Below are positions 1 through 64,000 of a stretch of 64,000 nt of DNA, one piece after another (position 1 is the stretch's first letter; each line of letters begins with the position of its first letter). The DNA lies in assembly GCA_963666835.2 (NCBI GenBank), contig CAXXGO010000006.1, positions 384,001 to 448,000 of the forward strand, written 5' to 3'. Origin of the DNA: Phycisphaerae bacterium (lineage in GTDB: Bacteria; Planctomycetota; Phycisphaerae; UBA1845). Made by a program: the position numbers and the translations under genes. The notes below the pieces were generated by a model. That model made no database searches. It was not told the DNA's origin and worked only from the letters and a program-made list of their open reading frames with translations.

Positions 1-3000
1 CGTGCTTGCCGAATACGCCGTAGCGGTCGAGATCTGCCCACGCGGAGTATAGTCGAACGCCAACACGCCGACCGTGGTGTCGAGGGTCTCGTCCATTGGG
101 GACGGGAGCGGGGGCGGATAGGTGATGTTGACCTCGGTGAGCTGGTCGAACGGTGGTGTGGTGGGGTCGTGCGGCGCAGTCGGCCAGGAGCCGTAGTGGA
201 AGTCGAGTTTGATGTTGCGTTGGTCGGTCCGCTGGGCGACGCGGCCGTCCACGGTGTACCGGAACTGGAGCATATCGCTTGCGCTGGGCTGGCCGGCTTC
301 GCCGCCGCTGGTGGCCGTGGCGGGGTATTGGATCGCCCCGACCAGGCTCGGCGCGTGGGAGACTACGTCGGAATGGTCCGAATCCGACCCGTTGACCAGC
401 GTCGCGTTGTAGATGAAGCGGGTGGCCTGGACGGTGGCGTCGGTCACGCTCACGCCGGTGCCCGCGAAGTCGTTGTCGGCGTCTTCGGTCCAGGTGATCG
501 AGGTTGGGTCGATATCAAGGTACTCGGTCGGATCCTCGGGCACGATGGCGACGATCATGTCCTGCAAGCCGCCGCGCGTGTAGTGATAGGCCTTGTAGCG
601 GACGGGGCCCTCGTACGGAAACCCGTCGTCCGGGTCCCAGTTCTCGGCGACCAGCAGGGTCCGCCCGAGCAGGTCGAACCAGGTCTTGGTGACGATGCCC
701 TTGGGATCGCGGACATAGTCGCGCCGGCCGGCGGCGTCGTAGTCGTAGAGGGTGATGATGGCGGTGTCCGGTGAGACGGGAGTCTGGCCGATCTTGTACT
801 CCGAGACAACCCACTCCGGCGGAGCGCCCGCGTTGTAGTCTAGCGGGGCCACAGTGTTCGTCGTGTATCCGTCAGCGGCGCCCGTTCCGTAGTTGGCCGT
901 GGCAATGAGGCGTTTTGTGTAGGGGTGGTACCAGTTGTACGTGTACGTGATGACGGCATTGCCGGTGGTAGCGATACCTCCCGTGGTATCGTGCTTGCGG
1001 TCGAAGTGCGTCTCGGAAAGAACATTGCCGAAGGCGTCGTAGGTACGTTTCGTGCGGGTCAGCTCGGTGCCGCCGCAGGTGCCCTTGGTGGAGCCCTCTT
1101 CGCTGCAGAAGCTGGTTTCGGTTACCCGGCCGAGGGAGTCGTAAGTGTTGACCGTGATGCCGTTGGGGGTCAGGCTGGCCGTGACGCGGTCGAGGTCGTC
1201 GCGGTAGGTTTTGGTGAAGGTGTAGTCGTCGTCGGTCTTTCTACTCGGATCGTATGTGCGCTGTTCATAGACGCGGCCGCGCTCGTCGTAGAGCGTGAGG
1301 GAGACCGTCTGCGGACTCTGCTGATTCGTACGCGCGCAGACTTCGTTGGCCGCGGTTTCCGGGGCGAGTTTCGCCCAGGCTTCGATCTCGTCAAGCGTCG
1401 GGAAGGTGCCGCCGGGCGGCCAGGTGGCCACAATCACGGGGCGATTAAGATTGTCGAAGACCGTGGCGGTCGTCGAGAGCAGTGCGGGGTTGCCGCAGTC
1501 GTGCCCGGCGCCGTCGACGACGACCTCCTTGGTGATAACCGGTCGGCCGCGCCAGTCGTAGGTGTATTGGGTGTCGCGGCTGGGGGTATCCTCGTCGAAC
1601 GACGTCATGCAGGACTCGGCGTTGTCGGTGAAGCGGCGGACGCGGACGAGTTTCCCGGCGTCGTTGGGGAAGTCGTCATTGCCCGAGACCAGTTCGTCGT
1701 TGGATTCGTAATCCGGATCGCCGTCGTTGTAGAGGCGTTGTTCTGACAGGACCATGTCGTCGTTGCTGCCCGAGAAGACGCGCGGGAACCAGTCGGAGCA
1801 GCCGTCGGCCGAGCCCTTGAAGATCTTCGTGGGCCGGCGTTTCGAGTCGAACAGCAGGCGGGTAATGGTCCCGTCCGGCTCCTTCTGCCGGGCGATGCGG
1901 TCTTCGAGATCGTAGGCGTACTCACGCACAACCGTGCGCCGCGCATCGACGTCGGGGTCGCTGGGGTTCTTCTTGAACTCGTTGAAGACGATATCGTGAG
2001 TCGGCTTGAGCGTGGAGGCCTGGCGATAGTCCCTGAAACTGCGGGCGAGGGTGACGAGTTGGTCGCCGGTGGCGGGGGGCCATTGGATGGCCGCCCCTTC
2101 CATGGGAATGGACGGCGTCCAGCCGCCGGCGCCGAGACCGTAGATATACTGGTTGCAGTTGTTGACGCCGCAATTGAGCCAGTTGTCACCCGGAATACCA
2201 TCACCCGAGGACAACTCCCCCCAAGCGTCGATCGCGCCATCGTACCCGTAATCCAAAAGCGAGATGCCCCATCCGAAGTCCTCGATCTTGTCGGTGGTAT
2301 CCGATCGGGCGTCGTTCCACGCGATTATGCGTTGTTCGATGAACTTGCCGGACTTGTCCATGACGTTGACGGTGGTTGTGCCGTGGACGTGGTCCTCAGA
2401 GCCTTCTCCCACAGACTTTTCTTCGACGCCCTCGTAGGTGATCTCGTAGACGTACGGATCCTGCCATTCAAGCGAAGTAACGCTCCCGCTAGTGTGTCGA
2501 AGGGTTCGGTTGGCCAGAATCTTGTGGTCGGTGCGGATGCTCTGTGCCCAATCGTCCGGTGTCCATAAGCTCGGATCGTCTGTGAAGGCGCCGGACATGG
2601 GGATTCCAGCGGTTTGGGAGCTGAGCAACCCGACGTCGTCAAACTGCCGGACCGAGGCCAAGTTAACGGCGTCCGGAGCCCCGGCGTCCCCATGACGCGC
2701 GAATCCGACGTCGGCGCAGGTCGCGTTTTCGCTGACCTCGCTGTCCAAGGTAGCCAGAGCGTCCAGATCGAAGTCGTTTATCTCGATGTTCGGCCGACCC
2801 AGATCGTCAAACCCATAATACGTAAGGAAGAACGGCGCTGTCGGTGTCGGGTGACTGGCGGTTGTCGTTGCCGGAAGAACAACCTTCCCGGCGATCGGGG
2901 ATCCTCCGCCGATGAGCGGGGGGTCTACGGGCGCCGACACCGTGGGGGCTACGCCGCTGCCGCGCCCATAAAGCCGGAGCCGTCCGCTAGTGTCGAAATA

Positions 3001-6000
3001 CCACATCTCCAGGGCAACGTTGTCGGTGCCGCCGTTCTCGCGATCGACGACTTCCTCCCAACGCCATTTCCATTTGACGACATCCTGCTTGTTGTCGTCT
3101 TCGCCATGGAAGGTGTAGTCGTAGTTGACCAGGATGGCGCCGTCCTCCGGCAGGGAAAGGAGGGTTACCGGTTCCTGGTTTTGGAGATCTACGTAGCGGA
3201 GGAAGTCCATGCAGGGGTAGCCCTCGGGGCAGAAACACCCTGGTTTATGCCCGAATTCGGAAGGATCCACGCACAAGGCCTCATCGCCGATCCAGCACTG
3301 CCCAGTCCCGACTGTCCCGGCAGGGTCGTTTACGAGATCAGCGTAGTCGTCGCTGTCGAGTTCCGGCCATTCGTAGTACGATGCTTCGACGAGCGGCAAG
3401 TCCAAGACTACCGTGGGGTCCGAGGTGTCGGGCTGACGTTCGTAATGCTGCGTCAGACCGACGATGGTCAACTGCTCCGGCATCACCCGTTGAACGGGGA
3501 CACTCTCCAGAACACTGGGCGTCTTGCATTGCTGGTTGTACAGGTTGCCGCCCTTCGATCCCTTGGCGATCCCGCGCAATACCGAGTGCCAACCACCCTC
3601 GCCGCCGAACAGGTGCGTCACTACGCGCCCCGTGTCCTTCACGGCCTCTATGCCGTTGTGGCGCAGAGCTGCTACCCAACTTTCGTCATAGATGTGCTTG
3701 GCCTGCCCGCGCTCGTTGACCAGTTCGTACCTCTGGTCGTCCACCAGAGAGGTCCGGTCGCCGTCGTAACCCGGGGTGAGGATCAGCCGGTCGCTCAGAG
3801 CGATTCCGTAGTAGTTCATCACTACCACTCGCCGGGTCTTCACCTTGGCGGGCATGCGGAAGTAATGGCTCGTCAGGGACAGGCCGGAGACGCCTCCGAA
3901 AGAGGCGGGACGATCCTCGGCCGGGGCCGCATCCAGGACCAGGCGGAAGTCATCCTCATAGATCGGGAAATCGCTTCGATCGTCGCTGTCTCCGTAGAAC
4001 TCCTCGCTGGTCTGGGGGAGAATCTCATCCACGATCGTAATGTTGTGCGGGTCGGCGAACGAGGTTATCCGGTTCGCATCGGCGTAGACCCCGGACGCGG
4101 CCCCGAGATAATCGAACCGATATAGGTGCATTTCACCGTCGCCGCCGCGCATTCTGGCGGTCTTGATCATGTGTTTGCGAAGCCGCGGAACGGCGTCGGG
4201 AATACCCATCCTCTCCAGTTCGGTGGGGTCGTACGTCCCGGCGTTTTCCGGGCAAGAGCAGGCCGCTTTGCATCCCTCGCCACCACACGCGTAGCGGGCG
4301 AAGCACCAGCCGCAATCCTGCCGCACAAACGGGCTGCAGTCAGGGTCGGTGTGTATCTCCGGTGAATACGCGTCTTGCCAGAGTCCTTCGCCGTCGCAAA
4401 CGTTGGCCGGCAAGTAGTTCAGTGGGCTGTCGGGCATTCCGAGGGTCGGATAGTCCCAGCAACGCCCGATGTAGGGGGCGTCATCGTAGCAGGGCTCGAT
4501 TCCGGCGTCGCGGAGTGTGTACGGATTGTAGTACGTGTACCACTGCGACGCGTACATGATCAGCGGGAGTTCATCGCCGTCGGGACCCACGGCGGCCGTG
4601 TCGGCCAGACGCAGAATGTCGTCCGGTTCGGAGATTGTCGGATCAGCATCGATAATCGCCTGTACGGCCTGCGGGTCGAAGACGGCCTTGAGGAAGCCGA
4701 AATCGTTATAGCGGTATAGCCAAACCTGCTCGATATAGTTGTCCGGAGCGTCCTGGTCGGGACGCACCCGCACGATGCGCTTTATGAGATTGACTCCAGA
4801 CGGCGCGGCCGGGGGAGAGTCCGACGTGAAACCATCCATCCACGGCTTCTCTCTATCCTGCGGCCCGCGGAAGTTCGGGTCCGGCACGCAGTCGGAGTGC
4901 ACGTTGGGTTTGTTCAGCGCTGCCGCGGGGTCGGTACTGCTGTCCATAACGGTGCAGTCGATGCCCGTCCCACCGCAGAGTGACGATTCCCATGCGTCCC
5001 CATCCGCTTCGTCATATGTACCGTCGCCATCCGCATCATAGAATAGGGAGTCTACCCCGTCCCCGTTGATGTCCGCGGAAAACGGAGTGAAGTAGTAATA
5101 CTTCGGCGCATTGAGTGCCTTGGGAGTGAAGTTGTAGTAGTAGTCCGGGGGAGTGCCGTCATCCGGTGGGGCGTGTTCGAGCAACAACCAGATCGGGTTG
5201 TTCCGCGCGTAGACGTACTGCACCTGATAGGTCCACGGGTCCGCCAACGTCGCCGCCTCCCCCGCAGGGCGACAATCCAGCGCGGTGTCACCGCCCGGCA
5301 TAATAGCCGCATGGTCGCCGGAGGTGGCGGGCACGAATGGATGCCTGCCGCTGGCGCAATCGCTGCTGTTCGGATCCGTGTCATCATAAGGAATCGCCCG
5401 AAGATGCACGAGCAGCGGGTTATCCTCACCATCCTCGTCGATCAGTCCATCTTCGTCGTCATCCCAATGGGCGAACGGATCCATTGGCGTGTCCGACGGA
5501 TCGCCATTTGAATCAGGCCTCCAATAGAGGGGGTTTTTGCATTCAGTGTAATTGCCCGGCGTCGCCCCGAAGATCCCAATCGAATAGGGCATTGCACTGT
5601 AACGCGAGTTTCCGGGCGCCCAACAATCACTCGCGGAGTCGTACCCGCTGCGGATGACGTCCTGACAGGCCGTGCAAGCCGCTGGACTGTTGATGCCCGC
5701 TAGGTATGGCAATTGGTTATTGGTGTCTTCGTCGGTGAGCCAATCGCCATCATCATCCACGCCCTGTATCCCTGGACATCCGTCCGGCGTCTCAGGCGGA
5801 GTGGTATCGCCGGGCCCGTCGCTGTCGACGTAATCCACCATCGGTTCGATCGCCAAGCTTTGCCTGAAGGTCATGTTTGGCCTCGCGGGTGATGTTCCCA
5901 AAAGGTCGATCGGTGGATATCTCGTCGCCTCGTCCCCCTCTCCAATCGTGCTGCCCCAGACCGAGTAATCATCCTGGAAAGGCGCCCCGTTGATTAGCGC

Positions 6001-7467
6001 AACTTCGTCATCTACGCCCTTCTTGTATGCCTGCACTGTCAACAAGGTTGTCTCATCCATAAGTTCGGGAAGACGCCCGAACTCCCAGTCGGATTGCGGA
6101 AGATGCGAGTAGATTGACCGCCACTGTCGCCATGCGTCATTGCCATTGGGCGGAACATCCTCGCGAGAGATGCAATCGCTCTCGGGATGCTCAAACACAA
6201 ATGCGATGGTCCACTCCGCCGCGGCGGGGTCTGTCTCATCCGCGTCTGCCGAGAACAGCCGCACTGTGCGCAGTCTCTTATGCGGAAGCCGCCAGGCATT
6301 GGGGGTTGGGTGATATGCCTCCGGCAGGTGTCCAAAGCTGGAATCACCCTGATTCTGCTCTGAGATGAAGGGAGCGTGGAGAACGCCGTTCGGCGGTACC
6401 TTGAAGTCGGTGTGCCAGCCGTATTTGGGTACTCGATCAAAAACCACGCGGTTGCCGTACTCGTCCCCGACGGCGGATGCTACCGATGCTCCGGACACCG
6501 CTCCGTCTTCGTCCCATTCGCCGTTGGGAATCGTGGCTTGCCGCGGCCACGTGGCGGAGCGCTCGAAATCCACGAGAAGGCGTCCCCCGTCTAGTTCGAG
6601 CTTCTGATACGTGTAAATGTTGTGGTAGTTCGGAAAGTAATCTTTGCCGATGCGAACGTTGCTGCCGTTCAGGTCGAGCGACACATTGAACACCGGGTCC
6701 AAGCCGCGAGCATGAAGCCAGGGCTCGCGAAACGCCGACGGGCACTCCCCGGTCAGCGTCCCGTCGAGGTTTGCGCGGATCTTGCTGGCCTGATACAACC
6801 CTCGCGACAGTTGGAGGTTGAACGACGACCGCAGGCCCCAACCCTGAAAGCCTACCTCGGCAGATGGATTGTAGATGGTTGGTTTGTGGACGTTCGTCTC
6901 GGCTTCATTGGGGCAGATCACTCCATAGTCCGGCGAAGGACCGAATTCGAGTGCCCAATACGGCTGGCCCCCGAGCCAATTCGGGCTGGCGCGGTAGCCG
7001 TGCCACGAGATGTCCTCGCCCGGATGCCAGCGAGCTTCCGTCCAGGGCAACGAGAAGTCGCTCGGTCCTTGCGCAAGCGTTCCTGCGGTTCCGACCTGCG
7101 GTGACGGCTCCGAGCTGCCCAACGTACTCATCTGGTTCCGGTACACCAAAGCACCGGCGTTGAGCGTGAAGTTAAGTCCCTGTTGGGGGGCTGCCCCCGA
7201 GAACAGAATCACCCCATCCTGCCGGGCAAGCTGCGAATGGGGCGCGCGATCCGGGTGGAGCATACGATTCTCCGGCCCGTTGCCCACGCAGAAGAAGTCC
7301 TTGCTCGGTGGGATCGAGTTCATAAACGGCGAGAGCGCTTCAGGTGCAGGGTGGGCTTCAAACTCATCTTCGCCCAAAACGGAACTCGTCGCGACGTACA
7401 GCACCGTAAGCAAAGTCACAAGACCTAACCGACAGACCGTCATCTCGTCTACGGATTGCGTATGCAT
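1..7467 (-). CDS. Giant RHS/YD-repeat protein with N-terminal Sec-type signal peptide; 3'-partial (>=2489 aa, C-terminus outside window)
   Basis: Manual translation from ATG at 7467 (MHTQSVDEMTVCRLGLVTLLTVLYVATSSVLG-EDEFE...). No minus-strand ORF in this frame appears in the track, and long antisense shadow ORFs lie in register, so the frame is open to the edge. YD motifs include YAYDLEDRIARQ, YTYDWRGRP, YDERGRVY, YDSLGRVT, YDAFGNV, YDYDAAGRRDYVRDPKG and FDYTPRGQ. Confidence 0.9.
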   Translation of the reverse strand, partial: MHTQSVDEMTVCRLGLVTLLTVLYVATSSVLGEDEFEAHPAPEALSPFMNSIPPSKDFFCVGNGPENRMLHPDRAPHSQLARQDGVILFSGAAPQQGLNFTLNAGALVYRNQMSTLGSSEPSPQVGTAGTLAQGPSDFSLPWTEARWHPGEDISWHGYRASPNWLGGQPYWALEFGPSPDYGVICPNEAETNVHKPTIYNPSAEVGFQGWGLRSSFNLQLSRGLYQASKIRANLDGTLTGECPSAFREPWLHARGLDPVFNVSLDLNGSNVRIGKDYFPNYHNIYTYQKLELDGGRLLVDFERSATWPRQATIPNGEWDEDGAVSGASVASAVGDEYGNRVVFDRVPKYGWHTDFKVPPNGVLHAPFISEQNQGDSSFGHLPEAYHPTPNAWRLPHKRLRTVRLFSADADETDPAAAEWTIAFVFEHPESDCISREDVPPNGNDAWRQWRSIYSHLPQSDWEFGRLPELMDETTLLTVQAYKKGVDDEVALINGAPFQDDYSVWGSTIGEGDEATRYPPIDLLGTSPARPNMTFRQSLAIEPMVDYVDSDGPGDTTPPETPDGCPGIQGVDDDGDWLTDEDTNNQLPYLAGINSPAACTACQDVIRSGYDSASDCWAPGNSRYSAMPYSIGIFGATPGNYTECKNPLYWRPDSNGDPSDTPMDPFAHWDDDEDGLIDEDGEDNPLLVHLRAIPYDDTDPNSSDCASGRHPFVPATSGDHAAIMPGGDTALDCRPAGEAATLADPWTYQVQYVYARNNPIWLLLEHAPPDDGTPPDYYYNFTPKALNAPKYYYFTPFSADINGDGVDSLFYDADGDGTYDEADGDAWESSLCGGTGIDCTVMDSSTDPAAALNKPNVHSDCVPDPNFRGPQDREKPWMDGFTSDSPPAAPSGVNLIKRIVRVRPDQDAPDNYIEQVWLYRYNDFGFLKAVFDPQAVQAIIDADPTISEPDDILRLADTAAVGPDGDELPLIMYASQWYTYYNPYTLRDAGIEPCYDDAPYIGRCWDYPTLGMPDSPLNYLPANVCDGEGLWQDAYSPEIHTDPDCSPFVRQDCGWCFARYACGGEGCKAACSCPENAGTYDPTELERMGIPDAVPRLRKHMIKTARMRGGDGEMHLYRFDYLGAASGVYADANRITSFADPHNITIVDEILPQTSEEFYGDSDDRSDFPIYEDDFRLVLDAAPAEDRPASFGGVSGLSLTSHYFRMPAKVKTRRVVVMNYYGIALSDRLILTPGYDGDRTSLVDDQRYELVNERGQAKHIYDESWVAALRHNGIEAVKDTGRVVTHLFGGEGGWHSVLRGIAKGSKGGNLYNQQCKTPSVLESVPVQRVMPEQLTIVGLTQHYERQPDTSDPTVVLDLPLVEASYYEWPELDSDDYADLVNDPAGTVGTGQCWIGDEALCVDPSEFGHKPGCFCPEGYPCMDFLRYVDLQNQEPVTLLSLPEDGAILVNYDYTFHGEDDNKQDVVKWKWRWEEVVDRENGGTDNVALEMWYFDTSGRLRLYGRGSGVAPTVSAPVDPPLIGGGSPIAGKVVLPATTTASHPTPTAPFFLTYYGFDDLGRPNIEINDFDLDALATLDSEVSENATCADVGFARHGDAGAPDAVNLASVRQFDDVGLLSSQTAGIPMSGAFTDDPSLWTPDDWAQSIRTDHKILANRTLRHTSGSVTSLEWQDPYVYEITYEGVEEKSVGEGSEDHVHGTTTVNVMDKSGKFIEQRIIAWNDARSDTTDKIEDFGWGISLLDYGYDGAIDAWGELSSGDGIPGDNWLNCGVNNCNQYIYGLGAGGWTPSIPMEGAAIQWPPATGDQLVTLARSFRDYRQASTLKPTHDIVFNEFKKNPSDPDVDARRTVVREYAYDLEDRIARQKEPDGTITRLLFDSKRRPTKIFKGSADGCSDWFPRVFSGSNDDMVLSEQRLYNDGDPDYESNDELVSGNDDFPNDAGKLVRVRRFTDNAESCMTSFDEDTPSRDTQYTYDWRGRPVITKEVVVDGAGHDCGNPALLSTTATVFDNLNRPVIVATWPPGGTFPTLDEIEAWAKLAPETAANEVCARTNQQSPQTVSLTLYDERGRVYEQRTYDPSRKTDDDYTFTKTYRDDLDRVTASLTPNGITVNTYDSLGRVTETSFCSEEGSTKGTCGGTELTRTKRTYDAFGNVLSETHFDRKHDTTGGIATTGNAVITYTYNWYHPYTKRLIATANYGTGAADGYTTNTVAPLDYNAGAPPEWVVSEYKIGQTPVSPDTAIITLYDYDAAGRRDYVRDPKGIVTKTWFDLLGRTLLVAENWDPDDGFPYEGPVRYKAYHYTRGGLQDMIVAIVPEDPTEYLDIDPTSITWTEDADNDFAGTGVSVTDATVQATRFIYNATLVNGSDSDHSDVVSHAPSLVGAIQYPATATSGGEAGQPSASDMLQFRYTVDGRVAQRTDQRNIKLDFHYGSWPTAPHDPTTPPFDQLTEVNITYPPPLPSPMDETLDTTVGVLAFDYTPRGQISTATAYSAST

Positions 7468-7641
7468 TATCTTGACCCCAACTAGTCTGCGGCACCGTGC
7501 CGCCCCTCGAGTTCGTCGTTATTCATGAGGCTCGCCACTCCGCGTACCGGCATGCCGAGCCAGTTATTTTGCAATTGTGCTGCTCCAGCCAAACGATGCC
7601 GACGCACGAGATCGAGTTTGATCGCTGCGCCAAGCGAGTGG

Positions 7642-10600
7642 TCATTGAGGGGTTGCGATCTTGCAGTCCTCCGTGCAACCACTTACCGGATCCCCATTAA
7701 GAAGTGGCCCACGATCGCACTCCTCGGCAGGCCAGAACAGGTAGGCGTCATCGACCACACCGTTGCCACACAAGGGACTGGGCGTTGGTGGTGGCGGTGG
7801 CGGTGGCGGTGTCCCATCAATGATTTCGCAGGTCCATGGATTACACCACCACGCCCCGGATGCCGAAGTCCCCTCCGCAGCGCTCGCCCAATCGCATTCT
7901 TCGTCGCCCGCTTCGCACGGACCTTCGTAGCCAAGAGCGGTTAGCTCGTCGCAATGCCCCGTGCCTGCACCTTGGACAACCCCATCGCCGCAGACCCAAT
8001 GGCACGTAGCATCGCAGAACCGCCAATCCTCGAATCCGCAGTCATTACCACAACCCGGATCGCACTGCTCGCCGGGATCAATACTCCCGTTGCCGCAATC
8101 CGGCAGCTCGAAACATGCCCACTGGTTGGAGCCGTTCTTCCACGCGTATGCGCAGACTTCGTCGTCGCCATCGCACACGTCGTCGCCGTGCCACCACTTG
8201 CATCGATCAGCCGGGTAGACGTGTATGTTGTCAATAGAGAGTCTGGCCAACGTGGCAGTATCACCCTCCGCGGGTTCCGTCGTACGGGTCACGCCGACGG
8301 CCACCTTCACGCCGCGAGATTCCTCTGGAACCAGACGCCCCAATTCTGCGACTCTGGACGCCGCCGTGTGGTACTTGTTGGTGGTGCTTCCCCCATCCTT
8401 GTAATAGAAGATCTGCACAGTTTCAGAATCTCCGTACCATAGACAACCATACTCCGAATCGTAGTAGTAGAGGGCGTTCGTATTGACGAGGAAACGGAGC
8501 GTGATCAGGTCGTTCCGCGGGTAATAGGTGGCGTCTCCCACGGCGGTCGGCCCGCGCAGCGCGCTGAAGTTGTCCGAGGTACCGTAAACCGATTCGAGAT
8601 CAGCATCCTCATACTCGATCTTGATCAGATTCGTAGGTACGCCATCGCCGCTCAATCTAAGGTGGATTCGCTCGGCGTCATCGAGATCCTCGCCGCAGGA
8701 ATCCAGAACATAAAGATCGAAGGCGACTCCTGCCGTCATTGCGTCTATCTGCAGATCGATCTCAATTCCGAAGATGCTCCAATTACCGCGGTCGGGCTCG
8801 CCGAAGGCAGGAACGCTGATGCACTCCCCGAGCGGGAGTTGCTGCCCGGGAGTCTTCGCGAGCCAGGTGAATCCTTCCTCAACGTGTCCGAATACGGAGA
8901 GCTCGAGCTGGCTAATCTCGGGGTCGCCCTCTGCCGTAATCGCAGCCCCGGCGTGCCAGGTCTCTACGGGGGGATCGCCCCCGTCCGACTCCATCCAACC
9001 ATCAGCGGTTAACCACCACCCGGAATCGCGTGCAGCCTCGATGGGATCGGGGGCGACGGCAAGATCGTCAAAGGTCTCGATATACCCGTTCTCGTCGTCC
9101 GGAACGCATACCGCGGGAAAGGGCTCGCAGAGCGTCGGATCGCCCGTACAATCGACCGCCGCTCGGCAGAGATCGCTCTCGTCATCGTTGTCGCAATCGC
9201 AATCACATCGGCCACTGTAATCGCAGGCCAGTTCGTCGATCCAGTCCGAAACAAGGCAATCGTCGCCATCCGGGCAGACATCTGCACCGAAACAGATGCC
9301 GTCATTATCGTAGTCGGTCAGGTAGACGGACGGGGCACTAACACCATCGTCGCACGTGGCGGCATTACTCGCTTGACATGCCTCGCCAATGCCGTTGCGG
9401 TCGCAATCACGCTGCTCTGGGTTTGGGGTCCTGGGGCAGTTGTCGCACGGATTCGCGTGCTCGTCACCGTCAACGTCATTTTTGCCGCCGCCACCGGCAT
9501 CGGGGGGGTACCACGCGCACAGCCAATCGGCCAGCGTGGTGGAGATGTCGCGTGCCGTTCCCGGTTCGGCGGAGAAAGGCGGCAGGGGGGCTATGCGGGC
9601 AAAGTTGCCTTGTGGCTGCGGACTTGCGCAGTTAGCCACGTTAGCGATTTCATTGAGGAATCCATCTCGGCCCGGCTCGGCCGGTTGTTGGCAGTAGTCG
9701 TTACGCTCTTCACCTTCCTCTTCGACCTTGTAGGGCTCGTCTTTCTCCTCGCAGCCGTTGGGGACAAAGAGTGAACGATGCCAATCGGGACCGAGACGAA
9801 CGGTATTGACCGTGATACCAGCTTCACGCGCGGCGTTCGCCACGTCACGAATATGACAGGCTCGGTTGCAGAGTTCGTCATCGTAACAATACGCGGTCGC
9901 GTCGGCGCAGTCGACATTGGTCTCGTTACATGCGGTCTCCGATTGGCCGTAGCACGCCGGCGGGCACGGGGACGGAAGGCGGTATTCGCCCGTGCTCAGG
10001 AGGATGATGTACTTCTCGGCACCAGCGAGCGACGGTTCCTGATTCGGATCCTGCAGAAGCTGGGTTGCTTCGCGGATGCCAGCCTCCATGAGGCCGGCTG
10101 AATAGTGCCCGGAGGGCTCCAGGTTGAGTGCTCTTTGGATCAGCTCCTCACGGCGAGCTTCCGTGTACATCTGCGTCATCGGTATCCAGTTGGTTGGTGA
10201 TTCGTATTGCGCGGCGTCCAGCTGTGGAAACTGAAGGATGCCGAATGTGTAGGTATCGTCGGACCAGAGGCCTGGAAGATCGAAGAAGTCTGCGATCCCC
10301 TCTTTTGCCAACTCGAAGTAGTCGGGACCGATGCGGGGGAACATGCTTTGCGAACTGTCGATTACGAAGACGATTGCTCTTTCGGGCGGATCCGGTTCCG
10401 GTAGTGGGCCCGGATCTTGCCCTCCCCCGCCTCCACCGGTGTACACGTGGCAGTCGTCACCATCGCAGACGATGTTAGCGAGCTGCGCATCGATGATCCC
10501 TGCGAGGTCTGGGGGAATAGTGATCTCGTACCCCTGGTCCGGTTCTTCCAAGCCTCCGCCCTCGCTGCGGGCGGCCTGGCTGGGGGTGGGTTCGGCGGTC

Positions 10601-10680
10601 CAGTTGAGGACGCCGTAGAACAGCGCTACGCAGAGGCCGGCGAGTAGCGATACGAGCACTTTCCTTCTGAGCAAGAACAT
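7642..10680 (-). CDS. Secreted or anchored vWA-domain protein with TSP3-like Ca-binding repeats and Myxococcus-type Cys-rich (CGNG..EECD) repeats, 1012 aa
   Basis: N-terminal hydrophobic segment; MIDAS motif IVFVIDSSQSM; DVDGDEHANPCDNCP..DCDRNGIGEAC; CGNGSIDPGEQCD, CGDGVVQ..EECD, CGNGVVD..EECD; poly-Pro linker. Confidence 0.8.
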   Translation of the reverse strand: MFLLRRKVLVSLLAGLCVALFYGVLNWTAEPTPSQAARSEGGGLEEPDQGYEITIPPDLAGIIDAQLANIVCDGDDCHVYTGGGGGGQDPGPLPEPDPPERAIVFVIDSSQSMFPRIGPDYFELAKEGIADFFDLPGLWSDDTYTFGILQFPQLDAAQYESPTNWIPMTQMYTEARREELIQRALNLEPSGHYSAGLMEAGIREATQLLQDPNQEPSLAGAEKYIILLSTGEYRLPSPCPPACYGQSETACNETNVDCADATAYCYDDELCNRACHIRDVANAAREAGITVNTVRLGPDWHRSLFVPNGCEEKDEPYKVEEEGEERNDYCQQPAEPGRDGFLNEIANVANCASPQPQGNFARIAPLPPFSAEPGTARDISTTLADWLCAWYPPDAGGGGKNDVDGDEHANPCDNCPRTPNPEQRDCDRNGIGEACQASNAATCDDGVSAPSVYLTDYDNDGICFGADVCPDGDDCLVSDWIDELACDYSGRCDCDCDNDDESDLCRAAVDCTGDPTLCEPFPAVCVPDDENGYIETFDDLAVAPDPIEAARDSGWWLTADGWMESDGGDPPVETWHAGAAITAEGDPEISQLELSVFGHVEEGFTWLAKTPGQQLPLGECISVPAFGEPDRGNWSIFGIEIDLQIDAMTAGVAFDLYVLDSCGEDLDDAERIHLRLSGDGVPTNLIKIEYEDADLESVYGTSDNFSALRGPTAVGDATYYPRNDLITLRFLVNTNALYYYDSEYGCLWYGDSETVQIFYYKDGGSTTNKYHTAASRVAELGRLVPEESRGVKVAVGVTRTTEPAEGDTATLARLSIDNIHVYPADRCKWWHGDDVCDGDDEVCAYAWKNGSNQWACFELPDCGNGSIDPGEQCDPGCGNDCGFEDWRFCDATCHWVCGDGVVQGAGTGHCDELTALGYEGPCEAGDEECDWASAAEGTSASGAWWCNPWTCEIIDGTPPPPPPPPTPSPLCGNGVVDDAYLFWPAEECDRGPLLNGDPVSGCTEDCKIATPQ

Positions 10681-11117
10681 AGTCCGCCCCTTAACTGGGG
10701 AACCCCTCGTGGGTCCGGTGTTGCCGTGTTTACTAGTGGGGTATGCCCGTGTGCCCTTACAGGACAGGTGGAGGACAGTAAGCAGTACCCCGACCGTTGC
10801 AGGGTTATCGACAAGTCCTGGGGAACACTGAAGAATGAATCAATTGAAACTTAGCGCCGCCATACGAGGCGCAGTGGCCGTGAACGAGGGTGGCCTCCGG
10901 GGACACGCACGGGCGGCTTCAAACGCGACGCCGCAGATCCGCGAAGACGATCGGCTTATGTTGCTCAAGCCGCCCCGAAGGTGTCACTGGCACTCTTGAT
11001 TCTCTTGTAGGGACCCCAGTTTCGCGGAAGATGCGGCCCCAGGCGGTGACGCCAGACTCGGCTCTGCCGACCACCCCGACCTTCTGCGAGAGAGTCAACC
11101 CCGGCGCGCGATCGACG

Positions 11118-11663
11118 CTACGGAGCCGCCTTCTGGTAAGGGGAGTAGATCAGGTAACTTACGACCACTTCCGCGTTCCATTTGTCGGGCTCCGGCTTGC
11201 GGGGGGTGCTGAGGCGGAGGCTCGAGATACTCACTGTGGCGTCTGAATCGATCAGGTGATATCCGAAGGAGACCAACTGCCGCATGGAGACTTCCTCAAA
11301 CGACAGCCGAGTGCCCAAGCGCTTATACGGCGAACGCGGTACGCGAACCGGCTGGGCGGGATCGTTTCCAATCCAACAGGCCTCCGCCATCTGGGCCGCA
11401 GACATGGCACTCCGGACTTGGGCGAGCAGCTCGTCGTTGGCTCGTTCGCGTTCTGCGGCCAACCGGGGCGCGGAGCGAAGGGCGGTAATCCGCTGCACAT
11501 CCCCGCTCATCTGCTCCAACTGCGTAACGAGCGTTCCATAGGAGCTGCGGTTGGAGGCCAGGCTCCGCGACTCCACCCAACTCCAAAGGCCTAAGACCAT
11601 CAACAGACAGACCAATACCGCGGTAGTCCGGCGCACAGTACTATGGTTGTGGTTATCAGTCAT
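11118..11663 (-). CDS. T2SS inner-membrane platform protein, GspM/PilO-like
   Basis: Single N-terminal TM, coiled coil, ferredoxin-like C-terminal pattern; last gene of the gsp cluster, overlapping the L-like gene. Confidence 0.6.
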   Translation of the reverse strand: MTDNHNHSTVRRTTAVLVCLLMVLGLWSWVESRSLASNRSSYGTLVTQLEQMSGDVQRITALRSAPRLAAERERANDELLAQVRSAMSAAQMAEACWIGNDPAQPVRVPRSPYKRLGTRLSFEEVSMRQLVSFGYHLIDSDATVSISSLRLSTPRKPEPDKWNAEVVVSYLIYSPYQKAAP

Positions 11664-13044
11664 CCGCTTCAGTAGACCTCACAATCGTCATCCGGAAGTC
11701 CACGGTCCCGTCCTTGCGCAACTTGGTCCGCGGCGGCTCCGCGGCCAGGCCGGGAGCCCGGTTGAGAGCTTGAACAAGATCCCCAGCCGCACCGTGGGAC
11801 GACGTCCGGCCGGCAACTGTCATACTCTCGTCATCCGCCATCAGTTCGGTCACGTGGAGCTTCAGCTTGGCGGGGATATGCTCGGCCACTCCCTGCATGA
11901 ATTCCAACACGGCCGAGCCCGGCCGGCGCGGCTCGCCGCCATCGCCACCGGTGGCGTCTGTCAGCCCCTCCAGCTTGATTCGCTCCGAACGGAGTCGCAG
12001 CGCCGCCTCCGGGGGTGCGGACTCGCCCGGATAGACTTCCGCATACACCGCGCTCCGCAACGGCCGAAGCTCCTCGGCCCCATGAACACAGGCGAGGTTC
12101 TGGAAGCGCAGCCGGACACAGAAGATCAACAGGAACACGGCCAGAGCGACAGCGCAACGCTGGAGCCGCCTCTGCACGGGCAGCCATTGCCCGGGTGAAG
12201 CCAGCGCCCCGCTCCGGAGGTTCACTGCCACGTCAGCACTCAAAGCCGCGTTGTGGATCAGTTCGAGGGACGCGGGGCGGTCGACTGCCTCCGCCGTTAC
12301 GCCGTCAGCCGCAAATGCCTGCAGCAACTCCGCAGGGACTCCCTCCGCGCGATAAGTGAGGACTTTCCAATGGGCGCAGGACGCTGCGGAACTCAGGGCT
12401 ACGCCGGCGATCTGCCGCTTTACCTGTTCGACATCCGGTGTGGCCGGTGATGCCGCGTTGTGAATCTGAGCAAGCTCGCCGGAGGACGAGTTCAACACGG
12501 CCAGACTTATATGCCGCTCGTCCAGCAGCGCCAGACCGTGCGTACCGCTACCGCGATCAGCGTCAATAGAACCGCCGAGCAACAATACATCCACAACGAT
12601 GTCTTCGACAACGATATTGCACGCTTCGATGCGTTCGATCAGTCCGGCCAGCGGGTCGGTGAAGACGCCGACTACCACCGCTCGTTTGCGGTCCAGCCGA
12701 CCGACCGCACACGTCAGGCTCTCCAAATCAACCGGGACGAATTGCTCGAACTCGAACAATGCGGCTTGGTCGTCCCACTTGTCTTCGGGTAGATCTACAA
12801 CGTGTATCAAGCACCAGCCGGCCGGGATCACCAGGCGGCACGCGGACCCGTGTGGTAAATCGCTCTTAAGGTGCGGACAGAGTTCATCCGCCAGCGGATC
12901 GAGATCGTGCTTCTTTCGGGGCAGCACACCGCACCCGATCGCGTATTCGTGCAGGTCTACGCAAGATGAGCGGCGTTGCTGCCTTTCATAGCGGGCAACG
13001 AACGTGGCCTCGTCGGATACCTGGATTATCGTCTGCGGTGTCAC
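11656..13044 (-). CDS. gspL: T2SS GspL-like protein (cytoplasmic actin-like domain, TM, PilN-like periplasmic domain)
   Basis: ALFEFEQFVPVDLE and VNLRSGALA motifs, TM near aa 300, C-terminal beta/alpha pattern; position in the operon. Confidence 0.7.
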   Translation of the reverse strand: MTPQTIIQVSDEATFVARYERQQRRSSCVDLHEYAIGCGVLPRKKHDLDPLADELCPHLKSDLPHGSACRLVIPAGWCLIHVVDLPEDKWDDQAALFEFEQFVPVDLESLTCAVGRLDRKRAVVVGVFTDPLAGLIERIEACNIVVEDIVVDVLLLGGSIDADRGSGTHGLALLDERHISLAVLNSSSGELAQIHNAASPATPDVEQVKRQIAGVALSSAASCAHWKVLTYRAEGVPAELLQAFAADGVTAEAVDRPASLELIHNAALSADVAVNLRSGALASPGQWLPVQRRLQRCAVALAVFLLIFCVRLRFQNLACVHGAEELRPLRSAVYAEVYPGESAPPEAALRLRSERIKLEGLTDATGGDGGEPRRPGSAVLEFMQGVAEHIPAKLKLHVTELMADDESMTVAGRTSSHGAAGDLVQALNRAPGLAAEPPRTKLRKDGTVDFRMTIVRSTEADD

Positions 13045-13075
13045 GGAAGACCGTCCATCCCTAATATCGACCTTG

Positions 13076-13597
13076 TCATCTTCGTTGGCTCTTACTCTTC
13101 TTGCGTTGTTCGGGCACTTTGATCTCGTAGACCCGGCTCCCGCTTCGCACCTTCGCCCAGCCCGGGCCGATTTTGGAGATGGCCAGGCCGTCTATCGTTG
13201 ACCCGGACGGACGAACGCGCAAGTCCCCGCCGGTCGTAATGAACACGCCCCATCCTTGCTCGTGCTCGATGAAGGTGGCTATCAGCTTCGGCAATGCCAC
13301 CGGCTTGGGGGGCGGCGGTGGTTTCGGAGGCGGGGGCGGCGGTTTGGGCGGCGGCTCAATGAGCACCTGGCGCAAGTCCCGCTCCCAGATTCCGGAAAGC
13401 TGGTTCAGAGTGAGGTCGTCATCCGATCCGGGCTCATTCGATTCCGCGCCGCCGGCAGCCGAGGCGAGTCGAGGGCCGGGTAGCGGTTTGATCAACAGCA
13501 CGCTGTCGATGGCGAGCCAGACCGCACCCGCTATGATGCCCCATTGGGTGAATCGCGCCAGACGCTCCATCCGTCCGATCGACCGCAACGTCGCCAC
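13076..13597 (-). CDS. Short GspC/PilP-like membrane protein (TM, Pro-rich linker, HR-like domain)
   Basis: TM, EPPPKPPPPPPKPPPPP linker, then LPKLIATFIE..GWGVF..GSTIDGLAISKIGPGWAKV, which resembles GspC HR domains. Confidence 0.55.
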   Translation of the reverse strand: MATLRSIGRMERLARFTQWGIIAGAVWLAIDSVLLIKPLPGPRLASAAGGAESNEPGSDDDLTLNQLSGIWERDLRQVLIEPPPKPPPPPPKPPPPPKPVALPKLIATFIEHEQGWGVFITTGGDLRVRPSGSTIDGLAISKIGPGWAKVRSGSRVYEIKVPEQRKKSKSQRR

Positions 13598-14319
13598 TAC
13601 ATCGCCCCCCTAAAGAGAGCCTGGGGCTTGGCACCGTCCAGAGCCACGACGACATACCACCGGCGAATGTCCGGACCGATAGAGGTAACGACCTCCAGAC
13701 CCATCAACCGGCCCGAGGCCTGCCAGAACGTGAGTAGATCCGACCAGACCTTCTCGGAGTCGCGTTTGAACGGATCTTGGTCCTGCAATTGCCGACGGAA
13801 CACTCCGTTCGGACTCTGCGGTTGGACCAACTGATCGAACCACACGAAGCTCGGCCAGCCTTCGGTCTCCTTGGTCCGGTGGATCGGGCGGAGTTTGATC
13901 TCCTCCTCGGCCAGCTCATTGGCTCGGGCGAGTTGGCGGAGGCGCTCCGTCGGGCCGGCCTCGCCGGTGGACCCGCGAACGCGGAGCTTCTCACTCTCGG
14001 CCTGGACGGCACATTTGACCTCGCAGGGTCCGACCGTCATCTGGACTAGCCGCCGATCAGTTTCCTTGCCGGGAGCGGGGGCCTTCTCCAGCAACTTGGG
14101 GAGATGTCGGATCAAGCTGTCCACCGCCAGCTCATGATCGAGGTCCAAGGCAACGTAGTCGGCCCGCACGGTCTCGGTAGCGGCCAGCATGGCCAGCCCC
14201 GTTCCCGTCGCGGACAACATCGCCACGAGCATGAGCACCAGCACCAACGCGAACGCCCGTTTCGGACGGCCGCTTGTCCTGATCGTTTTCCCCATGGCAA
14301 CGACTCTAGCTTTGCTCAC
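13597..14319 (-). CDS. gspK: T2SS minor pseudopilin GspK-like
   Basis: KRA|FALVLVLMLVAMLS prepilin-like N-terminus lacking Glu+5, as typical of GspK; follows gspJ. Confidence 0.6.
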   Translation of the reverse strand: MSKARVVAMGKTIRTSGRPKRAFALVLVLMLVAMLSATGTGLAMLAATETVRADYVALDLDHELAVDSLIRHLPKLLEKAPAPGKETDRRLVQMTVGPCEVKCAVQAESEKLRVRGSTGEAGPTERLRQLARANELAEEEIKLRPIHRTKETEGWPSFVWFDQLVQPQSPNGVFRRQLQDQDPFKRDSEKVWSDLLTFWQASGRLMGLEVVTSIGPDIRRWYVVVALDGAKPQALFRGAM

Positions 14320-14938
14320 GTTGCTTCTCTATCACTACCGTACGCGTCTCGACCTTTCCGCCGTCCGCATCCCAATGGCAGGCAAGGCGAAGTCCGGCTG
14401 GGCGCTTCTCTCCAACGCCCTGAGCCGGCGCTCGGGCAGACCAACCGCTGCCCCAGTTGGCTTCGACAACTGCCTCCGTCAGGCGTTTCGTCAGATACTG
14501 CCGACGTACGACCGGCACGGTCTGGGTCAGGTCCGTAACCTCGCGCACGAGCTTCCGATTCCCGTCTCGAGTTCCAGCGTCTTCCACTACATAACTCACC
14601 TTCGCGGGCATTCGGCGGCGGGTGAACGCTTCCGGATCCGGCACGGCTGCGAGGCAAAAGACCTCGAGGATCCGCCCGGGCTCCGGGTTGATGCGGATGG
14701 CCTGAACATCCTCGGGCAGCCCCGTCAACGCGGAGCGGAGATCCTCCTCAAACTGTTCGTACACCCGCACCCGCTCCCAGCGGCGGGCCACGGCCGCCTT
14801 GGCGCTGGACTCCGCCCGCAGGGCGTGCACGGCGATGCCACAGGTCATAGCGACGACCGTTCCGGCCAACATGGTGGCGAGCATGACCTCCACCAAGGTG
14901 AAGCCTCCCCGTCGTCGGACTATGCGTCGCCGCTTCAT
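14306..14938 (-). CDS. gspJ: T2SS minor pseudopilin GspJ-like (start moved to ATG 14938)
   Basis: MKRRRIVRRRGG|FTLVEVMLA type IV prepilin motif. Confidence 0.75.
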   Translation of the reverse strand: MKRRRIVRRRGGFTLVEVMLATMLAGTVVAMTCGIAVHALRAESSAKAAVARRWERVRVYEQFEEDLRSALTGLPEDVQAIRINPEPGRILEVFCLAAVPDPEAFTRRRMPAKVSYVVEDAGTRDGNRKLVREVTDLTQTVPVVRRQYLTKRLTEAVVEANWGSGWSARAPAQGVGEKRPAGLRLACHWDADGGKVETRTVVIEKQREQS

Positions 14939-14952
14939 TCCGCCGGTCTCCG

Positions 14953-15375
14953 TTACGATGACGACCCCTCGTCGGCAACCAACCAGACGAACGCGCGAGT
15001 CCACGGTCGATGCCGGTTGTGCGGGTCCTCGAAGGTCAGAACAAGCCGCACTTCGGTGGCCGAGACTCCCTCGGCGATCTTCACCGAGCCGGATGATCGG
15101 CTCCACGTCCAGTTCTCATAGCCGGTTACCGCCCCCGATCCGTTTGCCTGGATGTTCGCCTTCTCCAGAGTCCACTCGGCCACGAGTTCGCGGGCTATGT
15201 GCTGCGCCTTAAGCTGCTGTTGGGACGTATGCAGCCGCGCAACCGCGGCCGACATCGCCACGAGCATAGTCGTCACGGCTCCGGCGGAGATGGTCAGCGC
15301 CGCCATGACCTCAATCAAGGTAAGCGCCCGCATCCTCTGCCGCGATCGGGCCCGTATTGTCATAGTCCTGTTCAC
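14953..15375 (-). CDS. gspI: T2SS minor pseudopilin GspI-like
   Basis: RMRA|LTLIEVMAALTI prepilin-like motif; about 140 aa; position. Confidence 0.7.
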   Translation of the reverse strand: MNRTMTIRARSRQRMRALTLIEVMAALTISAGAVTTMLVAMSAAVARLHTSQQQLKAQHIARELVAEWTLEKANIQANGSGAVTGYENWTWSRSSGSVKIAEGVSATEVRLVLTFEDPHNRHRPWTRAFVWLVADEGSSS

Positions 15376-15881
15376 CGCTGCTCCTGGTCAGCGTACTCGA
15401 GCCGCTCGATTCCGGTGTAGCCGTCTATTACCACGCACGCGCGCATCTGCGCTCGGTTTCTCAATCTCACCTCGTGGTTCGCACTCGTGTCGTTGGGAGT
15501 GATCATTATCTGTTGCGGCGCGGTCGGGTCGGTGTCGACCTGATCCGCCCCGGCGATTGTCACCCCCGTGATCCGCACTCCGTCCACCAGGTCCACCTGG
15601 GCAATACTGCGCCATCCCCACTCGCCGTCGCGTTCGACCGGCTCCGCCAACACACACCGGCGACCGGCCAGCTTCAAAGCATGCGATCGCCCCGAACGCG
15701 TTGCTCTCACCAATCCGGTGCGATAGACCGCTCCGATCTGGGTCGCCGCGGCTCCGAACGCCGCCCGGGCGGACAGGCCGTGCGTGCCGACGGTGACGAT
15801 CCCGATCGCGGTTACCATCACCGCCACCACGACCATCAGCTCGATTAACGTGAACGCTAAACGCCGCCGCAAACTGCCCAT
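15372..15881 (-). CDS. gspH: T2SS minor pseudopilin GspH-like
   Basis: RRRLA|FTLIELMVVV motif; directly after gspG. Confidence 0.7.
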   Translation of the reverse strand: MGSLRRRLAFTLIELMVVVAVMVTAIGIVTVGTHGLSARAAFGAAATQIGAVYRTGLVRATRSGRSHALKLAGRRCVLAEPVERDGEWGWRSIAQVDLVDGVRITGVTIAGADQVDTDPTAPQQIMITPNDTSANHEVRLRNRAQMRACVVIDGYTGIERLEYADQEQR

Positions 15882-16327
15882 TAGTCCGGCTCCTGCTCAT
15901 CCCAACTCGTCACGTCGGCTTGAGCCCCGACGCCACCCTCCTGCCCATCGGCGCCGTAGCTGAGCAGGTCATACGGGCCGCGGGTGCCGGGGAAGATATA
16001 GACGTAGTCGTTTCCCCACGGGTCTTGCAGATCGTTGCTTATCATGCCGTTGGGATGCTGTGGCGTCTTGGCGCGCAGAGCTTCCAGCCCGTCGTCGTAT
16101 GACGGGTACCGGTCGTTCTCCATGAAGTACAGCTCCAGGGCGTTCTTTATCGTGGCCACTTCGCTTCGAGCCACGTTCTGCTTGGCAGTGACCAGGTAGT
16201 CCGAAACCGACAGCGTAACGGCCGTGGCCATCACACCCACGATCACCACCACGACCATAAGTTCCACGAGCGTGAAGCCCCGTTCCGCCAAGATCTCTAT
16301 CAGACGTTTCTTCATCTGTTCGTCCAC
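15881..16327 (-). CDS. gspG: T2SS major pseudopilin GspG
   Basis: RG|FTLVELMVVVVIVG; ALELY...YP; DPWGNDYVY..PG; SYGADGQEGG. Confidence 0.95.
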   Translation of the reverse strand: MDEQMKKRLIEILAERGFTLVELMVVVVIVGVMATAVTLSVSDYLVTAKQNVARSEVATIKNALELYFMENDRYPSYDDGLEALRAKTPQHPNGMISNDLQDPWGNDYVYIFPGTRGPYDLLSYGADGQEGGVGAQADVTSWDEQEPD

Positions 16328-16329
16328 CT

Positions 16330-17538
16330 CTATTGAATCGTCCGGGTCGCCTCGAGGATCGGCATCATCGTGGCGAAGACCACGTAACCCACTGCCGCGG
16401 ACATGACGACAATGAGTACCGGCTCCAGAATGGAGGTCGCCTTCTCAATCGCCAGGCGGACTTCCATCTCATACCCTTCCTTGAGTTGCGTCAGCATCTC
16501 CGTCAGTTCCCCCGTGTTCTGGCCGACATTCACGATGCGGGCCACAAGCGGCGGAAACACCCGCGATCCCTCGAGGGTGGGGGCGATGTCACTCCCGCGC
16601 TGGATGGCTTGCTCCATATCGCCGAGTTCATCCGCCAACAGAAGATGCCCCGTCGTGGACCGTACAAGGCGCAGAGCCTCCAGGAACGACACGCCGCTAC
16701 GAAGCAACAACGACATGCTCTGGGCGAACTGGGCGATTACGCCCTTGCGGATCAGCGTGCCGATTACCGGCGTACGCAACTGCCCCGCGTGATACCAGCG
16801 TTTACCCGTGGGCCAACGCAAGAACGCCGTTGCCAGGGCGATCAGCAACACTCCAGCCAGCGCCAGCGCCGCCCAATGCTGAGTAACGCAATCGCTGATC
16901 GACTTGAGCACCATGGTACTGGTGGGCAACGAGCTTCCCGAGGCCTCCAGCACCGAGAGCAACTGCGGGATCACGTACGACATCAGGAACAGCACGACCC
17001 CGCTCCCCACTACGGCCAGGACCATCGGGTACGCCAAAGCACTGAACACGCGCGTCTTGACACTCTCCCGCTCCCGAATGAACGTCGCCAGCTCCGCCAG
17101 GGATCGTTCCATGCTCCCGGCCGTCTGCCCGACCTCGACGGCACTGCAGAAGACGTTGTCGAACCATGATTCGTGCATGCGCAGAGCGTCGCCGAACGCA
17201 CTTCCGGAACGCACTCGATCACGCAGATCACGAAGGACCGGGGTCAGCTTCCCGCGGGACTGTTGGGCCAGGACCCCGATAGCTTCGGCCAGCGGCACCC
17301 CGGCGCGGAGCAGCATTGACAACTGCCGGGCGAACTCGGCCACGTGTTCCTGACGTTTGGCCTTGCGCGTTCGGCGGAGAGAGATCTTCTTCTCCTTGAA
17401 CGCTACGGCCTCGAACTCCAGAAGCCTCAGACCGTCCTGTCTGAGGGTCTGCCGCCCGGACGCCGGCGTATCGGCCGTCAGCACCCCGGAAGTCAGGGCT
17501 CCCCCTCGATCGCGGGCTTTGTATGCGAATACCGGCAA
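16330..17538 (-). CDS. gspF: T2SS inner-membrane protein GspF
   Basis: FAYKARD..G; RQLSMLLRAGVPL; ALAYP; LEPVLIV; three TM segments. Confidence 0.95.
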   Translation of the reverse strand: MPVFAYKARDRGGALTSGVLTADTPASGRQTLRQDGLRLLEFEAVAFKEKKISLRRTRKAKRQEHVAEFARQLSMLLRAGVPLAEAIGVLAQQSRGKLTPVLRDLRDRVRSGSAFGDALRMHESWFDNVFCSAVEVGQTAGSMERSLAELATFIRERESVKTRVFSALAYPMVLAVVGSGVVLFLMSYVIPQLLSVLEASGSSLPTSTMVLKSISDCVTQHWAALALAGVLLIALATAFLRWPTGKRWYHAGQLRTPVIGTLIRKGVIAQFAQSMSLLLRSGVSFLEALRLVRSTTGHLLLADELGDMEQAIQRGSDIAPTLEGSRVFPPLVARIVNVGQNTGELTEMLTQLKEGYEMEVRLAIEKATSILEPVLIVVMSAAVGYVVFATMMPILEATRTIQ

Positions 17539-17582
17539 TCCACGCCTCCTCCGCGTCCGTCAGGTCCCGTCGGCTCCCGCTT

Positions 17583-19412
17583 TCAGTCGCGCCCGGTTGG
17601 CCCGTAATACGTCGGCGCGAGAATCTCGTCCTCAACCGTCGCCACCACATCGCCGGGTTCGTCCTGGCAACTGGTTCGCGACAGTTCCTGGACGGTCGTC
17701 TGCCCGTTTAACAGCTTCACTACCGCCTGCTGACGAAGCGTGGTCATCCCCGCAGCCATCGCGCGCTGCTTAATGGCAGACGACTTGGCCCGCCCGATGA
17801 TCAACTCGCGGATCGTCTCATCGACCTCGAGCAGTTCGAATATCCCCTCTCTACCGGAGTAGCCCGTCCCCCCGCATGATTCACAACCGTTGCGGTGGGC
17901 GACGCTAGTCCCGGCCTTCTCTCGGGCGATGTTCAACATCAGCCGATCTTCCTCGGTCAGTGCTGCGCTGGTGCGGCACTCCGGGCAGACAACCCGCAGG
18001 AGACGCTGAGCGAGGACCGCGGCCAGACTGCTGGCAACTAGGAACGGCTCGATTCCCAAATCCAAGAGCCGCGTGACCGCCCCGGCCGCATCGTTGGTGT
18101 GCAGAGTGCTGAATACGAGATGGCCGGTCATGGAACTCTGGATGGCCATCCGGGCCGTCTCCTCGTCCCGAATCTCGCCGACCATGATGATGTCCGGATC
18201 CTGCCGAAGCACGGCCCGGAGTCCCGTAGCGAAGGTCATACCCTTCTTGGCCGAGACCTGGGTCTGACTGATCCCGGGAAGCTGATACTCGATCGGATCC
18301 TCCAGGGTGAGGATGTTCTTCTCCTGGCAGTCCAGGTGCTGCAGGGCGGCGTAGAGGGTGGTGGACTTGCCGGACCCGGTCGGGCCCGTCACCAGGATGA
18401 TCCCGTGTGTTCGATCGAGAAGCCGCTCCAATCTCAATCGCTCATCGTCCTCCATACCCAGCTCGGTCATGCTGTATAGCCGGGTGGATTTGTCCAATAG
18501 TCGAATGACCACACGCTCCCCGTGGCTGGTCGGTATGACGCTGATGCGGAGGTCCACTGACTTGTCACCCACTCGAACCGAGGTTCGACCGTCTTGGGCG
18601 ATGCGTTTCTCGGCGATGTCCATTCCCCCGAGGACCTTGATCCGGCTGGCGACCTCGTCCAGCAGGTGATCGGGGACTTCGAGAATGTCGTAGAGGACTC
18701 CGTCGATCCGGTACCGCACTTGCACCTTGCCGGCCAGCGGTTGAATGTGGACATCGCTTGCCCGGCGCTTCACCGCCTCGAACAGCATCATGTTGACCAG
18801 CCGGATCACCGGCGCCCGAGAGGCCGTGTCCAGCAAATCCTGATCGCCCAACACCTCAATGTCGTCCGCGGTCTGCGATACTCCCTCCACCCCGTCCAGG
18901 ACTTCGTCGAACTCGGTATCACAATCCGCGTACGCTTCGTCCATCGCCTTCCGCACGACCGCGCTGGGGGCCAACTCGAGCCGCACCGGTTTGCCAAGTA
19001 GCGCTCCGACGTGATCGATGACGCTCAGGTCCCCGGCGCCGGACGCTACGATCGGCATATGCGTGTCCTGCTGCCGCAGTCCCAGAAGCCCGTGCCGCCG
19101 AGCGTAGCTGATCGGGATGTTGCCGAGGAACTCCGGGTCGACGTCCTCCGCGCTGATCACAGTATGGATGGGCACACCCAACAGATCAGCCAGCGCTTCG
19201 TGGTACCGGGCCTCATCGATCAGGGCTTGGTCGTTGAGATCGTACAACACCTGGATCGGCGCGCAGCCGCGCCGTTCAGCCTTGTGCACCGCATCCGCAA
19301 CCGCCTCGTCGTGAACGCCCAGACGCGACAAGACGGCTCCTGTGACGCTCACTGGCGGCGCAGGCTCGGCCGGCGGCGGAGTGTTGGCGGCAGTCCCGTC
19401 TAGCGCATCCAT
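17583..19412 (-). CDS. gspE: T2SS ATPase GspE
   Basis: ASDVHIQP; Walker A GPTGSGKSTT; LRQDPDIIMVGEIRD; TGHLVFSTLHTN; CPEC/CESC zinc motif. Confidence 0.97.
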   Translation of the reverse strand: MDALDGTAANTPPPAEPAPPVSVTGAVLSRLGVHDEAVADAVHKAERRGCAPIQVLYDLNDQALIDEARYHEALADLLGVPIHTVISAEDVDPEFLGNIPISYARRHGLLGLRQQDTHMPIVASGAGDLSVIDHVGALLGKPVRLELAPSAVVRKAMDEAYADCDTEFDEVLDGVEGVSQTADDIEVLGDQDLLDTASRAPVIRLVNMMLFEAVKRRASDVHIQPLAGKVQVRYRIDGVLYDILEVPDHLLDEVASRIKVLGGMDIAEKRIAQDGRTSVRVGDKSVDLRISVIPTSHGERVVIRLLDKSTRLYSMTELGMEDDERLRLERLLDRTHGIILVTGPTGSGKSTTLYAALQHLDCQEKNILTLEDPIEYQLPGISQTQVSAKKGMTFATGLRAVLRQDPDIIMVGEIRDEETARMAIQSSMTGHLVFSTLHTNDAAGAVTRLLDLGIEPFLVASSLAAVLAQRLLRVVCPECRTSAALTEEDRLMLNIAREKAGTSVAHRNGCESCGGTGYSGREGIFELLEVDETIRELIIGRAKSSAIKQRAMAAGMTTLRQQAVVKLLNGQTTVQELSRTSCQDEPGDVVATVEDEILAPTYYGPTGRD

Positions 19413-21694
19413 AGGTATTCGCTTTCCGGGTAGTCACGGGCCTGCAGGGCGGCGCGATCCATCTCTCGCCGGGATATGAGCTTCAGATCAGCGAAGGCGT
19501 CGTCGCGCAGGACCGTCGGGCGGATGAACGCGTAAACCTTTGTCTTCGTGCGGAGACGGTCGCTGCTCTGGAACAGTGCGCCGATGACCGGGATCCGGCC
19601 GAGCAGAGGCACCTCTGTTACCGAATCGCTCTCCGCCTCGGTCACCAACCCGCCCACAATAACGGTGTAGGCGTCAGGAACCTCGATTGTCCCGGAGAAT
19701 GAGTTCGTGGTTCGAGGCGGCGGTACCCCCACGGACCCGCTACCCGTGAAGTTGCTGAAGCTCAACGAGTAGTCGAGGGTTATGTGGTCCCCTTGGGCTA
19801 TGTGGGGCGTTACGGTCATCGTGGTGCCGGCGGACTCGAACCCCGCAAAGGACGTGGTCGCTACGGTGTCGGAGGCGTTGATGCTGGTGAAGGGCGCTTC
19901 TTCGACGCTGCCGATCGTAGCCGAGGTACCGTCGCTGAGGAGGATCTTCGGGGTCGCCATGATCCGGCTGTTGCCGTGCGCAGCGATAGCGCGAACCAAC
20001 AGGGGGGTCTCGTGCGGGCCCAGGAGCACGCCGTTGAATCCTCCGCCGGGCTGGAAAGAGCGGACCCCGGTCTCTGCATCGATCCCGGACAACCCGAAGC
20101 TCGAGAAGACTATCGATTCATAGCTTCCCATCAGCTCTTCGTTGGCCAGCTCCACGGCCATGCTCAGAGAGTCGTTGAACGTCACCGCAATCAACGTCAT
20201 CTCGATCATCACCTGCTGCTGCCGACGGTCCAGCTCATCCATCAGAGTCTGCAAGCGAACGTGGAACTCGTTAGGTCCGATGGCGATGATCGCGTTGGTA
20301 TGCTCATCATGTGACAGCACGAAGTCCTCGCCCTCGATCCTCCGCGGAACCGATCCGGGTTCCACCGGGTTCGCCGACGCGGCCTCCTCGGGGGCGGCGG
20401 ATACACTGCTTGGCCCCTGGCTGTTCGCCGGTACCCGCTGACTGTCCACGTGAGCAGGTTCCGTCACTTGCGGATCCGCGTCTTGGGGCCCCGATTCCGA
20501 GATGCTCGGCAGAAGCTGAGACAGAATACCCACCAGATCCCGAGCCAGCCGGTTACGTGGGTGATAGAAACGAAGCGGACGCGAAGTCTCGACCCCCGCG
20601 ATATCCTCCGCCTCCATCAAACGGCCGATGCGCGTGTGCATCTTCGGGGCGGCCGTCACATACAGTCGATTCGTATCCGCATCCAGGAACAGCTTCAGAG
20701 TACTCTCCCCGGTCGGCTCCTCCACGAGGACGTTCTCGATCAACAACTGCAACCGGTCCGCGGATATGTGCCTGGGGGCATAAACCAGAGTCGGCCGCCG
20801 TTCCTCCGTCGGAACGTCGAACCGCTCGATCAAGCCGGTCACCTCGGCCACCGCCTCCGCCGGTCCGATGAGCAGTATCTCCGCGTCGGTCAGATTCGCG
20901 CGAATCGCCACGGGCGGCTCCTTCAAGCCGCCCAGCTTGGCCTTGTCGGTCAGCACCTGTTGGACCCGCTCGGCGACGGCCGACGCATCTTGATGTCGAA
21001 CGGGCACGGTCGTCACCTCGACCGGGATCGGCACGACGTCCAACAGCTCGATAATGTCAATAGCCCGAGCCACCGCGGACTCGTAGTCGGTGATGATCAC
21101 CAAATGCCGGTCCGGCATCTCGATAATCGAGGCCTTCGAGGAAGAGAGGAAACTCCGCACGTGCTTGAGCACGTTCTGCATGTTCTCGGAGTGGATCTCG
21201 ACAATCTGGGAGACCACCTGGCCGGAATCGGCCGACGGAGTCAGCCGCCCGGCGCGGATGTCCTGGACGTGCCTCTGCATATCGTCGGTGGGTACGATGC
21301 GCAGCCAGCCCTCGATGTCTCCCGGCACCAGGGCCAGGTCGTTCATTCGCAGCATGCTCCGCAGAAGATCGAGAAGGTGTGTACGCGAGATTGCCACCTC
21401 CGTCGGGCGGAACACTACGGAACGGCCGTTCAGTTGATCATCATAGATGATCTTGATCTTCAGCGTCTGGCTCACATAGTCGACGAATGCCGCCAGATCG
21501 ACCTTGTCCGGGTAACTTATCTTGATAGTCTCGCCGACGTCGAGACCCTTCTCTCCCGCCCACGACTGCATCGCCCGCGACTGCCGCGGCCGCTTCTGGG
21601 CCGAGGCATCATCCGTAGCGGCGAAGAGTATGACGGCTAGGGCCACTCCGCACGGTCCGATCAGCTTGGCCGTTTGCGATGTTCGCTGCTGCAT
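19400..21694 (-). CDS. gspD: T2SS secretin GspD
   Basis: Signal peptide, repeated N-domains, QVMIEMTLI, VPLLGRIPVIGALF secretin signature. Confidence 0.93.
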   Translation of the reverse strand: MQQRTSQTAKLIGPCGVALAVILFAATDDASAQKRPRQSRAMQSWAGEKGLDVGETIKISYPDKVDLAAFVDYVSQTLKIKIIYDDQLNGRSVVFRPTEVAISRTHLLDLLRSMLRMNDLALVPGDIEGWLRIVPTDDMQRHVQDIRAGRLTPSADSGQVVSQIVEIHSENMQNVLKHVRSFLSSSKASIIEMPDRHLVIITDYESAVARAIDIIELLDVVPIPVEVTTVPVRHQDASAVAERVQQVLTDKAKLGGLKEPPVAIRANLTDAEILLIGPAEAVAEVTGLIERFDVPTEERRPTLVYAPRHISADRLQLLIENVLVEEPTGESTLKLFLDADTNRLYVTAAPKMHTRIGRLMEAEDIAGVETSRPLRFYHPRNRLARDLVGILSQLLPSISESGPQDADPQVTEPAHVDSQRVPANSQGPSSVSAAPEEAASANPVEPGSVPRRIEGEDFVLSHDEHTNAIIAIGPNEFHVRLQTLMDELDRRQQQVMIEMTLIAVTFNDSLSMAVELANEELMGSYESIVFSSFGLSGIDAETGVRSFQPGGGFNGVLLGPHETPLLVRAIAAHGNSRIMATPKILLSDGTSATIGSVEEAPFTSINASDTVATTSFAGFESAGTTMTVTPHIAQGDHITLDYSLSFSNFTGSGSVGVPPPRTTNSFSGTIEVPDAYTVIVGGLVTEAESDSVTEVPLLGRIPVIGALFQSSDRLRTKTKVYAFIRPTVLRDDAFADLKLISRREMDRAALQARDYPESEYLWMR

Positions 21695-22115
21695 GAGTGC
21701 CTCTTTCCGTCGTGGGAGGCGTTGTGCCCGACCGGCCGCACTCGACCCGCGGCGTCGCCCGAGCGACTGCGCATACCTGCTGCCGACCTCTTACCCTTCA
21801 CAAAGGGGTAATTGCACATTTGGTCCCAACGACAGACCAAGCCCGAACGAATGTCCACCGACGCTCATATCGGTGTAGGTGATAGCCCTCATGAGCTCAT
21901 CCGAATGTGGCGCAGACGTTGCGTCCGATAGCTGTGGGTATGATGCCGAAGTTGGCCTTCGGCGGCGGTGTATTGCGGGTATGACGCCCAAAACCGAAGT
22001 GATGGTCAACACGGCGTCCGTGCCGGACGATACAACTACTGTTCGATGGGTCGGGGACAATCAATCCCTACGAGAATCTCGGCGCAGAAGTTCTGTTATG
22101 GAAGGATGTCCGCGT

Positions 22116-22733
22116 ATGCAGCCGTTCCCGCAACGACTCGGTCGGTTAGCGGTCTTACTGGTGTTGCTCGGGGGCTGCGCGACCGGGCAGCGCGCCCGCT
22201 GGCTGCGGGACGCGGATAAGCCGCACCTGCGCACGCCGGTAGTGGCTCGCGAGCACAATGACCGCGGTCTGGAGGAACTGGAAAACGGGAACCTCGACGC
22301 GGCCCGAGAACAATTCCAGGAAGCGATTCTGTGCGATATGTACTACGCCCCGGCCCACAACAACTTGGGCTTGGTCCTACTCCAGCAGAACCAGCCCTAT
22401 GACGCGGCCTGGGAGTTCCAAAGTGCCATTCGGCTGAGCCCCCACGCCGCAGAGCCGCGGGCCAATCTCGGCCTGCTATACGAAGAGATCGGCCGAGTGG
22501 ACCACGCCATCACCAAGTACAAGACGGCTTTGGAATACGATCCGGAGAACGCCGCAGTCATGCGCCACCTGGCGCGGGCTTACGTCAAGGCCGGCAAAAA
22601 GGACGATAGCTTGAAGTCCGTCCTGGAGACGCTCCTCGGCGTCCCCGACGACGGCCCGTGGGACTACTGGGTGCGTGGGCAACTGATCCGCGTCGGCCGG
22701 GAGGAAGGTCCGACGCAACTGTTCGAGGAATGA
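22116..22733 (+). CDS. TPR lipoprotein, PilF/PilW-like candidate pilotin
   Basis: Lipobox LVLLGGC; TPR motifs AHNNLGLV and EPRANLGLLY; divergent from gspD. Confidence 0.75.
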   Translation: MQPFPQRLGRLAVLLVLLGGCATGQRARWLRDADKPHLRTPVVAREHNDRGLEELENGNLDAAREQFQEAILCDMYYAPAHNNLGLVLLQQNQPYDAAWEFQSAIRLSPHAAEPRANLGLLYEEIGRVDHAITKYKTALEYDPENAAVMRHLARAYVKAGKKDDSLKSVLETLLGVPDDGPWDYWVRGQLIRVGREEGPTQLFEE

Positions 22734-23018
22734 TCGCTGTTTATCCCTCCTAACAAAGGGGGGAGAAGGGGTTCCCGTCAGGCATGGTTGCCCTGAGAGA
22801 ACTCTGAGACTCGTAAGATCGGAAACGCGGGTCGGGACTAGCGAAGCCGGAATAACCGATCAGGGATTGCACAGCCGGAAACCGCAACTTTGAAGAAGGG
22901 GACTTGGCTTACGCCGACGCGCATTCAGGTGAACATGAGACCCCTTCGGCGAGGTGCGTGTGCCTATGTTCAACGAGGGCCGGATTCGGCAACGAGACCG
23001 TACAAGAGGAGAAGCGTA

Positions 23019-23882
23019 ATGATCGTTCGAACTGCGTTTGTCACGGTGACCGTGTTTCTGCTCTGCGGTCTCGGATGCGGGGTCGTTACCGTTCCGAATG
23101 ATGCAACTCCACCAGTTGACCAGAATACCGCAGATGGAGCTGACACCGTTTCCGACGATGACACGTCACTGACGGTTGCGCAGAATACGGCCGTCGGCAA
23201 CATCATCGCCGCCACCGAGGCGGTGGCCAAGATCGTTGCCGTGGTTGCCCCGGTCAAAGATGTCGAGGATTCGCTCGCAGGCGGCGCGGACTTTGTAGCG
23301 TGCCCGGCCATGGACGTTGCCTTAGAGACCGATGTCCTCGATCTGGACCTCGCCTACGCCGCGGGCTGCGGCACGAGCCATCACCCGGACGTCTCAGTCG
23401 ACGGAACCGTCAGCGGCGAACTCTACTACGCCGTCGACGCGGTGGAGCTCGAGTTCACCGACCTGAACATCGATGGCGACGTGCTTACCGGCCGAGTCGC
23501 CGGCGGGTTCGGAGCATCCGCCGCCGAGGCCACCTTTGCCGTGAATGTGAACGTTGCCCTCGGCGACGTGACCATCACCGGCGGGGCAACGGTGATCGTC
23601 GACGAGCAGACCGGCGCGATGTCCGTGCGAGACGCCACTCTTACGGTTTCGGCTCCGGACTGCGACGACGTCACGGCCGTCCTGGCAAACGTGGTCATAG
23701 ACCCGAACGCCAACGCCAACTTCGCCCCGGAATCAGGATCCCTGACCTTCGATCTCTGGGACGAATCTACTCAGACAACGGTACAACTCGTAGTCGACTG
23801 CACCGCCGACACCCCCACAACCGGCACGGCCAAAGTAGCCGTGGAAGGCGCGGATCCGACGACGTATGTCCCGGCAGATTGA
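23019..23882 (+). CDS. Acidic beta-rich hypothetical lipoprotein
   Basis: GAGGAG RBS before ATG 23019; FLLCGLGC lipobox-like motif. Confidence 0.7.
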   Translation: MIVRTAFVTVTVFLLCGLGCGVVTVPNDATPPVDQNTADGADTVSDDDTSLTVAQNTAVGNIIAATEAVAKIVAVVAPVKDVEDSLAGGADFVACPAMDVALETDVLDLDLAYAAGCGTSHHPDVSVDGTVSGELYYAVDAVELEFTDLNIDGDVLTGRVAGGFGASAAEATFAVNVNVALGDVTITGGATVIVDEQTGAMSVRDATLTVSAPDCDDVTAVLANVVIDPNANANFAPESGSLTFDLWDESTQTTVQLVVDCTADTPTTGTAKVAVEGADPTTYVPAD

Positions 23883-24057
23883 CTCCAACCCCCGAAACCC
23901 CACCAGCACCGGCCGCCGTTGGCGTTCGTAGGGCGTCCCCCCTGGCTCAAGATCTCCTCTTTGAGGATGTCCAGGAATCTGAGACCTTGTTCGCGAGACT
24001 CCGGAGGAAGCTGCGAAGTCGGCGTCGTTGTAGCGTTTTGCGGATCTTGTGTCCGAG

Positions 24058-24384
24058 TCATTGCGAGTCGTTTCCTTCTTTCGGCGCACTCGAAGCCACG
24101 AGATAACGCCGGTGGTCGTCAAGGCGGTCCCGTATCACGGTTTGGGCAGCAGGGATGGTCCAGACCTTGCCCGCGATCTCGGGAGCCCAAGCGGCCGGGA
24201 GCCCTTCAAGCACGCCGACCAGCCCTTTAATCAGCTCAAGGCGGTTTCGCATGAGTTCTTCGCGCGGCACCAGCAGCCCGGCCTCCTCCTGGTTCTTCCG
24301 CTCCTCCCGTTTGGCCCGGGCCAGCTTGTACCGGCGATCCGCCTCGCGCGTACTGCCCCGGCCTTCGTCTCTATCGCTAGCCAA
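24058..24384 (-). pseudogene. Probable remnant of a phage terminase small subunit (Nu1-like C-terminal part)
   Basis: RRYKLARAKREERKNQEEAGLLVPREE..LEGLPAAWAPEI resembles the Nu1 coiled-coil region. The in-frame stop at 24469-24471 leaves no intact N-terminal HTH. Adjacent to the att-like site. Confidence 0.5.
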
Positions 24385-24560
24385 GCGGTGTTTGTTGTTG
24401 GCGATGCTGTCTTGGCCCGCAACATCTCCGGGCCTCCGGCGAAGCCCGGTACGCCGCAGTTCTCGCGTTCAATTCGCGTATGATCCGGAAGTAGTCTTTT
24501 CCAAAACAGGGGCGTTTGGAGGCCCAAAACCGCGTTTTTTGGTGTTTAAACGTCTATAGA

Positions 24561-24606
24561 CGGACTGTCGATCCGGTTGTTGCGGGTTCGAATCCCGTCG
24601 GCCTCG
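24561..24606 (+). mobile_element. 3' half of tRNA-Asp(GTC); putative attR core of an integrated element lying to the left
   Basis: CGGA-CTGTCGA-TCCG anticodon arm, GCGGG-TTCGAAT-CCCGT T-arm, 3' acceptor strand CGGCCTC and discriminator G. No 5' acceptor strand or D-arm upstream. Confidence 0.8.
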
Positions 24607-24907
24607 TTAGAAAAACTTTAAAAAAACGATTAAGGGTGATCGATCGGGCACCCCCGGGCGCCTGCGTTTCTCTGCCTGGGCAGCAGCAGAAACGCCTGTC
24701 TGGTCGATATGGATCACCGACCCACAAATAGTGGGCGTCCTTACGGGAAACCCACTAGCTTGCGAGGTCGCCCATCCCGCCTACGGTTGGATGTTCCGTA
24801 AACGGACAGCCTGAAGGGAAATCGACCCCAATAAACGGCTGTTAAGGTCCTTTTCTGCCATTCGTCTAAGGGTGTGTACCGTTTTTAAGTTTGTTCTTAT
24901 TCTTGGG

Positions 24908-24936
24908 TTGAAGCGCACCCGATGTTTAGTTATAGT
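24908..24936 (+). promoter_or_regulatory. sigma70-type promoter
   Basis: TTGAAG-17 nt-TATAGT upstream of the CDS at 25113. Confidence 0.55.
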
Positions 24937-25112
24937 AACACCGCACGTTTCGTAAGTGGCGGTCCAGCCGGCCGGTAAGGACTGTCATCAGGGCTGTCGA
25001 CTGCGGGGGCGTGGGTCGAGCAGATCTCCTGGCTTGTGGGCTACTTCGGCGTCGTAGCGTGATCGGTTTCACGGACGCGACGCGGGACATTTCGAGAACG
25101 GAGAATCAGATC

Positions 25113-25859
25113 ATGTTCAGAGAGCGAGCAATGCTTGCGGGGGTGTTGATCGGTGTCGCGTTCATGTCGTTTGAGGCGACGGCGACTGCGGATGAAGCGG
25201 TTGATGTAGATGCGATAAAGGCGAGAGTAGCCGAGGCTGAGGCCGCGGTGGCCGAAGCGCGAGCCAACTCAAACGCCGGTTTGACCCTGGATTACCACCA
25301 GGATGGCGAGTGCCTTCTCCTCACGGCCACGGATGTGAACGGGGAGACCATGTTCCTCGACTTCTTCGCCGATGAGGACGGGGACTTCGTGCCGTTCTTC
25401 ACCGAGCCCAATGACGGTGAGACGTTCGGGATGCACCCGGGGTGGTTCACAATGGCCCTCCTCAGGTTGGAGCCCGGCGAATTGGAGTTGGAGCCTCTCG
25501 ACGCCTCAGTCCCATCGATCCCGCACGACGATATTTTCGTGTTCGTTGTTGACGAAAGTGCGGTTCTAGTGTCTCTGCTGGACCAGGGTTTCGTGATCGG
25601 CATGTACTACGCGGTGGACATCTCTGGTTCTGATGGGCCGGTTGACAGTGCTGCCCAGGCCTATGGCGGCGACGTCGTAGCGAAGAACTCGAAGAGACAG
25701 CATATCTGCGCCATGCTTGAAGAGGCGTGCTTGGGGAAGAAGACCGAGGATTGGGTTCTCGCCTGCATTGGTTGGCTACTCTTGTGCGACGACGGTGCTG
25801 AGGCGTTGCCGGAGCTGCCGGACACACCGCCGGTACGGCAGGTTGAGGTAATGCCCTGA
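25113..25859 (+). CDS. Secreted acidic hypothetical protein with a C-terminal twin Cx6C motif
   Basis: GGAG RBS; signal peptide ending ATA-DEA; own promoter and terminator. Confidence 0.75.
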   Translation: MFRERAMLAGVLIGVAFMSFEATATADEAVDVDAIKARVAEAEAAVAEARANSNAGLTLDYHQDGECLLLTATDVNGETMFLDFFADEDGDFVPFFTEPNDGETFGMHPGWFTMALLRLEPGELELEPLDASVPSIPHDDIFVFVVDESAVLVSLLDQGFVIGMYYAVDISGSDGPVDSAAQAYGGDVVAKNSKRQHICAMLEEACLGKKTEDWVLACIGWLLLCDDGAEALPELPDTPPVRQVEVMP

Positions 25860-25898
25860 CAAGGGCTCGGGGCCTGTCATAAACCGTGGCACTTCGAT

Positions 25899-25928
25899 AA
25901 GGGGGGCACCCCGGACAGCCCCCCTTTT
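25899..25928 (+). terminator. Intrinsic terminator
   Basis: AAGGGGGGC-loop-GCCCCCCTT followed by TT. Confidence 0.6.
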
Positions 25929-26171
25929 CCTATGCGCCCCCGGCGGGATCGAATCGGACGCGACGAGGCCGCGGAACGCACGTGCGGGAAGGTACGGATG
26001 CTTGGTGCATGACAAGCCAAGAAGGTCAGGCTCTGTCCGACACCTCCCGCTTGTATGCCGAATCATGTTCGATGGCGCGAGGAAGGCGCGTCACACTTCT
26101 TCATGGTAGTCTGGCGCCCGTCGGGCCGAGCCCGACCTACTGCAGCCAGGGCCGAGCATGACCTAGCGCAG

Positions 26172-26591
26172 TCAGTCGGCCAGAACACGGCGGCGGCGGC
26201 TCTTGAGTTCGCTTCGGCGGCGTTTGGCATCCAGTCGCCGCCAGCGCGACGCTGCGGTTGGGCGGGAAGGCTGCCGTGGTTTGGCGCGGTGCAGGGCGAA
26301 CGCGAGCAGCTCCACAAGGCGGTCCTCCGCCGCCGCCCGGTTCCGCGCTTGCGTCCGCTCTCGCCGACTCACCACCCGCAGCCGGCCGTCGGCGGAAAGG
26401 CGCGTGGCCAGCCTGCGACGGATCCGCAGTTTGGACGCATCGGAAAGGGCGGTACACGACGCGAAATCAAACAGCAGCGTCACCTGGGTGCTCACTTTGT
26501 TGACGTTCTGACCACCGGGGCCGGGGGAACGCGAGAAACGTGCCTCCAGCCAAGGCCGCAGGATTTCAGCATTGAGGTCTCGGCGATACAT
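26172..26591 (-). CDS. arfB: Alternative ribosome-rescue peptidyl-tRNA hydrolase ArfB
   Basis: SRSPGPGGQNVNKVST (GGQ), RTQARNR, basic C-terminal tail. Confidence 0.92.
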   Translation of the reverse strand: MYRRDLNAEILRPWLEARFSRSPGPGGQNVNKVSTQVTLLFDFASCTALSDASKLRIRRRLATRLSADGRLRVVSRRERTQARNRAAAEDRLVELLAFALHRAKPRQPSRPTAASRWRRLDAKRRRSELKSRRRRVLAD

Positions 26592-26708
26592 CGATCACCC
26601 TGCCGCGATAGGTCGGGACGAACCGTCTGAGGAAGATCGCGAAGCGCCCCCCGCAGACCCTGCCCCGAAAATGCTCCCGAACAGGGGACGGTCTCTCAGC
26701 TTCGCCAT

Positions 26709-26781
26709 TGGGCCCACGAGGACTTGAACCTCGGACCTCGTCGTTATCAGCGACGCGCTCTGCCAACTGAGCTATGAGCCC
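26709..26781 (-). tRNA. tRNA-Ile(GAT), CCA not encoded
   Basis: GGGCTCATAGCTCAGTTGGCAGAGCGCGTCGCTGATAACGACGAGGTCCGAGGTTCAAGTCCTCGTGGGCCCA folds into a full cloverleaf. Confidence 0.96.
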
Positions 26782-26851
26782 CTGGTGCGTCCGAAACGCC
26801 CACTTTCAGTATACCAAGCGAGCCACCGTTTCGAACACCCACTGCCGCAAA

Positions 26852-26879
26852 AATCTAGCCGCGCCGCGCCGATTGTCAA
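26852..26879 (-). promoter_or_regulatory. sigma70 promoter for tRNA-Ile (possibly tRNA-arfB)
   Basis: TTGACA-16 nt-TAGATT; a second extended -10 (TGGTATACT) lies at about 26808-26816. Confidence 0.55.
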
Positions 26880-26908
26880 CACGCCGTTTGCGCGGGCGTC
26901 CGAGAACA

Positions 26909-29704
26909 TCAATTAACCGGCTCGGGTAACCGCCGCCCCCGCCACGATTCATACTGCCCCGCACCGTTGAGCAGGTCGATCAGGCGGAGCACATCCCCGG
27001 GGCCACGGTGCCCGGAGCGGTCCAGATCGCAACTATAGTCCCCGAATGGAGGCACCTTCGTGCCATTCAAGCAGCAATCCAGAAGCCCTTGGATGTCCGG
27101 TACGTCCGCCAGCCGATCTGCGTCGACGTCAGCGGGAAGCGCGCTGAACAGCCCGGTGGCGTCTGCGCAACCGGTTCGGCTCGTGTAGGTCACCGCGGAG
27201 GACGCTCCCGGAGTCAACGGCCGGTCAAGCAGGATCACATACGTGTTGTCTCCGTTGGAAACCACGCTCGCTATCGCGTTCGTCCGACCTTCCCCGCCCA
27301 GCTCCCGGAGGCTCCAACAAGACGTCTCTGCGCGGTTCGGGGCACGGACGATCAGCGTATCGATCCCCTGCCGCATGGATGGGTCGTGCAGCGGATGGGG
27401 TTGTCCAGCGTCTATCACGCCGGCCGGGGGGGCGATCCAGGTCACCGGACCCTCCGGGCACTCCAAGTCCGGCAGCGAGGGGCATGGCGACTCGACTCGC
27501 AGGGAAAACGCTCCTCGACCCAGCGGAGAGCGAGACGCCACCGCGAGGTAGTATCGTTCGCCCACGGTCAGCCCGGTCAGGCAGCCGCTTGTCGGATTCC
27601 CATCCGCGCCGATTCCACCATCCTGACAACCGATTACTGCGAGACTATCGCACGATGTTGCGTCGCTCGTTGGGTCGGCGACCTGGAAAACCTGAAGAAG
27701 GAAGCCGTCAGCCGTGCCGTTGGCGCCGTAAACTCGAAGATCGGTGGACGCATGCCGGGCGATGAACGTGTACCACAGGGTTCCGAACCCCTGCGTACCA
27801 GGCTCCAGACCGTGACAGCAGAAGCCGGGCTCATCCACGGCCGAGCAGGCTCTTGCGTTGTCGGATTCCACCAGAGCCTGTCCGGCGGCATCCAGCACGA
27901 TTTCGATCGCCCCGAGCGCCGGATCAGGGTCTGCGCAGTGATCGTTTTCCGTGGGGGGATCGCACACTTCGGCCGCTCGATCGGCGCAGCGTTCATCCCA
28001 AACGGTATCGCAGCAGAACGGATCCGCTTCGCAGACTGCCCGGCAGCATCCGGTGACGCAACAACCGGCGCGGCCCTCGCACAACCCGTCGGGAAGACAC
28101 TGCCGCCGGTCCGGGCAATCGGCGCCGGTTGTACACTCCGTAACCTCACTGACCGCGAAGCAACTGCCCGACGCGCGAAGGCATGCGACCGGCGGGCACG
28201 CTTGCTCACCGGATTCGCACGGAACGCCCAGGCGCCAAGCCCCGGCAGCGTTGAAGCAATCGGGCTCAAGTAGGTCCTCACACCGGCCATCCGGCAGACA
28301 GCACGCGCAAGCACCGCAAGAAGGGGTGAACGGATCTTCGGCGCAGGTGACGTTACCGATCCACTCCCCCGCGCAATCCTGTTCGAGGACATCATCCTGA
28401 CAGTACGCTGCCGCCCCGTCCGCCGGTCCGACGCAACATGCCCCGGTAGGCGCAGGGCCGTGGCACCCGATGACAACAAAGAACACGGCCGGCGGGTCGC
28501 CTTCGAAGTTGCGAAAGCTCCAACCGCGGACCTTGTTACCGGGGTCAAGGGTTGCGTATACGTCGGCGCTGCTGCCGATGTCCGCTTCTCCGGCGACCAC
28601 GACACCCACTCCGTCTCGGTTCGCTTTCCATGCTGCCCAGAAGTTCCGCGGCAGATCGATACCGCGTTCATAAGTGAAGCGGATCAGTTCGAGCTCGCCG
28701 TCGCCAAGCCCCGCAAAAGTCCGAGCCGTTCCCGGAATCGGGTCGCCGGGCCCGGGATCCTCCCGCAGCTCCACGTCGATCGCATAAGGCCCTTCCCCCG
28801 CCCGTACGCCGAAAGTGCAGGAGGCCAGCTCACAGCTTTCAGTATTCAGGGCAATGTCGTCCGCGGTAAAAACCCCGGCACCGGCAGAGTATTGCGTACC
28901 GGAAGCGCGATAGGCCCGGTAGCCCGGGTGCTCCTCGGGGCAGTCGTCCCGAACGCGGACCTGCGCAAAGAAACTGGCGTGCGGGAACCGCGGATAGCCA
29001 CCGAAGTATGCCACGCAACCGCCAAACGGGTAACTGAAGCCGTCATACGAGAAACCCACTTCAGCCGGGGCGCCTGCGAGCCATCCGGCCGACGCCGAGT
29101 CGAACATCAACTGCACCCAAACCGTTTGCGGAATGATCATCGGGGCGTGGGAGACATCCACCGTGATTTCGAACACCCCATCATCAGGTAGCCCGACTGA
29201 TTGCTGCGTCCGAGCGATGACAACTCCGCCGGCCATGGGGCAATCGTCAAAGAGCGCCAGGTCGACTCCGAATCCCGGTCCCGTGCCATCCCCTCCACCG
29301 GCGACCCGGACCGAGTAGGAATCCAAAACGCAGCCTTCAATGCCGATTGTCGCCAGATCGTCACCTACGGCCACACCTGCTCCGGGCGCAAACAGGAACG
29401 TCCCGGTCGTGTTGCTGAAGACCAACGCTGTGCCGGTTTCACTCGGGCGGTTGCGCCGATCGGTTGTTGCGCCTAGGTTGATTCGACGAACCGGCTGCTC
29501 GTTTGGCACCGGTTGAAGCCCTTCCCGCAACGCATCTGCGGTGAACTCGCGCGGCCCGCCGGCAGTAACGTCGAGGCCTGCGCCTGCATGAACTGAGTAG
29601 CCAAGGACTGTTGCGGCGCAGAAGAAAATCCAGACCCGAATAGCGACCGAGCCGGAAGTGGCACTCGGCCGGGTCGCGTTAAGATCTTCTGCAGGCATGA
29701 CCAT
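26909..29704 (-). CDS. Secreted Cys-rich protein with a duplicated N-terminal beta domain and C-terminal dockerin/EF-hand-like pair, 931 aa
   Basis: Two APGAG..(G/A)DD modules; GACC..C repeats; CEADPFCCDTVWDERCA; DVDADRLAD..D and DLDRSGH...DVLRLIDLLNG. Confidence 0.75.
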   Translation of the reverse strand: MVMPAEDLNATRPSATSGSVAIRVWIFFCAATVLGYSVHAGAGLDVTAGGPREFTADALREGLQPVPNEQPVRRINLGATTDRRNRPSETGTALVFSNTTGTFLFAPGAGVAVGDDLATIGIEGCVLDSYSVRVAGGGDGTGPGFGVDLALFDDCPMAGGVVIARTQQSVGLPDDGVFEITVDVSHAPMIIPQTVWVQLMFDSASAGWLAGAPAEVGFSYDGFSYPFGGCVAYFGGYPRFPHASFFAQVRVRDDCPEEHPGYRAYRASGTQYSAGAGVFTADDIALNTESCELASCTFGVRAGEGPYAIDVELREDPGPGDPIPGTARTFAGLGDGELELIRFTYERGIDLPRNFWAAWKANRDGVGVVVAGEADIGSSADVYATLDPGNKVRGWSFRNFEGDPPAVFFVVIGCHGPAPTGACCVGPADGAAAYCQDDVLEQDCAGEWIGNVTCAEDPFTPSCGACACCLPDGRCEDLLEPDCFNAAGAWRLGVPCESGEQACPPVACLRASGSCFAVSEVTECTTGADCPDRRQCLPDGLCEGRAGCCVTGCCRAVCEADPFCCDTVWDERCADRAAEVCDPPTENDHCADPDPALGAIEIVLDAAGQALVESDNARACSAVDEPGFCCHGLEPGTQGFGTLWYTFIARHASTDLRVYGANGTADGFLLQVFQVADPTSDATSCDSLAVIGCQDGGIGADGNPTSGCLTGLTVGERYYLAVASRSPLGRGAFSLRVESPCPSLPDLECPEGPVTWIAPPAGVIDAGQPHPLHDPSMRQGIDTLIVRAPNRAETSCWSLRELGGEGRTNAIASVVSNGDNTYVILLDRPLTPGASSAVTYTSRTGCADATGLFSALPADVDADRLADVPDIQGLLDCCLNGTKVPPFGDYSCDLDRSGHRGPGDVLRLIDLLNGAGQYESWRGRRLPEPVN

Positions 29705-30218
29705 CTCGTGCCGTCCTCCGACGGCGGGCGTTGGCGCTCAGCGGAAGCCAGTCTGACACGACCGTGGCTCGCCGGCGTAACGCGCCGCCTAAACGTCTCC
29801 AGAATATAAGTTTACGGCATGTTAAGCAAGAGGGATCCTGCGGCCGCAGTGAGGTCCCGGCGATGCACACTCCGAGAAACTCACAAGCACAGGGTGCCGT
29901 CGGCATGTCCCGCGGCTCTGATCGGGGCACGGGTGCGCCAAGAAGCGCTGCGTAAAAAGAGACACCGGACGGTCGGAACCGCCCGGTGTCTCCCGGAGGG
30001 GAAAGAAGCGTCATGAAACGCCGTTTCTCATTGTGGCGGCGGTGCGGGCTATCAGGAACTCCCGCAACGCTCATATAACTTATGCATCAAAGTGGAACGT
30101 GACGCAATAAGGTATTCTATCCATTTGTGGTTACGTGCGTAGTATATACCCGAATCACGGCGCGCCAACTGAGGTTCTGATCGGACTAAAGGTCTGCGAG
30201 TTCGGGGGTATTGCAGCA

Positions 30219-31013
30219 TCATGAGCGAGTCCGATCCAACCGCGATCGGCCGGCGAATCCACGTTTGGTCTCGGCCTGCAGGAACTCGAGCAACCGCAAG
30301 CCGGGTGGGAACTTGACTAGTTCCGCCAGTCGCGCTACGCCCGCGCGGAAAGGCGTTCCGTGACCGAATAGCGCGTGGAAAGCCTGCCGCAGTTCTACAA
30401 TATGTTCGCGCGGCATGCCGGACCGGCGAAGTCCGACGCTGTTGAGACCGCTCACCCGTCCGTCCCGGTTAATAAGAGAATACGGGACTACATCCATTGG
30501 CACGGGGGCACTGCCGCCGATCATCACCAGTTCGCCGATACGCGTGAACTGATGGACCATCGCGCCGCCGCCGACCGTGACCTGGTCACCCACCGTAACG
30601 TGGCCGGCCAATAGAGCTCCGTTGATCATGGTCACCTTGTCGCCCAGGAGGCAATTGTGTCCGACGTGCGATCCGGCCAGAAGGAAACAGCCCTCACCCA
30701 CAACGGTCTCCGATTCCGGTATTGTCCCCCGGTGGATCGTAACGTACTCGCGCAGAATGGTCCCCTTGCCTATCCGGCAGAAGGTCCTTTCGCCGTGGTA
30801 TTTCACGTCTTGCGGGGTGTGGCCGACGACTACGCCGGGATGGAGTTCACAGTTCTCCGCTATGTCGGTCCATCCGGTCAGGAAAACGCCTTGATAGAGT
30901 CGGCAGCCCGCGGCGACACGAACGTGTCCCTCGATTATACAATACGGGCCGACCTCGACGGAGCTATCCAGTTCCGCCTTGGAATCGATGATCGCAGTGG
31001 GGTGGATTGCCAA
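30219..31013 (-). CDS. lpxA: UDP-N-acetylglucosamine O-acyltransferase (TTG start with AGGAG RBS)
   Basis: IHPTAIID, hexapeptide repeats, PQDVKY, REYVTIHRGT, HVGHNC, HQFTRIG, GLNSVGLRR. Confidence 0.95.
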   Translation of the reverse strand: MAIHPTAIIDSKAELDSSVEVGPYCIIEGHVRVAAGCRLYQGVFLTGWTDIAENCELHPGVVVGHTPQDVKYHGERTFCRIGKGTILREYVTIHRGTIPESETVVGEGCFLLAGSHVGHNCLLGDKVTMINGALLAGHVTVGDQVTVGGGAMVHQFTRIGELVMIGGSAPVPMDVVPYSLINRDGRVSGLNSVGLRRSGMPREHIVELRQAFHALFGHGTPFRAGVARLAELVKFPPGLRLLEFLQAETKRGFAGRSRLDRTRS

Positions 31014-31045
31014 GACACTCTCCTGTTGACCGTGGGAATCAAGTA

Positions 31046-31792
31046 CTATCGTTGAGGCGGCTGGAGCCCGAGTCTCGCCATCACCATCTGCAGGTCGTCC
31101 CACGTCTTACGTTTCTCCGCCGGGTAGCGCAGAAGATAAGCGGGATGGTAGGTGGGCATAACCGGAATCGAAGGCCCCTCGGCCCCGGTGGCCGAGAGGT
31201 GATATTCGTGAAAACGCCCGCGCAACTTTCCGATCGAGGCAGCGGTGCAGAGCAGGGTCTTGGCCGCCGGGGCTCCCAGAGCTACAAGCACTTCCGGCCG
31301 GATGATGGCAAGCTGCCGCCGCAGAAACGGCGCACAGGCGAGAATCTCGTCGGCCAGAGGATCGCGATTGCCAGGAGGACGGCACTTAAGCACGTTGCAG
31401 ATGAACACTTCCTCGCGGGTGAGTCCCATGGCCGCAATCATGCGGGTGAGGAGTTGCCCGGCCCGACCGACGAACGCCACCCCCTGCCGATCCTCGTCGA
31501 ATCCGGGAGCCTCGCCGACGAACACGAGCCGGGCGGCGGGGTCGCCTTGCCCGAATACGGTCCGATTGCGGGTCTGAGCCAAACCGCAGCGGGTGCATCC
31601 TCTGACTTCCGACTCGTCCAGCTCGGCAAGTTGGGCGGCTCGATCTTCGATATTCGCGGCGACAACGGTATCGGCCGCCCGAACGCGGACCGGCGGGACC
31701 GGGCTCATCGGAACGCTGCGCAGGCCCAAAAGCCGATCGCTCAGCAACTGTTGCCTCAAAGCCGCTCGAATCGTGGCAGAGTCCTTCGCCAT
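31046..31792 (-). CDS. Uracil-DNA glycosylase family 4 (Fe-S)
   Basis: [34 protein letters not shown]. Confidence 0.93.
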
Positions 31793-31908
31793 TCTCTTGT
31801 GGTCTCCGGTTCCCCGAGCCGACCGGGGAGCGGTAGCATCGTTTACTCGCAAACTCTGATGGCGAATATGGCGTGAAGTGTGGTCGGGTTCAAGTTACGA
31901 TACGGCGT

Positions 31909-32742
31909 ATGGCAAGATTCGTTGAGTTCCATCTCGTTCTTCCGGACGGGTACAAGGCCTACGGGCGCTTCTGGGAAGCGCGCAGCCCTCGAGGTGCGGT
32001 CCTGTATCACCACGGAATTCAGTCACACTGTGGGTGGTACGAGGCTTCGGCGGAGTGGCTGGCCGATTCGGGGTATGCGGTTCTTCAGGTCGATCGCCGG
32101 GGCAGCGGGCGGAATGAGATTGACCGGGGGCACGCAGAGTCGGCGGACCAGTTGATTGCCGATGCGCTGGCGGCGCGCGATGAACTTGCACGGCGGGTGG
32201 GCTTTGCCGAGCACCATGTGGTCGGCGTAAGCTGGGGGGGAAAGCTGGCGGTTACGGCATACGTGACCGACCCGCAGGGAGTGCGAAGTCTCTCGCTGGT
32301 GACTCCGGGGCTGTTCCCGCTCGTCGGAGTGTCCAAGAGCATGATGGCCAAGATCGGTTTCGCGATGCTCTACGAACCACGAGAGTTCTTCGATATTCCG
32401 CTGGACGACGCAGAGTTCTTCACGTCCGTGCCGCGGTGGAAGGACTATATCGGTACGGATCCGCTCACTCTGCGCCAATGCACCGCCGGCTTCTATCTGG
32501 CTTCGCGCCGGATGGACAAGACGGTGGCTCGTTTGGGGGGTGTGGAGGCGGTTCCGATCCACTTGTTACTGGCTGGTGACGAACGAATCATTGACAACGA
32601 GCAGACGGAATGCTTCATTCGTACAGTAGGGTGGCCGGATTTCCGAGTAACACGATATGACGAAGCTCGGCATTCCCTGGAGTTCGAAGGGGACCCGGCC
32701 GGGTATTTTGGTGATCTGGTCGGTTTCCTTCAGGGGCATTAG
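31909..32742 (+). CDS. Alpha/beta hydrolase (lysophospholipase-like)
   Basis: HGIQSH, DRRGSG, GVSWGG nucleophile, D and H catalytic positions (GDERII, ARHSL). Confidence 0.88.
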   Translation: MARFVEFHLVLPDGYKAYGRFWEARSPRGAVLYHHGIQSHCGWYEASAEWLADSGYAVLQVDRRGSGRNEIDRGHAESADQLIADALAARDELARRVGFAEHHVVGVSWGGKLAVTAYVTDPQGVRSLSLVTPGLFPLVGVSKSMMAKIGFAMLYEPREFFDIPLDDAEFFTSVPRWKDYIGTDPLTLRQCTAGFYLASRRMDKTVARLGGVEAVPIHLLLAGDERIIDNEQTECFIRTVGWPDFRVTRYDEARHSLEFEGDPAGYFGDLVGFLQGH

Positions 32743-32897
32743 GTACTGGAAAAGCACGCCGGCGGCAGGGTCGCCCGCAACCGGTGGAGGACGGGTCCGA
32801 AGCGTGTTCCGTTACCCGTCATTTTGAGTCTTCTCGCCGTCGAGGACGGTGAGTACCGGCAGGCTTGTCAGGCGGCGACGTAGGAGTATTCACAACG

Positions 32898-34361
32898 ATG
32901 GTAAACAGTGCGAGAGAAACTCAAGACAAGAAGCGCCGAGTGCCGGGATCGTCCGGTTTTCGGCGATTTGGGCTTCTAGCCCTTGCGGTGTTGCTGGCCG
33001 CAACCGTATCCACCAGCCGCGCCGCCGCGACGGGGGCGGATTCTCCGGACGGCAAGATGCGTGCGGCATCCGCCAACGAGGATCCGCGACAAGGCAGGCG
33101 TTCCACGGGAAAGGCTAAGGCGCACAAGGCAAAGCGCACGGCGAAGAAGGACACGCCACCGGCACAGGCTGCCCCGGCACCAGCCCCGGCACAGGTTACT
33201 CCCGCCCCGACCCCGGCGGCCGGCGAGACGCCGGCCACTCCGGCTGAGGCAAAGCCCCTGTGGGTTTGCGAGAAGCCGACCGTGTTTGCCGAGCCGGTCT
33301 GGCAGGGTGATCCGGTTGTCTGCAAGTTCGAGTTTTCCAACCAAGGCACGGCCGATCTGGACGTAAAACTGAAGAAGGGGTGAGGTATCCAAATGAGCGG
33401 TCGGTCCGACCGCGTAATTAAGCCCGGCCAGAAGGATGACGTCACGATCACGTTGCAGTCGAAAGGCCGCACCGGTACGGTCAAACGCGATGTCACCGCC
33501 GTGACAAACGACCCCAAGAACCGAAGTGTGCGGCTCTCGTGTCGCGCAGAGGTTCGTAACCAGTTCAAGGGCGGATCTCTGAAGATGAGTTTCGGGAAGA
33601 TCACGCGAGATTCCGGCCCGCAAACTCGGACAATCACTCTGGAGCGCGGCGACGGCAGTGCCATCAAACCATCGGTCGTCAGAAGCGGACTCCCTGCGGA
33701 GGCTACCGCTGTTCGCGAGATCACTCCCGGCGAGAAGTACGAACTCGACGTCACGCTGAGCCCCCCGTGGCCCAACGGACCGTTGACCAGGTCCCTCAAA
33801 ATCAAGACCGGCATGAAGGAGGCTCCCGAAACAGAGCTTCGGATTAACGCCGACGTCGTGCCGCGGGTTGCCGCCGTTCCGAACCGTTTCTCTATTCGCC
33901 CCGGGGCTTCCGAGAAAGCCGAACACACGGCCATGATCGTCTGGGACGAGGGCGTCAACCACAAAGTCACCGCCGTCAGCGCGACCGATCCGCAGCTCGG
34001 GGTGCGGATAGACGAGACCCCGGGCGGACAGCAGAAGTTGGTGTTGACGGTCCCGGCCGGGTTTGTTCGCCCGAAGCGCCTGCCGTCGGTTACCCTCACG
34101 ACGGACGATGACGAAGTGAAGACGTTGGTGGTGCCTATCAGGTATGCCGCGGTAAGAAAGACCCGGGGACCTCAACCTCCACGGGGTGCGGTACCGGCCC
34201 CCAGCTTGCGCTCCACTGCGCCGCCGAAGTCGGCGGGGGAGACCGGTACTACCCAGACTGAGCAACCGGACAAGAAGACTCCGACGACCGGCAAAGAAAC
34301 GCCGAGCGCCGACAAGAACAAGGGCGGCTGCGGCGGTGGTTGCGGGGGCGGCGGCAAGTAG
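32898..34361 (+). CDS. Exported DUF1573-like Ig-fold protein; candidate selenoprotein with UGA at 33381-33383 (about 487 aa)
   Basis: Track ORFs 32865-33383 and 33393-34361 are in one frame separated only by TGA-GGT-ATC-CAA. The joined sequence FEFSNQGTADLDVKLKKG-U-GIQ...VIKPGQKDDV..VTNDP reads as one DUF1573-like domain. Confidence 0.75.
33397..33413 (+). promoter_or_regulatory. Putative bacterial SECIS hairpin
   Basis: GCGGTC-GGTCC-GACCGC; the G-initiated apical loop starts 19 nt after the UGA. Confidence 0.6.
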
Positions 34362-34396
34362 CCCTCTCGCTGCGAGAGGCAAGTTTGAGTTACCGT

Positions 34397-34434
34397 GGGG
34401 CAGCGCGAACAACCGATCGCGCTGCCCCGTTTCT
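34397..34434 (+). terminator. Intrinsic terminator
   Basis: 12-bp stem GGGGCAGCGCGA/TCGCGCTGCCCC followed by GTTTCT. Confidence 0.6.
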
Positions 34435-34785
34435 ATACCGGCGGCGGTGGAAGCCGTATCGACGGGCAAGGACGTGTCTGAACAAGCCCGGGGCCGCGCG
34501 ATCGTCGATGAGTCGGTGTCCCTTACGTGAGGCGCAAGTGCCGGCTTTGAGGAGGGAAGTACGGTTGTGCTCAAGTTCGAGATGGTATTGCCGATAAAGG
34601 ACTCGTAGGGTGGTACAAACCCTAGCAGCCCGCTGCAAAGCGGATGAATACAGACACCTCAGCGCAGGCGTCTCTCGAGATCATAAGCGGAAGTAGGCTC
34701 CGAACATAGGCGGCCGGAGTCTGGCGCGGCGGCACGCGCCGTTTTGGCTAACCGGCGGCAAGTCACCCGGACGAAGAGTGTGTTT

Positions 34786-35049
34786 TTGAGCGTGCCCAGC
34801 GGTGTCAGACATCTTGCCGGTACCACGATTCCGTTTGGGAACATCGCGGAGCCGGGCTGCTATGTAAGCCACTGGGACGGACATCTGCTTCGCGTTCTCC
34901 CAGGCGGTGTGGTTGCGGGGCGTTCCCCGGTTTTGAGTATTGTGGGGCGGCGTACGCTCTACGTGACGAAGATCAGCAGTGATCCGTTCTTGCCGATGAC
35001 GAGAGCGCGCTCGGCGGCAGCCAACTTGGATCTGAACGTGGAATTCTGA
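34786..35049 (+). CDS. Small conserved-looking hypothetical protein (start uncertain)
   Basis: IPFGNIAEPGCYVSHWDGHLLRV..GRSP..VTKISSDPFLPMTRAR..AANLDLNVEF is protein-like and followed by a terminator. Confidence 0.65.
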   Translation: MSVPSGVRHLAGTTIPFGNIAEPGCYVSHWDGHLLRVLPGGVVAGRSPVLSIVGRRTLYVTKISSDPFLPMTRARSAAANLDLNVEF

Positions 35050-35084
35050 AGCTCGGTGGTTCGGTCGGACATCGGGAGTCAGTC

Positions 35085-35121
35085 GGCGGTGGGCGGTCCG
35101 GAGGGGCGCCTGCCGCCTTTT
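35085..35121 (+). terminator. Intrinsic terminator
   Basis: GGCGGTGGGCG/CGCCTGCCGCC stem followed by TTTT. Confidence 0.5.
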
Positions 35122-35285
35122 CTACGCACCGCGCTATGTAACAAGCCGGTCTCTAACCGCACCGAATGAGCCTTTCGATCCGGGAGACGTATAATCCCCG
35201 TAGCTCACCGGGAACCGGGGCGGAGAGGCCGCCTTCGGAACCGTCGGGAACAAAGCGGATTCTAGTCATGCATGCAGGATGGATT

Positions 35286-37634
35286 ATGAGATTCAGGCTA
35301 ACGCGGGTTGTATTGGTTGTGATGTCGGTAGCCCTGGGCTCATCGGGTTTTGCGCAGACCCCCGGGGCCGCCGGATCCAAGCCGAAGGCGAGATTGAGCC
35401 TGGTCTCGGCGGTTGAGGCCGTCACCGCGGCCCAGCCCTTCGAACTCGGGATTCGGATCGAGCTGGATTCGGGATGGCACACTTACTGGCAGAACAGCGG
35501 AGACAGCGGTTTGCCGCCGAAGGTCGCATGGGATCTGCCGGAGGGGTTCTCGGTCGGTTCTCTGCGGTTTCCCGTACCCCAGCGTCACGTCGACCGGCTC
35601 GGGATGTCGACGTACGTGCTGCCCGGCGAACCGGTTCTGCTGGCCACCGTCACCCCGCCGGAGAAGATTGCGAATCCGAAGGTCACGTTCGGGGCGAAGG
35701 TCAACTACCTGGTTTGCAGAGAGAAGTGCCTGCGCGAAGAGGCCGTGATCCGTTTGGAGCTGCCGGTCCAGCTTCCTGGGAGCACCCCGAAATCGATCAA
35801 CGAGGATCTCTTTCACCGAGCCCGCGCTGCTTTACCCCGTACTGCGAGTAAGCGCGTTACCGTCACGGCCACGGCGGATGTAAAGGCGCTTACACAAGGG
35901 CAGATCTTCGAGCTGGACCTGGCGGTAGATATTGCTGAGGGCCTCGGTCTTCCGGTCGGCAAAGACGATCACGGCATGCCGAGGGTCGACGTGTTCATGA
36001 AGCGTATCGGCGGCGTCTACTTCGAAGCCCCGGTACTTTCCGATCCGCAGCAACTCGAACGTGATTACGCGACCGGTCGGTTTACGATCCGCGTCCCTAT
36101 CGAGATTGACGAAGTTCCACCATCCGGAGCTTTGAGTCTAGAGGGTGTTCTTGCTTACACGCCTTGCGAGCGGGTCGAAGAGTGTTATCCGCGGGAAGGA
36201 GCGCTTTTCTCTCTGTTGGTAGGTGATCAAAATGACGTTGCCGCGTCACAACCTGCAGAGAGTGATGCTTCGCCGCCGGTTGCGATTCCGTCAAGCCCGC
36301 CCCCTGCCGCACTTTTGCCGCAGGAAACACGTTCTGAGGAAGGAGCGGGCAAGCCCCCGGGTTTTCTGGATCGATTGGGCGCGATTGGTTTGCTGATCGG
36401 CTGTTTCATCTACGGCCTGTTTCTGAACGCCACCCCCTGTGTTCTGCCGTTGCTTTCGATCAAGGTCCTTGGGTTCGTCCAGCAGGCCCACGAATCGCGC
36501 AAACGCACTCTGGGGCTCGGCTTGGCATTCGGGGCCGGCGTGATCTTGTTCTTTATCGTTCTGGGTTTGTTGGCCGGGGCGGGCACAAACATCTTGCACT
36601 TCCCGGTAGCGGTCATTGCCCTCTCCACAGTTGTCATGGCGCTGGCACTTGGGATGCTCGGGGTCTATACGTTGAACGTACCCACCACCGCCACCAAGCT
36701 CGAGGCCAACATTCAGCGCGAGGGCGGGCTTGCCTCGTTCGGCAAAGGAGCGTTGGCTCCGGTTCTGGGTTTTGCCTGCACCGGACCGCTACTAGCCGGG
36801 GCGTTCGCGTGGGCCACCCAGCAGCCGTGGGGGCTGGCTGTGGCGGCGTTCACCGTCGCCGGCTTGGGCATGGCCAGTCCGTACATAATCCTGGGCGCCA
36901 ACCCCAACTGGCTCAGTTTCTTGCCCAAGCCCGGTCCTTGGATGATCACGTTCGAGCGGATCATGGGTTTCCTGCTGTTGGCGATGGTCGTCTGGCTGCT
37001 CGATCCGCTGGTAACCCAGATCGGGGCGGCGGGGCTGCAGTGGACGTTGGTGTTCATGGTGGCGGTGGCGATGGCCTGCTGGGTGCTCGGACGGATCGAC
37101 GTGACGATGCCCGCAAAACAGCGCTGGCGCTATCGCGTCACCGCATTGCTGATCGCAGGTGCCGCCGCGGTCGCCGTCTACGGTTGGATTTACCCGATAG
37201 GCGAAGCCGCCGAAGCCGCGCGGCAACGGTATCTCGCCCAACATGGCGGATACGCTACGGTCGACTGGTCGACGGGGATACCCTGGCGGCATTGGTCCCG
37301 GGAGGCGGTTGAGCGCGAGGTCGAAGCCGGCAAGATAGTCTTCGTGGATTTCACGGCCGCGTTCTGCACCGAGTGCAAAGCCAACAAGAAGCTGGCCACC
37401 AACACGGCAGAGGTGCGGGCGAAGATGGAGTCGTTGGGGGTGGTCCCGTTCAGGGGCGATTTCACATGGAAGGACGCCGCAATATCCGCCGAGCTGCAAC
37501 GCTTCAATCACGCGGGCGTGCCGTTCAACCTGATCTACCGTGCGAATCAACCGGATAAGCCAATGGTGCTGAAAACGGTCCTGACCAAGTCCTACCTGCT
37601 GGAGAAACTGGACGAAGCCTCCCGACCAGAGTGA
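35286..37634 (+). CDS. dsbD: DsbD-family thiol:disulfide interchange protein (two DsbD-N domains, TM domain, thioredoxin)
   Basis: GWHTYWQNSGDSG, VCREKCL, NATPCVLPLLSIK, ACTGP, DFTAAFCTECKANK. Confidence 0.88.
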   Translation: MRFRLTRVVLVVMSVALGSSGFAQTPGAAGSKPKARLSLVSAVEAVTAAQPFELGIRIELDSGWHTYWQNSGDSGLPPKVAWDLPEGFSVGSLRFPVPQRHVDRLGMSTYVLPGEPVLLATVTPPEKIANPKVTFGAKVNYLVCREKCLREEAVIRLELPVQLPGSTPKSINEDLFHRARAALPRTASKRVTVTATADVKALTQGQIFELDLAVDIAEGLGLPVGKDDHGMPRVDVFMKRIGGVYFEAPVLSDPQQLERDYATGRFTIRVPIEIDEVPPSGALSLEGVLAYTPCERVEECYPREGALFSLLVGDQNDVAASQPAESDASPPVAIPSSPPPAALLPQETRSEEGAGKPPGFLDRLGAIGLLIGCFIYGLFLNATPCVLPLLSIKVLGFVQQAHESRKRTLGLGLAFGAGVILFFIVLGLLAGAGTNILHFPVAVIALSTVVMALALGMLGVYTLNVPTTATKLEANIQREGGLASFGKGALAPVLGFACTGPLLAGAFAWATQQPWGLAVAAFTVAGLGMASPYIILGANPNWLSFLPKPGPWMITFERIMGFLLLAMVVWLLDPLVTQIGAAGLQWTLVFMVAVAMACWVLGRIDVTMPAKQRWRYRVTALLIAGAAAVAVYGWIYPIGEAAEAARQRYLAQHGGYATVDWSTGIPWRHWSREAVEREVEAGKIVFVDFTAAFCTECKANKKLATNTAEVRAKMESLGVVPFRGDFTWKDAAISAELQRFNHAGVPFNLIYRANQPDKPMVLKTVLTKSYLLEKLDEASRPE

Positions 37635-37752
37635 TGCGGAACAGGGGGGCAGGTTGGAGTTGCCGGGCCCGCCCCGGCCGGCTTCTTGCCGGAAGACGCA
37701 TCTGTTACGGTGGGTGCGGTGGACAATCGGGGAAGTGGTCGAGGAGGATCGG

Positions 37753-39246
37753 TCACACTTCCGTTCGCGCGCCGGGACGGATCGCGGCGAGAAACTCCTC
37801 TTCCGGAACGCGGCGACTGACGAGTGCCTGGGCCATGCCAGTTTTCGGATTGACCGCGGCGATTTCGGTGACGTTGTCGATCTTCCGACGATCGACCAGC
37901 ACCGGACCCTTCAGCGGCTTGTTCACTTTGACGACGCGGGAGCCGAACACGATTGTCACACCGGCGTGGATCCTCTCGGCGGCGTGAATGGCGGGAGTCT
38001 CCGCCGTTTTGAGCTGGGCAACCAGCTTCTCCAGCCGCTTGCGGGCGGCCTTGATCCGGACCTCCGCCTCGTCGGCGGTTTTGAGATAATCGCGCGCCTG
38101 ATTATGCCGCTCGGACGTCTGTGGTCCGGCCTCCGCAAACGGCTGCAGAAGCTTGCGCATCTCCGCAATCGCCGCGACTTTGCGTTCCACATCCTCCTCG
38201 ATACGGATGATCTCCAACAGAACGCTGGGGGTGATTCCCATCACGATCCGCGTGGCGGCGTTAGCGTCGTTGCCCAGCGACTCGACGGTGATATCGCCGC
38301 CGACGCACACGTGTCCGCCCACGAGGGATCCACGTTCGGCCAGGAGTTCCCCATCAGCGAAAACGGTACAATTGACGAGCCCCTTCGAGACCTTTACGTC
38401 GCCCCCGGCGTGCAGTTCCGCTTCCTGGCAGAATTTCGCAATGACGTCGCCGCCGGCATTGACCATGCCGGCTCCCCGTCCGACGATCCCTCCCCGAACG
38501 AAGACGTGTTCCGCCGCGCGCAGGTCGGCCGCTTCGACCATCCCGCCAACAACCACGGACTTGCCCCCGCGAATAACAGCGCGATTCTCGACGACGCCTT
38601 CGATGTTCACGTCAAAAGGAGAGGCGATCTTCTTCGAGCTGGCCGTGACATCGCCCTCGACGTTGAAGGCCTCGTCTACCTCCAAGTTCATCCCGGCCAA
38701 GACGAGTAACCCGGCCGCGGTGGCAGTCACGGTAAACGGCGTCTTCTCCTCCCGTTTCAGGGACCCACCTACTTCGATTCGGCCGGTCTCGGTGGGGAGG
38801 GGGAGGGCATTTCCGAGAACATCAACTCCGGCCTCCGCCGAACCCGACAAGACGACCTTCCCGACAACGGTTCCCGCCGAAACCGGGACCGTGGCCGAGA
38901 ACGGAGCGTAACTCGGCTCCTTCGGATCGCCCCATTTCAGGACCTTCGGGGCGAGCGCCGGATCCCATTCCACGGACTCGTTGGCCAATTGGGCCGCCGG
39001 TCGAGCCTGGGCGACAACGAACGGCTCGGCGGGGAGCTTGCCCCCGGCCGCGAGCTTGACGAACTGATCGATCCGCGCCCGGACCGCGTCGTTCAAGAAT
39101 ACCCCGGCATACTCCAGCGCCGCCGCTACGCCATCGGGCGTAGGGGAATCACCATTCCCGGTCTGAAGGCTTAGCATCGCCTGCATCTTGTCCGGCGATA
39201 TCTTCACCGAGACTGCGCAGGATGTGGTTGTACCGGTATTCGCCAT
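37753..39246 (-). CDS. FapA/DUF342 family protein
   Basis: ISPDKMQAML, GVDVLGN, beta-helix G-rich repeats, coiled coil, IHAGVTIVFG. Confidence 0.85.
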   Translation of the reverse strand: MANTGTTTSCAVSVKISPDKMQAMLSLQTGNGDSPTPDGVAAALEYAGVFLNDAVRARIDQFVKLAAGGKLPAEPFVVAQARPAAQLANESVEWDPALAPKVLKWGDPKEPSYAPFSATVPVSAGTVVGKVVLSGSAEAGVDVLGNALPLPTETGRIEVGGSLKREEKTPFTVTATAAGLLVLAGMNLEVDEAFNVEGDVTASSKKIASPFDVNIEGVVENRAVIRGGKSVVVGGMVEAADLRAAEHVFVRGGIVGRGAGMVNAGGDVIAKFCQEAELHAGGDVKVSKGLVNCTVFADGELLAERGSLVGGHVCVGGDITVESLGNDANAATRIVMGITPSVLLEIIRIEEDVERKVAAIAEMRKLLQPFAEAGPQTSERHNQARDYLKTADEAEVRIKAARKRLEKLVAQLKTAETPAIHAAERIHAGVTIVFGSRVVKVNKPLKGPVLVDRRKIDNVTEIAAVNPKTGMAQALVSRRVPEEEFLAAIRPGARTEV

Positions 39247-39465
39247 ATTCTACTCCAATCGACTCATTACCGGTGTAGAGGTGAGAACAAACCGCTCGGA
39301 CGGGAAACCGTTGGCCGGCTCCGCGCCGAGGCCGCGAAACTACGATAGCCTCAGCCCGTTACGCCGGGATCTCGGAAGGCAGCGTACTGTCTTATATTAA
39401 GGTTTCGTGTGATGCGGGCGCGGTGGTTTTAATCACAAGAAGGAGCCCTATAATTGGCTCCTGCC

Positions 39466-40311
39466 ATGCTGACGTTGAATAACATTCGAAAGGCCTTCGG
39501 TGAATTGGTCGCCGTGGACGATCTGTCGCTGGAGATCGCGCGCGGGGAGGTATTCGGCCTACTCGGACCCAACGGGGCCGGGAAAACCACCACGGTCAAC
39601 ATGACCGTTGGTTTGCTCGCCCCGGACAGCGGTACGGTAGTGGTGGGCGGCGGCGGTTCTCCGACCAGCCCGGCCGTGCGGGCCAAGATCGGCGTCGCCC
39701 CCCAGGCGTTGGCTTTATACGAAGAGCTGACCGGCGAGGAGAACGTGGTCTTCTTCGCCAAGCTGCAGGGGCTTTCGGGCCGCCGGCTGACCGAACGGGT
39801 CCGCTGGGCGTTGGATTTCGTCGGTCTGTGGGATCGCCGCCGGGACTACCTGAGGACCTACTCCGGCGGAATGAAGCGACGGCTCAATCTGGCGGTCGCC
39901 GTGGTCCACAACCCGCAGCTTCTGCTACTCGACGAGCCCACGGTCGGAGTGGATCCGCAGTCACGCAACGCCATTTTCGAGAACATCCTGGCCCTGAAAG
40001 AAGAAGGGCACACCGTGGTCTACACGACGCACTACATGGAGGAGGCTCAGCGTCTCTGCCAGCGCGTCGGGGTTGTCGACCACGGTAAGCTGTTGGCTTT
40101 GGATACGGTCGACAATCTCATTTCGGATCACGGCGGCAAGAGTGTTCTTACCGTCGAGCGGGAGGACGGCGAGACAACCGTGGAGACCGAAGATCCGCTG
40201 GCCGAGCTGAACCGCCAGCAGGCGCAGGGCCCTCTGCTGCGTTTCCGGGTGGATCGGCCCGACTTGGAGCGAGTCTTCCTGAATCTTACCGGGAGGCATC
40301 TACGGGACTGA
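39466..40311 (+). CDS. ABC-2 type exporter ATP-binding subunit
   Basis: GPNGAGKTT, YSGGMKRR, LLDEPTVGVD, THYMEE. Confidence 0.95.
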   Translation: MLTLNNIRKAFGELVAVDDLSLEIARGEVFGLLGPNGAGKTTTVNMTVGLLAPDSGTVVVGGGGSPTSPAVRAKIGVAPQALALYEELTGEENVVFFAKLQGLSGRRLTERVRWALDFVGLWDRRRDYLRTYSGGMKRRLNLAVAVVHNPQLLLLDEPTVGVDPQSRNAIFENILALKEEGHTVVYTTHYMEEAQRLCQRVGVVDHGKLLALDTVDNLISDHGGKSVLTVEREDGETTVETEDPLAELNRQQAQGPLLRFRVDRPDLERVFLNLTGRHLRD

Positions 40312-41612
40312 TGAGCAAGGTCATTGCCCTGGCTATCAAGGATCTGCGGTTGCTCTTCCGCGACAAGGCGGGATTGTTCTTCACGCTGTTCCTGCCGCTG
40401 ATCTACTGTGTCTTCTTCGGCGCGATCTTCTCCGGGATGTACGGAGGCGGAGGGGTCAGCGGGATGGACACGGCCGTCGTCGACGAGGACGGCACCCCCA
40501 GCTCACAGCTGTTCATTCAGACCCTGGAGAAGGCCGCGGAGATCAACGTACAGACCGCCGACCGGGCCCAGGCGTTGGATTCGGTGCGTCGAGGGAAGAA
40601 CGTTGCCTGCGTTATCATCCCGAAGGGGTACGGGGCGGCGATGGCGAAACCCTTCTGGGGAGGTTCGCCTACGCTCGAGTTGGGTATAGACCCCTCCCGC
40701 CGGGCCGAGGCCGGCATGCTGCGCGGGATTCTCACGCAATACCTGTATCTGGAGATTCAGAAGAACATCTCCGACACGGCCAAGCTGCGGGAGCAGCTCA
40801 GCGGAGCACTGGAGGAGGTGCGAGCGTCTGAGGACACCGACCCGGTTACCCGTGGTGCCTTAATGCTCTTTCTGCCGGCACTGGACGGCTTCCTGGGTTC
40901 GCTGGCTCAGGCGAAAGATGCCGATGGTGACGGTGACGGCTCTTTCGCCGGGTTCCCGCGGGCGAAGATCGAGAGGATCGATATCGCTCGCAAGTCGAAG
41001 GGACCGCTCCCAACCAACGCTTACCAGGTTTCCTTTCCTCAGGGCGTGATCTGGGGCTTGCTGGGGTGCGCGGCGGGGTTCGGTATCTCGCTGGTGGTAG
41101 AGCGCACTCACGGAACTCTGGTGCGTCTGCGCATGGCTCCTATCTCCCGAGCGCAAGTGCTTGCGGGGAAGGCGCTGGCGTGCTTTGCTACGACGGTGGC
41201 GCTGCAGGTCGGATTGTTCCTCCTGGCTCGGGTAGCCTTCGGCGTGCAACCGACTTCGGTGGCCATGTTGGCAATGGCCGTGATCTGCGGATCGCTGGGG
41301 TTCGTCGGGATCATGATGCTCCTTTCCGTTTTGGGCAAGACCGAGCAATCGGCCGGCGGGATCGGCTGGGCGGTGCTGCTGGTGATGGCCATGCTGGGCG
41401 GGGGGATGGTGCCACTGTTTGTCATGCCGTCATGGATGAGAACGTTGGGCAACGTCAGCCCGGTCAAGTGGGCCATAACGGCGATGGAGGGAGCGGTCTG
41501 GCGCGAGTTTACGTTCGCGCAGATGCTCTTCCCGTGTGGTGTCCTGGTCGCCGTCGGCGTGGTGTGCTTCACCGTCGGCGTGTGGGCCTTCCGCTGGACC
41601 GAGGAGGGGTAG
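40311..41612 (+). CDS. ABC-2 type exporter permease
   Basis: N-terminal TM, large extracytoplasmic loop, ERTHGTLVRL, five C-terminal TMs. Confidence 0.92.
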   Translation: MSKVIALAIKDLRLLFRDKAGLFFTLFLPLIYCVFFGAIFSGMYGGGGVSGMDTAVVDEDGTPSSQLFIQTLEKAAEINVQTADRAQALDSVRRGKNVACVIIPKGYGAAMAKPFWGGSPTLELGIDPSRRAEAGMLRGILTQYLYLEIQKNISDTAKLREQLSGALEEVRASEDTDPVTRGALMLFLPALDGFLGSLAQAKDADGDGDGSFAGFPRAKIERIDIARKSKGPLPTNAYQVSFPQGVIWGLLGCAAGFGISLVVERTHGTLVRLRMAPISRAQVLAGKALACFATTVALQVGLFLLARVAFGVQPTSVAMLAMAVICGSLGFVGIMMLLSVLGKTEQSAGGIGWAVLLVMAMLGGGMVPLFVMPSWMRTLGNVSPVKWAITAMEGAVWREFTFAQMLFPCGVLVAVGVVCFTVGVWAFRWTEEG

Positions 41613-41793
41613 CATAGCGGTGGGATCTCTTGCGATGCCGGCGCGGGTGTCATCGGGCCGGCAGCGTAAGCCGGTGTAGAGCGGCATCGGCGTGGTGGCA
41701 CGTCAACGGGCCGCCGCGTATCGGGCAAGAGCGAGTCGTTCACGCTTGCCGTACGGATTACGCCGACCGCTTCGCAGGGTACCGTCGGCGGGT

Positions 41794-42605
41794 GTTGGGC
41801 ACGGCCGAGGCACGAGACCTGCCGCAATGCCGCACGTCGCGCGAGGACCACGTAGGGCACGGTCGAGGTACGAGACCTGCCATCAAGGCCGCACGTCGCG
41901 CGAGAACCACGTAGGGCACGGTCGAGGTACGAGACCTGCCATCGAAGCCGCAATCGACCGAGTTGCACGAATATGTGACACCCGCGTGGCTCGCGGGATT
42001 AGCCCGCCAGGGCGGCAGCTCTGCCTAGCCCGCGGCGTCAGCCGCGGGATCGCCTGCTCTTGAGCAGTGCAGAACCGGCGTTGCCACATGGTTGTCATCC
42101 CGCGTAGGGCACGGTCGAGGAACGAGACCTGCCATAGAAGCCGCACATTGCACGAAGATCTCGCGTTCGGGGCATGGACCGTTCCAGCTTGCCCGTGGAG
42201 TCATGCATCGCGTCAAGCTCCACGGATCAACAAGTTGCCCCAGGACACCCTGGTGGCACCCCTGTGGGGCACGGTTGAGGTACGAGAACTGCCACAGAAG
42301 CTGCACATTGCACGAAGGCCAACGGCAGGTCTCGTTCCTCGACCATGCCCTACACCCGCTATTCCCGCTGGACGTGGGTGAGCCGATGATCAGGTATCGA
42401 CCATTGCGGCAGGTCTCGTTCCTCGACCATGCCCTACACCCGCTATTCCCGCTGGACGTGGGGGAGCCGATGATCAGGTATCGACCATTGCGGCAGGTCT
42501 CGTTCCTCGACCATGCCCTACACCCACCATTCCCGCTGGACATGGGTGAGCCGATGATCGGGCGTCGACTACCGCGGCAGGTCTCGTGCCTCGACCGTGC
42601 CCTAC
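41794..42605. repeat. REP/BIME-like mosaic array 1: nine copies of a ~30-bp GTAGGGCA(C)GGTCGAGGxACGAGACCTGCC element
   Basis: Forward copies at 41794, 41852, 41911, 42104 and 42264; reverse copies at 42324, 42408, 42492 and 42576 (84-bp period). Confidence 0.88.
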
Positions 42606-42741
42606 GATTGGGATATAACATCGGGCAAGGGATGGGTACCCGCGCTTGATATCAAGAGTCTGTTGGGTATGGGGCACCTGTGCGTACCTAATACGGTTGC
42701 AGACCTGCGTTTGATCGGAGTATTATGATCCGCGCAGACGT

Positions 42742-44424
42742 GTGATCGGGGGCACTATCTTACGGGCCGGACGGCGTCGAATCCGGCACCGTCGCATACT
42801 CCGCCCGGTCGATCGGGAGGCAGCATTGCCAACGGCAGGAACATCCGAACCTCGGCACGTGCGCCCTTTGGTGTCGGATCTTTGGCACCAAGGGATCGGG
42901 GGCCTGATCGTGGCGATTCACGCAACGGTGTTTGTCGCCTCACTGGCCGGGCCGGGGCTGGTGCTGATCGGCACGTTCATCGATGACGGCCGATTCTCCC
43001 TGTCCGCTTGGGCCAATGTGTTCGCCGACTGGGGCCGATGGGGGACGTTGCTGAGCAATACCGCAATCGTCTCCGTCGTAGCCCTGGCAGTGCTGATGAC
43101 GGTCGGCGTCGCACTGGCCGCGTGTCTCTTCAAAACAGACGCCCGCGGTCGCTTCGTAGGTATCAGCCTGCTTCTTCTGGCCGCCGCGATCCCGCTGTAC
43201 GTGGTTGACGGGGCCGCAATCGCGATCTTCGGGGCCGATTCACTCCGCGGCTCGGCACCGGCGGTTGGGTTGATTCATGCTCTCGCACATTTGCCGCTCG
43301 TAGTCATCATTATCGGGATGGCCTTTCGATCAGTGCCCCCGGCCGCGGAGGAAAGCGCACTGGTCGACGGAGCCGGTCGCTGGGGGACTTTCCGGCACGT
43401 GACGCTACGGATGGGGTTCGGCGGGCTCGCGGCCGCGGCGATCATAGTCCTCCTTTGGGTCACAACAGACTACTCCGTGTCGGACACGCTGTTAGTCCGA
43501 ACGTTTGCCGAGGAAGTGTACACTCAATATGCCCTGGAGGGCCGCCCGCAGGAGCCGGCGTTGGTATGCCTGCCGCAGATGCTTCTCTTCGGCGTGGTGC
43601 TGTGGATGTTACGTCGGCACTACCTGACCGGAACCGATGCCCCGCCGCCTGTAACCGCGACGTTTCAGTTCAAGACTCGCCGATGGCGGCCTTTGCTGTC
43701 GTTTGTCGTCCTCGGCATTCCCTTGATCCTGGTGGGTACTCTTCTGTCTGCCTTGGTGAGTCCTCTGCGGGAATCGCCGGAGCCGTTGCACGTGGCCTCG
43801 TGGTTTGTCGAAGAGGTCGGCACGTCTTTGGTTACGGGCGGGCTGGCCGGGGTTATCTCGGCGGCCCTTGGAGTCGGTTTGGCGTGGTACATCGTGAGGC
43901 GCCCGCGATGGCGTCCGATCCTGGCGGCGTATGTGGTGGCGATGCTGGCAATCCCGGCACCTATTCTCGGGATCGGGATGATCCTGCTGTTCAACCGGCC
44001 GGGGATAATGGGCAATGTGTACGACTCCCCCGCGATCCTGACGGTGGCCTATGTCTTCCGGTTCCTGCCGCTGGCGGTCATATTCCTCATTCCAAGTGTG
44101 CGCGCCCTGCCTTGCGACTGCGAGCACGCCGCAAGGGTTGACGGGTGCTCCGAGCTGGGCGTCTGGCTCCGTATCGTCTGGCCGCAGTGCCTTCGGACGG
44201 TGTTTGTTACCGCGTTTGTGATATTGGTGCTGGCCGTGGGCGAGTTACCCTGTTCCCTACTGGTCACCCCGCCGGGGTCGGTTACCGTGGGCGCCCGGCT
44301 TTTCAGTCTCCTCCACTATGGCATGTATCCGGATGCCGCAATGTTGTGCCTGCTGTCAATTGCCGGTATTATCATTCCGTCGTGTATCCTGTTGCTGCTA
44401 TTGAAACCGCGGTTGACAGGGTGA
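42742..44424 (+). CDS. Fe3+/thiamine-type ABC permease, two-repeat FbpB-like (start uncertain)
   Basis: Two EAA-type loops (EESALVDGAG, EHAARVDGCS); about 12 TMs. Confidence 0.85.
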   Translation: MIGGTILRAGRRRIRHRRILRPVDREAALPTAGTSEPRHVRPLVSDLWHQGIGGLIVAIHATVFVASLAGPGLVLIGTFIDDGRFSLSAWANVFADWGRWGTLLSNTAIVSVVALAVLMTVGVALAACLFKTDARGRFVGISLLLLAAAIPLYVVDGAAIAIFGADSLRGSAPAVGLIHALAHLPLVVIIIGMAFRSVPPAAEESALVDGAGRWGTFRHVTLRMGFGGLAAAAIIVLLWVTTDYSVSDTLLVRTFAEEVYTQYALEGRPQEPALVCLPQMLLFGVVLWMLRRHYLTGTDAPPPVTATFQFKTRRWRPLLSFVVLGIPLILVGTLLSALVSPLRESPEPLHVASWFVEEVGTSLVTGGLAGVISAALGVGLAWYIVRRPRWRPILAAYVVAMLAIPAPILGIGMILLFNRPGIMGNVYDSPAILTVAYVFRFLPLAVIFLIPSVRALPCDCEHAARVDGCSELGVWLRIVWPQCLRTVFVTAFVILVLAVGELPCSLLVTPPGSVTVGARLFSLLHYGMYPDAAMLCLLSIAGIIIPSCILLLLLKPRLTG

Positions 44425-44715
44425 TGCTTATACTGTTTCTATATGCGGAGAGGGTTGTTGTGTTTCATTCCTGGTCCAACCCCGTTGGAATTGCTCGATC
44501 CCGGGGTAGCCGCTTTGCGGCAGGATTGGGCTTAAGAACGAAACGCCCTCGGCGCATTCCAATGCAAGAGCGCCTCGGTGTTCTTGCGACATAGCAGCCC
44601 GTTGAGGAAGGGGACAGGCTCCGGGGAGATTCCCGCTCAAGATGTCACGATACGCGCTCGGCGTATCCCGATGCGGGAACGTATTGGCGTTCTAACCACA
44701 TAGGAGACCGGTCAG

Positions 44716-45756
44716 ATGAGAAAAAATCTCGTTGGTTCATTCGTTTGCCTGGTTCTGTTGTCGGCCTGCGCGGGATGTGAGAAGGGCGATAGCTCTCCCG
44801 AAGTGGCGACGCGGGAGGTTGTGGTCTATACGGCCTTGGATCGCGGGTTCTCCGAGCCGATTCTGGCGGATTTTACAGAGATGACGGGGATCGAGGTTCG
44901 GCCGCAATACGACACCGAATCTACCAAGACCGTCGGGCTGACCAATCGCATTCGGGCGGAGCGGGACAGGCCGCGGTGTGATGTGTTCTGGAATAACGAG
45001 ATCCTCAACACGTTGCAGCTCAAGTCCGAAGGGCTTTTGGAGCGGTGCAGCCCCTCGCAGGCTGCGAACTACGCCGAAGCCTGGAAGGATCCGGAGGGCT
45101 ATTGGTATGGTTTCGCTGCCCGGGCGCGGGTGATTATCGTCAATACGGATCTGGTGCCGGAAGGGCCTTTCCCTGCTTCCATTTACGACCTGGCCGACGC
45201 CCGCTGGAAGGGCCGGACCGGGATCGCCAAGCCCCTTTTCGGCACGACGGCGTCGCACGTGGCCTGTCTGTTTGCCGCGGTGGGCCCGGACAAGGCGACG
45301 GCGTATCTCGATTCGCTCAAGGCCAATGATATCCAGATTCACGGGGGGAACAAAGGATGCGCCACCGCAGTTGCGGCCGGCACCACCGCCTTCGCCCTGA
45401 CCGATACCGACGATGCCATAATCGAAGTCGAGTCCGGTAAGCCAGTGCGCATCGTGTACGCCGACTCGGACCCGGAGGGCTTGGGCACGCTGTTTCTCCC
45501 GAACACGTTGGCTATCGTCAAGGACGCTCCGCACCGCAAGGAAGCCGAACAACTCGTGGACTATCTGCTGTCGGCAGAGGTGGAGCAGCGGCTCGCGGCC
45601 GGTCGTTCGGCGCAGATTCCGCTCAACCGGAATTCGACACCGAACGAGCGGATCAAAGGCCCTGCCCAGCTCAAGGCCATGAAGGTAGATTTTGCGGCGG
45701 CCGCGGCCGCGTTCAACTCTGCGCGAGAAACGGTGGAGAAGGACTTTCTCGATTGA
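44716..45756 (+). CDS. Fe3+-type ABC substrate-binding lipoprotein (FbpA/AfuA-like)
   Basis: Lipobox-like CAGC; VVVYTALD, CDVFWNNE, RARVIIVNT, LTDTDD. Confidence 0.88.
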   Translation: MRKNLVGSFVCLVLLSACAGCEKGDSSPEVATREVVVYTALDRGFSEPILADFTEMTGIEVRPQYDTESTKTVGLTNRIRAERDRPRCDVFWNNEILNTLQLKSEGLLERCSPSQAANYAEAWKDPEGYWYGFAARARVIIVNTDLVPEGPFPASIYDLADARWKGRTGIAKPLFGTTASHVACLFAAVGPDKATAYLDSLKANDIQIHGGNKGCATAVAAGTTAFALTDTDDAIIEVESGKPVRIVYADSDPEGLGTLFLPNTLAIVKDAPHRKEAEQLVDYLLSAEVEQRLAAGRSAQIPLNRNSTPNERIKGPAQLKAMKVDFAAAAAAFNSARETVEKDFLD

Positions 45757-46441
45757 GGCACACTCACCCGGCAAGCTTCGGGCGAACGATCGTCGATCAG
45801 CGGGGCGACAGACAGTAAGGCGCTGGGGATGACCTCCCCGGCGGTTTCTTTTGCGCCGTGCGCGTTTGCCGATACCGCTTCCACATAGGTCGTTCAGGAC
45901 CCGACACTGCCGGAAAGACCCGCTGGTCCGCAGGCCAGGCGGGGTATACCCTTCGTTCCGATAGTACCCGCTTGACGGGTCGGCGCGGGCCGCTCGATTC
46001 TCTCGTTGCGCGCCGTTTGGTTCGGGACGGGCGATCGAGCCGGGGGTTCTCCCGCGCCGCCTCCTATCGTCTATCGGGCTTCTCTTTGCCAGCCGATATC
46101 CACTTGTCGAAGCGCGCGCTCACTGGGGGAACCGAATTATCGGGGTGCTTGCTTTGATGGGATGATCTCCGGTGCGAGTCCATCGAGGATTCGGGGCAAC
46201 GGACCTCGTATTCGTCGGTGTTGGCAAAGCGGTCGCTCGTGCGGCCGTTTACCGGTGCCGACGCGCAAGTGGAAGCCCGCGATGTCCAACGGCGATCGGC
46301 AGAATGCGGTCCTAGAGAGGACCGGTCGAGGTTGCTCGTTTCGTCAAAGCCGGAGAATAAAGCGACAGCCCAGGGTAAAACGAAGAGCGGCTCTTTCTAC
46401 CACGGGCGTCTTTCGGGGTTATGTTCTCGGCGGAACCAGGC

Positions 46442-48316
46442 ATGAAGATAGCACACAAGCTGATCTTAGGATCGACAGTCTTAGTGTCGCTGCTCTGGGT
46501 AGTCGGATGGTACTCAGTTTCCGTCGGCCGGCAGTCGCTGCAGACTGCCATCGAACAGGCTTCCAAACAGCTTGCCGTAGCAGGAATCAATGCGGTAGAC
46601 AGCGCCGTCTGCGCCCACATCGACAACTGGCGGGAGTACTGGGCGGGTTCCCTGGCTCAACGTTTTCTTCGGGAATCCAATCAGCGATTCGCAACACTGC
46701 CGGATGCTCGGCATGTTATCGAGCAGCAAGACCGCGATTGGCAAGCAGCGCCCGAGGGTCATGTCATTCCTTTCATGCAGGCTCTTCTGGATAACGAGCT
46801 ATCTGGGGAACTCAGAAGGAAACTGGCCGCCGGCCGGCGATATAAGGGCTATGACGTTTACAGAGAAGTACTCGTGACGAACGTCTACGGCGTCAACACA
46901 GCCCAGAGCGGTAAGACATCCGACTATCGCCAGGATGACGAAGAGTGGTGGCAACATGCCAAACGCGACGGGCTCCTTGTTGAAGATGTCGGATACGACA
47001 AGAGCGCCGGCGGTTACTCAATCGGCATTTGTATGCGGGTGGACGACCCCCACGGAGAAACGCTTGGGGTGGCCAAGGTTGTCCTCAACGTTGAGAGCAT
47101 CCTCGACAGCTTGCGTAGCGAAGCCGCTAAGTTCGAATCCCGGGAAGATGAGTCGTCACAATACACGTTGGCTCTGTTCACTTCCGACAAACGGTTGATC
47201 TACGACGGCGCGGGCTTCGGAGAGTTGGAGGATCGCTCGGACATCCTACATGTCCATCAGAACTCCGGCGAAGAGCGCGTGCGAGTCTATCGCAGACATG
47301 ATCCGAAGTTGGGCGGACTTCTCGGGGCTTGCGCGGTCTCCCGAGGCTACGACGCCTACTCGGGTTTGGGTTGGATTCTGGTGGTCGAGAGCGCCGCCGC
47401 CGAGATCCTCGCACCGGTCACGGCTCTGCGGCGTGATATCCTCCTTATCTCCGCCATGGTCACGATCGGCGGCTTGGCCCTTGGAATCGGCGTCTCGGTT
47501 TCGCTTTCTCGGCGAGTTGCCAAGTTGAGGGATGCGGCGATCGAGATCGGCAAAGGAAACCTACAGGCCGGCGCCGAGGATCATTCAAACGACGAGCTGG
47601 GCAAGCTATCGCAATGTCTCAAAGACATGGCATCGGGACTGAGCAGGCGCTCTGAAAGTCTCCGCGAAAGTGAGGAGCGTCTGCAGACTATTCTGGATAC
47701 CATTCAGGCTGGCGTTGTTATTATCGATGCCGAAACCCACGTAATTGTTGATGTCAATGTCGCGGCACTGCGGATGATCGGGGCGCGCCGCGACGAGTTC
47801 GTGGGGCACGTCTGCCATAAGTTCCTTTGCCCTGCGGATGAAAGGGAATGTCCGATCGCCAAATCCGAAATTCCGCAAGACAACACGGAGCAGATCTTGT
47901 TCAGGCAGAACGGGCAGGCGTTTGCCGTGCTGAAGACGGTTACGCCTTTGAACCTTGCCGGCCGGGAACATCTGCTCGAGAGCTTCGTCGACATCAGTGA
48001 TCGAAAGAAGGCCGAGCAGGAGCTTCGTGAGCTCAATGCCATGATGCTCGAAGGGCTGGAACGCGAGAAGCGGGCCTCGGCGCGGGGGGCGGCGGCCGCA
48101 AAAGAGCTGGAACAACGCGTCAGAGAAGTCTCCGAGGCCAAGCAACGCCTGGAAGTTCTGGTGTCCAACACCACAGAGAGAGAACAACGCATGGTCGCGT
48201 TGAAACAGGAAGTCAACGATCTTCTGGATGAGCTTAAAAGAGCACCCCGATACGAAGCCCCCCGGAAAGTTCGGGAGGTAACTGCTCAAGCTCGATCAGC
48301 CGAGTCTGTCGGATGA
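46442..48316 (+). CDS. Membrane sensor with TM, dCache-like, TM, HAMP, PAS and coiled coil; no enzymatic output domain
   Basis: TSDYRQDDEEWW Cache motif, DELGKL HAMP, GHVCHKFLC..CP PAS; ends REQRMVALKQEVNDLL without an H-box or GGDEF. Confidence 0.85.
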   Translation: MKIAHKLILGSTVLVSLLWVVGWYSVSVGRQSLQTAIEQASKQLAVAGINAVDSAVCAHIDNWREYWAGSLAQRFLRESNQRFATLPDARHVIEQQDRDWQAAPEGHVIPFMQALLDNELSGELRRKLAAGRRYKGYDVYREVLVTNVYGVNTAQSGKTSDYRQDDEEWWQHAKRDGLLVEDVGYDKSAGGYSIGICMRVDDPHGETLGVAKVVLNVESILDSLRSEAAKFESREDESSQYTLALFTSDKRLIYDGAGFGELEDRSDILHVHQNSGEERVRVYRRHDPKLGGLLGACAVSRGYDAYSGLGWILVVESAAAEILAPVTALRRDILLISAMVTIGGLALGIGVSVSLSRRVAKLRDAAIEIGKGNLQAGAEDHSNDELGKLSQCLKDMASGLSRRSESLRESEERLQTILDTIQAGVVIIDAETHVIVDVNVAALRMIGARRDEFVGHVCHKFLCPADERECPIAKSEIPQDNTEQILFRQNGQAFAVLKTVTPLNLAGREHLLESFVDISDRKKAEQELRELNAMMLEGLEREKRASARGAAAAKELEQRVREVSEAKQRLEVLVSNTTEREQRMVALKQEVNDLLDELKRAPRYEAPRKVREVTAQARSAESVG

Positions 48317-49266
48317 CGGAGACGAATATGACCGCCACATTGTACTGGCTGCAGGGCGGAGGGTGCGGCGGAGACACCTGGTCGCTACTTAACGCCCAGT
48401 CACCTGACATCGTCGAGCTGTTGGCTATGCTGGATGTTGAAGTGCTGTGGCATCCATCCATGTCCAATGGCAGCGTCGCAGAGCATCACGATCTGCGGGA
48501 GCGAATGCTCTCGGGCGAACAGGCCTTGGACGTCCTGTGCATCGAGGGGGCGATAATCCGCGGCCCGAACGATACCGGTATGTTTGACGTGATCGACGGT
48601 CGGCCGAAGAAGGACCTGCTCGCGGATCTGGCGGCCCGGGCGCGCTTCGTGCTGGCCGTGGGGACCTGCGCGAGTTACGGCGGGATCGGCGCCGACGGCG
48701 AAGTGGAGGCCTGCGGAGCCCAGTTCCTCAAATGGGATAAAGGCGGATTTCTGGGTGAGGACTTCGAGTCTCGCGGTGGATTGCCGGTAATCAACCTACC
48801 CGGCTGTCCTTGCCACTGTGACGTTTTTGCCGGGGTCCTGACCGCCCTTCTGCAGGGTGAACCGCCCGCTCTGAACGAGCACAATGCCCCTTTGGCATGG
48901 TACGGCCTGCTGGTACACCAGGGCTGCACTCGAAACGAATACCATGAATACCGAGTTGAGGAAGCGGATTTCGGGGAGAAGGGGTGTTTGTTCTTTCACA
49001 TGGGGTGCCAGGGCCCCCTGGCGTTCGGCCCGTGCAATAAGGTGCTGTGGAACCGGCGAAGTTCAAAGACCCGAGTCGGAGTGCCGTGCTTCGGTTGCAC
49101 CCGCCCGGACTTCCCACAGAAATACGAGTTCTACCGTACGCGCAACATTGAGGGTATCCCGCGAGAGCTTCCCGATGGAGTGGATCGAGCGCATTACCTC
49201 GCATACAAGGGTATGGCCGCGGCGGCGGCCCCGGACAGGTTGAAGAAGAGAGCCACTCACATATAG
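48313..49266 (+). CDS. Sensory [NiFe]-hydrogenase small subunit (HupU/HoxB-like), no Tat leader
   Basis: WLQGGGCGGDT, GTCASYGG, NLPGCP, HQGCTRNEY, GCLF..GCQGP, PCFGC. Confidence 0.92.
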   Translation: MTETNMTATLYWLQGGGCGGDTWSLLNAQSPDIVELLAMLDVEVLWHPSMSNGSVAEHHDLRERMLSGEQALDVLCIEGAIIRGPNDTGMFDVIDGRPKKDLLADLAARARFVLAVGTCASYGGIGADGEVEACGAQFLKWDKGGFLGEDFESRGGLPVINLPGCPCHCDVFAGVLTALLQGEPPALNEHNAPLAWYGLLVHQGCTRNEYHEYRVEEADFGEKGCLFFHMGCQGPLAFGPCNKVLWNRRSSKTRVGVPCFGCTRPDFPQKYEFYRTRNIEGIPRELPDGVDRAHYLAYKGMAAAAAPDRLKKRATHI

Positions 49267-49285
49267 CGACCGGAGGATATGCGAC

Positions 49286-50857
49286 GTGCCCGAAACAACG
49301 ATGATCGATGCCCCGGAGACTCGCGTAGTGAAAAGGACTCTCAAGGTCCCTTTGAACCGAGTCGAGGGTGATCTCGAAATCCGCGTGGAATTGGATGATG
49401 ACTGCGTGTCCGACGCCTGGAGCACGGGAACCATGTTCCGCGGGTTCGAGAATATTCTCCGCGGGCGCGGGGCGCTCGACGGGCTGGTTATTACTCCCCG
49501 GGTATGCGGGATCTGCGGCACGGCGCACCTGACCGCCGCGGCCAAAGCCCTGGATGCCATCTCCCAGACACCTCCACCGGCTAACGCGGTCAGAATCCGC
49601 AATCTGGCACTCATGACGGAGCACATCCAGAGTGACGTGCGCCACGGGCTGTTGATGTTCATGGCCGATTTCGCCAACCCGGCCTACCGGGGCCATCCGC
49701 TCTATGAGGAAGCGCTGAGGCGTTTCGAGCCGTTCAAAGGGGAAGCAGTTATCGAAGCCATCAGGGAGACCAAGGAGCTGCTCGAGATCGTGGCCATCCT
49801 CGGCGGCCAGTGGCCGCATTCCTCGTATATGGTCCCCGGGGGTGTCGTCGCAACGCCGAGCCTGGCCGATCTGCTGCAGTGCCGCCATCTTCTGGCCAAA
49901 CACCAAGCCTGGTATGAACGCCGGATTCTCGGATGCCCAGTGGAACGATGGTTGGAAGTGGACAGCGCCGCCGATCTGGAAACCTGGCTCGAAGAAGACT
50001 CCCATCGTAACAGCGATTTGGGTTTCTTCATCCGCTTTGCTCGCCGAATCGGCCTGGAGAAGATCGGCCGAGGACCTCAGAACTTCATCAGCTACGGTTG
50101 CCTGGATATACCTGCCGACTCGCAAGTTCGCGGCCGGCGCAACGAGGTTACTGATCAACTGGTTCCCGCCGGGTTCGCCCGCGGCACGGACGTCGGTCCG
50201 TTCGAACAAGCGAGAATAACCGAGCATGTCTACCACTCGTGGTTTGAAGACTACGGCGGCGGGCGACATCCCTTTGAGGGCGAAACACGCCCCCGGCCGC
50301 CCGAAACAGATGATCACAAGTACTCCTGGGCGAAGGCGCCCCGATACGACGGCTTGCCCGCTGAAACAGGGCCGTTGGCGGAAATGATCATATCCGGGAA
50401 TCCACTGTTTACGGATCTTGTGGGGCGAGGCGGTGCCAACGTGTTCGTACGCGAGCTTGCTCGCCTGGTAAGGCCGGCCGAACTCATGCCGGCCATGAGG
50501 CAATGGCTGGCCGAAACAGATTGCGAAGGGACGTTCTACATTTCGGCGCCGCGAATCAGCGACGGGGAGGGCTTCGGATTGACCGAGGCGACGCGTGGAG
50601 CCCTTGGGCATTGGGTGAAAATCGCGGATCAGAAGATCCAACACTACCAGATTGTCACGCCAACCGCGTGGCACGCATCGCCCCGCGATTCCAACGGCGT
50701 GCGGGGGGCGTGGGAGGAAGCTCTGATCGGAACTACGGTTCAAGACCCTGCCAATCCGGTGGAACTGGGCCATGTCGTAAGGTCGTTCGACGCGTGCCTG
50801 GTGTGCACCGTCCATGCCGTCAAAGGGGGGCGAAGCGTGAGTCGCCGCACGCTGTGA
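49286..50857 (+). CDS. Sensory [NiFe]-hydrogenase large subunit (group 2, probably 2c-type)
   Basis: NRVEGDL; L1 PRVCGICG; L2 SFDACLVCTVH followed by a 13-aa extension. Confidence 0.93.
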   Translation: MPETTMIDAPETRVVKRTLKVPLNRVEGDLEIRVELDDDCVSDAWSTGTMFRGFENILRGRGALDGLVITPRVCGICGTAHLTAAAKALDAISQTPPPANAVRIRNLALMTEHIQSDVRHGLLMFMADFANPAYRGHPLYEEALRRFEPFKGEAVIEAIRETKELLEIVAILGGQWPHSSYMVPGGVVATPSLADLLQCRHLLAKHQAWYERRILGCPVERWLEVDSAADLETWLEEDSHRNSDLGFFIRFARRIGLEKIGRGPQNFISYGCLDIPADSQVRGRRNEVTDQLVPAGFARGTDVGPFEQARITEHVYHSWFEDYGGGRHPFEGETRPRPPETDDHKYSWAKAPRYDGLPAETGPLAEMIISGNPLFTDLVGRGGANVFVRELARLVRPAELMPAMRQWLAETDCEGTFYISAPRISDGEGFGLTEATRGALGHWVKIADQKIQHYQIVTPTAWHASPRDSNGVRGAWEEALIGTTVQDPANPVELGHVVRSFDACLVCTVHAVKGGRSVSRRTL

Positions 50858-50864
50858 GACGGTC

Positions 50865-51332
50865 ATGAAGCGAATCATCTGCATCGGCAATCGATACCGT
50901 TTTTGTGATGCGGCCGGCCCAATGGTGTACGACCTGCTGGCTCGCCGTGATCTTCTGCCGGAGGTGGAGCTGGTTGACGGGGGATTGGCCGGACTCGATC
51001 TGCTACGGTTCGTTCAGGGAGCCCGGCGGGTGGTTTTTGTGGACGCCGTGGTGGGTTTCGATGAGGCGGACGGCGTATTCGTCTTGAATGCCGACGAGGC
51101 GGCGGTATGTGCGGAGGCGGCCTTCGACCACGCGGCCGGGCTGGCCTATCTGCTGCGGGTCCTGCCTCAGGTTCTCGATGGGCAGCTTCCTGAGGTTTTG
51201 CTCGTTGGAATCCAGGGCGAGCCGAATGACAGTGCCGTCGAAACCGCCGCAGAGTTGAGCCTGAGCCTTGCCGTCGAAGGTGGGGCAAGGGGCTTTCTCG
51301 GGCACGTTGACCTCTCCGGAGTCCGAGGATGA
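50865..51332 (+). CDS. Hydrogenase maturation endopeptidase
   Basis: ICIGN...DAAG, VDGGLAG, FVDAV, DHAAGL. Confidence 0.88.
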
Positions 51333-52912
51333 CAGCTACCAAGCGAGAACTCTCGGCCGAAGAACTGTATGAGGAAAACGCTCTGCTGAGGGAAGAGGTC
51401 CGGGTCGCGCGGCGCGCGTCGGATATCACTGCAGAACTGGTCGTCGAACAGTTTTCCCGAATCGAGGAGATTCTCCAGCGACTTGAGGACAAGGCGCAGA
51501 AGGAACAAGAGCTTGGCCACGAGCTTGCGAAGAAGCTCAGTGAGGCCGAGATCCGCGAGGCCACTCTGGCTAAGGAAAGGCAGCACCTTGAGGACCTGCA
51601 AATCGCCGCTATTAACATGATGGAGGATATCGCGGCCGCCCGAGTGGTTGCCGAAGCCTCCACACGATCCAAGAGCGAGTTCCTGGCCAACATGAGCCAC
51701 GAGATTCGCACCCCGATGACGGCCATCCTCGGGTTCACGGAGACTATGCTGGATCCCCAGCAGCCCGATTCCGAGAGAATAAACGCGATTCACACCATCC
51801 GCCGCAACGGCGAACATCTGCTCCAGATTATCAACGATATCCTCGATATCTCCAAAATCGAAGCGGGCAAGCTCGACGTCGAGCGAATCCGCTGCTCGCC
51901 GGTCGACGTGGTGGCCGATGTCATGTCGCTCATGCAGGTTCGCGCCGACGCCAAGAACCTGCCCTTCAATATCGAGTACATTGGCGTGGTGCCCGAGACT
52001 ATTGATAGCGATCCCACCCGCCTCAAACAGATTCTCATGAACCTGATCGGCAATGCCATCAAGTTCACCGAGACCGGCGGGGTCAGGCTCGTGACTCGTT
52101 TCGTGGATGATCCGGCCGAACCCAAGATGCAATTCGACGTGCTCGATACGGGACTCGGCATGACCGAAGAGCAGATGGGCAGGTTGTTCCAGGCGTTCAC
52201 GCAAGCCGACACCTCGACCACCCGCCGGTTCGGCGGGACCGGCTTGGGGTTGATGATCAGTAAACGGTTAGCCGAGATCCTCGGCGGCACCATCACGGTT
52301 GAAAGCACTCCCGGTAAGGGCAGTATGTTTCGGGTGACCATCGCCACCGGGCCGCGCGACGGCGTGAAGATGCTACACGACCCGACCGCGGCCACTATTA
52401 CCCATCCGGAATCGTCGGAGGCGCCGAAACCGCAAGTCGTCAATCTCGACTGCGGCGTTCTGCTTGCCGAAGACAACGCCACCAACCGAGCCCTCGTGAA
52501 TGGGATCCTGAAAAGAACCGGGGCAACGGTAACGGCAGTCGAGAACGGAAAGCTGGCCACCGAAGCGGCACTGGCCGCATGGTGCAGGGGTGATCCGTTC
52601 GACGTAATACTGATGGACATGCAAATGCCGGTGATGGACGGCTACGAGGCGACGAGCATCCTCCGCCAGAGGGGCTACCGCGGGCCGATCATCGCTCTGA
52701 CCGCTCACGCGATGGCCGGTGACCGTGAGAAGTGCCTCAAGGCTGGATGTGATGACTATGCCACCAAACCCATCGATCGAGCTGCGCTGCTCGAAACCAT
52801 CCAAAAGCACTTGGCGAGACCGCGCCAGGAACGCCCCGGTCCCGAATCCGCGACGGAATCGCAGAACCCTCCCGCCCTCGCCGCGACCGGGATGGGTGGC
52901 CCATCGCTTTAG
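51329..52912 (+). CDS. Cytoplasmic hybrid histidine kinase (coiled coil, HisKA, HATPase, REC)
   Basis: [55 protein letters not shown]. Confidence 0.95.
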
Positions 52913-54796
52913 CATGATCGCCCCATTGCTTCAGGTTTTGACGGGTGGCCCACCTCTTCAGAGGTGGGGGACTCGATGATCCACGTACAAGATCGCGCGG
53001 ACGCATTGCGTACGAGAGATGACAACGTCCGGACACTACACGGGTCAACAAGTTGCCGCATGACACCCCGGTGTCACCATTTGTAGGGCAGGTCGAGGTA
53101 CGAGACCTGCCGCAACGGCACGCCTCGTGCAAGGATGGGTGGCCCATCTCTTCAGAGGTGGGGAAACCGATGATCCACGTACAAGATCGCGCGGACGCAT
53201 TGCGTACGAGAGATGCCAACGTCCGGACACTCCACGGGCCAACAAGTTGCCGCATGACACCCCAGTGGCACCAGTTGTAGGGCAGGTCGAGGTACGAGAC
53301 CTGCCGCAACGGCACGCCTCGTGCAAGGATGGGTGGCCCATCGCTTTAGCGGTGGGGGAGTCGGACCGCTATAAGAGGGCGCGCGAACTCCGCGGCAGGT
53401 CTCGTGCCTCGACCGTGCCCTACCCATGCCGACCGTGTCGTGCGACATGCTGCACGTACGATGCCCGCATTGCGCGAAGCGGAGTAGAGTCAGCCGATGG
53501 GTGGCCCATCTCTTCAGAGGTGGGGAAACCGATGATCCACGCACAAGATCGCGCCGGCATATCGCATACGAGAGACGCCAACGTCCGGACACTTCACGGG
53601 CCAACAAGTCGCCCCATGACACCCATCCGGTACTACTTGTAGGGCAGGTCGAGGTACGAGACCTGCCGCAACGGCACGCCTCGTGCAAGGATGGGTGGCC
53701 CATCGCTTTAGCGGTGGGGGAGTCGGACCGCTATAAGAGGGCGCGCGAACTCCGCGGCAGGTCTCGTGCCTCGACCGTGCCCTACCCATGCCGACCGTGT
53801 CGTGCGACATGCTGCACGTACGATGCCCGCATTGCGCGAAGCGGAGTAGAGTCAGCCGATGGGTGGCCCATCTCTTCAGAGGTGGGGAAACCGATGATCC
53901 ACGCACAAGATCGCGCCGGCATATCGCATACGAGAGACGCCAACGTCCGGACACTTCACGGGTCAACAAGTTGCCGCATGACACCCCAGTGGCACCAGTT
54001 GTAGGGCAGGTCGAGGTACGAGACCTGCCGCAACGGCACGCCTCGTGCAAGGATGGGTGGCCCATCGCTTTAGCGGTGGGGGAGTCGGACCGCTATAAGA
54101 GGGCGCGCGAACTCCGCGGCAGGTCTCGTGCCTCGACCGTGCCCTACCCATGCCGACCGTGTCGTGCGACATGCTGCACGTACGATGCCCGCATTGCGCG
54201 AAGCGGAGTAGAGTCACCCGATGGGTGGCCCATCTCTTCAGAGGTGGGGAAACCGATGATCCACGTACAAGATCGCGCGGACGCATTGCGTACGAGAGAT
54301 GCCAACGTCCGGACACTACACGGGTCAACAAGTTGCCGCATGACACCCCGGTGTCACCATTTGTAGGGCAGGTCGAGGTACGAGACCTGCCGCAACGGCA
54401 CGCCTCGTGCAAGGATGGGTGGCCCATCGCTTTAGCGGTGGGGGAGTCGGACCGCTATAAGAGGGCGCGCGAACTCCGCGGCAGGTCTCGTGCCTCGACC
54501 GTGCCCTACCCATGCCGACCGTGTCGTGCGACATGCTGCACGTACGATGCCTGCGTTGCGCGAAGCGGAGTAGAATCACCCGATGGGTGGCCCATCTCTT
54601 CAGAGGTGGGGAAACCGATGATCCACGTACAAGATCGCGCGGACGCATTGCGTACGAGAGATGCCAACGTCCGGACACTACACGGGTCAACAAGTTGCCG
54701 CATGACACCCCAGTGGCACCAGTTGTAGGGCAGGTCGAGGTACGAGACCTGCCGCAACGGTACGCCTCGTGCAAGGATGGGTGGCCCATCGCTTCA
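52891..54796. repeat. REP/BIME-like mosaic array 2: about four 362-bp tandem units plus a 194-bp partial unit, built from two hairpin families
   Basis: GTAGGGCAGGTCGAGGTACGAGACCTGCC at 53083, 53277, 53639, 54001, 54363 and 54725; inverted copies at 53394, 53756, 54118 and 54480; about 12 GGGTGGCCCAYCKC-TTYA-GMGGTGGG hairpins. Confidence 0.92.
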
Positions 54797-56644
54797 GGGC
54801 CTGTCGATTTAATTGGCATGGTTCTTGATGGCAGGTGTTCGTGGCCGAGCGTCAGGAAGAGAGGCGTCGCAGGGAGGCAACGAGCATGAGCAGATGGAAC
54901 CGAGCCCCGCTGCCCAGAGACCAAATACTCCTGATTCCCGAGACGTTGGGAGACCGCATCCCCGAGAATCACTCGGTGCGGCTCTTGATGGAAATCCTCG
55001 ATGGACTGGATTGGGCAAGCTGGGAACAACATTACGTTCTGGTGGTGGGGCAGCCGCCGATTCACCCCAAGATCGTGGCCGGGGCGATTCTATACGGTCT
55101 GACCAACAAGATTCGATCGAGTCGGCGTCTGGAGTGGGCGTGTGGTAACGCTGTTGACTTCATGTGGCTGACGGAAGGACGGATCATCGACCATTCGACA
55201 TTCTGTGATTTCCGCACGAGGTTCAAACGAGAACTGAAGGATCTGTTCCGACAGATCGGCCGCGTGGCTATGCAAATGGGATTGATACGCCTGAATCAGG
55301 TGGCGTTGGACGGGACTCGGGTTAAAGCGAATAGCAGTCCACACGCGACGGCCACTGCCAAGACGCTTGAAGAACGATTACGTGTTCTGGACGAACAGAT
55401 CGATAAGTTGCTGGCCGAGGCGGATCAGATAGATCGTCGCGAGAAGGATCTGTTCGGCGACAGCGTTTCGGTCAACACCCTGCCGTCGGAGTTGGGCGAT
55501 CTGAAGAAGCGTCAGAAACAACTTCATAAGGCCTTGGAGGCTGCGAAGAAGATCGACGCCAAGCATAGCAAGTCCCAAAACACTTCGAAACGTAAGGCCA
55601 AGGTTCCGGTGGCCGATCCGGATTCGACGATCATGCCCAATAAAGAGGGCGGCTATGGTCCGAATTACAATCCGGTAGCCGCTGCGGATGATGAGTGCGG
55701 GATGATCGTAGATGGGGACGTGCTCAACGAGATTAACGAAGCGGAGGCCGTAATCCCCACGGCCGAGCGTATTGAATCCGCTTTTGGTCAGAAACCCGAG
55801 CAGTTGGTGGCAGATTCGACGTTCGGCACAGGTGGCAACCTCTCGGCGTTGGTGGATCGCGGGATTAAACCTTTGATGCCTACGGGGACTTCGCGGTTGC
55901 CGGATGACAATCCGGCGGAACGTTCGGACCCGAGTACCCCGGTGCCGGAGGCGGACTGGGCTAGGCTTCCTCGTCGTCGTCAGACGGGAAAGCTGGACCG
56001 CGCCGCCTTCGTTTATCAGCGGGAAGAAGACTGCTATTACTGCCCACAGGGTCGCCGGCTGACGTTTGATCAAGTCAAGACGAAGGGTCGTGAGAACGGC
56101 GCCGATTCGGAATACCGGGTCTATCGGTGTTTGTCATGTGAGGGTTGCAGGCTGGCGGAAGATTGTCTATCCGGCAAGTGCAAGCGGCGAACGGTTTCAC
56201 ATGATCAACATGAACCGCTTCGCCAGAAGGTTGCGGCGCGGCTGAAGACGGCATCCGGTAAGAAGGACTACGCACGGCGGGCGCATCTGGCGGAGACTCC
56301 CAACGCAGTCATCAAGCATGCAATGGGGCTTCGGCAGTTTCTGCTACGTGGATTGGACAAGGTCCGAACCGAGTGGTTATGGGCATGCACGGCCTTCAAC
56401 ATAAAGAAACTGATAGCGATAGTGGGAGCTCTGCGCGCCGACGGTCGGGTCAAAGCCATTTAAGAGGCCTAAAAGGGCTTGCGCGCAGACAAAACCGTTC
56501 TACTAGGGAAGATAGGGGGTCTGATCTGCCAGGGACACCCACGATGACACGGATTGGATGAGGAGAACGTAGCCGTGCAACAGCGCGAGCCGCACGGAGA
56601 TCGCTCACCCATACTCCGTCTGCTGCGACTAAACCGACAGGCCC
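54797..56644 (+). mobile_element. IS1182-family insertion sequence, 1848 bp
   Basis: Terminal inverted repeats GGGCCTGTCGATTTAAT / GGGCCTGTCGGTTTAGT; 4-bp direct repeat TTCA at 54793-54796 and 56645-56648. Confidence 0.9.
54886..56463 (+). CDS. IS1182-family DDE transposase
   Basis: GQPPIHPK..LYG, IDHSTFCDFR, LDGTRVKAN, YYCPQG, CxxC, RRAHLAETPNAVIKHAMGLRQF. Confidence 0.92.
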   Translation: MSRWNRAPLPRDQILLIPETLGDRIPENHSVRLLMEILDGLDWASWEQHYVLVVGQPPIHPKIVAGAILYGLTNKIRSSRRLEWACGNAVDFMWLTEGRIIDHSTFCDFRTRFKRELKDLFRQIGRVAMQMGLIRLNQVALDGTRVKANSSPHATATAKTLEERLRVLDEQIDKLLAEADQIDRREKDLFGDSVSVNTLPSELGDLKKRQKQLHKALEAAKKIDAKHSKSQNTSKRKAKVPVADPDSTIMPNKEGGYGPNYNPVAAADDECGMIVDGDVLNEINEAEAVIPTAERIESAFGQKPEQLVADSTFGTGGNLSALVDRGIKPLMPTGTSRLPDDNPAERSDPSTPVPEADWARLPRRRQTGKLDRAAFVYQREEDCYYCPQGRRLTFDQVKTKGRENGADSEYRVYRCLSCEGCRLAEDCLSGKCKRRTVSHDQHEPLRQKVAARLKTASGKKDYARRAHLAETPNAVIKHAMGLRQFLLRGLDKVRTEWLWACTAFNIKKLIAIVGALRADGRVKAI

Positions 56645-56769
56645 TTCAGCAATGGGAGACCTGCCGCAACGGTGAATATCGCGTAAGGATCACGGCAGGT
56701 CTCGTTCCTCGACCGTGCCCTACGAAGATGCCGCTTGGTTTCAACGCTTCCCACATGCGCATTCGCAGG

Positions 56770-59700
56770 TCATGGGCGACCGTGTTTATTGACGGCATTC
56801 ATCTGCTGGAGGATCAGCACGTATTCGCGATGCGATATCGAGGGCTCAACCAGCATTTCCTCCGCGACGTACAACGTCTCTAGCACGGTTGCCCCGTCAG
56901 GCAGAACCTGTTGCAGGTCCAGCGTACCGGCCGCGACGTTCAGCCAGGCGACAAACACGCGTTGCGCCAATAATCCACGCATATTCGCCGAGCTCGATGT
57001 TCGGCCCGTGCGATCCCGGGCTCTCCCTCTTTTGGTCTCGCTCACGCCGGCCTGATCCGGCTCTCCGAGCTGCAGTATGGCCGTCGCTTCGGCGATGCTC
57101 CCGGCCGCGCATTGCTCGGAGAAATAGGAGCTGGCGAAGTTCACGTAGTCGAGCAGACCCAGAAGCGTCGGATCGTCCTCGCCGGGGTTGATAACGCTGT
57201 GCTTGCCGTTCCCGGCGAACTGGTGACGCCACTGGCCCAAGGTCAGCGGCCGCGTTGTATCGCCCGACACCAGCTTGGCGCGGTCTGCGCCCACCGCGCC
57301 CCCATCATCGTCGGCGACGCCGACACCCAGAACATATACCCCGGGGATTGAAAACGTCATCACGGCCGTGTCATCTGCGGCGAACGGGAACACGCCCGGC
57401 CCGCTGGGGTATGGATCGGGCCCGTGTCCGTCGTTGAAGTGCATGCTCGCGCCGGACTCGACCGGATCCCCAGTGCGTTTATTCGTCACCGTCCAGGCGA
57501 AGCCGAGGTCATCGGATCCGGGATCCGACGCCGAGAACTGGTGGGCTTGCCCGATGCCGACCCGGCCCATAAAGGCCATGGCATCGCGGAAGTTGATAGC
57601 GCCGTCCTCCTCCAGACCGAGCGACGGAACTACATTGACGACCTTGACCTTGAACGTGCCCGCGGCGCTTGCGCCGTCGTCATCGGTGACGGTGACGGTC
57701 ACGGTGAAGTCGCCGTTGTCGCCGTATTCGTGGCCGCCGTGGACTTCACCGCCGCCCTCGGGATATTGCGTGACCATTCCGTTCTCGATCGGCGAGCCGT
57801 CGCCCCAGTCGATCCTCGCGTTGTGCGTGTCGGACACCCCCGCATCGCCAAAGACCACCGGCGCCAACGCAACCAGTCCCCCCTCCTTGACGGTTTGATT
57901 CGTCCCCATCGACTCGATGGTCGGGGCGACGTTGAAAACCTCGGCGCTGGTGGTTGCCTCCGCAACCCCGCCTTCGCTGTCGGTGATAACGAGATCGACG
58001 ATTACCGTCCCGGGGCCGTCGGCGCCGGACGCGTCAAGGGTAGCCGTCCGCGTCGCCGCGTTGTGGAGCACAAACGGATTCGGCGGATCCGCAGACACGA
58101 TGCTCCACGAGTATTCCTCGATAGCCGAGCTCGTGAACTCCCCAACAAACTTCATCGATCTGGGAAAGTCACCTGCGGAGGCTGTGCCGGAGCCCGGGAC
58201 GCCTATTGATATGGAGTGAAGATCACCCCACTCCCGAACAGTACCGTTTCCCGCAAGAGTAAGATGCGCGCCTTCGTAATCCGCCTTCGCGAAAAGGACG
58301 ACGTCCACACCCGGCGGCGCGTACCACCGCACCGATGACGCCCGGTTGTTGAACCCCTTGAGGCTCTCCATCAGTTCATCAACATAATCATCCAGCAGAT
58401 TGACATACTCGGACAGTCGCGTAATCGCCTCGCGCAGATCGGCCAGAAACTCCGGGAAGTTCTCCGCAAACTCCGGGAGGTTGTTGATGTCGAAGCCGCT
58501 GTAGTGACTCGGATCCAAAACGTCGAGCAGAGGCGGGAGCGGGGGCGGCGGTCCCAGCGCGTCCGCGAAACGACCGCACTCGTTAATGGATGACACCAGG
58601 ATCCCGATCTTGTAGGTCAGCACGCCGAGCTTACCAAAGAAACTCCAAGCCGTTGCGTTGAAGTCCGGTATGGCCCCAACGACGCCGCGAATCCCCGGCA
58701 CGGGGGGGACGGCATAACACACGTTGTTGACCCAGACCCCGCGCACCGCACCTATAGGGTCTACATAGCATATGTTCTTCCAATGGCCGCGCTCGCCGCC
58801 GAAGGCGGGAATCAGCGTGCAGTTCTTGGATTCGTTCGGCAATGCCGGACGGCAAGGGCAACCGAATGAGCAGTCCTTATGCCCCTTGACCGCCGGAGTG
58901 GGAGGCCGCACCCAACAGTTGCTGCCGATCGGAATTCCCGGAACGAGCCCGGCAGAGTCAATGAAACACTGCCGCAGGACCGTACCGCGCTCGCCATCAT
59001 AGGGGAGTTTCGACCAGCAGATACCGTCACGCCACCAACCTATGCAGGCATAGTCAATGAAATCCTCCGCGGTGAGGTTCCGGCTGGCCTCGTCGACCTC
59101 CTTGCCGGCAGCAGTTACATCCGCCACGGCCGTCTCGTCGACGCAGACATCGATCCATAGCTGCCCGTCGAGTTCCGCAAAGTCGTCGTAGTCGTCCTTG
59201 ATTCGGTCGACATAGTCAAACATCACGCTTTGGCCTTCGAAGTTTGCGTGCTCGAACACTTGCGCCCACGGGGCTGCGGCAGCCGGAGTGCCTCTCGCGC
59301 CGTCGAGCATAATAGAGCGGCCTTCTTGGACTCGATAGGGGCCGCCCATCTCGAGCGTCGGATCGTATGTGGGACTATCGTCGCGCACCACGTGGATATG
59401 CCGCAGCTCCGCCATCCGAACGGTGGGGTAACCGCCCAGACCCTCGGGACCATCGCTGTAATGAGATACGGCATACACCAACAACTCGCCGGACGGGGTG
59501 ATGTGCGTGGCAGCCCCGGCCAGCAGGTCTGCGTTGGTGTTTTCCGTCTCAGCGCAGGTGCCGCACCAGGGATCGAGCGGATAGTAGAGCGGAGGTATGG
59601 AGCTATCGTTGATGAAGCTGACCGTGCGAGGGGCCTCGAGCTGGGTCACGGTGATCTGATTACCGTCCTCGAATCCCTCGATCTCGTACAGCACCAGGAA

Positions 59701-61266
59701 GTCATCCCCGGGCATGATCGGCGCCCCGACGTTCTCGTTCCGTCCGCCGATCAGAAAGAGACGGCCGTCAGACTGGTTGACCAGGCTGAGGCTCTGGTGG
59801 GAGGTAGTGCCGATGGGCCACTTCCAGTCGTCGTCGTCCTCGTGCCCGGCGGGGGCGCCTTGCAGGTTCTCGTAGTTCCACCAGTCGTGGAATTCGAACG
59901 CAAAACCCTCCTCGAAGAAGCTGGTTCTGTTGGACCGCCAGAAGCCGATCCACTTGCCGGCCTTCATTCCGTGCAGAAGCAGGAAGTGGCCGTCGGATAC
60001 CTGAGTGATCCCGATGAATCCTGCCTCCGCCATGACGTCGCACGTGCCCGGTGGTGGACTGTCGCACGGCGTGCCGTCGGGGCAATCCTCGTCTCCCCAG
60101 CAGGCCTGCTGGGTCTCCCGGCACGCGCCGTTGCACTCGTCGTCAGTGGCGCACGGTAGGGCATGGTCCTCCCCGCCGTTACAGAACGTCGATTCGTCAA
60201 GGTCTCCGCCGTAGACATTGATAGTGTGAATCAGCGTTGGATTGGCCGGGTTCGACGCATCGAAGAAGAGTATGCGCCCTCCAGGCAAGTTGCGGCACAC
60301 GCCGTACTCCGGGCAATCCTCATCATCGTTACACTCGCTGCCGGCGTTATCTCCACCGTCGCAGAACTTCTTGAAAACACAGGTACCCCCGCCGGGGCAG
60401 CCGTCGTTGAAGGTGCACGGCAGACCATCGCCGTCTCCGCCGTTACAGAGCGCAACGGCCGGACACGTGCCGCCGGGACAATCATCATCTGCGTCGCATT
60501 CCGCGCCGGCGTTGCTGCCGCCGACGCAGGAACCGAGCAGCTCGCAAATGCCGCCGGGGCAGCCGTCGTGGGGTGAGCAGTCCTCGCCGTCCCGGTCGCC
60601 ACCGTCGCAGAAGTTGAGGTCCTTACGCGGACCCTCCAGCGGCACGGCCAGGATGTCGCCGACCATCTGCATTCCGCCCGGGTGTCGGTAATTCGGGGAC
60701 ATTATGTTCTTGACGACGATGTCGTTAATAGACGGTGGTTCCGTACAGCTTGTTTCGTAACCACGCTTGAGCCGATTCGACCGTAGCCGTTCACCGTCCT
60801 CGTCCCGCGAGTACATCTTCACGACCATTATGTTTGCGTCGGAAGGACCGGTCTCCGATTCGGAATCCTCGAAAGACCCAGCGCTACACACGTAGAAGTA
60901 TGGAACACCTATTCGAGGAGAACGAGCAATGCCCTGGATGTGGTTCCCTCGCCCGGTGCAGAATCCGTCCCAAGCTGCGGCCGGGAGGTTCTCGCGTACC
61001 GGTGCCCCGGCTCCGTGGTGGAAGCCCATCCACTCACCATGATGGGGCAGGCTATCAAACGCCTGAACGACATCGTCCACCGTTCTGTTCCGCTCGCTTA
61101 CCGGAGGGCCTGCCACAGCAGGTAAGCCGTACACCGTGAGTGCCGTAAGCACCAACGCGCTGCGAAGCACAGAAGCACCCTCTTTTCGCCCGAGCAAACC
61201 CGGTACAGCCCCTGCGCTCGCAGAATTGCTGCGCCGCGCACGACCAAACGTTCGTCCCGCCTTCAT
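56770..61266 (-). CDS. Large secreted modular protein (propeller-like N-domain with Cys-rich inserts, interrupted beta/gamma-crystallin-like domain, PKD/Ig domains), 1498 aa
   Basis: Signal-like segment; CxGG...C...DC..G.C repeats; VFEHANFEG and FNNRASSVRW..LFAKADYEG; IDWGDGS, HEYGDNGDFTVTVTVTDDDG. Confidence 0.8.
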   Translation of the reverse strand: MKAGRTFGRARRSNSASAGAVPGLLGRKEGASVLRSALVLTALTVYGLPAVAGPPVSERNRTVDDVVQAFDSLPHHGEWMGFHHGAGAPVRENLPAAAWDGFCTGRGNHIQGIARSPRIGVPYFYVCSAGSFEDSESETGPSDANIMVVKMYSRDEDGERLRSNRLKRGYETSCTEPPSINDIVVKNIMSPNYRHPGGMQMVGDILAVPLEGPRKDLNFCDGGDRDGEDCSPHDGCPGGICELLGSCVGGSNAGAECDADDDCPGGTCPAVALCNGGDGDGLPCTFNDGCPGGGTCVFKKFCDGGDNAGSECNDDEDCPEYGVCRNLPGGRILFFDASNPANPTLIHTINVYGGDLDESTFCNGGEDHALPCATDDECNGACRETQQACWGDEDCPDGTPCDSPPPGTCDVMAEAGFIGITQVSDGHFLLLHGMKAGKWIGFWRSNRTSFFEEGFAFEFHDWWNYENLQGAPAGHEDDDDWKWPIGTTSHQSLSLVNQSDGRLFLIGGRNENVGAPIMPGDDFLVLYEIEGFEDGNQITVTQLEAPRTVSFINDSSIPPLYYPLDPWCGTCAETENTNADLLAGAATHITPSGELLVYAVSHYSDGPEGLGGYPTVRMAELRHIHVVRDDSPTYDPTLEMGGPYRVQEGRSIMLDGARGTPAAAAPWAQVFEHANFEGQSVMFDYVDRIKDDYDDFAELDGQLWIDVCVDETAVADVTAAGKEVDEASRNLTAEDFIDYACIGWWRDGICWSKLPYDGERGTVLRQCFIDSAGLVPGIPIGSNCWVRPPTPAVKGHKDCSFGCPCRPALPNESKNCTLIPAFGGERGHWKNICYVDPIGAVRGVWVNNVCYAVPPVPGIRGVVGAIPDFNATAWSFFGKLGVLTYKIGILVSSINECGRFADALGPPPPLPPLLDVLDPSHYSGFDINNLPEFAENFPEFLADLREAITRLSEYVNLLDDYVDELMESLKGFNNRASSVRWYAPPGVDVVLFAKADYEGAHLTLAGNGTVREWGDLHSISIGVPGSGTASAGDFPRSMKFVGEFTSSAIEEYSWSIVSADPPNPFVLHNAATRTATLDASGADGPGTVIVDLVITDSEGGVAEATTSAEVFNVAPTIESMGTNQTVKEGGLVALAPVVFGDAGVSDTHNARIDWGDGSPIENGMVTQYPEGGGEVHGGHEYGDNGDFTVTVTVTDDDGASAAGTFKVKVVNVVPSLGLEEDGAINFRDAMAFMGRVGIGQAHQFSASDPGSDDLGFAWTVTNKRTGDPVESGASMHFNDGHGPDPYPSGPGVFPFAADDTAVMTFSIPGVYVLGVGVADDDGGAVGADRAKLVSGDTTRPLTLGQWRHQFAGNGKHSVINPGEDDPTLLGLLDYVNFASSYFSEQCAAGSIAEATAILQLGEPDQAGVSETKRGRARDRTGRTSSSANMRGLLAQRVFVAWLNVAAGTLDLQQVLPDGATVLETLYVAEEMLVEPSISHREYVLILQQMNAVNKHGRP

Positions 61267-61507
61267 TAGTACTGCCTCTTAGAAGTGTGAAACCGTTCGT
61301 GAATCCCGTTTCCGGGATTCCCGTCGCATAATCTGCTCAACGGCCATTGTACCGACCGGAACCGCTCGACCGCAAGGAGAATCGGCTTTGCTCGTTGAGG
61401 GTCCACCCGTTCGTCCGGCCCGCCAGGACCGACGCGCACAAGTTCGGCCGTTTCAGGGATCGCGCACGGAAGGCTATCTGGACCTGTCAGCAGGCGCCTC
61501 GCGGCGG

Positions 61508-62545
61508 TCAAAGCAACGTGGCCGCCGTGGATTTGGGGTCTACCGCGTCGCGGAGGCCGTCGCCGAGGAAGTTCAACGCTAACAACGTCACTACCAGCAT
61601 GCCGCACGGGAATACGAGCAACCACCAGAAACCCACGAAAGTATTGACGGCCTCCACCCCGTCTGCGGCCAGGCGACCCAGCGACGGGACCGGCTGTTGG
61701 ACGCCAATACCCAAAAAGCTCAAGAACGATTCCTGCAGAATCGCCTGCGGAACGACCAACGCGGCATACACCACCATCGGCCCGGCTAAGTTCGGCAGCA
61801 TGTGCCACCGGAGAATGTGCCACGAACCCGCCCCGGCCACGCGAGCGGCATCGACGAACGGCTGGGTCCGTAAAGAAAGAACCTGACCGCGAATCACCCG
61901 GGCCATGGTCAGCCAGCTTACTCCCCCAATCGCAATCAGCAGAATCACCAGATCGGCCGCCTTAGCATGCCCGGCCAGGAGCGTCGTCAGTGGGCGGGTC
62001 AAGGCGATCTTCAACAGAATGACCATCAGGATGTATGGCAGTCCATACAGCACATCGACAATGCGCATCATCACCGTATCGATCCGCCCGCCGAGCAGTG
62101 CGGCCGTCGCCCCCCAAGCCGTACCGATGAACAGTGACATAACCGCCGCCGCCAGACCGATGGAGAGACTCACCAGGAAACCCGGTAACAGGCGATAGAG
62201 CAGACTGCGCCCCAGATCATCGTGCCCCAGCCAGGATGACGCCCCATGCGCCCAAGCCTCGCCCATGCCGGCCGGCGAACCGTCGAGGTAGTCGGTCGGC
62301 ACCGATTCGTTGGGAGCATAGTGCGCATAAGACGTTACCGGTGACAGCGCCGGGGCATGGCGCACCGCTTGATCGAGTTCCTGAACGTTGTACCAGCGTA
62401 ATGAAAAGGGGAGAGTCACCAAGCCGGTGAGCAGGATCAGGCCCAACAGCACGGCCCCAACCTGGGCGGGGCGGTGCCGTCGAAAACGTCGCCAGGCGCT
62501 ACCGGGTGGGCTGACGTTTTGGTGAGTTGTTTCCGTTGCCATCAC
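61508..62545 (-). CDS. oppC: Oligopeptide/dipeptide ABC permease C
   Basis: LGHDDLGRS, MRIVDVLYGLP, FVDAARVAGA, ESFLSFLGIG, NFLGDGLRDAVDP. Confidence 0.93.
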   Translation of the reverse strand: MMATETTHQNVSPPGSAWRRFRRHRPAQVGAVLLGLILLTGLVTLPFSLRWYNVQELDQAVRHAPALSPVTSYAHYAPNESVPTDYLDGSPAGMGEAWAHGASSWLGHDDLGRSLLYRLLPGFLVSLSIGLAAAVMSLFIGTAWGATAALLGGRIDTVMMRIVDVLYGLPYILMVILLKIALTRPLTTLLAGHAKAADLVILLIAIGGVSWLTMARVIRGQVLSLRTQPFVDAARVAGAGSWHILRWHMLPNLAGPMVVYAALVVPQAILQESFLSFLGIGVQQPVPSLGRLAADGVEAVNTFVGFWWLLVFPCGMLVVTLLALNFLGDGLRDAVDPKSTAATLL

Positions 62546-63462
62546 AACGCCCCCGTTATTCGCGGATCGAGCCAGGCATATAACAAGTCGATTACCGTGT
62601 TGAACAACACCAGCAGCGTCGAGTACACCAAAACCGTGGCCATGATCAGCCCAGGATCGAGATTCAGCGCCGCATTGACGAAGTGCTGACCCAACCCGGG
62701 CACTCCGAACACCTTCTCAACCACAAACGAGCCGGTCATGGCCTGGGCGGTCGCCGGCCCGAGGTAGCTGAGCACCGGCAGGAACGCGACCTTGAAGGCG
62801 TGTTTCCAAACGACCGTGCGCGGGCTCAGGCCTTTCGCCAGGGCGGCGCGAACGAACTCGCTGCCCAGAACGTCCAGCATCCCGACGCGCGTTAGCCGGG
62901 CTATATAAGCCGTAAACGGCAAAGACAGCGTTATTGCGGGCAGCGGCAGGTGGGCGAGAGTCCCCCAGCCACCTACCGGGGTGATCGGCAGATATACCCC
63001 GAACACAATGAGCAAAGCCGTACCGGCCACGAACGTCGGCAGCGATATCCCCAGCAACACGAACGCCAGGCTAGCGAAATCGAACCACCCGCCCCGTTTC
63101 ACCGCGGCCAGCACTCCGACCGGAACACCGATCATCACCGCGATCAGGATGGCCAGCAGCCCGATGAGAATCGAGACCGGCAGTGCCTCGGCGATAATCT
63201 GGTTGCACGTCCAGTCGCTATAGGTGAACGTCGGCCCGAAATCGAGGTGAATGGCGCCGTCGAGGAACTCCCAGAAGTAGAGCCAATCGTTGTCCATGCT
63301 ATACCGCACGCGGAGAGCCTGTTCCGCCTCGGGGGGCATGTTGCGCTGTGACTGCTGGAACGGATTCCCGGGTATGGTAATCACCATCGTGAACGTGATG
63401 GTATAGATGCAACCGATAGTCATCGCCCCGAGAAGCAGCCGCCGAACGAGTAGGGTCGTCAT
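62542..63462 (-). CDS. oppB: Oligopeptide/dipeptide ABC permease B (start ATG 63462)
   Basis: IPGNP, LDFGP, ARLTR..MLDVL..FVRAALAKGL, VEKVFGVPGLG, DLLYAWLDPRI. Confidence 0.93.
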   Translation of the reverse strand: MTTLLVRRLLLGAMTIGCIYTITFTMVITIPGNPFQQSQRNMPPEAEQALRVRYSMDNDWLYFWEFLDGAIHLDFGPTFTYSDWTCNQIIAEALPVSILIGLLAILIAVMIGVPVGVLAAVKRGGWFDFASLAFVLLGISLPTFVAGTALLIVFGVYLPITPVGGWGTLAHLPLPAITLSLPFTAYIARLTRVGMLDVLGSEFVRAALAKGLSPRTVVWKHAFKVAFLPVLSYLGPATAQAMTGSFVVEKVFGVPGLGQHFVNAALNLDPGLIMATVLVYSTLLVLFNTVIDLLYAWLDPRITGAL

Positions 63463-64000
63463 CGTTCGATACTCACATAGCAAAACGGAAAACGCAGCCG
63501 GGCGTTGGCGTGCAGGCCCTTTACATACGGCTTGATCGCAATCGGCTGAGCGTAGTGCAATATCGGCAGGATCGGGCAATCCTCCTCCACCAGTATGCGC
63601 TCCGCGCCTTGCAGCAACTCGGCCCGCTCGGTGGGATCGGCTGCGGTGGACGCCCGGCTCATCAGGACGTCATAAGCCGCCCCGCTATACCCGCTGTCGT
63701 TGTTGCCGTTTCCGGTAATCAAGCAGTCTAAAAAGGTGGTCGGGTCGTGATAATCTCCATACCAGTTTCCGCGGGCGATCATGTAACGATGGTTCGCCTT
63801 GTCCTCGGCGAAGGTCTTGCTCTCCTTGCTGCGCAGCTCGACGCGCACGCCCAGGTCGCGCTCCCACATGCGGGCTAAAGCCTGGCAGATTCGCTCGTCT
63901 GCCGTTACATACAACAGCTCGATCGGCGGCAGGCCGCGACCGTCTTCGTACCCTGCCTCGGCCAGCAGGCGGCGAGCTTCGGGCACATCTCGGCGCAAAC
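63459..64000 (-). CDS. oppA: Oligopeptide ABC substrate-binding protein, C-terminal part (5'-partial)
   Basis: EARRLLAEAGY, WYGDYHDPTTFL, AERILVEEDCPILP. Confidence 0.9.
   Translation of the reverse strand, partial: LRRDVPEARRLLAEAGYEDGRGLPPIELLYVTADERICQALARMWERDLGVRVELRSKESKTFAEDKANHRYMIARGNWYGDYHDPTTFLDCLITGNGNNDSGYSGAAYDVLMSRASTAADPTERAELLQGAERILVEEDCPILPILHYAQPIAIKPYVKGLHANARLRFPFCYVSIER

Follow-up and report, generated by a model that had tools for sequence, protein, structure and literature searches.

On its minus strand, the window (the whole 64-kb stretch of DNA analysed here) carries open reading frames in the order gspD-E-F-G-H-I-J-K-C-L-M, followed by a gene for a vWA protein and then by a giant RHS gene. 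The positions that the initial annotation had given for D to M, vWA and RHS on this strand were all confirmed, and its ORF at 21879-22733 had to be corrected to a TPR lipoprotein lying on the strand opposite to the gsp genes. The features are as follows.

21879..22733, plus strand: TPR lipoprotein, predicted pilotin; start likely at ~22098-22116, with the lipobox Cys at ORF residue 100
19400..21694, minus strand: GspD, secretin belonging to the RHS-linked clade (Pfam domains N0, Secretin_N, Secretin; PDB)
17583..19412, minus strand: GspE ATPase with an MshEN-family N-domain (Pfam, NCBIfam; motifs intact)
16330..17538, minus strand: GspF platform protein (Pfam, NCBIfam)
15881..16327, minus strand: GspG major pseudopilin (T2SSG, E 4e-29; TIGR01710 over cut-off)
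15372..15881, minus strand: GspH minor pseudopilin (weak NCBIfam match)
14953..15375, minus strand: GspI minor pseudopilin (weak NCBIfam match)
14306..15106, minus strand: GspJ minor pseudopilin (weak NCBIfam match)
13597..14319, minus strand: GspK minor pseudopilin (position, prepilin-like N-terminus, PDB profile E 0.15)
13076..13597, minus strand: GspC-like protein without PDZ (weak T2SS model match; order kept in relatives)
11656..13044, minus strand: GspL (weak Pfam and T2SS model matches; order kept in relatives)
11118..11663, minus strand: GspM (weak T2SS model match; order kept in relatives)
7642..10680, minus strand: vWA protein, 1,012 aa (domains; upstream of family-A RHS)
1..7467, minus strand: RHS toxin gene, 5' part (2,489 of 3,514 codons), ending outside the window at C6:380923
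22890..23882, plus strand: lipoprotein, possible accessory, without Pfam match

From D to M the gsp genes overlap or are separated by gaps of no more than 44 bp, except that I and J overlap by 154 bp, because the J ORF is over-long. Intergenic gaps of 437 bp (gspM to vWA) and 174 bp (vWA to RHS) follow, and a promoter and terminator scan of the locus gave no more signals than shuffled sequence. We rejected a recent foreign island, as the GC content of the locus (0.60-0.65) resembles that of the window.

Assessing the secretion genes individually, we found that Pfam confirms GspD, E, F and G (and GspL weakly), and that T2SS models are the best NCBIfam matches for D, E, F and G, with G alone over the cut-off. 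The minor pseudopilins H, I, J and K and the platform genes C, L and M are all present in conserved order with model matches below cut-off, such that H, I, J, C, L and M have weak T2SS matches in NCBIfam, and GspK has none there, a profile of 12 GspK homologues having a weak top PDB match to GspK. GspD carries an N0 domain (PF21305) as well as PF03958 and PF00263, its top PDB matches are T2SS GspD, and it possesses five N-domains (N0-N1-N2-Nx-N3), the extra one (residues 299-366) aligning to N3 at probability 98.6 and being present in 84 of 99 clade rows. GspE, with intact Walker A/B, Cys box and His box, is the single assembly ATPase and is accompanied by GspF; neither a retraction ATPase (PilT) nor a prepilin peptidase was found within the gsp cluster, and the one PF01478 match in the whole genome sits at a Tad-like locus. 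On sequence evidence, the locus holds an apparently complete gsp set.

The divergently oriented TPR lipoprotein looks like the pilotin of this secretin, its best NCBIfam match being PilW (E 3e-17, below cut-off) and a lipobox-like Cys being present, under a strict pattern, in 34 of 53 TPR homologues beside clade gspD. The second lipoprotein is a possible accessory, with homologues adjoining the cluster in three relatives (G015, G024, G061). Loci of RHS families B and C (the gene described here belongs to family A) have a helical accessory protein with a confident predicted fold (pLDDT 90) and neither a PDB fold match nor a sequence-profile match; LTXXQ weakly matches 6 of 14 members of this protein family, and we treat a Spy/CpxP-like role as a lead.

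Read past the window edge, the RHS protein, which had been annotated as at least 2489 aa with a hydrophobic leader, extends to 3,514 aa (mature mass ~383 kDa), with the leader placed by hydropathy at about residues 10-32. The protein has Ca-binding and Cys-rich insertions and a YD shell, running from at least ~1430, with a core end marked by RFxxxDP at 2990 and PxxxxDPxG at 3040 (TIGR03696 over cut-off), followed by a Hint domain (3173-3381) and a C-terminal Tox-REase-5 tip (3407-3486) that has the motif residues and is predicted to be a DNA-cutting toxin. An Imm52 immunity gene (C6:380200-380910; PF15579, E 1e-26) lies outside the window, left of base 1, in toxin-immunity order, so that the core end, the variable tip and the immunity gene that the initial annotation proposed to look for on this side were all found. 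Homologous RHS proteins end in different tips, several of family B being Cys-rich or without a known family. The same side also holds a series of orphan RHS/Hint-tip cassettes (C6:363006-379965), of which six have a complete tip with a small gene behind it and two are truncated; an IS transposase lies at the end of the series. The cassettes are 84-96% DNA-identical to the 3' core of the main RHS gene and include nuclease-like tips, and the Pfam matches for immunity genes comprise Imm26, DUF4259 and DUF7674 besides Imm52. Because of the core end, Hint, Tox-REase-5, Imm52 and orphan tip cassettes, the payload is, as judged from its genes, a polymorphic toxin, with killing by the tip and neutralisation by Imm52 predicted. 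A read joint skipping the tip and Imm52 was considered as tip switching and rejected, since one of the orphan cassettes in this array accounts for it. Sequencing reads from a second study gave low cover of the tips and carry no weight as evidence. Structural searches placed Rhs proteins closest among solved structures, several of them named T6SS-associated and matched over the core end, with weak profile matches to teneurins and teneurin-like proteins and no Pfam match to an FN-plug or NHL propeller; an AlphaFold2 model of residues 33-505 built from 8 rows reached pLDDT 32, and ESM Atlas gave leads below 0.9.

The vWA protein combines an N-terminal hydrophobic segment, a vWA domain with DxSxS intact and changes at the later MIDAS positions, TSP3-like Ca repeats and Cys-rich repeats. 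Its gene lies upstream of family-A RHS in 8 of 8 loci (6/6 relatives and both copies of this genome), and this gene order suggests that the protein likely serves family-A RHS as a partner or anchor at the surface. RHS families B and C are without a vWA gene, yet keep the gsp cluster.

Turning to the distribution of the secretin, we compared GspD with the housekeeping T2SS and found a distinct clade that is patchy (26/150 relatives), whereas the separate housekeeping secretin occurs in 142/150; no plasmid match was found for GspD. Among six close kin, GspD forms two subclades (identity of 59-62% inside each and 41-45% across them) that match RHS family A or B exactly, with both pairs held by one genome (G015), although GspD distances correlate more closely with those of the housekeeping secretin (rho 0.74) than with those of RHS (0.56). 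In a scan of GTDB genomes, in which an alignment query gave the loci and a single-sequence query found nothing, an RHS gene lay within 10 kb of clade GspD in 38/80 Planctomycetota loci (18/27 long loci), compared with 1/21 housekeeping loci. Two features weaken this control, namely that the housekeeping loci all represent a single inherited locus and that most RHS queries were drawn from the linked families. As a chance level, we estimate by arithmetic that the 10-kb surroundings of RHS arrays make up ~3% of this RHS-rich genome. The recurring gsp and RHS synteny anticipated by the initial annotation is thus present in other Planctomycetota genomes, and we rejected chance adjacency given the clade and housekeeping counts. 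Two complete genomes are among the examples: Planctomycetales bacterium ZRK34 (L142), with a full D-M cluster, TPR gene and 2,518-aa RHS, and Aeoliella sp. SH292 (L172), with gspDE and a 2,208-aa RHS.

Closer relatives show the same arrangement. Family-A RHS was found in 6/150 (plus 1 weak match), with the gsp cluster directly upstream of vWA and RHS in 4 of these 6, one across a contig break. For the 21 relatives whose clade GspD scores above 440 bits, an RHS gene adjoins the cluster in 14 (one with fragments only), short leader and RHS-end ORFs lie inside it in 1, the cluster is at a contig edge in 5, and 1 is unlinked. By hydropathy, a hydrophobic leader is present in 29 of 32 cluster-linked RHS ORFs. 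At the level of gene order and sequence, these observations establish a phylum-wide association of the secretin clade with leader-bearing RHS genes.

We interpret the locus as an RHS polymorphic-toxin locus paired with its own T2SS lineage, which likely exports the RHS protein, an export that we infer with reasonable though not high confidence. Since the same T2SS lineage adjoins giant RHS genes phylum-wide, it is likely a machine specialised in exporting caged antibacterial toxins. Under this interpretation, Sec would move the RHS and vWA proteins to the periplasm for folding with disulfides and Ca2+, and the shell would enclose the tip, which would be freed inside the cage by the DPxG aspartyl site and Hint, a self-cleavage known from other RHS and Hint toxins. 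The TPR lipoprotein would assemble the secretin with its five N-domains, the GspG pseudopilus would push out the loaded ~383 kDa shell, and the vWA protein may tether that shell on the surface or help to bind target cells. The nuclease would then get into a neighbouring bacterium, with Imm52 shielding kin, while recombination with the orphan cassettes could exchange tip and immunity gene together, and a second vWA and RHS pair of this genome, on C5, unlinked and without gsp neighbours, could use the same machine in trans.

That second pair also opposes strict dedication, as do clade clusters without RHS (in the phylum draw, the span read showed none for 11 of 21 loci, 4 of these contig-limited; among long GTDB loci, 7 of 27 had neither RHS nor vWA) and one 100% complete relative (G053), where vWA, RHS and Imm52 are intact, housekeeping gsp genes are the only ones, and no clade GspD, GspM or GspG was found. 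Another relative (G104) has RHS-B pieces and no clade T2SS genes were found in it, and a further one (G061) has RHS and the clade T2SS at unlinked places. With no peptidase in the cluster, the C5 pair unlinked and G053 without clade T2SS, the earlier description of the module as self-contained was too strong. G053 and the C5 pair, together with the wide occurrence of the housekeeping cluster and the reliance of Xanthomonas Bcn-A on the chromosomal xpsD gene (PMC7259588), favour a reading in which any T2SS, housekeeping included, can export RHS as a Sec substrate, with the linked cluster a booster copy acquired by co-transfer, neither required nor specific. We consider this unlikely, as whole clusters are duplicated together with their RHS in two genomes (G150, G062), G015 holds two clade T2SSs, each with its own RHS family and matching cluster subclade, and 19 of 21 relatives with strong RHS-A/B matches hold clade gsp genes.

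Known T2SS substrates range up to ~170 kDa, and the RHS cargo is far larger. The mature mass of the shell, the T4P type of the TPR pilotin, and the Omnitrophota giant proteins that also lie behind T2SS-like loci with roles unresolved in the source (10.1101/2023.11.21.568195) would fit a system in which the gsp cluster takes part without passing the folded shell, building instead a surface pseudopilus or contact device or exporting only vWA or a processed piece, with the shell leaving by vesicles or lysis. This seems improbable to us, given that families B and C keep the cluster with no vWA gene, that GspG is a true T2SS pseudopilin with no PilT in the cluster, and that one more periplasmic ring domain is present in the secretin than usual.

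That the RHS protein is T6SS cargo or a Tc-type toxin part, with the gsp cluster a chance neighbour, we regard as very improbable, even with Rhs structures as nearest matches and a T6SS in the genome. The initial annotation saw no T6SS gene, which stands for the window; the genome does carry TssC, VgrG and PAAR elsewhere (C6:2.117-2.132 Mb, 1.7 Mb away). We rejected T6SS cargo given the leader, no Pfam match to PAAR or VgrG in the RHS gene or among the genes scanned (nor vgrG or eag neighbours among these), searches of 5 family-A relatives in which 3 gave no T6SS sheath, and the gsp synteny; a Tc component was rejected as SpvB/TcB (PF03534) has no match in this genome (92% complete). Lastly, the adhesin half of the earlier "toxin or adhesin" proposal, an exported RHS acting mainly in adhesion or kin recognition with a tip not for killing, could draw on the Ca-binding and Cys-rich insertions and the Cys-rich or unfamiliar family-B tips, but is scarcely credible because the Tox-REase-5 tip has the motif residues, its cognate Imm52 gene follows in toxin-immunity order and there are nuclease-like tips among the orphans, all of which uphold the toxin half.

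The toxin reading with its own T2SS lineage builds on known systems. Zhang et al. 2012 (PMC3482391) described RHS polymorphic toxins exported by T2SS/Sec, a route listed in their Table 1 without signature neighbour genes and termed the default pathway; the locus shares with those toxins the signal peptide, RHS, HINT and variable tip, as well as the Tox-REase-5/Imm52 pairing, an immunity gene placed after the toxin and orphan cassettes, and differs in that the toxin is accompanied by an entire, separate gsp apparatus. T2SS-dependent Rhs export already has a precedent in Xanthomonas perforans Bcn-A, found in the supernatant and losing activity in an xpsD mutant (PMC7259588), although Bcn-A has 1,398 aa and relies on chromosomal xpsD, whereas the cargo here is 2,100-3,500 aa with a Sec-type leader. 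T2SS export is also predicted for Xanthomonas/Ralstonia Rhs families (10.1101/2025.05.08.652813), whose reported linkage is to gspG only, compared with D-M plus pilotin of a distinct clade here. Bacterial teneurin-like proteins (PMC13018210) share the large Sec-exported YD shell, polymorphic tip and immunity gene, and their authors see no obvious delivery machinery; unlike them, the RHS protein has no NHL or FN-plug domain detected by Pfam. In Neisseria MafA/MafB (PMC3482391), a conserved surface-protein gene, proposed as anchor, always precedes the full-length toxin as vWA does here, though the domains differ and the account of MafA/MafB in that source describes no dedicated T2SS. Giant genes of Omnitrophota, a PVC-related phylum, likewise have a conserved T2SS-like cluster directly upstream, but they encode membrane-anchored proteins of >30,000 aa and come with Tad-like components, where the present locus has RHS toxin-immunity arrays (10.1101/2023.11.21.568195). 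In the literature searched, we found no description of a separate whole secretion apparatus travelling with RHS toxins.

For the outer-membrane crossing of Sec-exported RHS and teneurin-like toxins in diderms, this locus family offers a candidate machine, and the two complete genomes that carry the module make the question testable. More broadly, we give about even odds to a phylum-wide, toxin-dedicated T2SS subtype (longer secretin, TPR pilotin and, in many lineages, a helical membrane-anchored accessory) that would extrude pre-loaded 230-380 kDa RHS cages. On that reading, it would join T5SS, T6SS and T7SS as a dedicated means of delivering polymorphic toxins, and its single-chain cargo would probably be the largest of any T2SS. 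If true, the known cargo size of secretins would be stretched, and planctomycetes would gain an antibacterial weapon independent of T6SS.

The initial annotation had placed eleven gsp-like ORFs, a vWA ORF and an open RHS ORF on the minus strand of the window, which spans C6:384001-448000, and these positions proved right. Little or no space separates one gsp gene from the next, and gaps of 437 bp to the vWA gene and then 174 bp to the RHS gene follow. Pfam backed D, E, F, G and L, and the NCBIfam top matches for D, E, F and G were T2SS models; H, I, J, C, L and M matched such models weakly, and K had no NCBIfam match and only a weak profile-comparison hit to GspK (E 0.15). With core features present and minor ones weak, the cluster is a predicted T2SS, and a lipoprotein gene beside gspD encodes its putative pilotin. 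This gene and two side features of the window are as follows.

21879-22733, divergent from the gsp cluster: TPR protein with a lipobox; NCBIfam top match is the pilotin PilW
26909-29704, minus strand: 931-aa Cys-rich, secreted-looking protein without a Pfam match; ~20 paralogous matches in the genome
53127-55065, both strands: ORF starts at a repeated 362-bp spacing, which suggests a tandem repeat

Read on along the contig beyond the window, the RHS gene runs to 3,514 codons, and the core end, variable toxin tip and immunity gene that the initial annotation had proposed to seek there were all found. The product possesses a hydrophobic leader (KD13 2.33), core-end motifs (RFxxxDP at residue 2990, PxxxxDPxG at 3040), a Hint domain (residues 3173-3381) and a C-terminal Tox-REase-5 tip bearing the FDG and DAK motifs, and the mature protein would be 383 kDa with a pI of 4.5. 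Directly after it lies Imm52, the immunity family that Zhang et al. (PMC3482391) paired with Tox-REase-5, and then ~17 kb of orphan cassettes closed by an IS transposase. Six of the cassettes combine a complete tip with a small gene downstream of it (Imm26 plus DUF4259, DUF7674, LRV and three unnamed), two are truncated pieces, and identity to the 3' core of the main gene is 84-96%. Two orphan tips matched nucleases weakly (Ntox50, E 0.004; T5orf172, E 0.07), and the other four had no credible domain match. Profile comparison revealed that this family-A shell is collinear with that of sister family B (2,400-2,700 aa) from residues ~1430 to 3055, and residues 40-520 were found in just 11 near-length proteins. 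Every testable feature is that of an RHS polymorphic toxin, and judged by sequence the gene, Imm52 and the cassettes form a standard polymorphic toxin array.

Five arrays hold the RHS core matches of the source genome, including a second vWA and RHS pair (3,263 aa, 54% identical to the window RHS) on contig C5, where no gsp gene was found. The three further arrays, at C1:1471900-1489133, C6:1057721-1077551 and C5:127031-135789, hold, respectively, a 2,255-aa RHS and its cassettes, an RHS that is broken or short, likewise with cassettes, and orphan family-A cassettes. The genome has five secretins, one of them in a housekeeping T2SS-like cluster (C1:37-62 kb), and a T6SS 1.7 Mb from the locus; SpvB had no match. 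Within the housekeeping cluster (C1:47226-61810) one gene encodes 3,245 aa and the secretin has 1,545 aa; the versions in relatives show numerous N-domain repeats, with frames as long as ~5,000 aa.

Among 150 relatives, the family-A N-terminus occurred in six (plus one weak match), and each of the six has the vWA gene upstream. Three of them (G015, G022, G078) carry the complete D-M cluster and divergent TPR gene directly upstream of vWA and RHS; in G024 the D-M cluster is also upstream but a contig break intervenes, in G061 it is unlinked, and G053 has vWA and RHS but no clade gsp cluster. Clade-type GspD, of the RHS-linked lineage, was present in 26 of the 150, scoring >440 bits in 21, and RHS adjoins the cluster in 14 of these 21 (G090 as fragments only), in most cases one of family B located after the TPR gene. 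The remainder comprise G031, with short leader-plus-RHS-end ORFs in the cluster, five loci at contig edges (one stopping within a vWA gene) and one unlinked; none of the five low-scoring loci had a large RHS, G103 having one short RHS-end ORF. Conversely, where a relative matches RHS-A or RHS-B strongly (21 relatives; RHS-B, E below 1e-79, nine weaker matches being excluded), clade gsp genes are present in 19, in three as fragments only, the exceptions being G053 and G104; of the nine weaker relatives, the two that were read (G121, G017) lacked gsp genes over the sequence retrieved. Separately, we observed shell-less mini-RHS toxins inside or behind gsp clusters (G031:C35, locus L048, 2201-5437; G103:C265, locus L066, 5657-6430), short proteins with a signal peptide fused straight to the core-end motif and a variable tip, and a decayed module in G060 (L219-L220), where TPR and a truncated RHS lie 30 kb from an accessory gene and a gspD fragment.

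Across the phylum, clade GspD matched 25 of 400 sampled genomes, and in 21 of 29 loci examined RHS stood beside the cluster in 10 and was absent in 11 (4 contig-limited). A GTDB scan by GspD alignment, of which the best 80 of 176 loci were analysed and which overlaps the relatives' loci and so is not independent of them, yielded nearly all Planctomycetota-labelled records, Phycisphaerae and Planctomycetia both represented. A non-self RHS match (E up to 1e-10) lay within 10 kb in 38 of these best 80, and 4 more run into a vWA gene; the 27 among them of at least 20.5 kb gave 18 with RHS, 2 with vWA and 7 with neither. As a control, the housekeeping secretin was present in 142 of 150 relatives and an RHS match lay in 1 of 21 of its neighbourhoods, from genomes picked mostly for having RHS. 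This figure serves as a contrast rather than a p-value, because the control loci all descend from a single inherited one and the query set leans towards the linked families. A hydrophobic leader was found in 29 of 32 linked RHS ORFs.

Several neighbouring genes were also recorded. Family-B and -C loci carry a helical, membrane-anchored 260-aa protein with LTxxQ-like repeats before gspD (L118:9084-9875 and homologues), possibly a periplasmic chaperone, with homologues in 20 of the best 80 of 176 GTDB loci and none at the window locus. In G199 (L108:3874-11949) a 2,691-aa PA14/Calx-beta/Ig adhesin-like gene takes the vWA's place between gsp genes and RHS, and L117, a vWA-bearing family-A cluster, comes from a record labelled as non-planctomycete (misbinning or transfer). 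Four RHS-less sister clusters (L093, L101, L104 and L105, in G519, G267, G286 and G545) lie near similar ~1,000-aa genes that resemble TonB-dependent receptors, and there the clade may have been re-purposed.

A FastTree phylogeny of 105 secretins set the clade apart from housekeeping secretins (SH-like 99), all three main subclades containing RHS-linked members; both a separate GspD lineage and the recurring gsp, TPR and RHS synteny in Planctomycetota, for which the initial annotation had proposed checks, were found. Over 14 paired loci GspD distance tracked RHS distance (rho 0.56) and, more strongly, housekeeping distance (0.74), leaving a descriptive partial correlation of 0.41. The sharper test is six close kin (housekeeping identity 60-70%), whose two GspD groups correspond exactly to RHS families A and B, G015 carrying one GspD of each; G150 and G062 have two clusters each, every one with its own RHS. 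The clade secretin carries an extra N domain in 84 of 99 rows. As the housekeeping secretin locus is also rich in such repeats, this may be a mark of a wide periplasm and not of large cargo.

Gene content and the gsp-RHS association are direct observations; we infer how the toxin is exported, that the vWA protein binds it and how the target is entered. We consider it fairly probable, taking all steps together, that RHS would be exported by Sec, fold and self-cleave in the periplasm and be extruded by the clade T2SS, with the vWA protein aiding surface presentation in family A, the nuclease delivered to a neighbouring cell, Imm52 protecting, and recombination exchanging tips. That the housekeeping T2SS can serve RHS export is unlikely, although G053, with intact vWA, RHS and Imm52 and neither a clade T2SS nor a T6SS sheath found, is the main evidence against dedication and keeps this alternative alive. 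That the gsp cluster has some role other than passing the shell is less likely still.

Zhang et al. (PMC3482391) assigned signal-peptide RHS toxins to a T2SS/Sec route by default, without neighbour genes, whereas the window RHS sits beside a whole gsp set. Bcn-A requires xpsD (PMC7259588); a 2025 preprint (10.1101/2025.05.08.652813) links Rhs families to gspG, its authors noting that T2SS export was not functionally confirmed; and a Serratia T2SS helps in competition through unknown substrates, Rhs going unmentioned in the accessible text. Within the portions of sources available, our literature search returned no account of an entire T2SS clade associated with RHS toxins, nor of such loci in planctomycetes, though the preprint's supplements could show larger gsp neighbourhoods. 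RHS polymorphic toxins and T2SS are themselves known, and the new element would be their dedicated, phylum-wide pairing.

Follow-up and report, generated by a model that had tools for sequence, protein, structure and literature searches.

The window analysed here (64,000 nt in all) contains two open reading frames, 32865/32898–33383 and 33393–34361, which lie in one frame and are divided by a single TGA at 33381–33383, in the context KKG-*-GIQ. An earlier note on this DNA had proposed that the TGA encodes selenocysteine (Sec) and conceals a selenoprotein gene, and the division of two same-frame ORFs by an in-frame TGA was confirmed. Reading the TGA as Sec gives a translation of 487 aa in which Sec occupies position 162 (U162). 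The features of the gene are as follows:

32882..32886, + strand: AGGAG, Shine-Dalgarno-like, 11 nt 5' of the ATG (from the sequence)
32898..34361, + strand: whole gene, 487 aa with TGA read as Sec, comprising a signal peptide, a low-complexity linker, three Ig-like domains and a low-complexity tail
32898..33023, + strand: likely signal peptide, with a basic n-region, hydrophobic residues 20–41 and an Ala-rich end (hydropathy scan)
33024..33242, + strand: Lys/Pro/Ala-rich linker, Cys-free
33258..33557, + strand: Ig domain 1 (DUF1573), PapD/ASH-like fold, running across the TGA (Pfam PF07610, 3.7e-13; pLDDT 95.9; fold matches)
33381..33383, + strand: in-frame TGA for the predicted Sec162, placed in an interstrand loop, with the motif K-G-U-G
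33397..33413, + strand: predicted SECIS hairpin (stem of 7 bp and loop GUC, or stem of 6 bp and loop GGUCC), coding for S-G-R-S-D-R
33558..34151, + strand: Ig domains 2 and 3, Cys-free
34152..34358, + strand: low-complexity tail ending in KGGCGGGCGGGGK, with candidate mobile partner Cys

The DUF1573 domain scores 49.8 bits when it is matched across the TGA (residues 132–219), against a Pfam gathering cut-off of 26.1; the downstream ORF alone scores 31.5 bits, and the upstream ORF has no match. Structure prediction of the 306-aa core returned three all-beta domains with a pLDDT of 95.9. Ig domain 1 contains C124, C142, U162 and C215, and extra Cys residues are found in the C-terminal tail (GGCGGGCGGGGK), namely C478 (at 34329) and C482 (at 34341). 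According to the hydropathy scan, residues 20–41 are the only hydrophobic stretch of the 487-aa protein. A signal peptide is therefore lacking in the second ORF, as the earlier note had stated; export of the whole protein by its signal peptide is likely. The proposal made there that Sec insertion would yield one exported protein of ~487 aa is supported by the Sec machinery, the alternation of TGA and Cys at the column, and the hairpin, all described below. In public collections the gene is present as two fragments, annotated as proteins of 161 and 322 aa. One public contig is identical over a 1.7-kb stretch and is possibly the window's own source; the other three runs do not span the TGA. A promoter scan gave nothing.

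On the contigs of the window's genome (G000), selA (568 bits) and selB (302 bits) adjoin each other. A tRNA-Sec with anticodon UCA was found, together with two copies of selD, one having its own in-frame TGA and the other being fused to a NifS-like domain; a search for selA, selB, selC and selD had been suggested earlier, and all four components were recovered. The fusion of the NifS-like domain with the Cys-type SelD is located at G000:C1:1328296-1330400 (L010), and the separate TGA-type selD is on C6.

In the DUF1573 C-G-C motif, the TGA takes the place of the first Cys. When homologues were aligned, as the earlier note had recommended, this column was found to be Cys in 19 of the 19 non-TGA homologues examined, and TGA otherwise. 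Among the 150 matches from 61 genomes, 24 have one internal TGA, the best 21 included, and none has TAA or TAG at the site, the occurrence of which in relatives had been named as evidence against Sec; most of the 150 library matches align only downstream of the TGA site. The TGA is retained at 30–45% protein identity. A profile search at E up to 1e-45 over 251 genomes of the class gave matches in 35 of the 36 that belong to the same order and in none of the 215 others; the 12 matches with E < 1e-79 each contain one TGA. DNA was also scanned for the hairpin pattern, with the hairpin fixed and the codon left open (TRN, which admits codons for Cys, Trp and Tyr and the remaining stops). Among the matches listed, true homologues make up 22 of 80 and 10 of 33 loci from genomes and 35 of 119 from metagenomes. 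Every one of them has TGA, and the counts cover members with the hairpin, since the pattern demands it. The 22 titled records among the listed matches are all from Planctomycetota, mostly Phycisphaerae. A search for related loci with the single window protein returned no relative.

The TGA form occurs in 18 of the 61 genomes, and selA in 17 of those 18. The remaining one (G003) has no selA or selB match; an assembly gap is likely there, because it contains tRNA-Sec twice as well as a TGA-type selD. In G032, which is 63% complete, selB has no match, and in G054 it falls below the cut-off. Seven other genomes have neither selA nor the TGA form, which is a weak test because most Sec-positive genomes also lack this form (it is found in 17 of 53). 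A paralogue in the window's own genome (G000:C7:86324, L026) shares both the TGA column and the hairpin, with a loop Cys instead of the tail Cys. One database protein of the same branch (P0005) has Trp at the Sec column and an intact SECIS peptide, possibly reflecting a TGA translated through a code-4 gene call.

The perfect GCGGTC/GACCGC stem with a G-first loop that the earlier note had reported downstream of the TGA was found at 33397–33413, its arms being at 33397–33402 and 33408–33413 with GGTCC inside. The spacing of 19 nt given for it is correct for the start of the loop, but not for the stem, which starts 13 nt after the codon. An extra G-C pair lengthens the stem to 7 bp and leaves GUC as the loop. 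The bacterial SECIS model, as printed in PMC13188914, has a loop of 3–9 nt, a stem of 4–16 bp, a G within the first two loop positions and a spacing of 16–37 nt, with an energy limit of ≤ −7.5 kcal/mol. With its 7 bp, loop G-GUC-C, 19 nt and −12.1 kcal/mol (centroid), the window hairpin lies within these four constraints and the energy limit, and the description of it as SECIS-like is further borne out by covariation in homologues. Taken as a single sequence, the 60-nt region has an unremarkable fold energy (z −0.19, with 83 of 200 shuffles folding equally well), and a search of 32500–35200 against Rfam at E up to 1 gave no SECIS family and one chance match. The register is uncommon, as six pairs with a G-first loop at that place follow 157 of the 157,693 TGA triplets of the genome (0.1%). 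Over the 24 TGA genes, 98.2% of the 168 cells of the 7-bp stem are paired, and slid controls give 20–41%. Changes on both sides are seen in five of the seven pairs, and none of 500 shuffles is equally high, a test which relatedness inflates; the structure itself was derived from one of the 24 sequences. With these double changes in the stem the encoded peptide varies too (GRSDR, GRSAR, GRSVR, GQAGQ, RQSGG). At the fixed register, six of six pairs are formed in 22 of the 24 TGA genes vs none of the 19 Cys genes; of the two other TGA genes, one has five pairs and one has its hairpin displaced by a codon. On this sequence evidence, the UGA is almost certainly decoded as Sec, with insertion of Sec162.

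Selenoproteins of this kind have been described before. The OS_HP2 selenoprotein family has been known since 2007 (PMC1976440), and in later papers the motif of the DUF1573 selenoprotein family is given either as UGC (PMC9312934, PMC13188914) or as UxC (PMC2398784). The window gene shares with OS_HP2 (PF07610; NCBIfam NF041425) the DUF1573 domain, Sec on the first Cys of C-G-C, a downstream SECIS and common Cys homologues. It differs in that OS_HP2 is U-G-C, while the branch of the window gene is U-G-x with the second Cys elsewhere, was found in one Phycisphaerae order and forms a separate long branch of the tree (97/87). NF041425 gives 55.3 bits on the window gene, below its cut-off of 100, and 46.7 on the paralogue; it exceeds the cut-off in only 3 of the 61 related genomes, all with Cys forms. 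Because of this score and the motif, we place the gene in a sister branch and not as a formal OS_HP2 member. The DUF1573 selenoprotein family is thus already known, and the U-G-x branch is a variant of it, neither a new family nor a new recoding mechanism. The U-G-x form was not found in the literature passages on DUF1573 selenoproteins that were available (running text, as distinct from supplements and figure alignments).

In the tree, which has 75 rows and a midpoint root (27 of 102 distinct rows were excluded as too short), the U-G-x proteins make up one side of the long branch, apart from the C-G-C proteins. U-G-C forms also occur among the latter; of these, L071 (G037:C33), L125, L176, L221, L264 and L265 have the hairpin in the same register. 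A Sec copy and a Cys copy of similar sequence stand in tandem in G037, a Sec/Cys tandem pair is present in G001:C34, and a Sec/Sec pair in one frame in G035:C19. As genes of the branch are split into two fragments in public collections and score below the curated cut-off, its contribution to the selenoproteome of this Phycisphaerae order is undercounted.

The motif of the window gene reads U-G-I, and the loss of the second motif Cys pointed out earlier is common to the whole clade, with Cys at +2 in none of the 23 branch rows. The position of other Cys residues was therefore counted in the 46 U-G-x proteins that are full-length and show a signal peptide (seven rows without one were dropped), and 43 of them have an extra Cys elsewhere. 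It is in the linker in 22 of the 46, mostly as a single Cys in x-G-C-G, 56–92 residues before Sec, and the linker motif K/S-G-G-C-G resembles the Sec motif K-G-G-U-G. In another 15 a Cys occupies the loop that follows strand E, and the linkers of these 15 (932 residues) contain no Cys. Three proteins (window gene, L034 and L042) have it in the tail, one (L032) at −2, and two (L050 and L102) directly after the signal peptide, while three (L040, L123 and L223) have no partner Cys at the scored sites. Among the C-G-C and U-G-C proteins, none of 22 has a linker Cys (891 linker residues). Fourteen of the loop-Cys members form one clade (98/94), nested among linker-Cys members; their missing linker Cys is essentially one event, so the Fisher p of 4e-9 is too strong. 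The three tail-Cys members are another small clade. Judged from the tree, the Cys relocations are a handful of events, not dozens. The tail Cys is probably the second Cys of the window gene. Of the Cys residues in Ig domain 1, C124 and C215 are frequent in the branch and, by strand order, are likely joined in a structural disulfide; C142 has a patchy distribution and is another possible partner. Branch members of the Cys type contain vicinal C-C, C-G-C-G or a Cys in the linker, and the linker of L037 contains nine Cys and several His. In the predicted structure of a linker-type member, the GCG segment is disordered (pLDDT about 58–61) and shows no docking.

The neighbourhood was compared over 43 short loci and 17 long ones (11–18 kb), and no conserved operon was found in either set; the upstream genes are shared only with G024 among the loci compared. 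A DsbD-like protein with an N-terminal domain, a membrane domain and a thioredoxin domain is encoded 0.8 kb downstream (35166–37634, + strand). A functional link to it was dropped, as it was matched in 0 of the 83 related loci, most of which have short flanks, and no conserved redox neighbour was seen in the related loci examined. Between the two genes, a 101-aa ORF (34744–35049, + strand) has no Pfam or NCBIfam match. Further away in the window are a likely secreted, Cys-rich protein of 931 aa with no Pfam match at E 0.001 (26909–29704, − strand) and, after ABC transporter genes, repeats of ~25-residue units in several frames (41600–42650).

We know of no function for DUF1573. Our preferred reading, to which as a whole chain of steps we give a probability of roughly 55%, is that the selenoprotein gene encodes an exported three-Ig thiol/selenol redox protein, with the Cys of the flexible tail as partner of Sec. 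SelB and Sec-tRNA would bind the hairpin and insert Sec162, and the signal peptide would direct the protein out of the cytoplasm. Sec162 would then use its exposed selenol to attack a disulfide or an oxidised thiol in a protein that is secreted or belongs to the envelope, and C478/C482 on the tail would resolve the resulting mixed bond, giving a Se–S bond (in relatives, the linker, loop or −2 Cys would resolve it). A periplasmic reductant would finally reset the Se–S bond. The distribution of the second Cys agrees with this scheme; the undocked GCG segment, the lack of a conserved redox neighbour and the three members with no scored partner count against it. More tentatively, the branch may represent an exported redox catalyst on an Ig scaffold in which the resolving Cys has been re-placed in at least four ways (into the N-terminal linker, the adjacent loop, the −2 position or the C-terminal tail), the arm forms copying the Sec motif as K/S-G-G-C-G. 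If true, a swinging thiol arm on an Ig scaffold would provide a handle on DUF1573 function. The natural variants with a moved second Cys allow a redox role of the C-G-C/U-G-C site to be tested directly. In some selenoenzymes, such as mammalian thioredoxin reductase and MsrB1, the resolving Cys is carried by a flexible arm, and these may be compared as functional analogues in which Sec is paired with a Cys delivered by a mobile segment; their folds are unrelated, and the window protein has Sec on the domain and Cys on the arm.

Closer relatives of the three-Ig core are C-G-C paralogues fused to AhpC/TSA-thioredoxin domains, which are present in the window's genome as well. These TlpA-like fusions (for example G000:C1:391k and P0087) share the three-Ig core at about 24–28% identity and the signal peptide, but have the Cys form with both motif Cys, no hairpin, and thioredoxin-like domains attached. 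The copy at G000:C1:391084-394780 (L024/L027) is a frame of 1232 codons in which three Ig domains (C-G-C) precede several repeats of a thioredoxin-like domain. For domain 1, fold matches were obtained with the PapD-like/ASH Ig domains of HYDIN (2ys4; Z 11.3, rmsd 2.1, 100 residues aligned), with VesB (4lk4; Z 11.4, rmsd 2.2, 96 aligned) and with a P. gingivalis structure (2qsv; Z 11.7, rmsd 13.6, 195 aligned). They share 8–11% identity with domain 1, indicating a common fold and giving no functional evidence, and no catalytic precedent for the Ig fold was found among them. A PDB sequence search at E up to 1 gave 0 matches, and the atlas structure clusters are named DUF1573 only.

Other readings of the locus were weighed against the preferred one. 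A true stop, with either a pseudogene or two genes and re-initiation at ATG 33393, is very improbable. Gene callers do split the gene at the TGA, and an SD-like GAGGT overlaps it 6 nt before that ATG, but the split would cut one Ig domain in two, and the conservation of the TGA over distant relatives, never as TAA or TAG, speaks against a stop. The ATG position of the window is found in 1 of 83 distinct TGA contexts, and the two-gene reading fails because 66 of the 83 have no ATG, GTG or TTG within the next 11 codons. Reading of the TGA as Trp or Cys, through an altered code or plain read-through, deserves practically no weight: the W of P0005, perhaps a gene-caller choice, would agree with it, but TGA is otherwise an ordinary stop that closes 359 of the 872 long frames of the genome, a tRNA-Sec is present, and the hairpin accompanies TGA and not Cys codons.

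The other alternatives keep the same selenoprotein and assign a different role to it. In the main rival reading, Sec162 and the mobile Cys could bind a soft metal (Cu, Hg or Ag) extracellularly, as a chelator or chaperone, which would suit the two tail Cys within a Gly-rich spacer, the Cys- and His-bearing linker of L037 and the vicinal C-C of the Cys-type members. We consider this unlikely, and prefer the redox role because the C-G-C paralogues are fused to thioredoxin-like domains and most members have a single extra Cys; moreover, no common metal-transport neighbour was recognised in the 17 loci of 11–18 kb, with clusters judged by eye. It is improbable that the protein is a selenium store or carrier feeding a selenocysteine lyase, the extra Cys being incidental. 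In 3 of 83 loci (L111, L223 and L320:6336-8130), the gene immediately following a two-Ig TGA gene is indeed NifS-like and shares 68% identity with the NifS portion of the NifS-SelD fusion in the window's genome. This adjacency is limited to one small clade, however, and is absent from the window, while one Sec per 300–500 residues would be poor storage and the Cys pattern would be left unexplained. Finally, Sec might act alone or with a partner protein, with the linker and tail Cys serving in dimerisation or anchoring, as the three members of 46 without a scored partner Cys and the missing docking in the predicted structure might suggest. We find this quite improbable, since the linker Cys is missing exactly where a motif Cys (0/22) or a loop Cys (0/15) is present.

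The redox reading of the window gene aside, the same genome contains further candidate selenoprotein genes. Three Omp28-related TGA genes (G000:C6:886751, L324; C6:954496, L325; C1:1961944, L326) likely encode exported selenoproteins with U-x-x-C, each with a SECIS-like hairpin that looks like that of the window gene, with its loop one base earlier. NF045500 gives 50–100 bits on them, against a cut-off of 200, and no publication on Omp28 as a selenoprotein was found in the literature search. In addition, a repeat present in five copies (G000:C1:1129534, C6:1567472, C6:2673898, C6:1728749 and C7:70954) carries an in-frame TGA that precedes Cys-Cys and a 12-bp hairpin whose loop starts with G, and is probably a mobile element read in a shadow frame.
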